64,000 bases of DNA from Raillietiella orientalis (taxonomy: Eukaryota): NCBI GenBank assembly GCA_036172245.1, contig JAYWIR010000006.1:4464001-4528000 (forward strand), read 5' to 3'. Position numbers and translations under genes: made by a program. The notes under the pieces were generated by a model that had not been told where the DNA came from, did no database searches, and saw only the letters and a list, made by a program, of their open reading frames with translations. This document shows positions 1 to 64,000 of this stretch, one piece after another. How positions within the stretch are numbered: position 1 is the stretch's first letter; the number at the start of each line of letters is the position of its first letter.

Positions 1-2310
1 GAGGGCTGAGAGCTCGGGAGAAGGGGAACAGGCCGTAGAGAGAGGGCGCAGGAGAATCTGAACCAGAGGTCTCGGATGAGGTGAGGACCCCATCCTTCCC
101 TCATCCGAAAGACCCTCGGGTTGCTTTGGCCTGTCCCCCCTTCCATCCTGCCTCTGCTGAGGAGACGCGAGAGGCCACTTGCCGCCAGGGGTGCCCTCAG
201 CGTCTCGGACACCGGAGGCGGGTCGCGAGGATCTCTCCATCCTCCCTGGTCCAAGGGAGAAGGAGACAACCAGCGCGGCTGCGGACATCCATGCAAGGTG
301 GCTCGCCTCTTCGGTGGAGGCGCCAGCCATCAAGGTGGAGCCAGATGGAGGGCACCAGGGCCCAGATATGGCCTCATTGTCGCAGAGAAGCCGAGCACCA
401 GCGTTCGCGCGCGCGCTCAGGGCCGCCGAGTGGGCGCCGCGGTGGCTCTCCGACCTGCTCCTTGCGGTAGTAGCCGGAGTGCTTCTGGAAGAGCGGCAGG
501 TCTTCTTGAGAGCCAGCGAACGAGCAGCAGGAGGATCTGATGCTTAGCAGCACAGGGCCGAGACGCTGTTCTCGAGAATCACCGTGGCGGCGGCGTGCAT
601 TCCGGGACAGGTCGAGCGGGCTAGCGCTGCACGAGGAGTGGGAAAACAGACCGGCCATCTTCTGACTCTCCTCCCTGTTCCAGTGGGAACGTCCCCTCTC
701 GGAGCAGCACAAAAGTACGGAGAAAACTTTCCAGCTGCTCCCGGGGGATGATGAAATAGTCACTTGAGGGACGATCCTGTCCATGAGGTCCTGCGGGAGC
801 AAGGAGGAGGAAGAGGAGGAAGGGAGAGGAGGAAGGAAAAGAAAGGAGGCCCCACCGTCACACCGTACGAGAGGATCGCTCACGGAAGCGCCGGAAACGG
901 AAAAGCTTCCTTCTTGGATGCTGTCAAGGGGAAGGCAGTTTTCAACGCCTTCCCGGTGTGTTTTCGGCACTCGCGGGGGGTTTCAGTTCTGGGGGACTCG
1001 TGACGCCGAGGTTCACCGCAGCCAGTAGCTGCGCGGCAGCACGGGCGCCCAGGAAAAGGGAGGAAGTGAAGGTAGTAGCACCATCCGAGAAGGTGGCGTC
1101 CGCTTTCAGCCCTGCGGCGCTGTCCGACGCTGCTCGCAGGGGCACTCAGCCCTCCATTTCTACTTCCAGTGCGATGCAGCATTCAAGAGCTGGGAGGTCA
1201 CTCGTCCTCCCGGCTGCCGAAGGGAAGAATTGGCGGCAACCAGAGGCGGGCGCCGCATGCCGCCTTCCGTTTCGCTCTCTCGAGAAAGCTGAAGAGGAAA
1301 CGGAGGAGAATCCGCAGGGATGCTGCGAGGGTGGGTGCTCATCTCCCTGGCGCTGCTCTCGCCTCTGCAATAGCTGCTGGCTGGGTCTGCACCTTCGCAC
1401 TTGCGAGGAGCCTGCGGGCGTTCACAGAGCTTCGAGGACAGCGCGCGCGCACTGAAGCCGGGCTTCGCCACCCCCGAGGAGCGAGGCAGCCGAGGGGCAA
1501 AGTCAGCGGAGCGGCATTTCGAGGAACGCACTGCGTTCTTCGAATCCCTGTGGCGAGACTGGTTAGCTGAAGCAGGAGTGCGACGGGCACATCGCACCCC
1601 CAGGCGGTATTCCCTGGAGGACTTCCCGGACCCTGGCAGCCCAGTGCAGGCACCACATCGGTTCCCTGCTTTCTGATTCGGAGACACGTCCTGCATCTCC
1701 TTCCAGAGCACCCGCCGTCCCCATGGTTACTGCTCCCGCCACCGAGCGGCGCCTGTGAGCGATCGGCTCCTCTCAAAGAGCAGAGATGAGGGCATGGACG
1801 CCCGAGCGCGACCTCCCGTGACCACGGCCAGCATCTGACTCCCGCACAACCTACACCAGGCCGAGATCATCTCTCGCGATGAACGGGAATCTCGTGTCCA
1901 GAGGCAAACATCTGCAGCGAGCATCCTCGCAGTTGCAGCGGTCCTCCGTGCTGACCGTCTTCTCGAGAGTCGCGGGGACCTCCAGGAAGGAGGGCTATCA
2001 CGCGCCATCTACATATCCTGGAGGTTACGGAAGACCGTTTCAGGGACGCGGATGGGGAAGGATGTCTTCCTCGAAGGGAAGGCATCCTTTTCTCACCGTT
2101 TCCGGGAGATGTCTGCTTCGACGAGCGGAGAACTTGCGCCCCTCCGCCGGGGACAACCGTAAAACGCGGGAGAGAAGGCAATGGGGCAGTAGGGGTGAGG
2201 GAAGAGGGTTCGACGAGGAGGACCCATTTCCCTCCTCCTGATGCTGACCTTTGCCCTCCTCAGGAGTGCACCGCTCGAAGGAGCAGATATGGCCTCATGC
2301 AGCTCCTAGC
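1..2310 (+). mobile_element. GC-rich, heavily decayed L1/Tx1-like fragments (ORF2 C-terminal pieces and an ORF1-like start)
   Basis: AQIWPH at ~360 and AAVLRADRLLESR at ~1935-1975 resemble the family C-terminal motifs seen at 57130-57230 (CYMLESR...AYRWPHL). SFLDAVKGK occurs at ~908. Confidence 0.4.
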
Positions 2311-2989
2311 ATTCTGTTCTCACAGACCGCGGGGGTGGGGGGGGAAGCGCCTCGACCTTCCTTGACCTTCCGCTGACATGAACACGTGCGAACGCAGGTG
2401 GTCCGCCGGAGCAGAGTCACACGGGTCTTCAAGATCAGGAGCGAACCCGGAGGGCGGGCGACCGGGGCTACAAGCCGAGTTGGGGAGGCCCGCCGCGCCG
2501 CAGACTATGATTTTTCGGTTCCCCACGAGCAGCAGTGCCTCCCTCCTTCGATTCATGCTCCTCTCCCTATCTGGGAGCCGAAATTCCCTCGTGCCAGTCT
2601 CCCGGAACACGCAGGAGCTCTAGCGATCTCTAACAGGTCCTCCGGAGGCTGCGTGCGTGGGGAGGAGGTACTCCGCGCCTGTCCGGGGACTCCTGTCTCC
2701 TTCCTCTCCCGAAAGAATCCCCCGTATGCAGACGAGCACGTGCCCCCACGTCCTGGGAAGGGTCGGAGGGAGCCAGCGGCAAGGTCGCCCTCCCTCCCGA
2801 CCTCGCCTCCTGCTGCCCGGGAGCTGCGACCCTGGGCGGGACAACCGCCATGTGGACAGATGGAGCCCGCGCGGTCGCTCACGGGAAGGTCTCCTGGCAC
2901 ATCTGGCACCGCCGGCAGCCGCCCTACAGGGCAAGGCGCGCAGTATCCCTCCGGGCCGAAGGGCAAGTCATCAGGGAAGCCGTGACCAC

Positions 2990-5900
2990 GACCTCAGCTC
3001 CTCCCTAGAGGAAAGCCTTCGGTGGTCGAGGACGAATGGGAGGACGTCGCCAGGCGAATCCTTCCCTGAGGTCCGCGAGGCCTTCGAGTCCCTCGGGCAA
3101 GACCTGGGAAAGTCCAGGTCAGAGCGGCTTCGTCCAGCCGGGAAGCTCCTCGGTGCGCGTCACCTGCCGCTACAGGCAGGAGGTAAGAGAGCTCAAGGAG
3201 GTGACCCGGAGCATCGACGTGTACGCGTCCCAACATAGGGGTCCCAACACCTCTTGGTCCTCGGCAGCGAAGGTGCCGACGCGCGCAACCTCCGAGAGAG
3301 GGCGTCCGATCACCGAGGTCAGCGACCCCCGGGTCGACTCGGAGAGGGTTCCTGCATTCTAACCTATTGTCGGTCAAGGCTCGGTGCTTGCTCTGATGAT
3401 GGGGCGATGGTCATGAGGTCACCCCAGCGTGAAGAGAGATTTCGGCTTGGGTGAAAGTAGGGGAGCGTCCTGCGGGCTGACCGTGGATCATCTGCCCGTG
3501 TGCGGGTCACCTGGGGGCTTTTCTGCCTCCCGAGGAGGATGACTCGCGGTGGAGGCATCTCCAAGGGCAACGTCCTCCGTTCACGTTCCCTTCCCTTCAC
3601 GTTCACGGTCTAAGGAAAAGCGCCACATTCGGTCTCCTTGACCCTCAAGAAAGACTCCCCGTTTTCCCTTCACAGCCCCGGGTAGTGTGCGCTCAGCTCT
3701 CTGCCGGGCGAAAGAGCTGGCGGCCGGGCCAACGGCCTCGCGTTCTTCGACCTCAGGCACTTGGGTTTCCGGTTCGCGTGAAGCGGATCGGCGCAGGTGT
3801 CCGGGAACACCACCGCTGCGAGCCAGCTGTGGTGTTTCCGGCGTCACTGCCAGGGCGGCCGGAGACAGGGACCACGGCCACAAACGCTCCGCTCTCCTCT
3901 CCCCCGCAGAGGTAGAGGAAGGCTCAACGGAAGGAGTTGGGTGACTCCGCCTTGCAGCCATCGCAAGGCAGGGTTGCCACACTCTCCCCGAGCCGCATTC
4001 AGGGGGAGGGGACGCTGCGATGAAACGCTTCCGGCGACGTCTACGACTCGGGAGGAGGTCGCGTCGCATCCCGCTGTACGACGCTTCATGTGACCTTGCG
4101 GATGCTGCGGGACGGGACGCCCGGGACGTCAACATATGCTTCTATCCGACTGACTGATCTTCGCCTACTCCACTTCCGCATGGTCGCCTACCACCCGCTA
4201 TGGCTGCGGCCTCCGGGAGGTCAAGCATGCTGCCAAGCATCGCGGGTTCGAATCCCGCCCTAGGAAGGGTCGACGACCCGAGAGGGGAGATGAGTCACGA
4301 GTTTTGAGTGCCCCCTGCAGGATGGCACTGGTTGATCCATCCGGGTGCGGTGCTGGAAAGTCCGGTCAAATGGCCCCCAGGATCGGAGGCCGACCCTCCG
4401 AAAGGCCCTTCAGGACATGAAGGAGCGCCAGTTACCTTCGGGGTTCCTTTCCCTGGGAAAACGGTGGTGAAAACGGAGACGTTACCATGGAGCTGGTTGA
4501 CACCCCTCATCGGAGGTCGCCTCTCCAGAGTGCCAGAGGTGCGCCACTCCCTTCGGGGAGGCCCCTTCGGAGAAACAGGAAGCATCCCTCCAGGGTCCCC
4601 TTCAGAGGAGGAGGGAAGAAGGGGCGGTCCCCATGTGGGTTCCCTCTGGAGAAGGAATGGGGAGGAACGTCCCCCCTCTAGGGGACCCCCCGGAGAGAAC
4701 AAGGAGGAGGTTCTTTACTCCCAGGCGGACCCCTTTCTCCGGAGCCTGCCTGGAATCCTTCCAGTCAGGGGTCACAACTCCTGACTGGAAGGGTCACGAG
4801 CACCCTCGAGTGGTGTGGAGGGTGTTACAAGAGCTTGTGACCCCCCCCTTCCTCAAGGAAGCGGACGGGTCTCCAGAACTCTCCGGGAACCAGGAAGAGA
4901 AGAACCTCTGCTTATCTCCTGGGAACAGCCCGCGCAGTTCGCTGTCCGTTCACCCGACCGCCCCCTCCTCCTTCCGTCATCCAGGCGGCGGCAGCACCCT
5001 CTCTCCCGGGCCGGTGCGCGCTGAGCGGCGTTCGTTTCGGAGTCTCCCCCTCGCGCTCTGCACGGGGTCAGGAGGTCGCCATGGAGCTCTCTTTCGGACC
5101 CTGGGGTGCAGCTTTGGCGATCCGGAGTTCCCAAGGTGTTTTTCTTGGGCATCTCGGCGAGGAATCGGACGGACGCGCCGTTCGCTTCCGTCCAGTGACG
5201 TCGGCGTATCCGTGGCGACCCCGCGCTGGCGGCGCCCGGCCCTTCCTCTCCTGCTCCAATCAGCGCGCATGCGGGCGCAGGAGCGATGGCGACGGAACGC
5301 CCAAAGGAACCCCCTCCTCCCCCCCTCCAGGTGAAGAGATGAAAAATGGAGCCAGGATGGAGTGGGCGGGCGCGCAGCTGCCGGGATGATTGGCCCGCCG
5401 GCGTGGGAAGGTGCGCCCTCGGTCAGGTCCAGAAGTGCTGCAAGCGGCGGCAGGGCTCCCCGCTGGAAGAATACGCGAAGAGGTGGGAATCAGGAAAGGA
5501 AGCGACCAAGACCCATCCTTCATCATTTCATGGCCGCCGTTCCCCACGACTGGACAAGAGAAGGCCCGAAGGGAAGGAGCCATTCACACTGGCCCTTCTG
5601 CTGCGTGTTCCCGCGACAGGGCGCAGATACGGGGGTGACCAGCTCGTCGCAGGTGAGGCGCACCATCTCGGGTGTCCTGGGTGCCCAGCTTGGGTGGGTC
5701 CCACGCACCCGTAGGACGGCCGTGTGGCGCGCCCGAGGGCGCGGACATTCGCGCGCTCCTGAGAGGTTGCGGTGGCCCGGCCGCGCGTTCCCGTTACGCC
5801 ACTGCGGAGCGGACGGGGCATCTGGACCCTCCTGTCTCAGGGAGCGGAGAGGGGCTGAGGTGCCACCTGCACCGCTGCGGTCCGAAGGCGAGGTGGGGAG

Positions 5901-6780
5901 GCTGAAGGTCATGGGAGGGTTCCTTAATTGGTTTCCCACACGGCATCGGCGTGCGAGGGAAGGCGCCTCGCACCAGCCGGAGGAATGCCTTCCCGATGGC
6001 TTACGCGGGAGCGGCGGCTGCCGCTCCAATCCACTTTTCTCTCGCGGGGGAATATCCGGCACGGGACGGTCCGACCGGTTCCATGTGTGTCACGCCTCTG
6101 ACGGCGGCGGCCGCTGCAGAGCCCCGCCGCACAGGCGGGTGCTCCCTTCCGCGCGCGCGGCGACAGGAAGCACCCATGCCCCACCCTGCACCAAGGAGGC
6201 CCACAGGAGGCCACGTGGCAGCTGAGGTCTCCGTCTGTAGCACCACCAAGAGTCGCGGATTCCACCCAGGGAAGGGTCGATGCCGAGAGATGGGGGTGCG
6301 CAGTGGGTTCGAGTTCCTACCGCGAGATGACGCTGGTTGTCTCATAGTCGGGTGCGGTGCCCGCAGTGGTTCAAACCGGATGCCCCCTATGGGTGGCCAG
6401 GACTAGTAGTCGACCCTCCGGGGTCTTCCAGGAAACAAAGTCAAGGAGTGGGGGTTCCCCTCCGGTTGTGTAAAGGAGCGGAACCCCTCTTCGGGGGGGG
6501 GGACTCGTCTCGTACCACGATGCCTCTCCAGAGTGCAGAGAAGTGCACCGCTCCCTTCGGGGAGCCCCACCCCTCTGAGAAAATTCAGAAGAGTCCCATC
6601 GGTACTCTCTTCAGAGGAGGAAACAGGAGCGGTTCCCTTGCGGATCCCCTCCCGAGAAGAAAAAAGGGAGCGGACCCCTTCGGGAGTCTCTGCGTAGAGA
6701 ATAAGGAGATTCCCTTCGAGGTTCCCTCCGGAGACAGACATAGTGGTGAGGTTTCCCCTTCGGGGATCCCTACCCGGGCG
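2990..6780 (-). mobile_element. GC-rich decayed L1/Tx1-like fragments: ORF1-like piece (~3000-3750) and two paralogous APE-endonuclease-region copies (~4230-4700 and ~6240-6760)
   Basis: 4365-4700 and 6380-6760 align by eye with each other and with the endonuclease region at 30060-30500. RVILLG at ~3530 is shared with the ORF1-like piece at ~10398. Confidence 0.5.
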
Positions 6781-7640
6781 TGAGAGGAACGAACCCCTTT
6801 CTACGGAGTCCTTCCTGGATTCATGGGGTAGCCCCCTATCTTAAAGATACGGCAGGGCTACAGCCTGAGTCCCTTGATCTTCAGCACCTACTTCAAGTTG
6901 GTGCTGAGGGCGTACAAAAAGACTTTGTCTCGCCTGCTACGTGCATGTCCAGACACACCGGCCGTGCGCAGACGATCTTCTGCTGCTGCTCCCCATGTCC
7001 ATCCCGGCGGCGGCGCTCGAAAATTTCTTCGAGCTGTTAAGCAGCGGGCCAGGCCGGACCTGAGCAGGCGCGAAAATGGTGTCAAGGTCGGCCGTGTCCC
7101 CGTGGCACTTGGATCGCCGCAGAGAGAGACAGGGTGATGGGAGGGCCAGGGAGACCCTCCGACTCGAGCGAAGGTACGGATGGACATTCAAGAATCCAGG
7201 TGGGAATAGGCAAGTTGAGAATCTGCTGAATTCTTCCAGGGGCGCTCGCCCTCAAAGACCAGCATCCGCGGGGTGATGTGGTCCGCCGAGGTCCGTCGAA
7301 GCAAGCGGCGGCGTTCGCACGGAGTGCACCCTCCGGGACTATCGGCAGGCGTGGATGGTGGCGGACCGGTGCTTTCGTGGGTCCTGCCCACCGTTGGTCC
7401 CCGCTCGCAGATGGGAAGGCCTCCTCTCCCAGAGGGGGGATGAGGCAGAACGGTCGTTCTCCGAGGCTCTAGACCCTGGGCTCTCTCCGCCGAAGAAAGC
7501 GACCGGCCCCTGAGGTCGCGCGGGAGGAAGGCGAGGTGGTGAACCGGACGTCCACCGCGCCCCTGCGTTCCGGATTTAAGCTTGCGACGAGGGTGGTGTC
7601 CGGGACGACAAGAAGGGAGGGCGGAGCTTCCCGGCATGTC
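6780..7640 (+). mobile_element. Decayed non-LTR reverse transcriptase fragment (L1/Tx1-like)
   Basis: IRQGYSLSPLIFSTYFKLVLRAY at 6847, CADDLLLLL at 6965 (frameshifted YADD motif) and FKNPG at ~7187; paralogous to 36363-36520. Confidence 0.85.
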
Positions 7641-7699
7641 TAGGGCAGCGAGCGCCGTTGCCTGGTAGCCCCTCGGATGCTGCTCCCGGAAATTCCTAA

Positions 7700-10600
7700 G
7701 TCGGACGCGCGCTCTTCGAGCACCACTCTCTCCCGCGTGCCGAAGGGAAGCCAGGAGCGAAGCGGTTCCCGCTTATACAGGTGCCGGGAGCGCATGGACG
7801 CTCCCAGCGGCGCTCCACGCCTCGACTGCTCCGGTACCTTGCGCGACGGAGATCGGTGGCGCTGCGGTCCTCTCGGAACGCTAGCGTCCGGGGGCTGGTC
7901 ATTTCAATCCGGGAGTGACCGAGGTTCTCCAGATCGACCGCTGCCTCAGGCCTTTCAGGAACCCCTTGAAGTGCGCCCAGTGTGCGGCTCCTCCGGCACG
8001 GCGCAGGGTCCCAAGTGGTCAAAGGGGACGTAGGTCCTTCCCCCCTTCCTCCTTCCTCCATCACGCTTCGAGGCTTCTTGCCCAGTGGGAAGAACTTCCT
8101 GCGGGTTTGGTTCGGTTGGCGACGGAAGTTCCAGGAACACCTTGAGGAGCGAAATGTCTTCCCGCTTCTCTGCATTTCCGCTTCCGGGACCCATCGGCTG
8201 CGGCGGACACAGACGGAGGAACCCGAAGTCCCGCGGGATGGACTGCGTACTTTCCGAGTCGCGTCCTCCAGGGATGACGGAAGAGGATTCTTCGCTTCGC
8301 ACGACTCACCAGCCACTGACTGCCGGAATGACCACCGAGCACGGCCGTGACCGCGAAGGTCCGATCGATCCTTCAGCCGGCGAGAGCGGGATTTTCTTCC
8401 CGCCCGCCTGCCTCCAGCTCCAGCGCCTAACGACGCTCCACCGTGTGCGCAGAATCCCCCGCCTCTGAACACGGGCGGGAGAATACGTTCTAAGCTCACA
8501 CGGGCCCGTGACAGGCCGTAGTCCTCGCCGGCGGACTCCTGAGAGAACCTGCGGATTCAGCGGCGTTGCCAGGGAGACGAGCGCCCTCGTTTCTGACACG
8601 GAAGTACCCTGCGCGAGATCCCGGAAGCTCCCTGAAACCTGGGGCGACCCTAAACGCGCCTCCCTCGCACGCTCTGGCAGGATCTCCGCGACCCCTGCGC
8701 CCGCGCGAGCGGCCCGGTGCCCTCTGGTCCGGATGCTGCCTGGCGATGTGGTCCTGATGCAAGCGGGCGCATCTCCAGCCTCTGCGCCTCGAGGGAGGCG
8801 GCGGCGAAGGCCTGAGGGGGCGCGGCGGATTTCCAGGGTCTGTCGCGAGGGGGGGAGCGGTAGAACGAGGCTGGTAGCAGGTGCGGCGGTCCCCAGATCG
8901 GGAGAATCTGCGTCGCTTGGGGGGAGGGGGGGTGCCGGGGACAACGCAACCCCTGAGCCCGCTCTGCTTCGCTCCATGCGGGTAACCTCCCTCCTATGGA
9001 AGGTTCGGCGGGTCTCCTACGTAGTCGGGAAGTGGTGGGGCCCAGAACGAACGGACAGACGTCTCGCGCGCTCCAGACGACGCGCTGAAGGCCACGAGTG
9101 GACCCGCGCATCCTCGACGTCCTTAGGCTCTATTGATCCGTCGCGGGCAACGTGGTGGGCTCCAGGCTGGAGCAACTCCGAGTGGTCGGCTGCACCCTCT
9201 CCGAGCGAGCGCAGGTGCAGATGAATGCAACTGGACCCCCGCGAGGACAAACCGGAGGTCATCCTAATATTGACCCGGGCAACTTGGTGCTGCTGCTCCC
9301 CCTCCCCTCCCCGCGCGCCCTTCCCACACCAGCAGTGCCGGAGCCGAGCCTGGAGAGAAGGATGGCAATCCAGAAGGCGCGCCAGAATTGGCCGAGCCGA
9401 TTCCGGTCCGTGCGGTCAGCCCCTCCGAATGGACCGCCAAAGGGGTCGTGAGGCCCCTTCCGCGCCTTGGCCATACCCCGGAAGAATGTTCAAGGGCGAG
9501 AGACTCGAGACTCCTGCGCCCAGGAGTCTCGAGACGGCAATCGCCTTGCGCCGCGCTTGCGGCATCGCCCGCGGACCGCCCACGGGAGAGGCACGAGGTC
9601 ATCCATCCTCACGTCCGTTTCCACGGCGACGGAAACGACCGTGGCCCCTCCTGGACCCAGCGAGGGGGGATGCCGCCCGCGTGGCGTGCCAGCCACAGGG
9701 AGGGGAGGCATTCCATCCCCCATCCCCTTGGTCACCTGCTGCTTGTCCCCCCCAAGGGCACTGGGCCTGCAGAGAGCAGGCAAACTGCGCGGTGGGCGGC
9801 TCCCGGCCGGAGTGGCACAGGGAGCCCGCCGCCCGTCCTACTTCCCGCCCTGTTGGCTCAAGTCCGGGCACCACGCCCTCATCCCGGAAGTATCAGGAGC
9901 CCATCCGACACGAAATGGTCGACAGGGGAAGGCTGGACATCAGCTGGCGAGAGGCGGAAGCGTCCCAAATCTCCCTGAGGGCATGAGGGGATTGAAGGGA
10001 GGAGCTGCAGGCAGCAAGAAAACAAATAGGGGGGTCCTACTGACCAGCTGTTTGGTGATCGTGAACTGCACGGAAACCCTCCGTTTCCAGGGGGCGTTCC
10101 TCTGCCATGAGTAAAGAAAAAAAAGAAGAAAACGCCTGAGACGGTGACCTTCTCGAATGCCAACGGCGTATACGGAGAGGGCGGGTCTTCAGTGAGGGAA
10201 GGAGGACGAGCAAAGGGAGACACGGAGCTCCCCCCCGGTCGGGCCCAAGTCCTCCCTCGGTCGCCCCGAGCCCCCTCCCTTCTGCTGCGCTTCCCAGCAT
10301 GGGCAACCCCGTCTTACCCTTCGCCTCAAGACACCTTTGGAAATAGCACCCCTTGGAAACAGTACTCTCCTCGCATCCCGTCCAGTCCACCTCGCTCGGG
10401 TCATTCTGCTGGGAGGTGACCGGCGAGCCCAAAGGGGTAGACATCCGTCTGGAGGGCGTTCCTGGGGATGCCCTGGAGATGTTCGGAAGCGCGAGCGGAT
10501 GCCAGGACCTTTCTCCTGGGGGTTCTTTGTAGCGGAAGGGAGCATGACGTCATCCCCCTTTTCCAGGAAGATCCGGGAAGAGGCGCCTTCCAGAGCGCTC

Positions 10601-13600
10601 AGGATCCCCGGGAATTCGTGGAGAGTCCTTCCAGTTTCTCGAGACCTCTTCAAGCGGGTCTCATGACCTCTTACCAGCCGCTGCGCTCCCTACGGCGCCG
10701 TGTTCTCGATAGCCCCTGCTACCGGGTAAGTCACTCCCCCCCTCTTCGCTGCAGAAAAGGTGCCCAATCTTTCCTCAGCGTGCCGAAGCGGAAGGGGACT
10801 CACAGCGCCCTCCGTGACCCCGCCGTGACGCAGCCCCAGGGAAGAGACCGGCGTGGTCTAGGATTTCGTCGATGGGAGTCTCCTCGAGCACTGCCGGGTG
10901 CAAAGGTCACGGTTTTCCGGGAGTGCCTGCCTGGGAGACGACACCCCCGAGGCCCGCCTCAGGGAAGGGCTCAAGCCGAGAGAGGGGACCGTACGTGCCC
11001 TTCCGGGCCGGTCGCACCCTCCACTGCGCTGGCGCGCGCGGAGACGCAGCCTCGGACTCGGCGACGGGACAGACACCTTCCTGGCCTCCCCTCAGCCGCC
11101 ACGCAAGAACGCCTTGGGCCGGCGCGGCTTCCAAGGTCTCGCATGCCGCTCAGAGTCCCTCGGGAAGCATCTGTCGTCCCCGCCTTCTCCCATGCACCCG
11201 CGCTCAGTTCATGTCCTTCCTGCTGGCTGCGCTCTTCACCCGTCTCAACACGATCTGATATTCGTCGAGCCCCACTCGCGCCCCCGCGGACCCGTGGCCT
11301 TCCCTCCGGGAGCTCCCCCTTGCAACCGTCAACCTCTCTCCAGGCTTCCGCCCATTGGCAGGCGCTCGCCTCCCTCGCGAACCACCCGTTCCCGGGAGTC
11401 CTCGCGGGCCGGGAGACTGTCGCTCCCGGGAGGCCATCCGACCTCCGTGCCAGGCGTGACCCTTTGACTCGCCTGCTCTCAGGGACACGTGTGGCCCCCC
11501 CTGCAGAGCCGATGGGCAGGTGGTTCGCTTTGGAGGAACGTCCGAGGCTCTTGCAGCGTGGGTTCCGCGGAGGAAGGGGCACCAGCGTGGCGGTCAACAA
11601 TGACTTTCTAAGAGGTTCCTCTGCATCCGCATCCCGGAAATCGTGCTCCGACTCCTCGAGGACGGTCCACTTCCCACCGTTTTCCTGAAGTCCGGGGAAA
11701 GCGGAGCGTCATCGCAATGGCTGTCGACTTGAGACCCGAGGAGGGGGGGGGGGAACGTGGTGCTGCTCGGACCGGATCTGGTGGGGCTGCCAGATGTGCG
11801 TGTGCAGGGGGGAGGAGGGGAGGTTCGGAGACCTCAGTGCCTCCGGATGTCGACTCGGGGAACGATGCTTGCTGCTCCGCCATTCCCTTGGGCGGAAAGC
11901 TCCCGAGGTCGAAAAGTCACCCCTACCGCTCCACGATTCCTGCTGACCTTCCAATCCGGCCAGTCCGCTCGACACCATCGCTGACTCCGTCGGCGGGGAC
12001 CCTTCCTCTGGAGCCGGACTTCCTACCCCACGAGATGTGGACCGCGTCATCCTGTCCGCCTTCTTCCGTGGGGATGGACCGTAGGGCTCTCGCCTGGGCC
12101 CGCAACGAGGCGCCACCTCCATGGAGGGACTCTTGATCGACCCTCCCGCCTAGGGACGTGGCACCTCTCAGAGGGAGATGTGCACCCGAGACTGAAGAGG
12201 CGGGATGTTCCACGCACCCGTCCGTGACCTTCGCCCACAAACACGCGTTCGCACCGCGCGTGGGACCGCCTTAGCAGGCAGGAGGAAGGGACTTTCTCCA
12301 CTCCTGAAAAAGGAAGAGGTGGGGGAACAGGGCAGGCGACCACGTACAGAGACATCATGTACATAAACCGACCCGTACAGAGACCACCTCCCACCAAGAC
12401 TCAGCATCCCGATAGGGGAGGCCGCCCACCTGCCGGTGGACCCTCATTCGCAGGTCACCACCAGAGGTAGCAGCTGCGCACTTCCGTGGTGCCAGGCGAG
12501 TGGCGGCGTCCAAGCCCCTTCCGCCGCGAGATAATCCCCGGCGTTGCCGTGCGACGCGAATGGTGTGGTCTGCGCACTGCGCGACCGAGGAAGGGACGCC
12601 CCTGGCGCTACACCACTTACAAAGGACCGGGGATCCCAAGAGGCGACTGAACCGGCCCTCGCTCCGGCCACAGCCCCTGCAACGGTGTCCCTTTGCGATT
12701 GGCCGGGAAGCTCCTGGTAACCAGGAGACGAGCACCAGCGACGCGTCAGCAAGGGTGCTCGGGTCGGGACGAGTCTCTGGTCGGACATTGGGCTGGGAAA
12801 ACGAGCCGAACGGGTGAGCGTGATAGCGAGGGTCCAGACGGCTCGCATGCCCCAATGGCGCTACTCCTGAGCCACTTCTGGAGCCACCCCTTCTCGCCCC
12901 GCAGTTCTCGGAGACGCCGGCTCCAAAGACTTGTCGGACCGGAGGGAGCGAGCGCGGAAACATGTCAGAGGAGGCCTCTGACCCATTCAGTTGGAGAGAG
13001 CCCATCGTGCTGCCCCGAGTGAGGACGCAAGGCTTTTTTGGACCTTCAGGCGGTGGCGGGAGAATGGCTCCGCGGGACCCTCAACATCCCGATGGCTCCC
13101 TCCACGACGCGCCCCCTCAGGAGGCCACGTGCAGGTCGAGCTGGCTGCCCTTTCGGGTGGAGGGAAGGGAAAGCGACGAAGAGCGCTGCAAGCGTTTCCC
13201 ACCGCCGCCTTCTTCGGCGTGGAGGTGGACCCGGGACGCTCTTCCCGGAGGCATTAGGAGAACATCGGCAACCTGCCTTTTGGTAAGGAAGGGGGAAGGA
13301 GACGTCTAAGGACACACCTCTCCGAAGGTGCGCCTTTCTCCCTCGTGGGCGGCGAAGACTCCGCAATGGGGACCTCCGGGAGGGGAGGGGCGTGTATCGA
13401 TCGCCGGGCTGCAGCGCCTCCACGAGCGTCCTCGCCGGACGAGCGCGGCGTGGCCGGGTGGTCGACTGCCGAGGGCGCGTCGGAGCTCCCGCGCGAGCGC
13501 GTCCGCGAGGGTCGCCGCCTTCACGCACGCCGCGCTCTCCTGCCGCCTCGTTGCCGCGCGACGGATGGAGCCGCGTCGAGGGAGTCCGGAAGTTCCGGCA

Positions 13601-15340
13601 CTGGGTCCGTCCTCGGCTGCTGCCGTGAATTTGCGTCGGCGCCCGCCCATGGCGATCCGAGGATGAAGGATGAAGGCGCGCGCCGCAGCGTAGGAGCCGA
13701 CCCAGAGAGCTCTGCGAGGGCCCTCCCAGACTTGCCTTCCCTCTCTCCTCCCCCGCCTTCCCGGAACGCCGGGCTTTACAGGACGGGAGAGAACGCTGCC
13801 CGTCCGGGGAGCTTTGTACGGGGGACTCGGCAGAGATTCGCCTGGGCGCCTCGTGGCGGGCTGGGTCCTTCGCAGGCGGACGCGTCCTGCCCTTCCGCCC
13901 GCGCCGTGAGACGACCCCGAGCGCGTCGTCCCCATCAAGACCGCGGGAGCTGCACCGCATCCTCACGCTCGGCGACGAGGCGGATGTCCCTTCCCGGGCC
14001 TCATCGGCAGCATCTCCGGCCGCCCGGGGCGCGCGTCCGGAAAAACTCCCGTAGTCCAGAGCTCCGAGGGCGACCGCATGTTTCCAAGAGGTGCGAGTGG
14101 AGGAGCCCTGAGCGGTCGAGGGCGATCCCTCTCGACCCTGCGCCCTTCGCACTCCCTGCGACGCCCTCTCGGGATCTCTGGGCGAGCACAGCGGAGTCCG
14201 GACCGCGAGCCGGGGCTTCCGCGCGCGGATAGGAGTTTCCGAGAGGCAGATCGGGCCACACCCCTCTCCGTCGCGGAGCAAGGGCTCTCAGGGGAAAGTT
14301 GGGCACCTCGGTGGCGAACTTCTGTCCGTGGACCCTCCCAGCCTTCCCCAGAGCCACGCGGCGCCCGCTCCCCCACTTAGCGGCTGGACACTCTCCGGAC
14401 TCCGCTCCTGCGTTTCCAAGGAAACGACTACGAATCCTGGAGCCCTTGCTCCATGTGTTCGATCCCGCCCATCGCCTCCAAGCTCTGGAGAGATCCCCTC
14501 CTGGGCTCCGAGAGTCCACGTGCTCAAGAGGCTGATCCCCCTCTTCCGCGCATTCGTGCCCTCAGGCATTCACGGGGACGGTCCGGCGCCGCCACTCCTC
14601 GATCGGCGGGGGCGCGTCGGAGCTCCTGTGGTCGTCTCGCCTTCTCCCCCCCCCCCCCATTCCACCTGTCTCTACGGAGACGCGGCTCGTGCGTCTGCTC
14701 CGATCCTCCCTGCGGGTTTGTCCGCAGGCCGCCGCAGCAGAGGGGGCGCTCGCCCATCACCATGGGAGCAAGGAGATAACGAGCGGGCGCCGTGCCCCCT
14801 CTGCTGGGGAAAACCTGCCGCTCGCGACGAGCGGCGTCCATGGAAACCGGAGCCGCCGCAGTTGAGTGCCAAGCCCGGTCTCCATGTCCACCGGTTCCGC
14901 CGGGCCCGAGGTCATGTCCTGAGGAACGTCTTTCCCGCGCGCAGCTGTCCGCAGCAACTCTCTGGGAGGTCCGGAGCCGCAGAGTGGCCCGCCGGCTCCC
15001 CTGCCCTGGAGGTTTCCGGACGGAGGCGATGCATTCCCACGGGATCCAGGCAGGAAGAAAGGACGCCGCCGCACGGGAGCGTCCAGGGATCGAAGAGTCG
15101 CACGTGAGGGCGAAGGTGCCGCCGCCATGCTAAGGCGGCCTCCTCGCGTCCTTGGCAACGGTTTTTCCCTGGCTGCCCAGCAGCTCCCTTGCGACGTGAG
15201 ACCGAGAGAAAGGGGGAGGGAGGGGGGATTGCCATTGCTGCGCGGTGAGTCCCGACGGGAAGAGCCCTCAGGAGGGAACGATGGAAGCGTCAAGTGCTGT
15301 TTCTACATCCTTGGTCGACCTTCCCCATCCTTGCAGAATA
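7700..15340. mobile_element. GC-rich mosaic of decayed retroelement pieces (RT-like ~7700-9900 minus; ORF1/zinc-knuckle-like ~10300-10800 plus and ~12500-12700 minus)
   Basis: Degenerate motifs only: GVRRR...SLERIL (~8480-8540 minus), FWRAFWIAI (~9370 minus), RVILLG (~10398 plus), CRGCG...CKWC...CADH (~12560-12690 minus). Boundaries are unresolved. Confidence 0.4.
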
Positions 15341-18300
15341 CCGTGTGGCTACCCACGTGCTAAACAATGGCGGGGGTACATCAACAAAAATACATATTTG
15401 CCTCTCGCGAAGACCTTATGCTAAATATTCTACACTAAACTATGCACCAATACGGATGTATTTAATTAATTACAACCATCAATTAATGACATGCACACGT
15501 TTCGTTACATATTAGGAGCTACATCTGGATACAATATATAGATTCAGTAGCAAGGACGAATGAAACAGCGGTTTTTAACCACAGCTTTCATTTTTCATTT
15601 CATTTGCTCGAATGACAAGACCGTGGCCAACTTAGAGAGTGCTCTCGTTCGCATGAGGGCTCGGCTAAGGATACGTGGACCGTGGCATCTAGCGGCAAAT
15701 TGAAGAACTCGACCGGTTCTCATCCTTGCCGCTCGCTTCCAGTCCGCTACAATCGCTTCCACAGATGCTCCCCAGGCATCGCTTACGCGCAATTACGGCG
15801 CAACCCGCGATGCCCACTGGCAAGCTCTGGGGACGCACAGCTGCCACTTGAAACATTCCACTCGGAGGAAGTAGATCGGAGCAGCCGGCGAGCTCTCGCC
15901 CCCGACAAAGAGACGCGAACGCAGTGTTCCTCCAAGAGGAAGGTACTGACCATTCAGCTCTGCAGAGCCCTGATGGGATCAGTGAGGTCGGTATCTAGGT
16001 CTGGAGGGTTCCTGAGAGCCCCACAGGACTAAAGCTTCCTTGTGGCTGATGGACAAGAAGGAAGGAGCGCGGAGTCCAACCCGCTCGCGGGCGTGTCCTT
16101 TCGCATCTGAAGGGTTGCGCGAAGACCAATGAAGACCTCCGTTTCCAGTCCACCCTTTTTGTACAGCTTGTCTGTCAAGTTCTTATGAACCGGTTATTTC
16201 CCGCCTCCCAATTTACTACCGCTGTAACCATAAGCCATAATAAAAGATGAAACTCGCCCCGTCCCCCTACTCGCCCCCCCCACCCCAACACACCTTCGTC
16301 AACCTATGATGACATCGAGGCAGAGGCATCAGAGCGAGACTGTCACTCAGCAGGAGCTGCTGCACTGCCAGAGGCATCTTCTGACTGAGCAAATGCAGGG
16401 CTGAGGATGAACATCACGAGAACCAGATCAAAAGGATGCAAGAGGCTGAGGAAGGAAGATGATTTCTCAAGCTCAGGGACTCCGACAGTTCCCTTGCAAG
16501 TCTGGCATCCTGGTCAAGATGCTAGTGCGTCGTCGTGAACTGGACCTTCCGTTATCCGTTCGCTCTGCAAAGAGCAAACCATCCCTGAGGATTCTAGGAC
16601 ACACGTGGGAAGCGCCCTTTTTTTCATCTCAAGAGATCCGCAAGCCAGATGGCAGCGTGGGAATCGAGAAAGCCGTAAAGAGCGGGTGCTTGCGACTTCC
16701 TCAGCGCTTCCATCCCTGGATGGGCAGAAACGCGCCCATGGATTAAGAAATTGTCTTCCTCTTCAGAAAGCAGCATCCGATGATGCCCATTTTCACCGGG
16801 ACAACATGTGCGCACTGACTTTGGTCTTTTCTCATTTCAGGAAAGAAAGAGGGAGGAATGAATTGGGCTTTCCGCAACAGCTGTTGCCAAAGGGACGGAC
16901 CATTTTTGGTCGACACTCTCCGAGAGCGGAACAAGAGCGAAAGCTGATGGACAAGAAGGGCAGAAGACAAGGAGTTCCTGCGGGCTACGCTGGTTTCAAG
17001 AGACAGGAGCTGCCACTACCCGAGTTACCGCTGATTCAGAGCATCTGCTCCTGCCTTGCATGGCATTTTTCCAGGAAGCGTTTGAGGACGTTTCAAGTTT
17101 CGTGGACCATGGAAGAGGAGGGAGGCTCCTTTCCACTCCCCTCTCCCAGTTCTTTGTAGACGCGCATTGGATGTTTCCCTGTTCCGTTCCAGCTCTGATC
17201 TGCAACTTCCGCTTTAGGCCAGATTCTTCCCGCATGTTTCTTGCTCTCCGACATTCCTTCCAAGATGGCAAGAGATCAAAGCAGCGTCTGCAGTTACGGG
17301 AGAACTTGCTGAACCTGTGGATGGGATTTTTGTCTCCCGGATCAAAAGGATCGAACTCGCCGACGATTCGTCAAGCTGCGTTCCTCCTGTGCCAGGGATC
17401 ATCGCCTCGGGTCTTCGACCCTGGATCGTTTTCGCCATCCCAGCCAACGTTGGCCCCTTTGGAGCGAGCCGGGACGCTTCGAAAAGGAACAGCTGCGGAT
17501 CCCAAAGGGAAGGATGCACGCTATTCAGCCACCCTGATCCGTCGTTGGTGGAGCTTCCGAGGTACCAGAATTCGCTTCCGCACCTGCTCCCTTCATGGCT
17601 ACCTCCTTTGATCGGGATCGCTTGTTGGCAGGCTGCCAAAAGCCCCGCCATCGTACAGGGATTCTTCTGGGGATAAGCATTTTTTCCGCCCTCCCTCACA
17701 GCGTGCATCGAACTTCGGCGAAGGGTACTTGCTGCGCCCGACCGAAGGACAGGGGTTGCCGAGTAGGTCCCGCCTACTCAGCAGGGGAACCGGACCATGA
17801 AACGACCGCGTCGGGATTTCCTGCAATGGAAGCCGCAAAAGCCGACAAAGGTAGGCACCAGCAGCAGGGTGCAAACACAGATCAACGGAGACTGCAGGGC
17901 TCGTTCAGATGGTAGTCTCTGCGGAGTCCAACGAAGAGGGGAATTTCGCATTCAGGAAAAACCTGCCGTGCAGCTTTGGTCTCACAATCCATCTGGTGGA
18001 CGGAGGAAACGCCTCTGGACAAGCGAAATGCGCGCCGACGTAATGACGCTCGTTCTTCGCCGCCGCCTTCGAAAGGGAATGCGAGCTGCTCGGTCGCTGC
18101 TGGCTCGCGGGCGCAATACGTAAGCAGGCAAGCCGTGGCGCGCGCCCACGGATTCGGACTGTTTCCCACGACTGCGACTGCTAGTCAAACCCGAAGATTC
18201 TTTCCCGTCGAGCTGCACAACGTGCTCCCTAATCCACCGCGGAGAGGGCAAAGCGCGCGGCGAGTGCTGGTAGGAAGCTGCAATGGAAGATTGACCGGTG

Positions 18301-19769
18301 ACACGCCCCGCACTGTGGTCCACGGGAACGTGTCTGATGCCATGAACCCATCATCTGGGCGCACCTAGTCATTTCCAGAATGCTTTACAGAAGCACTCTC
18401 AGCCTTTGGCCATCGGGAAGGCAATCCACCTTCCCTATAAAGGTCGACAAATGGGGCGGAAGAGCGAGGCTCACAGCAGTGTGCTCTCGATGGGTACCCA
18501 CTGATGATCCAGTACGCGCTCCGAAAGGTCACTCTTGCATCGAATCGATTCAACTCCTGCTTCTCTGGCGTTCAAAATAGACAAAGGGCTCGTTGACAAA
18601 CGCTAAAGGAGATCTTTGGGGCGATGAGGAAGATATCTGCTCCATGTCACCTTCAGCTGCATGCCTTGGATGCACTTCATCCACACAGGCAGAAACTCGA
18701 CCACAGCCACGCACTTCCCTCGTGAAGCGATACATGCCTTTCGTGACAGGATTTCTCCATTTCATCACAGCATGAACCTTTACCCCCAAAGCAAATCGCA
18801 CGTATAAGCCTATAAGTCACAATTTTCTCTCCTCCCTTGCTGAATTTCCATAAAATACGATTTCCCTTGACCTTCACTATATTATTGAATCATACGTATT
18901 TATTAATATTCTACACATACAGAGCACATTTTAATCCCTCCCCCTAAGATTCGGTTCTAAAACATCCAAGTGCATATTTGCTAAAACCGATCGAGTTGAC
19001 TTATGATGTAAAATATATTTCCAGGACTGACTGAAACGAAATTCCTATATCACACCAGGTTTACGGATGAAGTACTATGAAACACCATCCAAAATTGTTC
19101 CCGCTAATCTTTGACTTAGTTGATCAGCATTTCAAATTGCATTTCTAGGGAGGAGCTGTGAGCCTCTACGGTGGCTGCACGTCCCTGTTGAAATGGACAG
19201 AGCTTCGGCCTGTTCAACAGTCCCACAAGAAAAAAAGAGAAGGCATTACTTAAAAAAAAAAAAAAAAAACGTGCGCTGTGGCTCTTGGGTGACTTCTGCG
19301 AATCTCCCTGCACACGTTGACGTAAACGAAGGTCCATCCGCATCGGTCCACAAATGCATCCTTTAAAGAACCCCCTGGCAACCCTGAAACGTGCGCTTTC
19401 TGGGCGTCTGCACCCCTGTATTGGCCAGCACCTTGAAATTCGAAAAGAATCCGTGACATTCCCTTCGTTTTGCCTACGTTGTTACCCTTGTGCAACACCG
19501 AAGAGGGGGACAAATTTCCTTTTTTGCTGAATGCCACTCCAAACAGGAGGAGAATTCGGATCCACAGACCGAAGACGAAACGTCCAAACGCGCAAGTCGG
19601 ACGTTGCTCTTCGCGGCAGCACCGTCAATCTTGAATTTCAAGCTGAAATCAGCTGAATTTCCGTTTCCATCCGTGAAAGATTCAAAACTAAAATACTGCA
19701 CCGGTGGACGGTAAAACTGACGACACAGTACAATTCCCTTTTCTTTCCACGGTCATTATTCTGTTCTCA

Positions 19770-20794
19770 TGGGAAAATTGAATAGGCTTCCTTGCAATGA
19801 GGATACCTCACTGAATAGTTAATCATGGATCGGGCTAGCCGTTCTTGGATGTTGGCTAAGCTCCTCACATTACTTATCCGGACAAGATCCCGAAACTCGG
19901 GAGAAAGATGGGACAGCTATCCGGAAGAAGACGTCCTCGTCAGGGTTGCCAACCACTACGGGACCCGGACTGTGAACCTGCAAGCGGTTGGAACCACAGC
20001 CTTCAGGAGCGACCTTCCACCAGGCACTTAAGACGACATCCTCCTGTTTTACCATGGACGCATCCTGAGTGGGGGCAAGACAGCACACTGGACTGGTAAC
20101 ATCGATAACGAGCTCTGCAAGGCGTGTGGCAGCAGGGAGACCCAGCCCCAAGTCTTCACCTGCCCGACGCTGCGCCAGGGCCGGGGCATGCTGAAGGCGG
20201 TGACTGGCCTGCTGAGGACCACAAGAGCGAGCATCTTAGCAGGAACGCCAAGGTCCTGCGCTAAACCCCATGGTTCGGACCACCATCGCACTCTTCATCA
20301 CGAGCGTCGTCATCAGAAGGGCAAAGATGAGGAACACGGGAGCTACAGCGCCCGCCATCGACGTACTACAGGGACTTATCAAACGAGAGATTGGGATCGG
20401 GAACTGCGGCAGGATACCCGCCTGGAAGGTACCGCTACATCTTGCGGAAGATGGCAGACGCGGTCCGAGCGAGCGAACCGCTCTCCGGTCCCCAGTGACC
20501 CTATTCCGAGGAAACCACCCCGATGGTGACATAGCAAACACTACGCGTGCAAAACAGCGGACTGAGGGAACCCACAGAGGGAAAGTGAGCGAAAGAGTGT
20601 GGTTTGTTGCCATTGTAGCATTTGTTGTTGATCTAGAAACTCGCCCCAGCGCTGCTCGGACCTGGGAAAAATAGGTTTCCTTGAAATGAGGATACCCCAC
20701 TGAATCATGGATCGGGCTAGTCGTTCTTGGATGTTGGCTAAGCTCTTCACATTACTTATCCGGGCAAGATCCTGAAACTCGGGAGAAGATGGGA
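19770..20794 (+). repeat. Direct repeat pair (19770-19913 and 20663-20794) flanking a non-LTR CCHC-finger-like fragment
   Basis: Both copies share ATGAGGATACC.CACTGAAT...CATGGATCGGGCTAG.CGTTCTTGGATGTTGGCTAAGCTC.TCACATTACTTATCCGG.CAAGATCC.GAAACTCGGGAGAA(A)GATGGGA. The interior encodes CKACGSRETQPQVFTC at ~20116. Confidence 0.9.
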
Positions 20795-23633
20795 TCTTTG
20801 GAGCTTTTTATACAGTCATGATGCTGACAGGAGAGCATCACCTGTATCCACGGAGGCAGAATTTTTCATTAGCCCGTCTCATTCCCGCATGTTTCTCGCT
20901 CTACTTGCAAAACCTACATTGCCATTCCTGCAGCAAGCGGTGCGTAGTGATTACGCGCTGCGCCCTTTTTTTCTTCATTCGTAGGGTTTAACTGTTAACG
21001 TTTTGGATGCAGTAAAGTGTCCCTCACTTTCATGTTACCACAAAATCTTGCTCTCATACTTGGGCGTTTCTGAGGAGGCTGGAAATTGCGGAACAATTCC
21101 GTTACACGAGTGGAGTTTCTTCAGCTCCATCAGGTGCACGACTGTGACGTAAAACGCCACCTCCTGACCAAGAAAATACCTGTTGCCAGGATGGGAACAG
21201 CAAATGTGGGATACAAGTGCAACTAAAATCCTGCAACTGGCTGCGCAAGAGAACGTCAATTGCAGGAACATCGTACTTTCGTACTTTCCCTGTGGGAATG
21301 CTCTTGTCTGGCACTTTCCAAGTGCTTGAAAAGAGAATTTCAATTCATTCAATTCATGTGGTAAAGCATCCGTGTGTCAATTCATTAACACACGGATGCT
21401 TTACTACATGATGACCTTGACTTTGAAATCTGTGTGTGGAAAGCAGCACGTGAAAGTTGTACCTGAGCAATTCTTGCTTAAAAGCTGTCACTTAAGGGCA
21501 GAATACCTTTAATGGGCAATATACACAAAAGAACTTAGCAACAGCATAAAAAACTGCCTATGTAAACACAATGCTGTAATTAGCATCCCAATGAATTCTA
21601 CAATTTCTCTACTTAAGCTCTGGCTTTATGATCATTATGGATCTCAGTTTTTTTTTAGTTTCTTTCTGCTTCAGCGATTTCAGGATTATTTTCCCATTAA
21701 AAGTGAGAAAGGATCAGTTTTGCCATTAAAGTAAAAACCAGATATGAAACACTAACAAACATATGCATCTCAAGTAATTCACAAGAGACACAAATGGTAT
21801 TTCATTGAAAATGTGATGAGAATGCTTTCATATCGGCATCAATATGTGAACAGTGTGTAAGTGAAAGGTCTACAGCCTTTCACTCACATGCTATTCACAG
21901 AAGTTGTGCTTACATGACACTTTACTGGAAAGAACCATCTCACCTTCCTGCACTCAGTGCAAATTGAAAGCAATAAGTCAGGAATGCACACACACACATA
22001 CACTTCTTTAATTAGGAGGAAAAAATTTTTGTACAGAAGGAATACTCTTTTGCTAATTCATAACTAATCAGATTCCACACCTTGAGACCATGAAGTGCAT
22101 CGAAAAGGCAACTCGAACAACAGCAGCACACAGTGCTCATTTGACTTTTTCTGTCTTCATGGTTATGCCGACAACTTTTCTCAGTACTGTTTCTTCACAA
22201 GAATCATCCACATCTGAGATAATATCCTGATTGCAAGTATTCTCGTTTCTTTATGCTGGTTGGGAAACATTGTGAAACACACTTTCATCACTTAAACTAC
22301 CACATGAACTGAAATATTTTTCATTTTTATCTTAGTTTCACACTGCATAACTAACAGACTTTCACCACTGCATAAGCATATCCAGCATAATTTATCTTGA
22401 CATTCAGGCTTCAGACCCCAAACTGACAACTTTTCATTCACATATACTTCAACTAAGTCACCAAATGTTACAAACACTGAAACTACATCACATAATACCA
22501 AATTAAATGAACTTCTAGGAACTTTAATACTACAGATTCGATGACAAATGCTTCTGTTGCAGGGTGGTTCAAGAATAGATGGTGGATTTCATTGCAAACT
22601 TAAGAAAAGTGATAATCCAAAAAAAAAGAAACTGGCCAATGAATGGTAAAATTAACAAGACTGCAGAAAATGCAGTTATAGAATTCCATGCCACCTGCTG
22701 CAGCATCAATCTTATCAAACTGAAGACAAGAATATGTGAACACACAAACATGAGTACTGCATTCTAACAACCATTATCCCTACTCAATTATCAAGAAAAA
22801 ATAATCATAAGACCCTGGTTAACTAAAGAACAAAGATTCAACAAGGGGAGGGAGAGAAGGAAAGAGAGAAGGAATCTGTGAAATGGTCATGTTTTTGGTT
22901 AATTTCATAACATTGCATTCATTTTTGCTGGAAAAAACTTCAAATAAAATACTTCAAAGGGAAAGAAAAGGGATTCTACCCCATCAAATGAATGCTTCTT
23001 CTTCAATTTCAAGCATAAAAAACAGTAAATAAAATGAATAACGAGCATGAATTTTGGATGAGTATTTGGTGTAAGTATACTGAGGGCAAATGAAATTGAA
23101 TCCAAAATATGACACTATTGAAAGCAAAATCATATGACTTTTTTTAAAAAAATAATTCAACCGCCTAAAAAGGGAGTTACTACTTTTTATTCAGTGACCA
23201 AACTGCAGAATGCTTGCTTCTCAACACTATTTTTAGGACCTTTGAAAACATATCTTAAGAGAAAACAACCTATTCAAAACTATTTGCCTCAGAATCCTAA
23301 TCATAAATTATTCTTCACAATTTGCCTTGTTTCTTAAGCTTGCTTCACACATCTAACCATTCCAATACAAAGAACACTGTAGCATGCACAAATGTTGCAA
23401 GCTCATGTGCAATATCGTACCTATATGAAAGGAAATTCATCGAAAGCATTTTTAAGGCCTTTACTCTTACCGCATCTTGCACGTGACTTTTAAGTTGAGA
23501 GAGATTTAGAAAGGAATGACTTTGTAGATTGATTATAAAGAATTCAGTTAGTCTTCACAACTAACTTTGACTAATCATTACAATTATGACTGTGCCCTGT
23601 AGCTTGTATGCCTGCAATAAAATCTGCAAATGT

Positions 23634-24020
23634 TCAGTGTTTCTTTTTTTTATTCTTGGCACGATTTTTTTTACTCTTCAATCTCTTGATATCTCTTGAT
23701 TTCACCCATGGGGGATAAGTGCCATTCTTATTTTTCAATGTCTTAAGGTGAGACCTTTTCCCACTCTTTTCTATTTCCACAAATCCATCTAACTGCATGG
23801 GTTCTGACAGACAAAATTAAAATATGGAATCAAATTATTTCAAACAATATCATATGTCAAGTTTAAGCTCACCTGCTGGGCTCAGTGTATTTGCAGTGGG
23901 TTCGGAGAGCATCTCCTGTGCAACCGTTCTTTTCAACATCTCCAATTCTTTAACTGCATACCGTTCTCGCTTAATTGCCCTCATTTTCCTTTTACGTTTG
24001 CTTCTAAGACTTTTTGCCAT
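23634..24020 (-). CDS. LLPH: LLP homolog (LLPH / learning-associated protein 18 family), 105 aa; spliced CDS complement(join(23634..23803,23873..24020))
   Basis: Exon 1 gives MAKSLRSKRKRKMRAIKRERYAVKELEMLK..., the diagnostic LLP N-terminus. After a GT-AG intron, exon 2 continues in phase: EPMQLDGFVEIEKSGKRSHLKTLKNKNGTYPPWVKSRDIKRLKSKKNRAKNKKKKH*. This includes the conserved KTL...G.YP.W motif and the basic tail. Total 318 nt, no internal stops. Confidence 0.95.
23804..23872 (-). other. 69-bp phase-1 spliceosomal intron of the LLP homolog
   Basis: Donor CAG|GTGAGC and acceptor TTTTGTCTGTCAG|AA on the minus strand; splicing restores the reading frame. Confidence 0.92.
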
Positions 24021-24069
24021 TGAAGTATCAAAACGTAGACTCCAACTATAACTCAATTACTCCAACAAT

Positions 24070-24097
24070 GTCACGTGCTCCAAGACATCACTTCCTG
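24070..24097. promoter_or_regulatory. Candidate proximal promoter motifs of the LLP homolog: E-box GTCACGTG (24070-24077) and ETS-like CACTTCCTG (24089-24097)
   Basis: Exact motif matches 50-77 bp upstream of the ATG; function is inferred only. Confidence 0.4.
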
Positions 24098-25099
24098 TCA
24101 ATGGAAATTGCCATATGCATCGCATATACTGTTCATAGTTTCAAAAATTGAGCTTGAAAGTCCTTTAAACACGTACAGAATTAAAATGCTAAAAATATAA
24201 AATATTTATTTAATGTAAATATTTAATTTTCAGGTTTCTAGTCTATGACTCAGTAAATACGTAATAAACGTACTTATTACTGTATCTGCTATAAACTGAA
24301 TTGTGTTTTCCATAGCTGTCCTAACAAGAAATCATATTAACGGAATTGTTAGCTTCAAAGTGCATGAAATCATAGAATACTGGTTAGCTATTTTCAAGAG
24401 CTTCCTTAGCTTCTGGCATCAAAATAATTAATGTTCCGTAATTGTGCATTCTGTTGTTTTGGAATTAGCACTACTGAAATCAAAATCATATCAGAGTACC
24501 AGTGGTATGGAGTTTTCAAATAAGCTTGATACAATGATCTTTCTGGTTACTTTCCGAGTAAAAATTCATAATTTTATTTACTAATCACAGAATAGGGTTT
24601 CCTAGGAAACGAGGAATGAATACCATCCGCAATGATTAAAGTACTTTCAGGTTACGGAAATTCAGTTTTGCTATATATCCATGTGGATGCTTTTTTAAAA
24701 GATATCCTATTAATACTGCAGCACAGGATGTCCTTAGCAGATGTCACGAATGCTATTTTCGACTTTCTGATACTCTGACCCAAACGAACCTCAACCTCTA
24801 GTCATTCTTTTCTCATGACTTACGAGTTCTTCACTCCATTCAAACCAAGAGTTCATCTAACGGAACAGAACAAGAAAGAAGCATGATATGAAATGAAAGG
24901 TTTCGATCTGTGTCATTAGGTAAGGTACATTAAGGTGAAGTTGCGATGAAAGTCGTAAGCTTTCTTAGAAAAGTATGTTAGTCGAAGGATTCGTAGCACA
25001 TCAAAGTATATTTTTCCGCCTAAAGGGAGATGCGTATGATCATTTTCTCTGATCACTCTAGCATGTTTCTGTTAATAGTTATGATCAAATTCAGTTTAA

Positions 25100-27750
25100 C
25101 TGTTTTTGCATGCAGAGAAAGTGGATAATGATGAAAAGGGATGTGTATTATTATGGAATCGAACACTCCTTCACTTGTTATCACTGATTCTCCAACATTT
25201 GACTTCCAAAAGGTCAATTAGAAATACAGAAAATGGGAAATGGTTCAAAGACATGCTCCAGCAGCTGAAGCCATTCGGAAAGTGTTTGTACAGAATTTCG
25301 AACGTTTCATTAATTGTCTTTTCCAAAGAAGAGAGATTTCCCGGCAACGACAACATTCATATCATGGTGCTTTCAACGGGTCGAGCTTCATGAAAAGCTA
25401 ATCTTGCACAGTCTCTCCACGTGTCATTCAAGACTTTGCTTAGGCGATGCCCAACGAGAATTCTGCCAGCCTTTGGTCGAGCAGTGCAGTCGCAGTGAGT
25501 CACAATTATTAGCAGTCAAAAATTCCTGTGTCCCCGGATTTGGACACTCACAAAAACCCTGCCACTTTCTTGTGTGTGATCAAAACTAGTCTGTTTATCA
25601 GAAGCAGCGAACAAAAGCTTGCTGGGCATCTGTTTTCGGCAGCTGAAGATGCCCGAGCCCAGGATTTCAGAAGGTTTTGTCCAGCAACCCCGTTGAGACT
25701 CATGAATTAGGTAATTGCTGTTTTCCATGGGGAAGCCTTTAAGGGATCTCCCATGTCCCTCTTATCTCCAATGCCTCGATTTTCATTCTTCGCCTGCTTT
25801 CCTTCGGATTTCCATTATCCGAAGATGACCGACTTCTCCGTTCGACATACACCTGACGCATAGTCCCTTCTTTTTACTTCGAAGACACCACAGCTAGAGA
25901 GCACATTCACTCTTTGTCACGAGGAAGAACTTCCTCCACATCACTCTACACAGGTTGCCTCGTTTTGCTTCCTCCTCTCGAGTACGGAATTCCGTACTTT
26001 GTACGTAATCTTATCGTGCTTTCACGAAGTCGAAGTACGAACCCGAGTCCAGTGAGATATTCTGTATGGCAAGGTGACCTCGTTTTCTAGATTTCCTGCT
26101 CTTTCTGATGATGCTGCGATGCAAAAAGGACGGAGTTTTCTGCGAAAAACCCCGATCTGTGCTCCTATACGCTCGAGATGACGTCAAGGCTTTGCGTAGG
26201 AATTTTTCCCTCGATCGGCTACCCCGAGCTTGTCCCACGACTTCGGAGAGATGACTGATGGAAGCTGAAGGTCTTGCATGCTCAAATAGATGACTTCGCG
26301 ACCGGAGGCAATACACATCCCGGCGGTTTTCTCCAGTGCTCCATCTCTGCTTTCAAGAGCTCTCAAGCAACAGAGCTCGCTATTGAAATGGCAACCCAAC
26401 TCCCCATTTCTGGAGGAAAGGTTGTGATGCACGACGACAACAGGGTTCGTCATTCGTGCCAAATACCCGTGAGCTGGCCCAAGAAGTGCTCTGTGAGACA
26501 AACGCTCTCTTAAGGACTAGTCGCTGAGGAGAAAACGCTGAAGACAACAGGGAAAACTCCAGCATCCAAATTCTACAAGGCCAGCTCTGAGAGGCTGCTT
26601 TGCGTCAGTTCCCGCAGCCATGCGGGTGTCACAGGACGCAGGTTCTCAGAGACAACGAAGGACGGCTATTTCTGTACAGGCAGATGAGAAAGAAAGCATA
26701 CTCTGTGTGTCTCCCAGAACGTGTTTCAAATGGAGATACCCCCCAAGTTGATCACAGCCGACCATTGAGTGGAGAGCAGAAGTTCCGTTGGCTTTTGGGA
26801 AGCGTAAGAAACCTGCACTCGTTTGATCACTTCCCTTTATGCCCAGGTGATTGTCGGAAAGAAGGCGTGTGAACTGCTGTTGCTGAGGGACCATGCCAAT
26901 GTCTCATCTGAAAAGAGGACATACCAAGGGGCCGCAAAGATACCCTGAGAACACATGGGTCCTTCAAAAACCTCTCTGCCTGATCTCTTTCGATCGCACT
27001 CGTAACAAAAGCCAAATGCAATTCGAGATTGGAGCTCCATTGACTGGCTGTCTGGATAAGGAGGTCTCCATGGATCGGAAGACGACTTTACTCACCAGAT
27101 ACACGACGCAAGTCAGAGGTTGAGGTTGGAGGAGAAAGAGTGCCATGGCTGTCTGTAAGCAGCCCCCGAAATGAACCGCTAGTCAGACTGCGGATGCACA
27201 AGAGTGGATCCTCAAGAACGGATGCAATCTCGTTCCCCAAAATCTGCATTAGCAAGAGGGGGGAAAGGATAAATGAGTTCTCCAAGAACAACAATTACTG
27301 ATATTCTGCCAGCGCGAATCCGGTTTGTCTTTCTTGTCGAAGTCGTGTAGTACCTCTTTAGCAACTCACTGCCCATCGTCTAGTGTTCCTTCTTGTGGAG
27401 TCTCAGAAAGTCCACCCCCTTTATTTGGAGAGCGCAAATGAAAACTTTGTCTGTAGAGTTCTCGCTGGGAGGTGTGCAAAGCTCCCTTGCCTGGCAACAT
27501 CCTCACCAAGGAGCGATCTAAAATGAACAGTCTGCATTTTGAACTCTTCATGCAACGAGCTGTTAAGGTGCCCATCTTGTTGCAGTTGACCTGAGAGACC
27601 ACAGAGGATAACCAGACGCGCCAATCCTTCGCCCACTGTGTAGAAATCGGATGCTGAGTCGAAAAGAACATTCAACAGCTGAATGATTGAATCCACATCT
27701 CTCTGGGATCGTAAGATGCAACGCGCGCGCGGGCTCAATTGCAGTGTGCA
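25100..27750. mobile_element. Old decayed non-LTR fragments (RT-like plus ~25100-26500; APE-like minus ~26600-27750)
   Basis: Only weak degenerate motifs (GSPMS near 25743; ARLVIL and ILGNEIASVL on the minus strand); many stops. Confidence 0.35.
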
Positions 27751-27760
27751 CTTGAATTGA

Positions 27761-30700
27761 CACCCGGTTGCTTCGAGAAATTTATTCATATAAAATAAAG
27801 TTATAGGTCGGTGGCAGTTACACATATAAGAAGAGGAACCTGCCGACAACCGACACGCACGCCGGCGAGGTTCGCCTCGGAAACAGAGGGGGAGGGGTCA
27901 AACAAAAACAAAACTAAAACAAAGAATATACAAAAACTTTGGAGGGATCGGGAAGGGATCACGGGCTGCTGGAGGAAGTCCTCTGCATCCTTACTAGGAT
28001 GCCAACAAGTTGCTGCTCCGTCATTCAAAGATGAGGTCACCTTGAAGGTATCCTTAGGAACGGGACCGCGGAATAGATTGCGTCCCTCCTCTGGAGATGC
28101 TCCGTGCAGCCGCGATCCCACGTAGGCAGCAAAGTGCTGCCGGGGCTGCGACCGGCGTGAGGGCGTCGCTCTGGAAGAGGCTCTCCAAAACGTGTCTGGG
28201 GGTTCGCAAGAAGCGACAAAGCGCTCCCACAGGGGACGGAGGACAACACAATCCATGAGGAGGTGCTGGAGGGACTCTCTCGCGCGGCATCTGTCGTAGT
28301 TCGGGCTTGCATTCCCCAGGGTTCAATGGTGTCGGCGGGTCCTACACGGGAAGCCCAGTGCGATAGCAAGAACGCCGACTCCTAACACTTTAGGGAGAGG
28401 GTTGCACTGTCCCAACACGCTGGGGGCCACTTCTCCTCTGGAGAAGTTTGTAGCAGCTCTCCCCGGCGTAGCAGTCTTTTGGGTGGAACGCCCAGGGTGG
28501 CAGCTTCCGCCAGATCCCGAGTTGTCCACGCACCCACATTTTTCTTCTTATTTTGTATATCACACGTTACTTCCCACCATGCTGGAAGTAGGCCGTACCT
28601 TGCTTCCCGTAGGGAGGACGGCACTGGGGCAAGGGGGTGAACGACGCCCAAAGCAGATTCCTGATGCTACCCAGGATCTCCCTCAACGATTGACGGGAGT
28701 ATCTGATGTTCCGTAGGCAGATGCACTCTACCTCGCACGTGTCGTTGACTTTTCCCCATTCGAAAACGGACTCCTGGAGCCAGACAGTTCAGCTTTCGAG
28801 GAGGATGGAGATCCAGGGCTTCCAGCGGACCAAGGCAATCTTGGTAGGAGTTGGGAGCCAAGATGTCTCAGACTTCTCTAGGTGGCCACGACGACCGAGG
28901 TCAGTCCCTCTCAGCCGGTTGCTCGCTTGGTGCAGGACGCATGCCGGAGCGCACCAAGGTGTGGGCCACAACTTGGACGCAAGGACGAATCGGAAGTATG
29001 GGCCTGGAAGGACGTGAACTAATGCTGCCAATGACCATGCTGAAAAGAGTCATGCGAGGGCACTTGCAGTGAGTCAGGATCCATTGCTGGGTATTCACTC
29101 TGCAGAATTGAGCTCCAGCAGTGTAAGGTTGCGAGACATTCGGGTAGACGAAACTCTCTTGCCATCTTTAATGCTTCAGCTCACCAAAGGTTAGCCGTTT
29201 TGCCTGCGCAGACTCTTCTCTTTCAAGCACAGGGAGAATTTCAGCATCCAGGAGTTCCTTTCCAACGTGAGACCGAAAGAGAAACCGTGCCAAGAGTGGC
29301 AACCAGAAGCAAGAAGGCCTGTCGACCTGCATGAACCCTTGGAACGAGGCTGAGCGCACGATTCTCCCTCTTAGAAGATGGAGTCATCGAGTCGTTAGGC
29401 AGAATGCCATCCCCCAGAAAATGCAGGGACCCAGCAGGAGTATCTACATTGGACTGTCCAACAGGAGTGCTGAATTGAAGGAGAGGCTCGAAGGAGTTGC
29501 AAGCGCTCTCGCAACACTGGCTGCGTTATCCAAGAAAGGGCTTTGCCTCCAATCAGAGGTGCTCACGTGCCTCTTCTGCACCCAGCAACCATCCGACGTT
29601 GACAAACAGCAGTTCATGAGGATCCAGAAAGCATCTTATGAGATCGAGCGCCATGGGCGCCGCTCGTAAAATCCCTGCTCGTACTCCATACCAGAATGTG
29701 GAAGAAGGGTGAGGGTCGAAAGATGGGGATAGGAACGAGCAGGATCCAGAATTAAGGGCCTTCCAACAGTGCGCACGTGTTCAGCTAAATCTAAAAATTG
29801 ACTCATTCATCAGCCAACTGGCAACTGGATTCGAATTTGTCCTCCACAATTGTTGCGGAAGAGTTGGTCGGGTGGAAAAAGCTTTTTGAGAAGTTCGAAA
29901 CCCACGCATCAGTCCACATCAAGAAGACTGAAGAAGAGATCTTCATCCAGCTGTTGAGCCTGTTCCACGGTTTGGTTCCGAGCAGTGACTGAGCCAACCT
30001 TAAAAAAATGTCAACTAAGGAAACTGGAACTTCCCACAAACTTCACCTCTTCGTGATCTGAGTCAGAAATGGCCGGGATTGGAAGTTGACCCTCCGAGGC
30101 CCTTCCAAGAATCAGGAAGTCGGCTCCCATGGAGGTTTCCCTCCGGTTGTGAAAATAGAACCGTCCTTTTCTCTGAGGGGGAGCCTTATTGCGTACCATG
30201 AAGCTGGCTGATGTTCCCCTCAGGAGTTGGCCCTCCGGAGTGTTCAAGTGCGCTACTCCTTCCGGCGAGCGCCTTTCAGAGAAATTGGGAAGCGTCCCTT
30301 CAGGGTTGTCCTCCAAGGAGTAAACAAAAAAGGTTCCCTTGCAGGTTCCCTCTGGAGAGAAAGTTCCAGGAACGGATCCCTTTCCCTTCAGGGCAGAAAC
30401 GAGGAGCGGCCCCCAGGAACCGGAAGATTCTTTCAGAGAGAATGAAGAGTGTCCCCTTCCGGTCGGAGACAACCAGAGAGAGATTTCCTTCGGGATGTCT
30501 TCCCATACTCATAGTATGGTTGCCTCCGGAGTACCCTTTAGCTTGAAGAGTTTCTTCACACATCCTCTGGTGGTGTGGACGGTGTCAAAGAGCCTCGTGA
30601 GCCATCAGGAGGCGAGGGACGGCTCTTGAGCACTTGCTGAACCAAGAGAAAGGAAGACCCTAAAAAAAAAAGCTGGAAAGGAAACAGCGAAACGGAAGAA

Positions 30701-31750
30701 CCCCAAGAGATTTCCGTCATGTTTTTGTGGCGCACTGAAACAGCAGCGTTCTCCCCCTCAATTGACAGGGGTCGGTGTTGCTGGTGTTGAATGGGAAGAA
30801 TCCCGTGCAAAGTGCGCCTTCACCACTTCACACGGGAAAGAGTGGACTCTGAGTGAGGCAGATACGGGAAGAAGAAGGGAACCCTTCCTCACTGCCTTTC
30901 GACTTTGCTGCCCTCCGACCCCTTTAAGATCGAATCGAGATGATCCTAGGAACCTGGAGTGGACCCCGGGAACATTTTTAAACGCCTCTTAGCGTGTGCC
31001 GCACGGCCGCTAGCCGCATCTCGCAGTCCTCTGCAGTCTTCGCAGGATCACGGCGGCCTGGAACGCGGGAAGAAGAGGGATGAAATGACAAACACCATCC
31101 ATTGGGAGCGGTTCTTCCTGAGGACCACCTGGAGATGGCCCCACATGGGCGTATCCGGACGGAATTTGCCAGCATCCTGAGCAGGATGAAGAGAACGCCT
31201 GGCAGCGTACCGAGATCCTTTCCTCGATCCCTTCCCTTCCCATGTAAAATTTCCCCTTTCTGTGGTTTCCTTCTAGAAGTGTATAAGGTCGATTCTGTGC
31301 TCCTCTGCTCTCATGAGAAACGTCCAGCGTCCGTTGAAAGGACAATGGACTTGGCGATCAGCAGATGACCTGAAAGGAGTGACCTTTTGACCTTTTGACT
31401 TCGCCATGCCCAAGAAGCAAACGCGCGCCGGCGTTTGAAAGGCTGCCATCTTTATCTCAGTGCAAGAGCTCCACGAGCTTCTCCGTCTGGATGCTGACTT
31501 CGCCCTTCATCTCTCGTTCTCGTGCTATGGAGGCCCAAGTATCCGACCTTGAACTCTTCTCACGCCTCATGAGCGGCGCTACTCGGATCCCGAGGGGCGC
31601 AATATGTGCACTGTGCACCAGTAGCTCCAAAAACACCATCATGAAATTACGCAACACCTTCTCGCCTGCAATTGCACTCGTGCTCGGCGGGAAGTGACAC
31701 CACGCAATGGGAAGGTCATCAAAAGGGTTTCGTATCACTTCCTCGCCATT
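27761..31750 (-). mobile_element. Near full-length decayed L1/Tx1-like retrotransposon (ORF1-like, APE, RT, CCHC, 3' UTR)
   Basis: Motifs occur in the expected order on the minus strand: VILRRL (~31040), RFYF...ISDSDH (30050-30165), WRSIS (~29650), IALVRWK (~28830), IRNLLW (~28660), RCRARESLQHLLMDCVVLRPLWE (~28230-28290), a T-rich UTR, and the AATAAA+20-nt terminus at 27761-27786. Confidence 0.8.
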
Positions 31751-33199
31751 CCGAGCGCCTTTCCTTGCTGAGAGTCGCCCTCTTTGTGGGTCGCCTGAGT
31801 TCCGCTTAGAACGAAGGAAGCTTTAGTGTATCCTCAGTGAAGTCCCCACTGAATACGCTCGTGCCCAAAGGAAGGATGCGCTCCCTTCTCTTCCCTGGGA
31901 GTAACCGGAGAAATCTTGCAAGATCGATGCTCCTGATTGGCATCCAAAGAAGAGATCTCGAATACGGTTGCAGTAACTTGAATCAGATTGCCTTCCAATG
32001 TCTTCCTGGAGCCAACAGGGAGTGCGCGTGACACCTATGGCACTCCAACAGCTGTGTCTTGCATATACATTTCATACATTTCTGACAGTTGGCATTGTCT
32101 TTGCACCCTTCTGGTGGTCTGCACGGATCGAAGACCTCTTCTCGATTCCTTGCAGACAAACTGGGTTTGCTTTCCTCTGACTTCAGCACCCCGCTGTCGT
32201 GTGCCTGCAAACAAAAGAAAGCCTTCATGCGTGAGCGACACCAAAGTCACACGGAAGAAAATCCCTCCAGGTTCTGTGGCGACTTGACCTGGAGTCTTTC
32301 CTGACCTTAAAGCCCTTTTGCGCTTGAAGTTGGCGGCTGCAAAGCAACAATGGTACCGACCTATCATTCTTCGCAACCGAGTGCTACTAAAGTGCCTTTG
32401 CTTTAGCAAGTCAGCTAGGGCGAGCTATAGGTCTCTTCTTCCAGTGTGCAAGGCTGGATACTCACCAACGCCGTTTTTAAGGAGAGATAACCGGAGATGT
32501 CCCCGTTCTAGTAGTTCATGAAACAAAGATGGTCGTTGGTTTTCGGAAGCAGACTGACAGCAAGCATTGCAAGACAACTCCCTCAGAATCGAATAGGCTA
32601 CTACTCGATCTCGATCTCCCTGTTTCTTTTGCTTCGGCTGCTATGGAACCTGATGGGAACCCCACAGTCGAGTGAACCGTTCCTTCCTTCCCTTCGAGCA
32701 TCCGGCCCGAACCAATTCGCTGCTTCCATGCCCGGTGACCGTTGACGCTCTGACAGAATACAGGATAAACAAGCAGTGTACCTTCCGCAGAGTTGTCCAC
32801 CAGGGAGATGTTGTGGAAGTGATCTGGGGACCTCCAAGTTCCCGAATTCGTTTGCTATTGAGGTTGATCCTTCCCTCCTTGCAAGGACAAGAAAACCAGA
32901 GACATTTGAGGCTAATTATCGAATTCCAAGAGTGCGTTCATATGAAAATGAATTTCTTTGTGCACAGCTGACTAAACAAAGCAAACGTGCTGCACTGGCG
33001 CTCTTGAGAACATATGAAGACGATGATCTCTTCCTTTTCTTCATTTACCTCGATCCCAGCTCAAGAAAGACAGAATGTTTTTTGTTATGCTCTCCAGCAG
33101 GGATGGCATGGGCGTTCGAGCGCGCACACGGAAAGTCCTGCTCTTCCATGCCCGCCACTCCGCGGCCTTTCATCCCACTTCTAAGCACCTGATTTGAGG

Positions 33200-34747
33200 A
33201 CTGCTTGCTACTTTGGACTTGGTATTCTCAGAAGAGCTTCGAAGGCAGATTTCGGATACCCTGAGCAGAAAGATGTGGAAGTATGTGCTCCTTTCCGATG
33301 TTCTTTTCTCCAGGCTGATGGTGACTTTGCAACTGATAATACGAGACTCTGGCTCCAAACGTGGCGCAGTTCTAGGCTGCGTGGTGAGAGATCGCTTCGT
33401 CAACTAATGAAGCACCATCTGACAGCTGCGGTTTCCCACCATCCAAAACCGCCACCTGGCAATGCGGTCATCAGCAGCAACCATCAGCGTCGAATTCATT
33501 CTGATGCTCAGGTTTTATCCAGAGATGAGTCGAGAGGAACTTCCGAGATGAAATGAACCGAGAAAATTCTCTTCGCGTTTTTCTGAATAGCATGCCCGGC
33601 TTGTCGTCATGGGGATAGAGCACGGGCTTCAAGGACACCATACCGGGAGCGAACAGAGACGGAATGCTAGGCACGGGAAGACGGTCATGAGGAGGTGGAG
33701 TTCTCCCTGAAAACCTGAGAGATTCACCCCGTAGACTCGAAATGGCTCTTCCTCACTGCTCCTGGAAGGGAAGGTGGAACTAGGAAGGAGTAAAGCAGTT
33801 AAGGACGAGAGAAGGAAGGGGTCATGGAATCGAACGAAGGAAGGAACACGTTTTAATTTGCTGTGCCTCTCCGTGGTCTCTACAGCCGCAGAAACGCCAG
33901 GAAGGCACCGTCTGCACGCACCGCTGGCTTGCCGCGTACTGCAGCAGATCGAAGAGCATGTGCTGCCGGATGGTCGACGACGCGTTCCGCAGCCTGACGA
34001 CCTCCGTGCGTTCAGCGTTGGCACCTCGTTTTCGTGGAAACTGCGTTCCCGAACTGTGCCAGGTGCAGGTCGGTGGAGTCGATACTGCACCTGCTTTTGG
34101 ACTGAGACACCCTCCAGGGGCTGTGGCGGAGGCTGGAGTCAGCGTTCTTGCGCCTCAAGGACACCGTCCGCGACCTGCTGCGGCGATTCCTCACACCCGA
34201 CGGACTCTCGACCGACACGGCGATCGCACTGATGGAGCGGTTGCATCCGCTCCATCGTCGCGGCCCGCGACATGCTGGAAATGCAGACGCAGCGAAGGGA
34301 GGTCACCACGGTGGCTGACGCCTGTATGAGGAAAGCTGCAAGGTGGCCTTGCCTGGAAGAGGAATTCAGGTCGGAGATCGCCGGCAGCTGGCGCAAGTAC
34401 TGAAAAGAAGGAAAGGACGGAACCGGTTACCCCTGAGCCCATCCTCCTTTTGCTTATTGTCCCCTTATTTATTTTCGTCTTTTCCCATTCGCTCCCACTT
34501 CCGAACTTTTCTTTCTTTTTTTTTTTCTTCCTGTCTCAGGAAGGAGCGAACCAAAGACGCCTGCTCCCATCTTCCCATATTTCCATACTTATTTCTTGCC
34601 ATGTTCCTTCCGTTCCCTATTTTTAGATGTCCCAACCTGCATGTCGGTGGACCCTGCCCCTAAACTTCTTTTGCCTCCGGTTGGGAACCGAGTTCCCATT
34701 TGGTTTATTTCCTATTAAATAAACACCCCTGCGTGACCGGGTGAAAA
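33200..34747 (+). mobile_element. 5'-truncated L1/Tx1-like copy
   Basis: CARCRSVESILHLLLD*DTLQGLWRRL at 34056, DLLRRFL, ARWPCLEEE, a T-rich UTR and the conserved terminus at 34718-34747. Confidence 0.85.
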
Positions 34748-35899
34748 GCTTCTGTCGAAGTTGGCGTGATATGCAGAAGTGTTTGGAGAACGCAGAGAGG
34801 AAGCGCCGCAGCGTTTTGCGCAAGCGCAGAAGTCGAATGGCTTTCGCTTTCCCCTGCAACAACGCCGCTGGCGTGAAGGCGATCCCGACGAGAGGGACTG
34901 CTGTGCTCCCCAGAGTTAGCGGGGTCGCTGTGTCCCCCTTTGGAAAGACCCGGCGTCCGAAAGACTGGGCGGTCAACTCCAGCAAAATAGAATACTGTCC
35001 GCAACCTGGTTGCAGAGATCGTTTTCGTTGCCGTGGAAGCAGAGAGCAGCCTCTGATATGAGGTCGCGGATGCGTGTGAACCACAGGGGGGATCCGACTC
35101 TGCGGAATCGAGGCCTTTTACTGTCCATCCATCCTCTTCCGGCATGAATTCTTTCCAAGCCATCGCCACGCCCTCTGGGAAGTTCTTTTCCATTTCAGGG
35201 ACGGAATGGCCGCATGAATTCCTTAAGGTAGACTGACATTAGAATCTCAACCTCCCCTCTCTTTGCTGGAAGGATCAGTCATCAGCGGATCACTTGGAGT
35301 ATCTTTGGCAATGACAAAGAGATGCCCACCCACACAAGGCTGCGGAAACATCTGGATCCATGTTGAGAAACTCGAGCGTGCACAATCCACTCTGCCTTTC
35401 GTCACTCCTATTGCATAACGAGCGACGTCTCGTGCTCACAGTTTCGCGAATGGCGCATCCTCGACAATCAATACACACAGAGAAAACCGAGCGCCAACAA
35501 CATACAACATGGAAACTGGGATCTCAATGTCTCCAGATGAGGTATCCAAGAGGTCACCCTAAGTAAGCACCAGTTTGCCACAGAGATATTTCGTTTAAAA
35601 GAACAAAAAAGCATCAGAAATCTCCTTCTCCGTATTTCCGATTGAGCGGCATCCCCACAGCAAGTTGGAAAGCACTACGGAAGGCGGAAGAATTCTCTGG
35701 CTAAGTGAACGTGGCAACGCTGTATGACGTCACTGCCATCGAGTCATCAAGCAGGGCGGCCTTTTTTCTCACTAAGCTCAGACGCTTCACCTTCAAGGAT
35801 TTCTAAATGGAAGGTCGCTGCAGGTTTCTGATGAAAGTCAGACAAGTGCGTGCAGCTGCAGTTGCATAGAGAAGCTGGGAACTGTGCCACGGCATCACG

Positions 35900-36545
35900 A
35901 CTGCGGGAGAGTTGAGGATGCCGCAAAACCCTCGCTATTATGAGGTCACTTGGGTTGTTGCTTGTTCTCATCTGATTTCGAAAGGTCGCACCGATTCTCT
36001 TTGCTCCCTTGCTCGCAACCCATCCTTTGTGGAGGCTGCTTGTTCCCAAGCGGACGGTGGAGACCAGCTTGTTCTTCTCCAGAACCTGGCTGGAGTTGCA
36101 ACAGCGAGTTGCGTCCCACGGTCGGGAGAATCCAGCATTCCCCGACGGCCGATGACGAAGAGACCGACGGGATGACCACGTGCCAAGAGTCCTTGAAGTC
36201 GTCGTCGATTTGCAGAGAACATTCAACTCGAACGATTAGGACGTTCCTGGACGTCTTCGCGGCCTACCTGAGCTCCAGCTGGCCCGGTGCTATTATCAAT
36301 GCCGATTTCCGGTCAGGACTTTTGGAGGCCGGAACGTTTGTGGCGCGCTAGTGCGACGCCGTATCCGGCAAGGAGACATCCCAAGACCCCTTCTCTTCAG
36401 CATCCACTTCAAGTTGGTGCTGAGGGCACACAAGGTGGCCCTTGCTATCTTGCCGAGCTCGTGCCCCGCCGGCACGGCTGCCTTGCCTACCTACGCTGAC
36501 GATCTGCTGCTGCTGCTCCACGGGTCCACCCTGGAACCAAAACTC
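35900..36545 (+). mobile_element. L1/Tx1-like RT fragment, cut off just after YADD by an opposite-strand insertion
   Basis: FLDVFAAY (~36245), IRQGDIPRPLLFSIHFKLVLRAH (36363), YADDLLLLL (36492). Confidence 0.9.
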
Positions 36546-36551
36546 GATTTT

Positions 36552-38300
36552 TACCCGGGTATGCTGGGGCGTTTATTTAGGAAATAGATAAACATTTACA
36601 AACTCTGTGGTTGAACCAGTGGTCGAACCCCTTTTTTTCTGAACTAACCTGTCGCGCTACTGGTTCGCAGACTGGTGAGTTCCACCACGACAGCAGAGGG
36701 GAAAGGACAAACAAAAAGGAAAAAAACAAAAACAAAAAATAAAAAGAAATAAACTTAGGGGTGGGTAGCATCCTTTGTTGGATGCGGGCAGGCTCTTGCT
36801 GGATGTGGCTGTTCAAGTGGGACCATCTCGATGTCATCCTCATGAATGGGACGACGAAGTGAATAGCCTCCTTAAGGAAGCGACGATGCGGCGTAGGCAG
36901 TCCAAAGCTGATGCTAGCGAGGCTGCTGACCGGAGCGCTCGCGGTCAAGGAGGGTTTTCATAGCGTCCCTGGCATTGCTGCCGGGAGTCTCTAGGGCCTC
37001 AGCAAAGCGTTCCCAGAGATGCTAGAGAACAGCACAATCCACAAGCGGGTGCGGGAGAAATTCGCTCTCCCGCATCTGCCATAGTTGGGTCCACACCTTC
37101 CCTGTGTCCAGTGATGCCAGTGGGCATTGCACGAAAGACCCCAGTGATATAGCATCAGCTCGAACTCCTGCCACTTCAAGGATAGAGTGTGGGAGTTCAA
37201 GAGCACTGGGGGCCACTGCAGTCTTTCCCAGGAATACCTAGTAGCTCTCCCGAGCGCAAAAGTCCTCAGGGTGGGGGGCACTTGGGGTCGCAGCTTTTGT
37301 GAGCTAGCCCGTCGTCCACTCTCAGAGTCCTTTTACCCTTCCGAAGATCCCATCGAGTTTCAAGGCTACGTAGGCATGCAACTAGATGGGAGTTTATTGT
37401 AAACATCATCTTGTAATTGTTCCCACAGAAAAGGAAGCAGCAAGGAGGTTCTTGGCCACGCACTCTCCGATGGGTGTTCCAGGATCTCCCTCAGCGAGCA
37501 GTTGTTGTAAAAGCAGTGGAACAAGCGCCCAGAACAGGCATGGCTCGCTGTGCTTCGCCCATGTGCGAACGGTTCCCTGCAACCAGGCACTACCGTGCGC
37601 AAAGCGACAAGAGATCCCGCTGTTGGTCCTGGTGAGCGTAGCCACTTGCCTAAGCTGCAATCCGCAGTGAGAAATGCTGCGGCGACGGCGCGCAAGGAAG
37701 GATGCGAGTCCTCCGCGGCCAGTGGCCTGCTAGGTGAGGAGGAGTGCAAGATCGCACCAGGTGATGCTGCGGGACGAGCTTGGAGATAAACAGGGCGAAG
37801 CCATCGGCGGTGGCAGTTGGTGCGTCGCTTGCTGTGGAAGCAGACCCACGACGAGTGGTTAAGAGGACATCTGCGGTCTTATGGACCGATGTAGTCTTTC
37901 CTTTCTCTGGTACTAAGAACCTGCCGATTTACAGTTTGTGGAGTGCTCGGAAAGTCGACCTATCGAGCGATGGACTGCAGCGTACCTCCGCTCGTTCATC
38001 CTAGAGAAAGGTCAAATCGCAATGTGCGGCTGTATATGCAAGCAAGAGGATCCCATGAAACCTCCAATGGTCTTCACCAACTTATTCGCTGCTTGAAGGA
38101 GAGGTCAGCAGTGCCTGGAACTACAACCGACAACACAGTGACGAGTGACAACACAGTCATGAGAAGAAAAGCCGAGCTGTCATCATCTTCACTTGAAGAT
38201 CCGGAGGTGATCTCCTGGTCTTCTGATAAGCTCGAAGATCCAATGATCCGATTGAACAGTTGGGTCTTTGATTTCATTCACATTTTCTATGCGATGCATT
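36552..38300 (-). mobile_element. 5'-truncated L1/Tx1-like copy
   Basis: ESEFLPHPLVDCAVL*HLW finger remnant at ~37010-37080, a T-rich UTR, and the terminus at 36552-36577. The 5' limit is approximate. Confidence 0.75.
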
Positions 38301-38399
38301 GCTCAAAGAAGAGACTCACTTTATAGCCCCTACCACGCCTGTGCTACATTGCAACATCCGGAACCCTTTAGCAGCAGTGACCTGAGTTTACTTTTCCTC

Positions 38400-40074
38400 G
38401 TATCCATCACTGAAGGCTGGTGATTCAGGAAGTTCTTCCTGGAAGGCTTGACATTGCTATGTGGACTTGTATTGTGAGCCAAAGATCACTGGAGAGCATC
38501 CAAGCTTGCATTCTCCTCTGGCAAAAAGAAACCACTCAGATGGGAACTTCGGCCTTCGGAAAGATTTCGTTTGCAATGACCGCAACTTTGCTGGAGGACC
38601 ATTTCCGCTCTGCATCAAGGCTCTTTATAGGAAATGGCCACAACCCCCGCACATCCTGCCTCTTTTGAACGGGAGGGATCCGGGGATGGAGTTAGAGTTG
38701 TGAAGATGGTTACACAACGCCAGAGCGAGAGAGAGGGTGGCTCAGCTGAAGATGCGTAAGTAGTGCCTCCGTGGCCTGATGGCTGCATTACTACTGCTTC
38801 GACATTTGCTGCCTTCCCTTCCTCATTCACTTCCGTGAATGACCACAGAGGTCTTTTAAGATACCAAGAAAGAGACGGGCATCGAAAAGATGCTCGGATG
38901 CTCATTAAGAGCTTGCTTGCGCATTTTGCAGTTTTTTCGGCTCTCTCCCGAGAATTGGCGCTGCAGTGGCTTTTTGCGCTCTTCCCTTGCGGAGGGAGTT
39001 CTTTGTGGTCAGACAACCCGACTTGGGACCACCTCAAGGAAGTGATCTGTGAACTCGCTGCTGACTTCACCGTCCTTCCTCCTGTTTCAGATGCTACCTT
39101 CATGAGCGCGGCTCCACCTCGGTCCTCGTTCGAATGCTCCTGTCGACCGTGTGACCAGCTGCCCGAAGTCCACCCGTGAGCCGAGATGCTGCAGGCGGCA
39201 AACTTCTCCAGTACAGGAGACAAACCCGACATCCACGCGATTCTCTGCTTTGTTTCGCTTTTATTTACGGCTGGCAGCCGTCAGCAGACTCCTCCAGAAA
39301 GCCTGCCCACGCTTTTTGTAATCTTCCTTCTGTTCCCGTCCGCCGCTTTTCCAGAATGGGGCGCGTGCATAGCCTCATCCCGAAGAGGGCTGTGTGCTAA
39401 CCGGCTGCTGTAGCTCGCTCCTGGAGTTCGCAAGCGCGTGTACATACGCCATTCCAACGGTGCCCCCTCACTTGGATGCAGGCCGTATTGCTCTTCCTCC
39501 ACTGGGGATTCCAGTGTGACGAGCGACGGCACCGGGTTTCCGGAGAGGTGGCATCCTTGAACTGTGCGAGGTGTGGGTCGGCGAAGTCGATTCCTCCGCA
39601 CCTGCTTTTGGACTGGCATCCCCTCCAAGAACTGTGGAGAAGGCTGGCATGAGCAATCCTGCACCAGGAGGACACTGCCAGAGACGGTGGAAGGAAGAAC
39701 CTGGAAGAGGAAGCCAAGGAGATCACCGACATCCACCGCCGGTTTATGGATGGTTAGGAACGGCGGACCTGGTGATTCCTATTCCCTCCCTCTCTTTATT
39801 TTTTTTACTCCCCATCTCTATTTGGTCCGTAACTTCCTCGGTGCTTTTTGTCTTCATCCCGGTGCGTCTAGAGCGAACCCAAAGATCCCTGTCCCATCCC
39901 GCCGTATCTATTTTTGGTTTTCTCCCTATCCCTTTCCTCGTTCCGGACTTTCTGTTGTCTCGGCCTGCCTTCTGGTGCTCCCCTTAAACTTCTGTGTTAG
40001 TCGGTTGGAAACGGGGTTCCCAACTGGTTGATTTTTTCATAAAATGAACTCCCCGACGTGACCAGGTGAAAAAA
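38400..40074 (+). mobile_element. 5'-truncated L1/Tx1-like copy
   Basis: CARCGSAKSIPPHLLLDWHPLQELWRRL at 39563, a T-rich UTR, and the terminus at 40043-40074. Confidence 0.8.
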
Positions 40075-40099
40075 CTTCTCTCCTGTTCCACCTAAGAAC

Positions 40100-42400
40100 G
40101 GAAGCTGGAATCACCACAATCAAGTAAGAGTAATGAATCGTAATGTCACCGCTGACAGAATTTAATTCATGCACGAGTTCATTGAGGTACTGGTGCGTCC
40201 AGAACGCCTCTATTTCTCCTTAAAGCAAGCATGGACACGTAAATCATAGATATCCTTTCCTGGAGTCCAGGAAGCAAACCTCCTAAGAGAGTTGTCATGA
40301 AGCAGATGAAGACATGCAAGTCATTATTGGCCAGGAGGTAGAAAAGGTGGATTTGACCGACTGTCAATATGTCTTTCGTCGCCAGCTGCTCCGATAACCA
40401 ACAAGTCATTCCCGGTATGTGGATCGTGCTGGACAACGAGGTACTGAATTTGCAGAAATGGTTGAACCTCTCCGTGTTGTAGAGTAACCGGTTCCTGGGG
40501 AACTTCATCAACTCTGTCTGGATGAAACTTTCTATGTTATTCTGAACCTCCATACTCTCCTGAGGTGAGGAACTGCGTACGCTGGAAGGGGTGGTCTGAC
40601 TGAGCAGTGGAAAAGCACGAAGTAGAATTCAACAGGTATAAGGTGGAGACGGTGGTTCACTGACCTCATCACCAAGGCAACCCATTGTTCAGCTTCCGCT
40701 TCCACGATGGCAGCCTTGGTGCGATCCTGAAAGCGAATGCGGCTGCGGCTGCAATCTGAGTCTCCTACAGGGAAGCAAGCGCGATCTTCGGAGAGTCAGT
40801 TGCGACCGCAAGTCGCATTCTCCCCTGCCCACTGGCACCCGGAACAGGTTGCCGGCACTTGCTGGGTGAATTGTTCACTCTCATTAGGATGTGATTCCCG
40901 TGCAGCCGAGGGATCCAGCACAAAGGAGGTACAGCAGTCTTCTTCTGCTGCTCCTGCGTTGAACTGCGAGTTCTCCTTTCCAGGACTGCTGCATTGTCAG
41001 CCTTCGGGATCATCTGTGCACGGCGTGTGACATCTCTCCTGGTGAGGTTCGCACATTACCGACCCCTTTGGAACCGACGGTGTCATAGCAGGGGTGTTGC
41101 TCATGAAGTGTTGAGATCAGGCTCATCCACGAGATGGGGTCGAGGGTCAGGAGAGCATCAAAGGCAAGAAGAGAATTCGCCAGAACTCTCGACTTTTGGC
41201 GTCTTCGCAGAAAGGTCGGTGCTAGGATCTGGCAAGTAGGAAGCCGTGTCTCCTCAGCCCATCGCCCTCCTGGTTTTGACCTCAAGGGTCAGCGGATCAG
41301 TGGGAAATGGGGTGACAAGGAAGAAGGCAGCAGAGAGAGGAAAGCACAGGAAGATGTCCGATAGCAGGGTCGTAAGGATGACCTAATGGCCCTGCTTTAG
41401 CCTTCGCCAACTCGAAAAGCAGTCGAACGGCGGAGCCAGCGGAGAAATCCAGCAAGCGCGAGTGTTCAGAGCCGTTGGAGGCCAGCGAGAGCAGAAGAAG
41501 CAAGAAGAGCCCACTCCGAAGTCCCAGCACGAAAGGGGTTCCCTTGCGGGCTCAGAGCTGCCCCGTATGATGTCTGCAGGCTGGCGGAGTCCCCTCTTGC
41601 CCGAATCTGCCCAGTCATGGTTACCGTTAGAGACAGAGATTGTCTCCACAGTAACTCCCTCTCCTTTCAGGCCTTCCCACTGCCTTCTTCCTTTGGAGCT
41701 CGGGACTTGCAGGACACCACAAAGTGATCTCGTGTTCTCGAAGCGACTTCCGATTTATCTCCTGGTTCTCGAGTCTTCTGGAGGGAACCGGGAACCCTCT
41801 GTATACGATTGTTCCCTTCCTGGTGCACGCAACGTCCGGCATGTGTTGGAGACGAGGCTGCAGACTGAAGGAGAGATGGGCTGGGGACAGAAACCTCTTT
41901 TCTATTGCGCATGCTCCTTCCTCGCGCACTTCCCTCAGATGCCGCGCAGGCCTCAGATGGTGCAACCGCACCACTCCTTCGGAAGGGTGTGTTCCATTGT
42001 TCGGGAAGTAGTCCACGTTTCACCACGGGAGGAGAGGCGCAAGTTGGGAGGTTGCATTTGTTTCCGGAGTGGCAAAACAACTCTGCTGGAAGCAAGCAGA
42101 CCAATTCTGTGCCAACAAACATAAAGGCATCAGGAAGAATGTTTGCAGATGACCGGAGAAACCAGTACCCGGATCTTCCTTTCCTCTTCCCTACATCCGT
42201 TCAAAACTGGGATGGAGGCTTCAAAATGAAACGGCGATATTGACTCCCCTTCCTGCTGAGGACCTTCGGGATCTTTCACAGCAATCAGCATCCCCACATT
42301 CTTTGAGAATTCCCAGACCTCAAGAAGAAGACTCGAATTTTCCTTTTTGATACCGGGATGCAGTTACCTTGGATCACCGCAAGAAATCTCTGGGAAATCT
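40100..42400 (-). mobile_element. Decayed ORF1-like region and start of an APE-like region of a non-LTR element
   Basis: KDILTVGQIH (cf. DIxxLQETH) in ORF 40179..40553; ORF1-like composition upstream. Weak support. Confidence 0.35.
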
Positions 42401-42468
42401 GCCAGGAAACTTTCAATTCCAGGTTTCTTTTTCAACTTCAGAAGGCAAAGGGCGGAATCCCTCGTTTT

Positions 42469-43450
42469 CACCCGGATATGCCGGGGCATTTATTTGAGAG
42501 AAACAAAAGAACAATGAATACTTCACGTGGCGAGCCCAGGGACTCACCACTCCACGACAGCTTGCTTGGTGCCGGTGCGGAACCGGCGAGGTCCGTCCGA
42601 CGCGCGGGGGTTGGGAAAGAAAAAAAAAACAAACAAAAAGTTCAAACCTGGGAGGGCACAAATGTTTTAGGGATGGGAGGGTCCTCTAGATCCTGTTGAG
42701 GATCCTCACAAGCTGCGTCCTATCTGCGCCCAAATGGCTCCACTTGCAGACGGTTCGCACGAAAATGCGAGTCCAACTTAAGGCGTTGCCGGTTGGCTGA
42801 CGTCTTCTTCTGGTTGCGTTCCAAGCCGCCACGATCCCTCGAATGCAGCAGAGGACTGCTACACAGGCGGGCAGGGACAAGGCGTCACGACAGAAGAGGC
42901 GCCTGAAAACGTCCTTAGGGCCGCATCCGCGCAAGTCCAAAATCGCCGCAAGACGATCCCAGAGAGGGCGGAGGGCACTGCACTTAATCAGAAGGTGGGG
43001 GAATGACTCCCTCTTGGTCAGATTGTAGGGAGAACCCCCATTGAGCGCATACAGACGTGCAGTTGAGAGATCTTCCGTACACCTCGGCTTTCATGATCAC
43101 CCTCTCTGCGCTTACGCGAGTTCCGTTCCTCAGCACTCGGTGCGGTCCCACCGCGCCTCGTGTGTTCTCGAAAGATTCTCAGAAACAGGAAGAGCTCAGG
43201 CCGCTCATTGATGCCGCGTCTGGGAGCTTCCGAAGAAGTTACGTGCCAGCAAATGTTTGGCACTTTCAACGCATTCTCGACAAGCTGCTGAACACACGTG
43301 AAGGTCACCGCTGTCGATGATTCTAGTATCACGAAGAGCTTTCAAGAAGCCACTCCCATGCCGAGCATTTCGGTAGGTTTTCCACCTACACCCGGTGGTA
43401 GGGAGCTCCCGTTTCCTCAGCATTGCTGTTATGAAGCAAAGAGGAATGGG
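42469..43450 (-). mobile_element. 5'-truncated L1/Tx1-like copy
   Basis: ESFPHLLIKCSALR at ~42970-43010, AVLCCIRGIVAA (paralogous to ~28110-28150), and the terminus at 42469-42494. Confidence 0.8.
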
Positions 43451-43620
43451 AACGCGATGCAATCACCACCATCATGGAAAACAAAACGGAATGTTTCATC
43501 CAAAAGGTTTTCGAAGTTTCGAGGCACATATTTCGAGGAATTCTGGATATCTTGGGTATGTTTTTCGGAAATGCAACTAGCTGCTCCAGAAGGGCGTTTC
43601 GTGGATAAATGTGCACATAG

Positions 43621-43673
43621 GAGATCACAGTATCTGATAAGCGGTGCTAGAGCTCATCAGATACTGTGATTTC
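43621..43673. repeat. Long hairpin with 15-bp perfect arms (43624-43638 / 43656-43670), extendable with G-U pairs
   Basis: GAG-ATCACAGTATCTGAT-AAGCGGTGCTAGAGCTC-ATCAGATACTGTGAT-TTC read directly. Confidence 0.9.
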
Positions 43674-43799
43674 TTGTGGCATCTGAGAAGTCACATTAGT
43701 CACAATTCCATCTAGTGTCTTTCCTCACTTTGAAAAGCCCATTTTCAGGGAAACTTTCGTTTCTCTTTGCCCATTTGGGCCTTTGGAAGATGAGAATGT

Positions 43800-46700
43800 T
43801 ATTCGTAAGGCGCATGCTGGGCACGGTCTGGAATGTTGCGAGGGAACGCTATGGCCCAAAGATGGCGAAACCGTCAGTTCCTCCTAAGTTCCGGAACTTG
43901 AATGGGTCTAAGGTGTGGAAAACACACAAAACCAAGTGGGTAGGGGATGGAAGATCTCTCTTGCACCTAGCATCCAGCGTGCACGTCTCTATGCAGGCGA
44001 TCAGCAACAGATTATCGAATCTAAACACATGCTGCACGCGAGTTTCAACTTAACCCAGTTGACCTTTCTGCTGACGATGGTAAATTCTCAATGTGCTCAG
44101 ATTCCGAAACGAGATATTACAGTTGGCATTCATGGCCACGAGGCTAAAGGAGCGCATTTGTAGGGACGAAAGGATAATCGACGAATGGAAAAATGTACGT
44201 CGCGGTCATGAGTCCAGTGAGACGGAATACCTGAGACAAGGTCCCAGGTCACAAGGCATCAGTTGGCGATATAAACCAGAGAGAATGCATCCTCCTGCCG
44301 CACAGCAACACATGTACGTACACTGTCCAGCAGTTTGTTTACTTGAGATATCTCACTGGTATTGCAGATGAATAACTCCCAGACTGTGTTAAAGGTTTTG
44401 AAAGAGACACAGGAACAGCAGCAGGAACTTCCAAAGCGCTGTTTCTGGACACCAGTTAATAAGGGAGTGGATCCGCCATTACTGCCAAAGGGCTCGCAAG
44501 ACAAGCCGCACCATTTTTAAGGTGTGCGGTCCGAAATATCCAGAACTCCGATTGCTTGACACCCAAGGATGTTAGGGGATGGTCCTATTCCCTGCATGTC
44601 GAGGAAATGCCCTGACAAAAAGTTTTAATTTTCAAAGACTTGTGAACCCGTTTGGCTGACCTCCCATTTCCGAAATCTTTGATTCCAACCCATTCCAAAG
44701 TTCCAGGAATCCAGTAACTGCTCCAGGAAATGCAAAAGGAAACGGATGTTGCCGAAAACAGAATGCGGGGGCACAGACATTCGTAAGATACTCCAAGAGA
44801 TCTTTAGCAGGAGAGGGAATCAATACAGCGGTTCCATTGTGAAGTCTTTATCCCAGTTTTGAGCTGACCTGGAGAAGGGCTGTCTCTTCATAGGAGAAGC
44901 ACCTTGAGCTCTCCGTGTCACTCCTTCTACTCCGGGTTCATGGAACTCTTATCTTTCTGTCTTATTTTAGTGCGAGATCACGCTTGCCCGCCAAGTTCTC
45001 GCCTCTGCCTCAGAGAAAGAGATCATCTACGCCTCCAGTCGTTTGCAACTGACGTTTTTCTCGTGTAGAGCGGACGGCCTTGCAGATAGAGGAGTGGCAA
45101 TGGCTGAGACCCACTTTCTTCGGTCCACATCTACTTCTTTCAGGGAGACATTGTCAGATCTTTGATAGGACACTAAGCATGATGCGTATTCAGGTGCTCA
45201 CTGGCCCCTACCGACGTAGTTTGCAAAGCTGCAGTAGACGCACTGACGTCCTCGCCACAGGGCAACGATCGGCTTCAGTGAGAATCCAGGAGCCCTCACG
45301 AAGTCTCGACTGCAAGGTAGCAACGACGCCAGGCCCTCGCAACAGAGTAATCTGCTCAGGATTTCGCGCGCAAAGGCACCAGCATGCTGCAACCGGTTCT
45401 TGACCATGAAGGTGCCATCATCCCTGACTGGAGCTGCAGATCCATCTTTTTCATTCCTTCTCCACAGCTAATAGCTCGAAGAATCTCTTGAGTGCCGCCG
45501 TCGGGGATGACATTGGGAAGAGCTATCTCTTGGCAGAGGTACTGCAAGTCGCGAAGAAGTTTTCGACCCTTGCCGCAGAGCTGTCTGTCTGAAGGATAAG
45601 GGACAACAGCTATTGATTAGCGAGATGGAGTGCCTCCTCTATAATTACAGGAAAGAAGAAAAACCTTTAAATGAACGTCTTAGCGTCATCGGGTAAAAAC
45701 TGGATCAGCACGATCAACTCCGGTAGCAAAGAAGCCGTCTCTGGAAAAACTCCGCAGGCATACCGTCTCCCCCTGGTATCTTCCTCTTCCTGAGCGCTTC
45801 GGAAGTGGCAATGATCTCCGCGATCGAGAGCGGCTCCTTCAGGAGCGCTCGTTCCTCCTCCTCCCCCTATCGCGGTGGTGCACCCCTCCGTAGTCGTTGA
45901 GAAGAGACACTGTCCACCGCTGCCCGTGCGTCCGCGTGCAGATATGCTGGAAATGCGGGACTTTGTTTTGTCGCTGCCAGGAGACCCACGTGGAGAGTCC
46001 GGGATTGGCTACCTCCTGAGGCATCTGTCCTCAATTCCGGTAGCTCACTCGTGGAATTCGCGTCAGCTCCTGCAGCCCACAGAAGCATTGAGTTTGCTTA
46101 AGAGCTTCTACAGCACTGGAATAATACTCTGGAGAGCCGTGTTCGATGCTATGCAAACCCTTTCCAGGAAATGTTGCTGATACTTGAGAAAAAAACGCGT
46201 GTGTTTTTTGAAAACGACAATTCGTGTTGCTCTCGGGATCGACGAATCCCGCAATGTGGTTGATTTGCTTACAATGCAAGCAGAACTTCCTAACAGATCG
46301 GATATCAGCGGAAGCCCTCGAAATTCCTCCAGGTTACTTAACCTGTTTCTTGCCCCATCTAGGGAACCAGTACACATCAGAAAACCATCCCGAGACATGA
46401 AAACAACGTGATCATTTCAAACACGCGTGTCGTGAGAATGTCTTCACTTTCCAAATCCCGGAACAAACTGATTAGAAAAGCCTTCATGACGACAAATTCT
46501 GTACAGCATCGCACAGCAAAAGTGAATGCATCTGCTCTAGTTGACCAAGGAAAGCATTTGGTGGCTCACTCTTCGACACTTGTGTGCGATGCGAGAATGG
46601 ATCCTCTGGCCTTGGCGTTCGCTCCTCATAAGGAGCGCCGGATGGTTTCTGCATATCAGCAATCGGTAAGCATCATCATCCAGTGGGAGCCTAAAGTGCT

Positions 46701-46800
46701 TTTCTGAACATGCCGATGGTGTGAAGGACCACGGGTCTGGTGAGCAACGGAGAGAACAGACATTTTTATGGTTGGAACAACCAGGTCACCAATTGCGAGG
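43800..46800 (-). mobile_element. Old decayed L1/Tx1-like ORF2 remnant
   Basis: AIGDL (~46790), RWTVSLLNDY (~45900, cf. NWRPISLLNxDYK) and RDDGTF (~45410) occur in the expected order. Confidence 0.55.
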
Positions 46801-46899
46801 CTCATTTCGAAAGTAAGAGCCGATTGGATATAAAGAGAGCACACATAAAAGAAACTCTATTGCTGTTCGTTGTGTGCAATTACATAGCCTGCTTGTAAG

Positions 46900-49800
46900 G
46901 AGCTCTGGAGAGTCTTCCGCAGTTGTTATTTTCTTCTCCCCGTCTTTGCGGGGCTTCCTGGACTTGCTCGAATTCCTCTGATGGGAGAACATTGTCTAGT
47001 TGGTTGTCGGTTTTCGTTTTCACTTGGGTTGCACAGATAGCACTTGAGTACCGGATACAGATAGTCATCGTGCGGTGCCCCAGTCCCACCAGCTTCTTCT
47101 TTGGTACGCCTAAATGCTGTAATACTTGCTGTAATCACCAGGATCCCATGCTCTTAGAGAGCCGACGATGAGCGCGTGTACTGTACTTTGTTTTCCACCA
47201 TTTCTTGGTCGCATTGCTACATCCTTGTATTTTCCTTCCTTGCTCATTCCGGATGTGCTGAACGTCTTCTTTCGTAGGGGCAGCAGATGTCCAGCACACA
47301 AATCCGATCTCCTTTCTAATTAAAATCGGGTCTGGTTTTCGGCTGCAAGTGGTTCCTGGCACTCTCCGGTTTCCTGAAGCAAGACTCCACTTAGCTTCAT
47401 CCACTGCGGCCTTGCTGATGATTTCTTGGATTGCATCCTGGCGTGCCATCGTTAGAGGAACGTGCTTCTTGCATCTGTTTCGCACGTGGGACAGAGTTTC
47501 GTCCTCCATTTCACAGCGCCGACCTATTCTTTCATGTACCTTTTTTGTTGGTCCAGAGTTGAGTGGAAGTTGGGTCTTGAAGCATGGATGAACTTGTAGT
47601 CTTGGAATCTTAAGTGGATTCCGTTCGTGTGGAAGAAGCTTGAAGAGTGATGCATGCCCACACACTGCATGACTTTCCCTTGACTTCTCTGGTTTTGGAT
47701 TCGGGATTGCCCTGCGTGTTCCCTCTGCAATGCTCTCACGCCGGAGACGAGCCCTCTGCTTGCACTGCTGGCGAAGATTACGCCGTCAACCGTTATACTG
47801 GGTTCCCCTTGTTGAAACTCCTAGAGGGCTTTAATTCTTCTAGAGGCCTTCCTTCCTTGAGTCCAAATGTTCTCTGTATCACTTCTGGGTTTTGTGGTCT
47901 TCTTGCCCGTCATAAATTCCCCGAGATTCTCATCTGTCGGAGCTTCACAGTTACGTTTTTGGACGATTTCTTCCAGGGTTTCTAGTGCTACTTTCTTATA
48001 GCTTTGAAGCAGCTGTCCATGATGGAGAGGTCAGATTCACCGGCTAGCTTCATTAGTCTTAGGCAGCCTTTGGCTCTGTCTCCGTTCAAACATTCGTTAG
48101 CTGCCCAGGATGGTAGGTGTAAGGCCTTCTTTATTTTCTTTCTGATTTCTTCGTCGACATGCTGCCATTCCTCTTTTCGTTGAGTTTCCAGCCTCTAGTG
48201 ATGAACTGGGCTGGGATAGATGAAGGTTTTCAAAGAGTCCATCTTCTGCCATCCTGAGAGTTCACTCTCCAGTATGGCACTCGCCTTCTGGCAGATGTCT
48301 TTCTTGGAAGGCTGTGTTAAATACCTTTACACCGAAGGGTTTTCCAAAATACTTGTATGCCTGCGATGAGGCAATAGAAGGGGTTTTCCCTTTTTTTACC
48401 CGGATTTCCACGTCCCTTGTACGTCTCGGAATCTTGCCGCTGTACAATATCGAGGCGCATTTCGCCGGGTTGATGGATAAGCCGGCTTGCTCGACAAATA
48501 TCTGGAAATGCTCCATCCTCTCTAGGACTTGCGCTTCATCCTTTCCCAGTATGACGATGTCGTCGGCGTAGGCTAATGTCACGTCGTCCCCATAGTTTCG
48601 CCTCATCGAGCGCAGAATCGGCTCAATCGATATGATAAAAAGGAGTGAGCTTAAGGGACATCCCTGCTTCACTCCGCGCCTCACAGAGAAGGTCCAAGTT
48701 TGGGTCTCTTCCAATTGAATGAAGGTGGAATTTCCTGTATATACTTCTTCAATGATATCTATTATTTCTTTCCCGGCCCCTGCTTCCTTCCGTGTTTCCA
48801 TGATTGTGTCATGGGACACTGTGCCGAAGGCATTTGCGAAGTCTATAAATGCTGCTCAGAAGTCCTTCGACGAGAGACGTGCAGCATCCAATCTTGTTTG
48901 TAAGATGAAATTCTGTTCTAGCACTCCATCAAAGGGCAGGAAGCCCTTCTGTTGAGTGCCGATGATCGGATATAAAGAGAGCGCGGACAAAAGAAACAAA
49001 AATGCATTTGTGGTTCTAAACGCATCCATCATCGTGTCATTCTTATACTTAGTCGCCATTTTTTGGCCAAACACTTTTGACACCGTGGACGAAGCTTTTT
49101 AAAACTTTCTGCATCAAATTTCGCCACATGAGAGTTCAGACTGTTCAGCACTGCAGTTTTCTACTCCTCGTTTTCCCCTCCGAATCGCTGAGCCACTTCT
49201 TGAGGTGCAGGAAGACGTGGTAGTCACTGGGAGAGAGGTCAGGACTGTAAAGTGGGTGATCAAAAAGATATCATTTGAATTTCTGAATTGTCTGGAATGT
49301 GCGGAAAAATTTTTCTCATTTCAGCATTCCACGTGGTCGGTTCGGAATGGCACGTCGCAGTTTTCAAGGCATTTCATCACGGTAGACTTGCGAAGCGATG
49401 GTTTGTTCCAGGATCCATAAAGTCCACCAAAAGCACAACCTTTTTGGTCCCACACACTGCTGTCCGCTCATTCCAGACAATCGAGTAATTCGAATGGGAA
49501 CTTTTTCATCACCCAGATCAAGAAGTGGCTCAGGGATTCGAGGGGGGGAATGAGGAGTTGAAAACTGCAGTGCTGACCTGCCTGAGCTCACACGCGGAAG
49601 AATTTCACGTAGAGGACTTCAAAAAGGCTGTTCCACGGTGTCAAAAGTGTTTGGCAAAAAGATGGCGACTACTCAGAAAGATGATATGGGGATATTTGCG
49701 TTTAGAACCACAAATGCATTTTTGTTTCTCTTATTTGTTCTTTCCTTATAGGCGATCGACTCTTACTTTTGGAATGCGCCTCGTATGTGCGGTTGCGGTG

Positions 49801-50100
49801 CTTTGCACACGGGAAAAGGCATAAAGAATGCAGAATGCAAGTGTTCCTGCGTTCTCATCATGCGTCATAAGCACTCTTGCTGTCTCCCTCCGATGAACTA
49901 CAACGCACCCTCAAGTCCACTCAGTAATTTCACGATTTGTTATCATTCAACGTTCTCAGTCACAGAAAGCAATTGCATGTCTTGAGCCGTTGGAACGCAA
50001 CTGGAGAGGCTATCTACGCTGGGTCCGGATGAACAGGCTGATTTGAAAACGGATTCCCGAGGCAGCCCCTCCCAGAAAGCATCCGAGTCGCCTGGTGCCA
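46900..50100 (-). mobile_element. Decayed R2-group non-LTR retrotransposon with RT and restriction-like endonuclease (Utopia/NeSL-like), interrupted by a MITE
   Basis: RT motifs: QKGFLPFDGVLEQNFILQ, FIDFANAFGTVSH, GVKQGCPLSSLLF, LAYADDIV, GLSINPAKC, YKYFG, LSGWQKMDSLKTFIYP. C-terminus: RRCEMEDETLSHVRNRC, RQDAI, RKPD, KEGKY, IVGSLRAWDP. The 5' limit is uncertain and may extend to ~51 kb. Confidence 0.92.
48971..49750. mobile_element. MITE/foldback-type non-autonomous DNA transposon with ~233-bp terminal inverted repeats (48971-49203 / 49518-49750) and a probable TA target duplication
   Basis: The inner 123 bp of the arms align without gaps at 94/123 by manual count. The blocks CCACGGTGTCAAAAGTGTTTGGC and TGCGTTTAGAACCACAAATGCATTTTTGTTTCT are shared exactly. 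Both ends are TATA. Confidence 0.9.
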
Positions 50101-51799
50101 TCTTCGTTGGTGCAGATAGGGAAATTGTACCCGACAGCGCCGAAAGATTCAGTAATAGTGAATGTACGGGGAACTACCGTCATCAGCCTACTCAATTCGC
50201 GACAGGTCTATTCAAAGAGTTTCTTCTTCAAGTGTCTGACTGAGGGAGAGCGCGGGCTTACGAGCAGGAGGGGAGCAGACAGGTGCAGCGGCTCCGCTTG
50301 CTATGAGGTAACTCCGAGGAAGAGTAAAGAACTCTCCGGAAAATTCTGCGGCTCAGGTGAAGTTCGGAATGGCAGCACGCAGGTGAGGCAGCACGTGTGC
50401 TGCGGAGTTCTTGCGTCCGCAGAGAGCAGCGCGGTCCACGTGGGGAAAGCCACCAAGCGGCTTCCTTGCCTGCTCGACATCCATGGGCGATCGGCGCTGC
50501 TGAAATTCTCGTGCTGCTTCACGGAGTGGATGGCGCCTCTTAAGCAGCACACAGAGAAAGCATTCCTCCTCAAAGGAGGACGCATTCAAGCTTCCAGTAC
50601 TGGTTGTCTCGTCCGAAATCAACGTCTCTGCAGCGAGTGCTGTGCCATTCCGTTTGATTCTGCAGAACGGAACATTTTCTCAAGAGCCGTCCATTGGTCT
50701 TCGAGGAACCAGATTTTTTCCCCAAAACCAGTGGCCGAGCATGGGCAAGGGTGGTGGTGAAATTCGCTGCCGACGCTTAAGAGGTTAAATTTCTGAGCGG
50801 AAGCAGTCTGAGATATCGCTTAGGTTTGCTGGCACTCTTAGTTGCTGAATCAACAAGTAACGTCCACATTGCTCCAGATCCTCAGCGATCTCTGTGCAGA
50901 TTTTCACTGGACAGTGCTCTCACCTCGTCTTTGAAGCCCCAACACTTCTTTCCCACTTGTTCTGCATCGATTTGTGGACAGGAATGCAGCACGCAATATG
51001 AATCGGAATCTTTCTTTGGAGGAAGGCTGCCATTGCCAGCCTGCTCTGAGGAACTTTACGCCTTTGCGACTGACCATCCAAAGTCCAAGTCCAACCTTGA
51101 CGCACGAATTCCGATTTGGGTTCCCGGAATTCCAGTTCCAGAAAAAATTGAAATTACGACGGAAGGAACGCTCCTCGTTCCAGATAGAATGCGAAGATTT
51201 CGAAGAGAAGGCTCCTGCAACCAGGTTACAGAAGAGAAACACGCAATCATGATGATGACTGCATTCCATGCAAATTGCCTGTCTCACCTAGAAACCGTGG
51301 TGTGTTGACGCTCACGCTGGACTATGCTTGCTAAACATACTGTGAGGGAAAGTAAAAAGCTCGTCACGATGGTCAGTTGCCTCTTGATGCTGACATGAGG
51401 CTCTTATCGTTCTCTTATTTAATCTTCTCGCGAAAGAGACTCGAAATTTTCGAACAAATGATGCCCGCTGACCGATTTATTGAGCATCGTTTCATTGAGA
51501 ACGCAAAGCTCACGCGGTAATCGCTTCGCATCGAGAAATAGAGATGCATTTTCGTCATCCCGATTGGCGATCAAAAGGAAATTGAGTCAACTCTATTACT
51601 GCTGGAAAGAACTTTCCTGCGAACCCCATCAGTCTCACACGGAAAACCAACCTATGAGCACGCTGACCGTCACCACTGAATGGTGGGCGAAACAAAACCC
51701 AGTAATTTTCCTCAGCCAGCAAAAATCAGCCCCCGCATTGGCTGAAATTGTTTATCTGAGGCAATTTGTTAGAGATAGACAAGGAAGCCAAATCTGGAA

Positions 51800-52620
51800 A
51801 CTGTAGCGGACTCAACCACATGAGCTGGCGAATCTTTCCTCTTTCCAGGAAGACGAATGTTTTGAATACAGTTTGGACAGGTAAGAGGATGGCGCTCAGG
51901 CGTTCAGTTCCTTCTCCGTGTCGCCCAGTGCACGGACATCGTGAAGTTTACGGATGTGCCCAGTTTCCGCATCCTCTCGGCCCGAGCGAGGGCGGAGCTC
52001 GCCCGCCTGCGACGAGGCAGGAACGCTCGACAGTCGCTGCAGGAGATCGTATGCAACCCGCGGAAGATGCTGTGGCCCCTCGTCTACCGCCATTGCCCTG
52101 GAGGCGCCCTCCCTTTGGGAAGAAAAGGACGGCGTAATCCCAGCAAGGTGGGAAGTCATATGTTGCATTGCAGAGAAAATGAAACTTCTGGGTGCGTGGA
52201 CAACTGGACAACTTACGGGCGCTGCGACGCGGAGTGTCCCACGCAAAGGACATCTAGGTTGGGAAGAGCTGCTCACAATCCCTTGAGAGCAGGGAGAGTG
52301 GCTCTCAGCGTGCTGCAACAGTGGCGACCCCCCCTCCTTCAGAACCTGCTATGGATGCCGGTGATCTAGCTCCTGACGTCCTCTGGAATATGGGCCCACT
52401 CGGCAGCCGACGCCAAAGAACCCTGTCCCCTACCCTCCCCATATCTTTATTTCTATTTTTTATATGTGTATTTGTGGTCCCCTCTCTTCCCTTCCGGACT
52501 TTCGGTTTACCGACCTGCGTGTCGGGGATCCCTCCCTTCGTTTTTTCTGTGTCCTTTGTCCGGGAACTCTGTTCCCGGATAGTTTAGTAATGAACGCCCC
52601 GGTGCACCCGGGTGAGAAAC
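51800..52620 (+). mobile_element. 5'-truncated L1/Tx1-like copy
   Basis: HCRENET finger remnant (~52165); the 3' UTR is homologous to 62540-62745; terminus at 52589-52620. Confidence 0.75.
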
Positions 52621-52624
52621 AGTG

Positions 52625-53340
52625 GCGCCCCCCTCTCAAGTGGTAGCAGCTGGTGCTGTTGGTGGTGCATCAAGGAACCCCGTGCACAGCGCGCCTTCAC
52701 CATGGGACAGAGGGATAGCATGGATGCTAAATGAGACTTACAAAGCTGCGGACTTACAAAGGACTCGACGATCCACATTCTCAAAAGCAACTTGACGTCC
52801 AAGTTCACCAGGGTGATCGGTTGCCAGTTGCTGAGATGGCGCAAGTCTCCGCCTTTCGGCAGACGACGCACCTTCTCCGAGAGAAACGAGGCGGGAACAT
52901 CGCCCGCGTCTCTCATCAGAGACGATAGGCTCAGCATTAGGGATGCGAGTCCTGGCGCGATGCACTGGAAAAATCGCACCGGCAGCCCATGCTCGCTTGA
53001 TGCTTCCCTCCCTGGAACCCCGCGATGGCGGAAGGAGTTCCCTTCATCGTAAGGGGCTCGTCAGGACGTACGCGTTCCTCCTCGCTGATGTCAAGGTCAT
53101 CCCGCGATAGGAGCAGCCCCGAGAGACCACTTTCTATGGGCGCCTCCGCGTACAGCAACGAGTGGTAGAGCATTCCTACGCGACATAAGTCTGTCGGGGG
53201 CGAGCATTCCTGCCTGTGGGCAGGTAAGCCGTTCCAGATTGCCAGACCTGACGCTCGATTCCCGCTTTGTGCTCTTCCAGGCGCCAGAGGTCCAAGAGTG
53301 GAATAACTCCTCTCGTTCGAAGGCAGGTGGACGTTTAATT
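52625..53340 (-). mobile_element. L1/Tx1-like RT N-terminal fragment
   Basis: LPKGGDLRHLSNWQPITLVNLDVKLL in ORF 52584..52979, the canonical L1-group PK.GD...NWRPI.L.N.DYK motif. Confidence 0.9.
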
Positions 53341-53344
53341 TTAT

Positions 53345-53730
53345 CACCCTATCGCGCCGGGACGTTTATTAAATAAACAAATCAGGAACGAAGTCCCCAA
53401 TCAGGCCAACAAACAAACAGGGGAGGACAAAGAAACGCAGGCAGGGAAAACGGAAAGTCCTCAACGGGGAAAGGAACAAGGGAAGAACAAAAAAAAGAGA
53501 AACGAAAAACAAAACGTGAGGGAAGGGGCACTTTGGCGACGCTCCGCAATCACCGGGGTAAAAGCAAAAAGCGCCAAGAAAGATGAGGAGCGTAAGGAAA
53601 CGACGGATTAGAAAAAAAAAATGATACAAATTAAAATAAATAAATGAAGGGAATAAGGGGACGAGGCTCACCGCGTGCGCCGTTCCAAATTGTCCATAAA
53701 CCGGGATACCCACAGACTTCACGAACCTTG
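53345..53730 (-). mobile_element. Very short copy consisting almost only of the 3' UTR (extreme 5' truncation or SINE-like derivative)
   Basis: The reverse complement aligns by eye with the 3' UTR at 39790-40070; terminus at 53345-53370. Confidence 0.75.
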
Positions 53731-53792
53731 GCGTTCTCTTGGGGAACTTCTGCGTTGCAGAAGCGTGATCAGTCTGTCTTTCAAAGGATTCT

Positions 53793-56400
53793 CACCCCGT
53801 TGGGCAGGGGCGTTTATTTCAATGAGAAAATAAAGCTTCAAGCAAGAAGGAACGCAGTGTTCTGTGAATTAAAAAAAAAGGAAACAAAAAAAAAATTCAT
53901 CAGGGGAGGACTTGCTGACTTGCGGAGCAAACAAGTAATTGCTTGCAGAATTGTGGTAAAGGGATGAACAAATAAATAATCGACGGATGGGGATGAGGAC
54001 ACCGGGTTTGCTGTCTATCTTCTGAATTTTTCGCACGCTGTTGCTGATCTCCCTGCTGACTTCCAGATGAGGGCAGATGAGATGAGATCACCTGCATACT
54101 TTTCTTAGGTAGACCACAGCGATGCAGGCAGCCTCTCTTCACCGTCGGTGCAACTCCAACGGGTATCGGACCGTGAGAATGCGGCGGACGCAACACAAAG
54201 TCTCGATCGCAGCGGCAGGAGGGAGCACGTCTCAGCTGAAGAACGGAGCAGCAGTTCAATTGCCGTATCTTCTGGAAAGGAAGAAGAGCCGATGCCAGTC
54301 ACTCCAAGAGCGAGGATGAGGTCGCAACTCATCAGAAGGTGGGATCGCTTCGATCTCCCGGCGTCTGGCACACTCCGCAGACGCCCCCCTCCCCCCTCGT
54401 AAGATGATGCATACGTTCGTTACAGGGAAGATCCAAGTGCAAGAGAGTGCTGCACGCCGTGTTGCCACTGGAGAGGGAAGACAATTGAGTCTAAACACAG
54501 GGGGGCGGTACAGAATTCTTTTAAGAGCACACTCAAAGTTTCGCTCCCTCGGAGAATTCCCTTTGCATGTAAGCAAGCAGTAGCCTTGTTGACCAGCACC
54601 TTCGTGGAGGTTCACCTAGGAGATTTCTTACCCCTGCTATGCTGCAGGACAACTCTTATGTCGACGGTAGGCAAATTCCATGGCTTTTCCATGGAGAACC
54701 AAAAATGTGCGACCAAAAATGTGGCGGATGCAAGAGCTCAATTGGTCGTTTCGTCGATGATTCTTTGCAGGGATATCAGATCGAACCGTAAACTGGAACG
54801 GAATCTTTCGGACTAGTGCTAGTAAGAAGAGTCCAAGAATGCACACATTCCTGCCGTCATATCTGAATGCTTGGTGGGAGGCAGAGGATCCATTGCTTGG
54901 ATTGCAGCAAGGAGGCGAGCATTATGGCGCTCAAGAGAAAACCAACAGGATTCAGGAGAAATTTCAAGAGCCTCATCAGTATTCGGTTAGAAAAAGCAGG
55001 GATGTCAGTCCTTCACAACCGGATGCCCGCCGCAAAATGTGACGAGCGAGCAGACACCACTGCTGATTCCATGCTCTCTCCATCAGTGTGTCTTCGAAAA
55101 TGGAGCTGCAGTTCCAACCTTTCCAGGGTGAGGATGCCGAGCTTTGCATCCCTCCGAGGCGCATCAATGTCCTTGAGGAGGGCGCGGGGCCGCAACGAAC
55201 CCCAGAGGGTCCTCCTCAAAAGTCCGTCAGCTCGTTTGTTTCCCTCTCGCCTTGGCGAGAGGGGAACAAACAAAAAAAAACAATCGGATGAAGGGAGCCA
55301 CGAAAGAGTTCCAGATCTAGGCCCGCTTCGGCAGATAGCACCTGACTTCCAGGAGCGGGCCAAGAGTCTCCTATGCTTCTTGATGGAAGCCGGACCACAC
55401 TTCCTCAGCACAGAAGTTGCCCAATGGTACATCAATATACTTAAAGTGCCTGCCTGTGAGGATCCCCAGCAGATCCAGTCCGACTACCCCTTTAACTTCT
55501 CTCCAACCAACACGAACGTGGAATTCGCCTTGCTCACGCGCAGACCCGCTCCCGGGCTTGAAGAATTCCTTGAGCTTGGTCCGAAGTGGACCTGGGGAAC
55601 AGAAGAAGCAGATCGTGAGGGTAGACCGCCGTGGCCTGCGTGCACGGGCAGGACGTGGCAGGTTGGCCACTGTTGCCCTGTATCATCAACTCGAAGTAGA
55701 CTCTGAACAAGATGGGACAGAGGCTGTCACCTTGCCTACTTCCTTGGCGCACCGGCACGCCGTAATCGTGCCGACCGCTGAAACCAATGTTTATTAGTGC
55801 ATCGCGTCACTGCGAGTGGAAGTCCAAGGAGCTCCAGAGGGAGCTTCTGGCTCACGCAGTCGAATGCTCTGTGAAAGTCGACCGCGACTGCGAAAACACC
55901 AGGTTTTTCTTCCTGAATGCGAGTACTGTTCCCCGAGCCCTTCCGGGAGATAAGATTTCCCGAAGATAAGGGTATGATCTTATCCCCAAGTACCTCCGCT
56001 GCAACCCGCTGTTGCAACCTCATGTAGGTTCGCGTGAAAACAGATTCGTCTTCGTACTTCTTCCCGGAACAGCATAGGTCCGATCTGGACTGTTGGAGGA
56101 GTCGTCTAGCCGTCCCAACCGCGCTGTCCACATCCTGTAGACCAGCGTGACGTCCGCGCTTACCAGAGTAATCGGACGTCAACCTCTCGGGTTTCTCAAA
56201 TCTTTTTTCGGTAGGAGACGTACCTCTGTTCGACCGAAAGAAGGCTGGTAGCATGGAAACGATGGACCCACTATGTGCCAAGATTCCTCGTGGTGCATTC
56301 CTGCACGCTTTATCCTGCGACGTTGCGTTGGCAGCAAAGGACTTCTGTCTCTGCTTCCACGCAGGCAATACCGTAAGAGGAGACTTGGCTTCCCGCTGAG
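53793..56400 (-). mobile_element. L1/Tx1-like ORF2 remnant with RT, thumb, CCHC finger and 3' end
   Basis: VDFHRAFDCVSQ, GSRQGDSLCPILF, YPHDLLLL, FKYIDV, LRRTLWG...APRRDAKLGIL, HLLMSC; terminus at 53793-53818. Confidence 0.9.
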
Positions 56401-56419
56401 GCAAACTGTCTTGCTCCTG

Positions 56420-57597
56420 GAAGCCTATCCTTGGATCTTCTGCCCTCCGATAAACTCAAATAAACGGCTTTTTCTCCTGAGCTTCTACAGTGGGAATGAT
56501 TCCAGAAATACTTATTCATCTGCGATTCACAGCTTGCCATTGAAAAGTGGTCTGCAAGACACGAACAGGACTGCCAATCTGACCTTCACACCTCTTTTCG
56601 CAGCGCTGTTTGTCCTTAGGGCAAGTGACGACAGCTGTCTACCAGTGAGATAGGAGTTGTCCTGCACCATTCCAAGAAGAACGAAACTCCTATACGGATG
56701 GAAGCAGACTGAGCTGGCGGACTCCACCACTCCACGTTATAGGGGGAAGGGATTGCTTCGATGAAGCGAGCTGCTCAGAAAGACCTCCGACGAGCTTTTT
56801 GTCCCTCTTTTGTGTCTCGGCACTTCCGTGTTTTCTCTAGAGCGGAAACAGGACATCATGCTGTTTCACGTTGGGGTTTCCAGTACAACCAGCTTTGGAA
56901 CCGGATTTTCGGGGTAGTCGTGTCTCCTAACTGTTTGAGGTGCGGAGCAACTGGATCGTTCTCGCACCTCTTGCTGGACTGCACTGCTCTCCAGAAACTC
57001 TGGTGGAGGCTGAAGTTAGCACTTCTGCACACCGAAGACACTGCGACAGACTTGCTGCGGCGATTTCTTGCGATTGGTGGAGACACGAATGACGCCGCCA
57101 TAGCAACCACATGCTACATTCGTGCCATCGTTACAGTCTGCTATATGCTGGAGTCTCGAACGCAGCGAATGGAAGTCTCCAGCATCGCAGCTGTCTACCA
57201 TGAGATGGCTTATAGGTGGCCTCACCTGGAAATGGAAGTCAAAAAGGAATTCTCCTATATCCTGCAACGTTTCGAAAAGATAGGAAAGCACATTGCAATC
57301 CTTTACCCATCTTTTTTTTTTTTTTTTACAATTGTTTACTTCCCAATTATTCTTTTTCCGGTGTCCCATGAAGGAACGGAAAAATGAGAAGATCCCGCTC
57401 CTGCCTTGTAGTTTATTTTTGTTTTCCTGCCCCTATCCCTCTGTTCTGGACGTTGAGGAAACTCGTCTGACATTTCGTAGAATCCACCCCTTGAAATTCC
57501 TTTGGTCACCTTACATCGAAATCGCCGTCTCGAAGGTTCCTTTCTCATCTCAAAGGTTTAGTTTCAAAATAAAAGTTTCGGAGTAACCGGGTGCAAA
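56420..57597 (+). mobile_element. 5'-truncated L1/Tx1-like copy with the best-preserved C-terminal domain
   Basis: ORF 56761..57387: PNCLRCGATGSFSHLLLDCTALQKLWWRL...DLLRRFL...CYMLESR...MAYRWPHLE; terminus at 57568-57597. Confidence 0.88.
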
Positions 57598-57599
57598 TC

Positions 57600-59600
57600 T
57601 GCTTGCACAGCGAGAGAAGATGTTTTTTGGTCGCTCCGTGTGCGCTAATGTACTTTTGGGTTCTTTTGTGTGGCTCAGTACTTTGGGTTTCAGAAGAATG
57701 GCCACCACGGAAGCCATGGATGTTCAAGAAGCTGCAGAAGTCCAAGTGTCGACTTATACGACACGCAGCCTCCATGTTCTTTCCATATTATCTGCGAGGA
57801 GGTTCGCGGAAGTCGCTGCTGCTTCGGCAGACAACGGGGGAGCTCGGCCATCCAAAGATACAGGCATGCGTATCCTATGGCTACAAGCTCGTGCTTCGGC
57901 TCCAGGTAGGGCACTTTTTGCCATGTCGATCAGCGTAAGAACTCAGCGAAAAGCTTTATCGGGTTAAGTCCGATGGGAGGACGTGTCCTTACTTATGCCG
58001 ATTAGTGGGCTGCCGGTTTTGTAGGCTGTCCTGCAAGAAAGCACTTTTCGTGCGGAGATTGCTGCGAAGCCCTCTAAACAATTGGGGGCAAAAGGTCGTT
58101 CCTTCTGCAGAGGACCACTTGGGGGTAAGTGGGATCGAGACCCAAATCACGGACCGCGATTCAACTGCGACGTTAGGAGCAATGGCAACCATGCTCGGGT
58201 TGTTGCAAAAATCAAATTTCGCAAAGTGGTTCGAGGATACCCACAGCAGGCCCGTCGAGGTGCGTAGAACAACCGCGAGCAGTAAGTTGCTTTTGCAGAC
58301 GGTGCAGGCGAAAGGCGCGGTCGTTCGCCCGTGGTTCATCGGACAGCAGGGTGCGTGCGTCCAGTGAGACAAGGAGAGGCATCCGAACAGAAGGTGCTTC
58401 TCCGGTATCTGTCTTCACTGCAAGGAGCTCGGAGATTCCAAGATCACTATCTTGGAGCTGCCCAGGGTCCCGTAAAGAAAAAGGACATCACGAGACCCCT
58501 CGCAAGGGGTGGACACGAAGTCCATGCAAGCTCTAAGTGAGAATAAAAAAAACAACGCCGAGAAAGCCCCTGTCAAAGACGCTCACGAAAGCGAACGCAA
58601 CGGAAAACAGACAGCTGTGTCAGAGTGCGTCCAAGGCAAAGAAAAAACAGCGCTATTCTGCGAACAAAAAGCCGCGGGCAACGCATCCGGAAGCAGACAG
58701 ACATATCGGTCCGCGTCCAAAGCAGCGAAGCCGCCAACTGACGAGAGCACTGCAGCGCCTCGCAGAAACGTATCGAGAGCGGTGCCACTGCACATCCCAT
58801 CCCATCTCTCGCGAAACCGACGAGAGCGCCTGCGCGTCCTTTCAACCTCGAGACGCAGCATCCAAGGCAGAGCAAAATTCCGCGACCGCCTCCCCTGCAA
58901 GCGTCTCGTGGATGCGAAGCGACAGCGCTCGAGACATCTCGCGGAAAGGAGAAGAAGTGCGCTAGATCGCACTCCGAGACTCGAGACGCAGAAACTGAGA
59001 CAGCGCCACCTTCCTCGACCGCCCACGCATCAGCGAGGTCGCCAACTGACGAGACCACTCCAGCGGCGAGACATCTCGCGGGAACCAGATGAAGCGCGCC
59101 TGCTCTCTCCCATCCTCGGGGCGCGGCGTACGGGGCAGCGCAATCGCCCGCAACCGCCTCCACGGCAACCAATCCGTATACTGACCACGCGACGGGGAGA
59201 CGCGCGCGAGTTCTGACGTGTCAATGGGGTACTCAATCAACGGTTTTATTTGCACAACCGGAGAAGAATCTCGAAGGGTAACAGATCCTTGATTACTGCA
59301 AGTATCGTGGAGCGTCAACAGCCGATCGCGGTCACTCAGCGGAGGCATCCGGCATTCACCAGTGCTGAATTCGGACAGAAAGAACAACTCGATCTGGAGG
59401 AAAAGAATAAAAACCCACAGCAGCCACTACTCTTTGTCCACTTTTCACTGTATTCGACGACTCCGCAGCGCTTGCTACCACGCGAGCAAACCGGAGCTAC
59501 ACGGCCGCCAATTTGAGTGTGTGCCTGCAGTCTTTGAAGGAAAGATGAACGATCAAAAAAGTACACTTGAGCACATGTGGCTGGGTGACATCAGGCAATG
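57600..59600 (+). mobile_element. Tx1-like ORF1 remnant (tandem zinc knuckles) followed by a low-complexity region and a probable APE start
   Basis: WFIGQQGACVQ*DKERHPNRRCFSGICLHCKELGD at 58332-58436 matches the Y/F.GQ...C..C...GH....C....C..C...GH pattern. Confidence 0.65.
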
Positions 59601-60393
59601 AGGCAGAGAAAGCGAATGTGGACGTGCTCAGAGAAGGCCCAGGGGTCACAGGGTGGTCCCGCTTGTTTCTGCAGACTTTGAGAACTCTCGTTAGTATGTA
59701 GGACTAGGACACCCGCAGCCCCTGATGATGAAGAGAAGGGTTTGAGATTGCATATGAGCTAACCGTCACTCTGCTTTAGAGAAACCTGCTAACCGGTGAG
59801 CCCGGAGTGCAGAATGCAAATTCCCGTGTTCTCTAGTGAACAGATGAGAGATAGATTTTATCCCATTACCCTTTCCTTGAGTTCGTGTTCGACGGCTCAT
59901 CCACTTTCTGTGCAGGAGCCGTCGAAGAATGATCACATCGGCGTGCACAGTCATGCTGTTCCAACTTCGACTCCTTTAACAAGCCTTCTCTAATCCAAAG
60001 CCTTATTTCTAGGTGACTGACTCCTAAAGCCTTGTGTTGGCTGTTGATTTTCGGTGACCTCGATCGTGGCAAACGCTCCGATGGAGATTCTTGCGATCGC
60101 GTTAGAGAACCTTTGATCTCTCAACAGAAGATAGGGATCTGGTTTCCATAATACTGCCTGCCTTTTCATACCATCCTGGTGCAGCCAACGCAAAAGCTGC
60201 TGCTAGTGGAACCAGAGTTGAGATATTTTTGTTTTCAATAGAGGGTTCAAGGGACAATAAATGGATTCGTGTTCTCTTGGAGAGGTGGTGAACTCGACAG
60301 GGTTGGAGCAACCAAAAGGATGCAGAGTACTTGCATCAGAGAAAAGTGACTTTTCCAGCGTGCTCCACCACTCAAGGGGGAAGTGGGAACAAA

Positions 60394-61693
60394 CACCCTG
60401 AAATCTCGCGTATAATACGCGCATTTTTTCCCCTCAATTCAACTCGCGAGAATCAGGGAGCATATTATACAGGGTACAAAGTTCTGCTCAGTGTGCACGA
60501 GATGTACACAGTGCAACCATCTGTGTTGCGCGTTAAAGCGTCACCCGCGATCGACTTGAATTTTTTCAGTGTTCACCGTGTTAGAAATTCGGCAGAATGT
60601 GACTGACATACATTGCATGTGTGTGCGCCATTGGAGAATATCCTAAGAAAACGATTCTAACGAAATAAAGAGGCGGTGTGTGGGAGTGAACGCAAATCGT
60701 AGACTGTCACTCTATCCTTCCTCTTTTGCTACTTTGAATAAGAAAGTTAACTGAGACTCCGTTCGAATAACAGACGAAGAAAGCGTAGGATAGGAAAAGC
60801 GTAGGACAGGAAGAGCGTAGGACAGGAAGAGCGTAGGACAGGAAAAGCGTAGGACAGGAAAAGCGTAGGACAGAAAGAGTGTAGGACAGAAAGAGTGTAG
60901 GACAGAAAGAGTGTAGGACAGAAAGAGTGTAGGACAGGAAGAGCGTAGGACAGGAAAAGCGTAGGACAGGAAAAGCGTAGGACAGAAAGAGTGTAGGACA
61001 GGAAGAGCGTAGGACAGGAAAAGCGTAGGACAGGAAAAGCGTAGGACAGAAAGAGTGTAGGACAGAAATAATTCTGTCCTACGCTTTTCCTGAATCAACG
61101 AACGGAAGTCGTAGGCGAATTAAAAGCGTACTTGAAAAATGAATTCGAGAAAGGCTTAAAGAGCAGCAGAGAAGGCGTTGAAATACGCAGCATCTCGCGT
61201 CAATCGGTCGGCAAGCCTTTGTTTTTCCATCAACGGGCAAACATCCGTTTATGGGGAAAAGACAAAGAGGCACTGCGAATGTTGCCCGGTGAAGAGAAAG
61301 CAAACCGCGGATCACAACCAAGTTTTCCAGAGTTGGGGAAAACTACTGGAATAGGTGGTAGATAAAAGGCAAGAGGGCCTCGGGATTTCTCGCATCGGAA
61401 TCAGGCTTGAAGCCCTGGAATTGGAAAAGTCTCTGAAGATCAAAAAAGAATTCAAAACCTCATGGATTTATGGAGCGACGTGACCTCTTAGTATTTTCTA
61501 ATAAGATTTAAGTTTTCATTTGTATTTTTCATTGAAATTTGAAATTCTGTTAGTACTTTATGAAATTTGAAATCAAATTTTGAAAATCATGAGTGAGCAT
61601 CATACACAAAGGTTCGTTTCTTCTGAAAGTTCCTGGCCAAATCCTAGGTGAGCACTATTCGCGAGTGCGTATTACGCGCCAGATTTCACGGTA
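60394..61693. mobile_element. Non-autonomous pogo/Tc2-like (Tc1/mariner superfamily) DNA transposon, ~1.3 kb
   Basis: Terminal inverted repeats CACCCTGAAATCTCGCGTATAATACGCG (60394-60421) and, as reverse complement, TACCGTGAAATCTGGCGCGTAATACGCA (61666-61693) match 22/28. The right end is TA-CCGT type, and subterminal GNGCRTATTA-like motifs are present. Confidence 0.7.
60783..61070 (+). repeat. Minisatellite, 18 copies of a 16-bp unit GYGTAGGACAGRAARA, followed by an inverted copy (61072-61092)
   Basis: Counted directly; no spacers between units. Confidence 0.97.
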
Positions 61694-61899
61694 TGCGCAT
61701 GGTGTTCATCTCCCCTTTATCTCCTCACTGCGAGGCCCAAGGATTGATATGACGGCTCCTCGATGAATGCCACGAGGCATTTGGGTCCGCTTGGATCCCT
61801 TGCAAAATGTGCAAGTTATATCGGATGGCGTTTCGAGTGGGACGTTTGCATGTCCTTCCAGTGCCTCCCTGAAGGCACGTTGTCATTGGAAACGTGTGG

Positions 61900-62745
61900 G
61901 TTGGCTCGCGGCTTGGTAGTGGGCGCGCTCTCTCAATCAGGGTTTGATTTCTGGGAACGCGTAGGAGAGTTCGTGTGGGACGGTTGGGTTTGAGTTACAC
62001 ATTTGCAAATGAAAAAAGCAACAGTGAGGTCCGCAGAAGTCCAAATTTTGAAGGATTGATGGCGGTCACGCACACGATTTACAAATGACTGCAGAGTGGA
62101 GTTTTGATGCGACACAACAACACCAGCACAACAGCGCGCGAACATCGTTTCCGGGGAAGTTTCCCCCCGGAACTGTGGACGGTGCGGAGCAGAGGAAACG
62201 CTCCCGCACCTGCTCTTCGACTGCGATGTCCTCGGAGGTCTGTGGCGGAGGCTGGCTTCGGCGCTCCTCCACCAAGGTGGCACAACGAGGATTTTGATGC
62301 GCCGCTTCTTCACGCCAGGCGACCTGTCGTTCGGTGCGGTCGTCGCAATGATCTGTCGCATCCGCACCATCGGCACGGCCCACCGCCAGTTGGAGTCTCG
62401 TGCGACTTTTCGAGAGGTCCACCAGTTTGGCCTAGGATAATATGACGTCGGCTGCCAGGCGGTCTCATCTTCCAGAAGACAAGGAAGGAGATCTCCGGCA
62501 TTCAACGCCGCTTCTGAAAGGAAGGAATGACCGAAGCCAAAGACCTCTGTCCCCTCCCCTCCCCATATTTTCATTTATATTTTTCTATATATTCATTTGT
62601 AGTCTCCTCCCTCCCGTTCCGAACTTTCGGATTGACCGAACTACGTGTCGGGGAGCCCTCCCCCCGTGTCTCTGTAACCTTTGTCCGGGAACCTTGTTCC
62701 TGGATAGTTTTTGAATAAATGTCCCGGCGCACATGGGTGGAAAAC
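61900..62745 (+). mobile_element. 5'-truncated L1/Tx1-like copy
   Basis: PPNCGRCGAEETLPHLLFDCDVLGGLWRRL at ~62165-62255, QLESR, a T-rich UTR, and the terminus at 62714-62745. Confidence 0.88.
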
Positions 62746-62899
62746 AGCGCAGCAGCACGACGAACCATCGAGAGTGCCGTGCGGTTTCGCCTCCATTTCT
62801 TGAATTCCCATGCTGAGCACGCAAGGATTACCAGGATATTTGAAGCCTTCGCAAATTTCTCCTTCCTCCGAAAAGGCATCCATAGTAGGAGATTCGACG

Positions 62900-64000
62900 C
62901 AAATGTTTACCCTATCCTCTAAGTGCGAATCTTCCATCAGATGGAGAGTTGAATCAGGAGTTGTGCTCTTACAGCTCTATCACGGGATTGCTCACGGTGG
63001 TTACTTATGGTGATGGTGCAAGGAAGGACCTCGGGTGCACTCAGCGTGCACCTTACATTTCGCACCCATCGATTGCAGGCATGAGCCATTCCTTCGAATC
63101 CGGAACTGTGGAACCCGGTTTCCTCGTGAGCGAAAAATTTCCCTGATAAATAGCGTCAGGCAGCCTCAAGTATGAGCCGCTGCCTGCGCAAGCATTCTGA
63201 CACTCAGTGTCGGTACATTCGGTTGCATCCGTTCTTCTGCGAATGATCAAAGTCGCAACTTCCCACCCGTTCGGCCGTATCCGTGAGTAACCGTGAGGCC
63301 CGCTTTTCCGGCTCCACCGAAACTTCGGGAATTCGGAACGATTCTCTCCCTCACGAACCTCTGGAGGCACCATTCTGCCTGGATTCTTCCACGTTTCTTC
63401 CCAGCACTCACTGTGACCTGCGCTGCAGCAGCAAGAGCTCACCCAAATTAGAAGAACCGGACGTCCTTGCCTAGGATGCAGTACAGATTCTGTCGTCTTC
63501 TAGTTGCTGCGAGCGGTGAAATGGGCTCAACACCTTCGAAGGTTTCACGAAATGCGAGAGCTTCAAGCTTGCGGGAATGGCATCGACAACGGACTGCGTT
63601 GTCTCGGTTAACCGTAACCGACATCTCCTTGGTCACAGTCGGAGAAAAACCTTAAGGGTTACGCAGAAGCCTTTTTTCAAGATGGCGAGCGCTTATGTAC
63701 GTGTGTTCGGCTGCTGCACCGATTCCCCATGTTCACGCAAATCGGGACCCCATTTCCCGTTTTCCCCGGGAAAAGGATAGCAACGGTGGAAGGCTTTCCA
63801 TCTCCTGAACAAAAAATAAGATTTGTCCGCAGCCATGAATGTCTCGTGGATTGTTTTGGGTGTTTCGTACGTTTTTCTGTCTCGTGATTTTGTAGTCTAT
63901 TCCCTTCCGTTGAAACAAAGTTGTGATAAGACAAGCAAACACTCGAGAATCCTTTGCTCACTAGTGTTTCCATGACATTGGAAGTCGGGTTGTGGAGATA
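62900..64000 (-). mobile_element. Decayed APE endonuclease region of a non-LTR element
   Basis: RLQNHET...IFCSGDGKPSTVAILF in ORF 63677..63973 (cf. LQET...S.G....GVAIL), with QGDVG downstream. Confidence 0.55.

Follow-up and report, generated by a model that had tools for sequence, protein, structure and literature searches.

Among LINEs whose 3' end is recognized stringently, eel UnaL2 and zebrafish ZfL2 are the classic cases (Kajikawa and Okada 2002, as cited in PMC3472496). They belong to the L2 clade and have a conserved 3' stem-loop near the end, which experiments have shown to be required, an exact onset of reverse transcription, no long poly(A), and short terminal repeats, for example (TGTAA)n. 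The earlier note on the DNA analyzed here set such elements against L1 elements taken to be relaxed, a premise that is dated because stringent L1-clade LINEs with conserved hairpin tails have been published for monocots and Chlamydomonas (PMC3472496). Ohshima (2012) described the monocot 1a L1 lineage, with LINE1-1_ZM and its partners ZmSINE2 and ZmSINE3, and the Chlamydomonas pair L1-1_CR/SINEX-3_CR (PMC3472496); the monocot lineage is also treated in PMC3747384. A survey of >800 L1-clade families yielded only three SINE/LINE pairs with L1-derived tails, and stringent recognition was proposed to be ancestral to the whole L1 clade, with poly(A)-only recognition being derived (PMC3472496).

The 64-kb window, which is the whole stretch of DNA analyzed in the present study, contains 11 old, broken L1-like retrotransposons on both strands (span 27757–62743), each ending in a cassette made up of the hexamer AATAAA or AATGAA and a 20-mer closed by GGTG or, in two copies, GGTA. 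The composition of the window is neither vertebrate-like nor chlorophyte-like, and an AAUAAA-type hexamer is carried. The ten 20-mers listed in the earlier note are all real, with positions and strands correctly given, and a pattern scan of the whole window for AATRAA-N16-GGTR gave 12 matches versus 0.30 expected, a number reached by 0 of 100 dinucleotide shuffles. In what follows, bit scores are those of a weight matrix trained on the ten listed sites, and tail letters are the bases after the 20-mer. The hexamer AATAAA is carried by c27761m (27757..27786, −; tail TCAA; 33.5 bits), c34718p (34718..34747, +; AAAA; 40.5 bits), c36552m (36548..36577, −; 20-mer ending in GGTA, tail AAAA; 38.2 bits), and c42469m (42465..42494, −; AAAA; 41.1 bits); c40043p (40043..40074, +; 36.7 bits) has AATGAA and the longest A run, AAAAAA. 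Further cassettes are those of c53345m (53341..53370, −; 36.9 bits), whose copy is at most about 445 nt long, c53793m (53789..53818, −; 37.7 bits), c57568p (57568..57597, +; 35.1 bits), c62714p (62714..62743, +; 36.1 bits), and c52589p, a complete, 5'-truncated copy of 281 nt (52337..52617, +) that ends in GGGTG at 52614 and has the tail AGA.

The eleventh cassette, at 45670..45699 (+), has AATGAA, a 20-mer ending in GGTA, and the tail AAAA. It was outside the training set of the weight matrix, and its 26.2 bits compare with a null maximum of 18.5 bits in 50 shuffles. It has only about 34 nt in common with the other copies, the cassette/UTR profile matching 45665–45698 only, and tblastx found no upstream homology to them. 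This site is a severely 5'-truncated copy of very small size or else a cassette set in unrelated sequence, and it may represent a truncated copy of ~35 nt flanked by AAAAAC. The pattern match at 36738 (+) was rejected as a cassette because its weight matrix score of <8 bits is at chance level. Gapped nhmmer --max searches of the window with cassette and UTR profiles returned the same 11 sites and no further copies, the next-best match having E = 2.2, so the lack of indels is not an artifact of the fixed-spacing search and the indel-free spacing claimed earlier is borne out in 11 of 11 copies.

The cassette had been described as invariant, which is true of its spacing and of 10 of its 30 columns but not of the 20-mer, whose mean pairwise identity is only 65%. 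This identity is 94% in the hexamer, 71% across the 30-nt cassette as a whole, and 43% in the upstream UTR, and the cassette is gap-free, while the upstream UTR is gapped in 100 of 157 columns. The upstream UTRs, said to differ strongly, are indeed divergent, but homology across the copies is still detectable. In the 20-mer, the arms are conserved and the loop is variable, with positions 4, 6, and 16–19 kept in 10–11 of the 11 copies. Conservation of the 3' tail well above the adjacent UTR extends across diverged sub-lineages and holds in gapped searches, and in this it resembles monocot 1a, in which the terminal few tens of nucleotides likewise show much stronger conservation than the remainder (divergence 0.144 over the final 45 nt versus 0.570 overall; PMC3472496). 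It is quite improbable that the pattern arose with no functional constraint, from shared ancestry, A/T sites that decay more slowly, and a fixed-spacing search that biased ascertainment. Such an origin would suit the decay of the copies, the many transitions among the changes in the GC-rich arms, a hexamer of A and T only that may just be slower to mutate, and a first pattern search able to detect ungapped copies only; however, the gapped profiles gave no extra copies with or without indels, the equally old UTR next to the cassette is far less conserved and rich in indels, and in conservation the cassette is roughly on a par with the best coding segments (66–75% identical by blastn).

At their 3' end, the L1-like copies truly terminate in the cassette. 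GGTG or GGTA is followed by 2–6 A-rich bases in all 11 copies, only 1–6 A's separating GGTG from the target DNA, and the A fraction, 0.84 over +1 to +4, drops to 0.21–0.25 from +5 to +40, against a window background of 0.233. From +5, identity among the 3' flanks of all 11 copies is 25–26%, which is the random level, and the motif does not continue into any shared flank. With flanks that are unrelated, the "Tx1-like" label of the earlier note, which implies site specificity, finds no support. The end is best documented in c52589p, which is flanked by a target-site duplication at 52317..52336 (+) on the 5' side and 52618..52635 (+) on the 3' side, the latter starting 3 nt past GGTG, so that the tail between GGTG and the target is 3 nt. 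The duplication, 18–20 bp long and starting with AACAG in an A-rich site, has a local alignment score of 30 versus a null maximum of 23 in 40 shuffles. This copy is a nested insertion: an older host L1 (+) fragment is contiguous across the insert, its left flank stopping ~632 nt and its right flank resuming ~627–610 nt from the 3' end in the coordinates of other copies. Among the other 10 copies, no target-site duplication stood clearly above shuffle controls. An A at +3 and +4 in 11 of 11 copies is what might be expected if the motif were a preferred target or insertion site of the Tx1 type and not an element end, and a short A-rich target preference probably does contribute to it. That explanation is nevertheless exceedingly improbable, being already contradicted by the unrelated flanks, by the duplication that puts the cassette inside the insert, and by the contiguous host L1, and the upstream UTR homology runs unbroken into the cassette.

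The coding remains upstream are of the L1 type. Colinear L1-type C-terminal coding homology lies 350–750 nt upstream in 8 of the 11 copies (tblastx), and the CCHC motif C-x2-C-x8-H-x4-C at the ORF2 C terminus is intact in c57568p (56932..56982, +; 611 nt before the end of the copy) and in c62714p (62174..62224, +). Pfam zf-RVT matched the former with E = 0.011 (16.8 bits) and the latter with E = 0.0042 (18.2 bits), both below the curated cut-off of 27.5, and in the ESM Atlas, the C-terminal ORF is nearest to zf-RVT clusters (score 0.94). A C-terminal CCHC zinc knuckle, which is an L1-clade trait, is therefore present, and the L1-clade traits of 5' truncation and target-site duplication in an A-rich site are found in c52589p. 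Weak reverse transcriptase remains were detected by tblastn upstream of c53793m (55543..56310, −; E = 1.8e-6 to P0089 and 2.8e-5 to P0046) and at 52719–52913 (−; E = 3.6e-5), the best matches being the three query proteins with zf-RVT; in the copies, these remains are short and frameshifted. A search of 148 ORFs gave no Pfam RVT_1 match at E ≤ 0.01 in the cassette-bearing copies; its sole RVT_1 match, at 48265–48855 (−), belongs to a different LINE. Exo_endo_phos was absent from 148 + 41 + 52 ORFs, and queries with APE-bearing LINE proteins (tblastn, phmmer) gave no match, but the copies are heavily degraded or 5'-truncated and such absence is uninformative.

An exact terminus with scarcely any A tail is in keeping with stringent-like initiation, though it does not set that apart from a pure 3'-processing signal. 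We would give roughly even chances to the proposal that the cassette is a cis-acting 3' terminal module of an extinct, diversified L1-type non-LTR family, serving stringent-like, position-fixed initiation. The hexamer AAUAAA/AAUGAA would direct cleavage and polyadenylation ~20 nt downstream, just past GGUG, and the ORF2 protein might grip the structured end of the UTR, for which the candidates are an upstream hairpin, H2 (GGGAAC-N3-GUUCCC), and the terminal 20-mer, which is GC-rich and has a near-invariant GGGU. Synthesis of cDNA would begin within the earliest few A's, the primer being a nicked target with an end that pairs with them, as may be indicated by the one verified duplication, which starts with AA. 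Initiation of this kind would copy almost no poly(A) and yield no 3' transduction.

The RNA structure near the end speaks partly against and partly for this stringent reading. The terminal 20-mer, which the earlier note took for a hairpin, shows no covariation: 85.5% of cells pair versus 85.1% in shuffles, the pairing is matched by 286 of 500 shuffles, and there is one double change. A second stem register fits about as well (89.1% of cells paired), the RNAalifold consensus energy is only −1.35 kcal/mol, and the 20-mers mostly fold no better than shuffles, 1 of 11 exceeding 95% of its own. In favor of the reading, folding of the 120-nt ends is slightly superior to that of shuffles (mean z approximately −0.8, with negative values in 8 of 11 copies). 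H2 sits 33–68 nt from the element end and is exemplified in c52589p (52558..52580, +) by a 10-bp stem with a 3-nt loop and the core GGGAAC-N3-GTTCCC; its equivalents are at 34679–34701 (+), 40003–40025 (+), 53380–53402 (−), and 62683–62705 (+). In 8 of the 11 copies, picked for GTTCC at that place and including two rows that are close relatives, the covariation score of H2 was 0.357 versus 0.167 ± 0.038 and was reached by 0 of 500 shuffles, and 73.8% of cells paired, a share likewise higher than in any of the 500 shuffles, versus ≤51.3% for slid controls. The two robust measures, pair and type counts, were not significant, however, with 144 and 84 of 500 shuffles being as good, and the covariation of H2 can be regarded as suggestive. 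Most of the differences between copies arose by decay after insertion, so the window offers little power in either direction. Moreover, no SINE or other non-autonomous partner with the cassette tail was shown within the 64-kb window, and the needs of 3'-end processing on their own could have kept the hexamer, spacer, and end conserved.

This last point leads to a less likely alternative, in which the elements were relaxed, poly(A)-primed L1s, the cassette was a mere 3'-processing unit, and the reverse transcriptase did not recognize the 20-mer or hairpin; the short A run would then come from priming at the very start of the tail or from short host tails. Poly(A) signals usually lie 10–30 nt from the cleavage site, a range that includes the 20-nt distance observed here, and the hexamer is the best conserved part of the cassette, as expected of such a unit, which would also explain a terminal stem without covariation. 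The Chlamydomonas L1-1_CR tail similarly has the host-type signal TGTAA fixed ~15 nt before its A tail. A spacer, however, needs length only, yet particular 20-mer positions are kept and indels are absent from every copy; cleavage ordinarily varies in position by a few nucleotides, yet the terminal nucleotide is the same in 11 of 11 copies; and among these copies, there are neither read-through or transduced ends nor A-rich remnants past +4 to +6. Mammalian L1 shares with the present copies the C-terminal CCHC, AATAAA near the end, 5' truncation, nested insertions, and target-site duplications beginning with A's, but its long A tails, variable ends with 3' transduction, and mobilization of poly(A) RNA are features that none of the 11 copies displayed. 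Neither a long nor an eroded poly(A) was found, 0 of 11 having >6 A's; the earlier claim to this effect stands, and a relaxed, mammalian-like tail was not observed.

Returning to stringent-like initiation, monocot 1a is an L1-clade lineage whose predicted tail hairpin has also been read as a sign of stringent recognition, but in that lineage both compensatory changes in the hairpin and SINE partners are documented, and poly(A) repeats close the elements, in contrast to the uncovarying terminal stem, the lack of a shown partner, and the A run of 1–6 nt here. L1-1_CR is likewise an L1-clade element with a defined tail, but it carries a poly(A) repeat, a SINE has ~80 nt in common with it, and both its signal and its tail sequence differ from the AATAAA/AATGAA hexamer and nearly absent tail found here. 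The strings CCGGGTG and GGGTGAAAA were absent from the seven supplementary files of Ohshima (2012) that the search covered. Silkworm SART1 is stringent yet uses an A tail, with 3' UTR motifs setting exactly where reverse transcription begins, but it is an R1-clade element, inserts site-specifically into telomeric repeats, and has a longer poly(A) (PMC3472496). In UnaL2 and ZfL2, the loop is conserved and the stem varies, the reverse of the arrangement found here.

The fixed, conserved L1 3' end is real, and ends of this kind are already known from a few other L1-type elements; the cassette leaves current concepts unchanged, and as regards structure the claim is unproven. Only tentatively can it be suggested that this is an L1-clade lineage outside green plants with stringent, structure-guided 3' recognition, in which the hexamer would be embedded in a small hairpin and reverse transcription would start at one nucleotide; if true, this would extend Ohshima's proposal of ancestral stringency. 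A further L1-type family with a fixed end, a conserved module, and almost no A tail would be a data point on ancestral 3' recognition, and AATRAA-N16-GGTR plus A's would provide a simple marker for annotating, in this genome, where strongly decayed copies end and which way they run.

The 30-nt cassette, which consists of an AATRAA hexamer, a 20-mer ending in GGTG or GGTA and four A-rich nucleotides, is the conserved 3′ terminus of an L1-type family, a feature that is real and was correctly located in the earlier note. Where 0.30 matches to the pattern AATRAA-N16-GGTR would be expected in the 64-kb window, there are 12, a number reached by none of 100 dinucleotide-preserving shuffles. The ten sites listed at the outset are all present with the sequences and strands reported, and a log-odds matrix trained on them, with 50 block shuffles as the null, gave 26.2 bits to an eleventh site, 45670–45699(+), while the best shuffle reached 18.5. 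The twelfth match, 36738(+), was taken as chance because it scores below 8 bits and falls antisense to the UTR of another copy, in A-rich sequence. Because a search with fixed spacing is blind to copies bearing indels, a 44-column cassette profile and profiles from two alignments of the terminal UTR were also run in gapped mode (nhmmer --max); this search returned the same eleven sites only, the next match in the window having an E value of 2.2, and the spacing is, as had been claimed, without indels within the window. Every count given here refers to this one 64-kb window and its eleven decayed copies. Rfam models gave no match in the window at gathering thresholds. A metagenome scan with AATRAA-N3-CCCGG-N5-CCGGGTGAA gave three loci (L001–L003), which were treated as chance because they contain no LINE protein remains and their context is unlike that of the copies in the window.

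That the cassette is the end of the element is directly proven by c52589p, the plus-strand copy whose cassette starts at 52589. The 281-nt insert (52337–52617, +) is flanked by a direct repeat of 18–20 bp found by local alignment (52317–52336 and 52618–52635), whose score of 30 exceeds the best of 40 shuffles (23). Homology of the left flank to other copies stops about 632 nt short of their ends, and the right flank resumes the match at about 627–610 nt from them; the flanks are therefore contiguous in the coordinates of the other copies, and c52589p is nested in an older L1 fragment, where its insertion made a true target-site duplication. Its GGTG is separated from the duplication, which starts with AACAG, by just AGA. 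The other ten copies have no target-site duplication clearly above shuffles, the nearest being c42469m (score 24, null maximum 23) and c45670p (22, null maximum 22). Across the eleven copies, positions +1 to +4 past GGTG are 84% A, and from +5 to +40 the A fraction is 0.21–0.25 against a window background of 0.233, which bears out the absence of a long poly(A) and leaves no eroded remnant of one. Over the same +5 to +40 positions, the mean pairwise identity of the 3′ flanks is 0.25–0.26; the eleven copies have no common flank beyond the cassette by this measure, none carries a transduced flank, and the assignment to the site-specific Tx1-like group is unsupported. The idea that the cassette is a motif of the target site, contradicted by these random flanks as well as by the duplication and the contiguous host L1 at c52589p, is scarcely credible.

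Some features of the insertion landscape are recorded here in their own right. The older L1 fragment (52007–52336 and 52618–52715, +) is followed directly by a minus-strand RT fragment (52719–53048), so the older copy was itself broken or rearranged. The 3′ flank of the minus-strand copy c53345m (53317–53341, −), AATTAAACGTCCACCTGCC, resembles the cassette start of its neighbor c53793m, with a score of 19 that lies below the shuffle maximum of 22, and the likeness may be due to chance. Three pairs of copies lie tail-to-tail at 0.7–2.4 kb, near 34747/36548, 40074/42465 and 52617/53341, an arrangement that may be coincidental.

The affiliation of the family rests on decayed coding remains upstream of the cassette, which count as well in favor of its being the element end. 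In tblastx comparisons among 4-kb regions in element sense, eight of the eleven copies have colinear coding homology 350–750 nt from the end, and two of the copies retain an intact C-x2-C-x8-H-x4-C motif. Pfam searches, which used stop-free ORF pieces, matched these two to zf-RVT with E values of 0.0042 and 0.011, both matches falling short of the Pfam cut-off. The intact C-terminal ORF of 214 aa lies nearest to zf-RVT clusters in the ESM Atlas (score 0.94), which is a lead only, and found one weak match (E = 5e-5) among 1.84 billion representative proteins. The best matches of the weak RT remains are the three query LINE proteins with zf-RVT, two of which (P0046 and P0064) additionally carry Exo_endo_phos.

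The cassette had been called invariant, which is too strong: 10 of its 30 columns are invariant among the eleven copies, namely five of the six hexamer bases, GGT at positions 17–19 of the 20-mer, and the A residues at +3 and +4, which are present in 11/11 copies, and the remaining columns vary. Mean pairwise identity among the ten copies of alignment A3 is 94% for the hexamer, 65% for the 20-mer and 71% for the whole cassette, compared with 43% for the 157 upstream UTR columns, 100 of which contain gaps. The conservation of the cassette is about that of the best coding segments (66–75% identical by blastn). The upstream UTRs do differ greatly, as had been noted, yet they are homologous, having in common a T-rich tract together with the motifs CCTCCCC and GTTCC and one that resembles CCTGCGTGTCGG. 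Pure shared descent is contradicted by this contrast between cassette and UTR and by the failure of the gapped search to find further copies, and we regard it as very improbable. The 66 hexamer positions contain a single kind of change, G for A at position 4 (AATGAA), which occurs three times, in plus-strand hexamers at 40043, 45670 and 52589 that belong to copies of different sub-lineages; c62714p, the closest relative of c52589p (80% identical), has AATAAA. The AATGAA form might have come from recurrent mutation or from alternation in master copies.

The structural part of the earlier proposal fared less well. The 5-bp terminal stem, formed by positions 4–8 with 14–18 of the 20-mer, shows no covariation: 85.5% of cells pair compared with 85.1% for shuffled partners, 286 of 500 partner shuffles among the copies match it, and there is one double change in total. 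An alternative register, positions 1–5 with 16–20, pairs in 89.1% of cells. RNAalifold retained three pairs on the 20-mers (−1.35 kcal/mol), and when they were folded alone 1 of 11 beat 95% of its own shuffles and another reached 0.07. A terminal hairpin predicted at −8 to −10 kcal/mol is possible, but unproven, in the least decayed copies, and the variation in the 20-mer is mostly the decay of old copies. Upstream of the cassette, 33–68 nt from the end, a second hairpin (H2) with a 10-bp stem, a 3-nt loop and the core GGGAAC-N3-GTTCCC was examined in the eight of eleven copies that have GTTCC at that place. Its cells pair in 73.8% of cases compared with 64.3% after shuffling (0/500 reach 73.8%) and at most 51.3% in controls with slid partners, and three pairs are altered on both sides, such as CC/GG versus TT/AA; however, the two measures rated as robust by the tool were not significant (144/500 and 84/500 shuffles), and two of the eight rows are close relatives. 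In 9/11 copies the local MFE structure pairs the hexamer with (G)UUUAUUU lying upstream; of its 6 bases the mean number paired is 4.18, compared with 1.58 in shuffles. The energies of this predicted hairpin are weak (mean −2.25 versus −1.29 kcal/mol in shuffles; 1/11 copies individually below 5%), and the pairing is a lead only. Folding of the terminal 120 nt is slightly better than that of dinucleotide shuffles: the z score is below zero in 8/11 copies and averages about −0.8. A long-range helix between the CCTGCGTGTCGG motif and the 20-mer, present in two MFE folds, was rejected because the duplex energies of cognate and non-cognate pairs are equal (−16.55 versus −16.45; permutation p = 0.45).

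GC content in the window is about 52%, beside a block of 63–65%, and CpG o/e values are 0.57–0.99, which speaks against a vertebrate genome with heavy CpG methylation. Sarcocystis neurona, a coccidian, is reported to have numerous old and inactive LINEs (PMC4337577, PMC9141347), but no link between the window and that species emerged. The GC-rich block (1–16000 and 20001–24000; CpG o/e 0.84–0.97) gives way to a drop to 41% GC and CpG o/e 0.57; none of its 52 ORFs of at least 150 aa matched a Pfam family, and short stretches of it resemble the LINE region (for example 4483–4652 with 30194–30358, and 6847–7007 with 36363–36534). A separate, far better preserved LINE occupies 47021–48972(−), with RVT_1 at 48265–48855(−) (Pfam E = 1e-22) and C-terminal remains at 47138–47785(−). 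The proteins closest to it come from metagenome and EukProt sources and carry RVT_1 alone. This LINE is not followed by a cassette, and its own 3′ end was not recognized within 46300–47200. An inverted repeat of 240 nt with 77.5% identity (48964–49203 versus 49757–49518) adjoins this RT-bearing LINE. A tandem array at 60782–61065, with 17.8 copies of the 16-nt unit AGCGTAGGACAGGAAG and 93% matches, is located within the body region upstream of c62714p, and a direct repeat of 144 nt with 87% identity (19770–19913 versus 20663–20794) lies in an AT-richer stretch.

Precedent for conserved 3′ ends in the L1 clade is already in print, and the structural reading of the 20-mer is unproven. The L1-clade LINEs for which Ohshima (2012) reported conserved 3′ ends include a monocot lineage whose hairpin has compensatory changes and SINE partners, and Chlamydomonas L1-1_CR, which has about 80 nt in common with SINEX-3_CR (PMC3472496). 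Stringent recognition was proposed there to be ancestral in green-plant L1s, as restated in a 2013 review (PMC3747384). In supplementary material of PMC3472496, the L1-1_CR tail has TGTAA about 15 nt before the A tail, the signal being followed by a short spacer and then the tail, as in the window cassette. The cassette strings are absent from the seven supplementary files of that paper that were searched, and among the literature matches listed for CCGGGTGAAAA, AATAAACGCCCC and CCCGGGTGAAA none was in a retrotransposon context, as judged by title and start of abstract. The tail may be catalogued already in Repbase or Dfam.

The main rival, that the cassette is a mere processing signal of a poly(A)-primed element, could draw on the hexamer being the best conserved part and on the terminal stem lacking covariation, but it accords poorly with the exact end point and with the conserved spacer, in which positions 4, 6 and 16–19 are kept in 10–11 of the 11 copies, and we consider it the less likely of the two readings. 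A fixed end point, a terminal module conserved above the UTR and almost no A tail occur together in the eleven copies, and to a stringent-like reading of the cassette, which one window cannot separate from the processing-signal explanation, we give about an even chance. Under stringent-like recognition, the hexamer would act as the poly(A) signal and the transcript would be cleaved about 20 nt beyond it. The protein of the element would recognize the structured end of the UTR, and cDNA synthesis would begin within the first A residues, with a target end that pairs with them as the primer.
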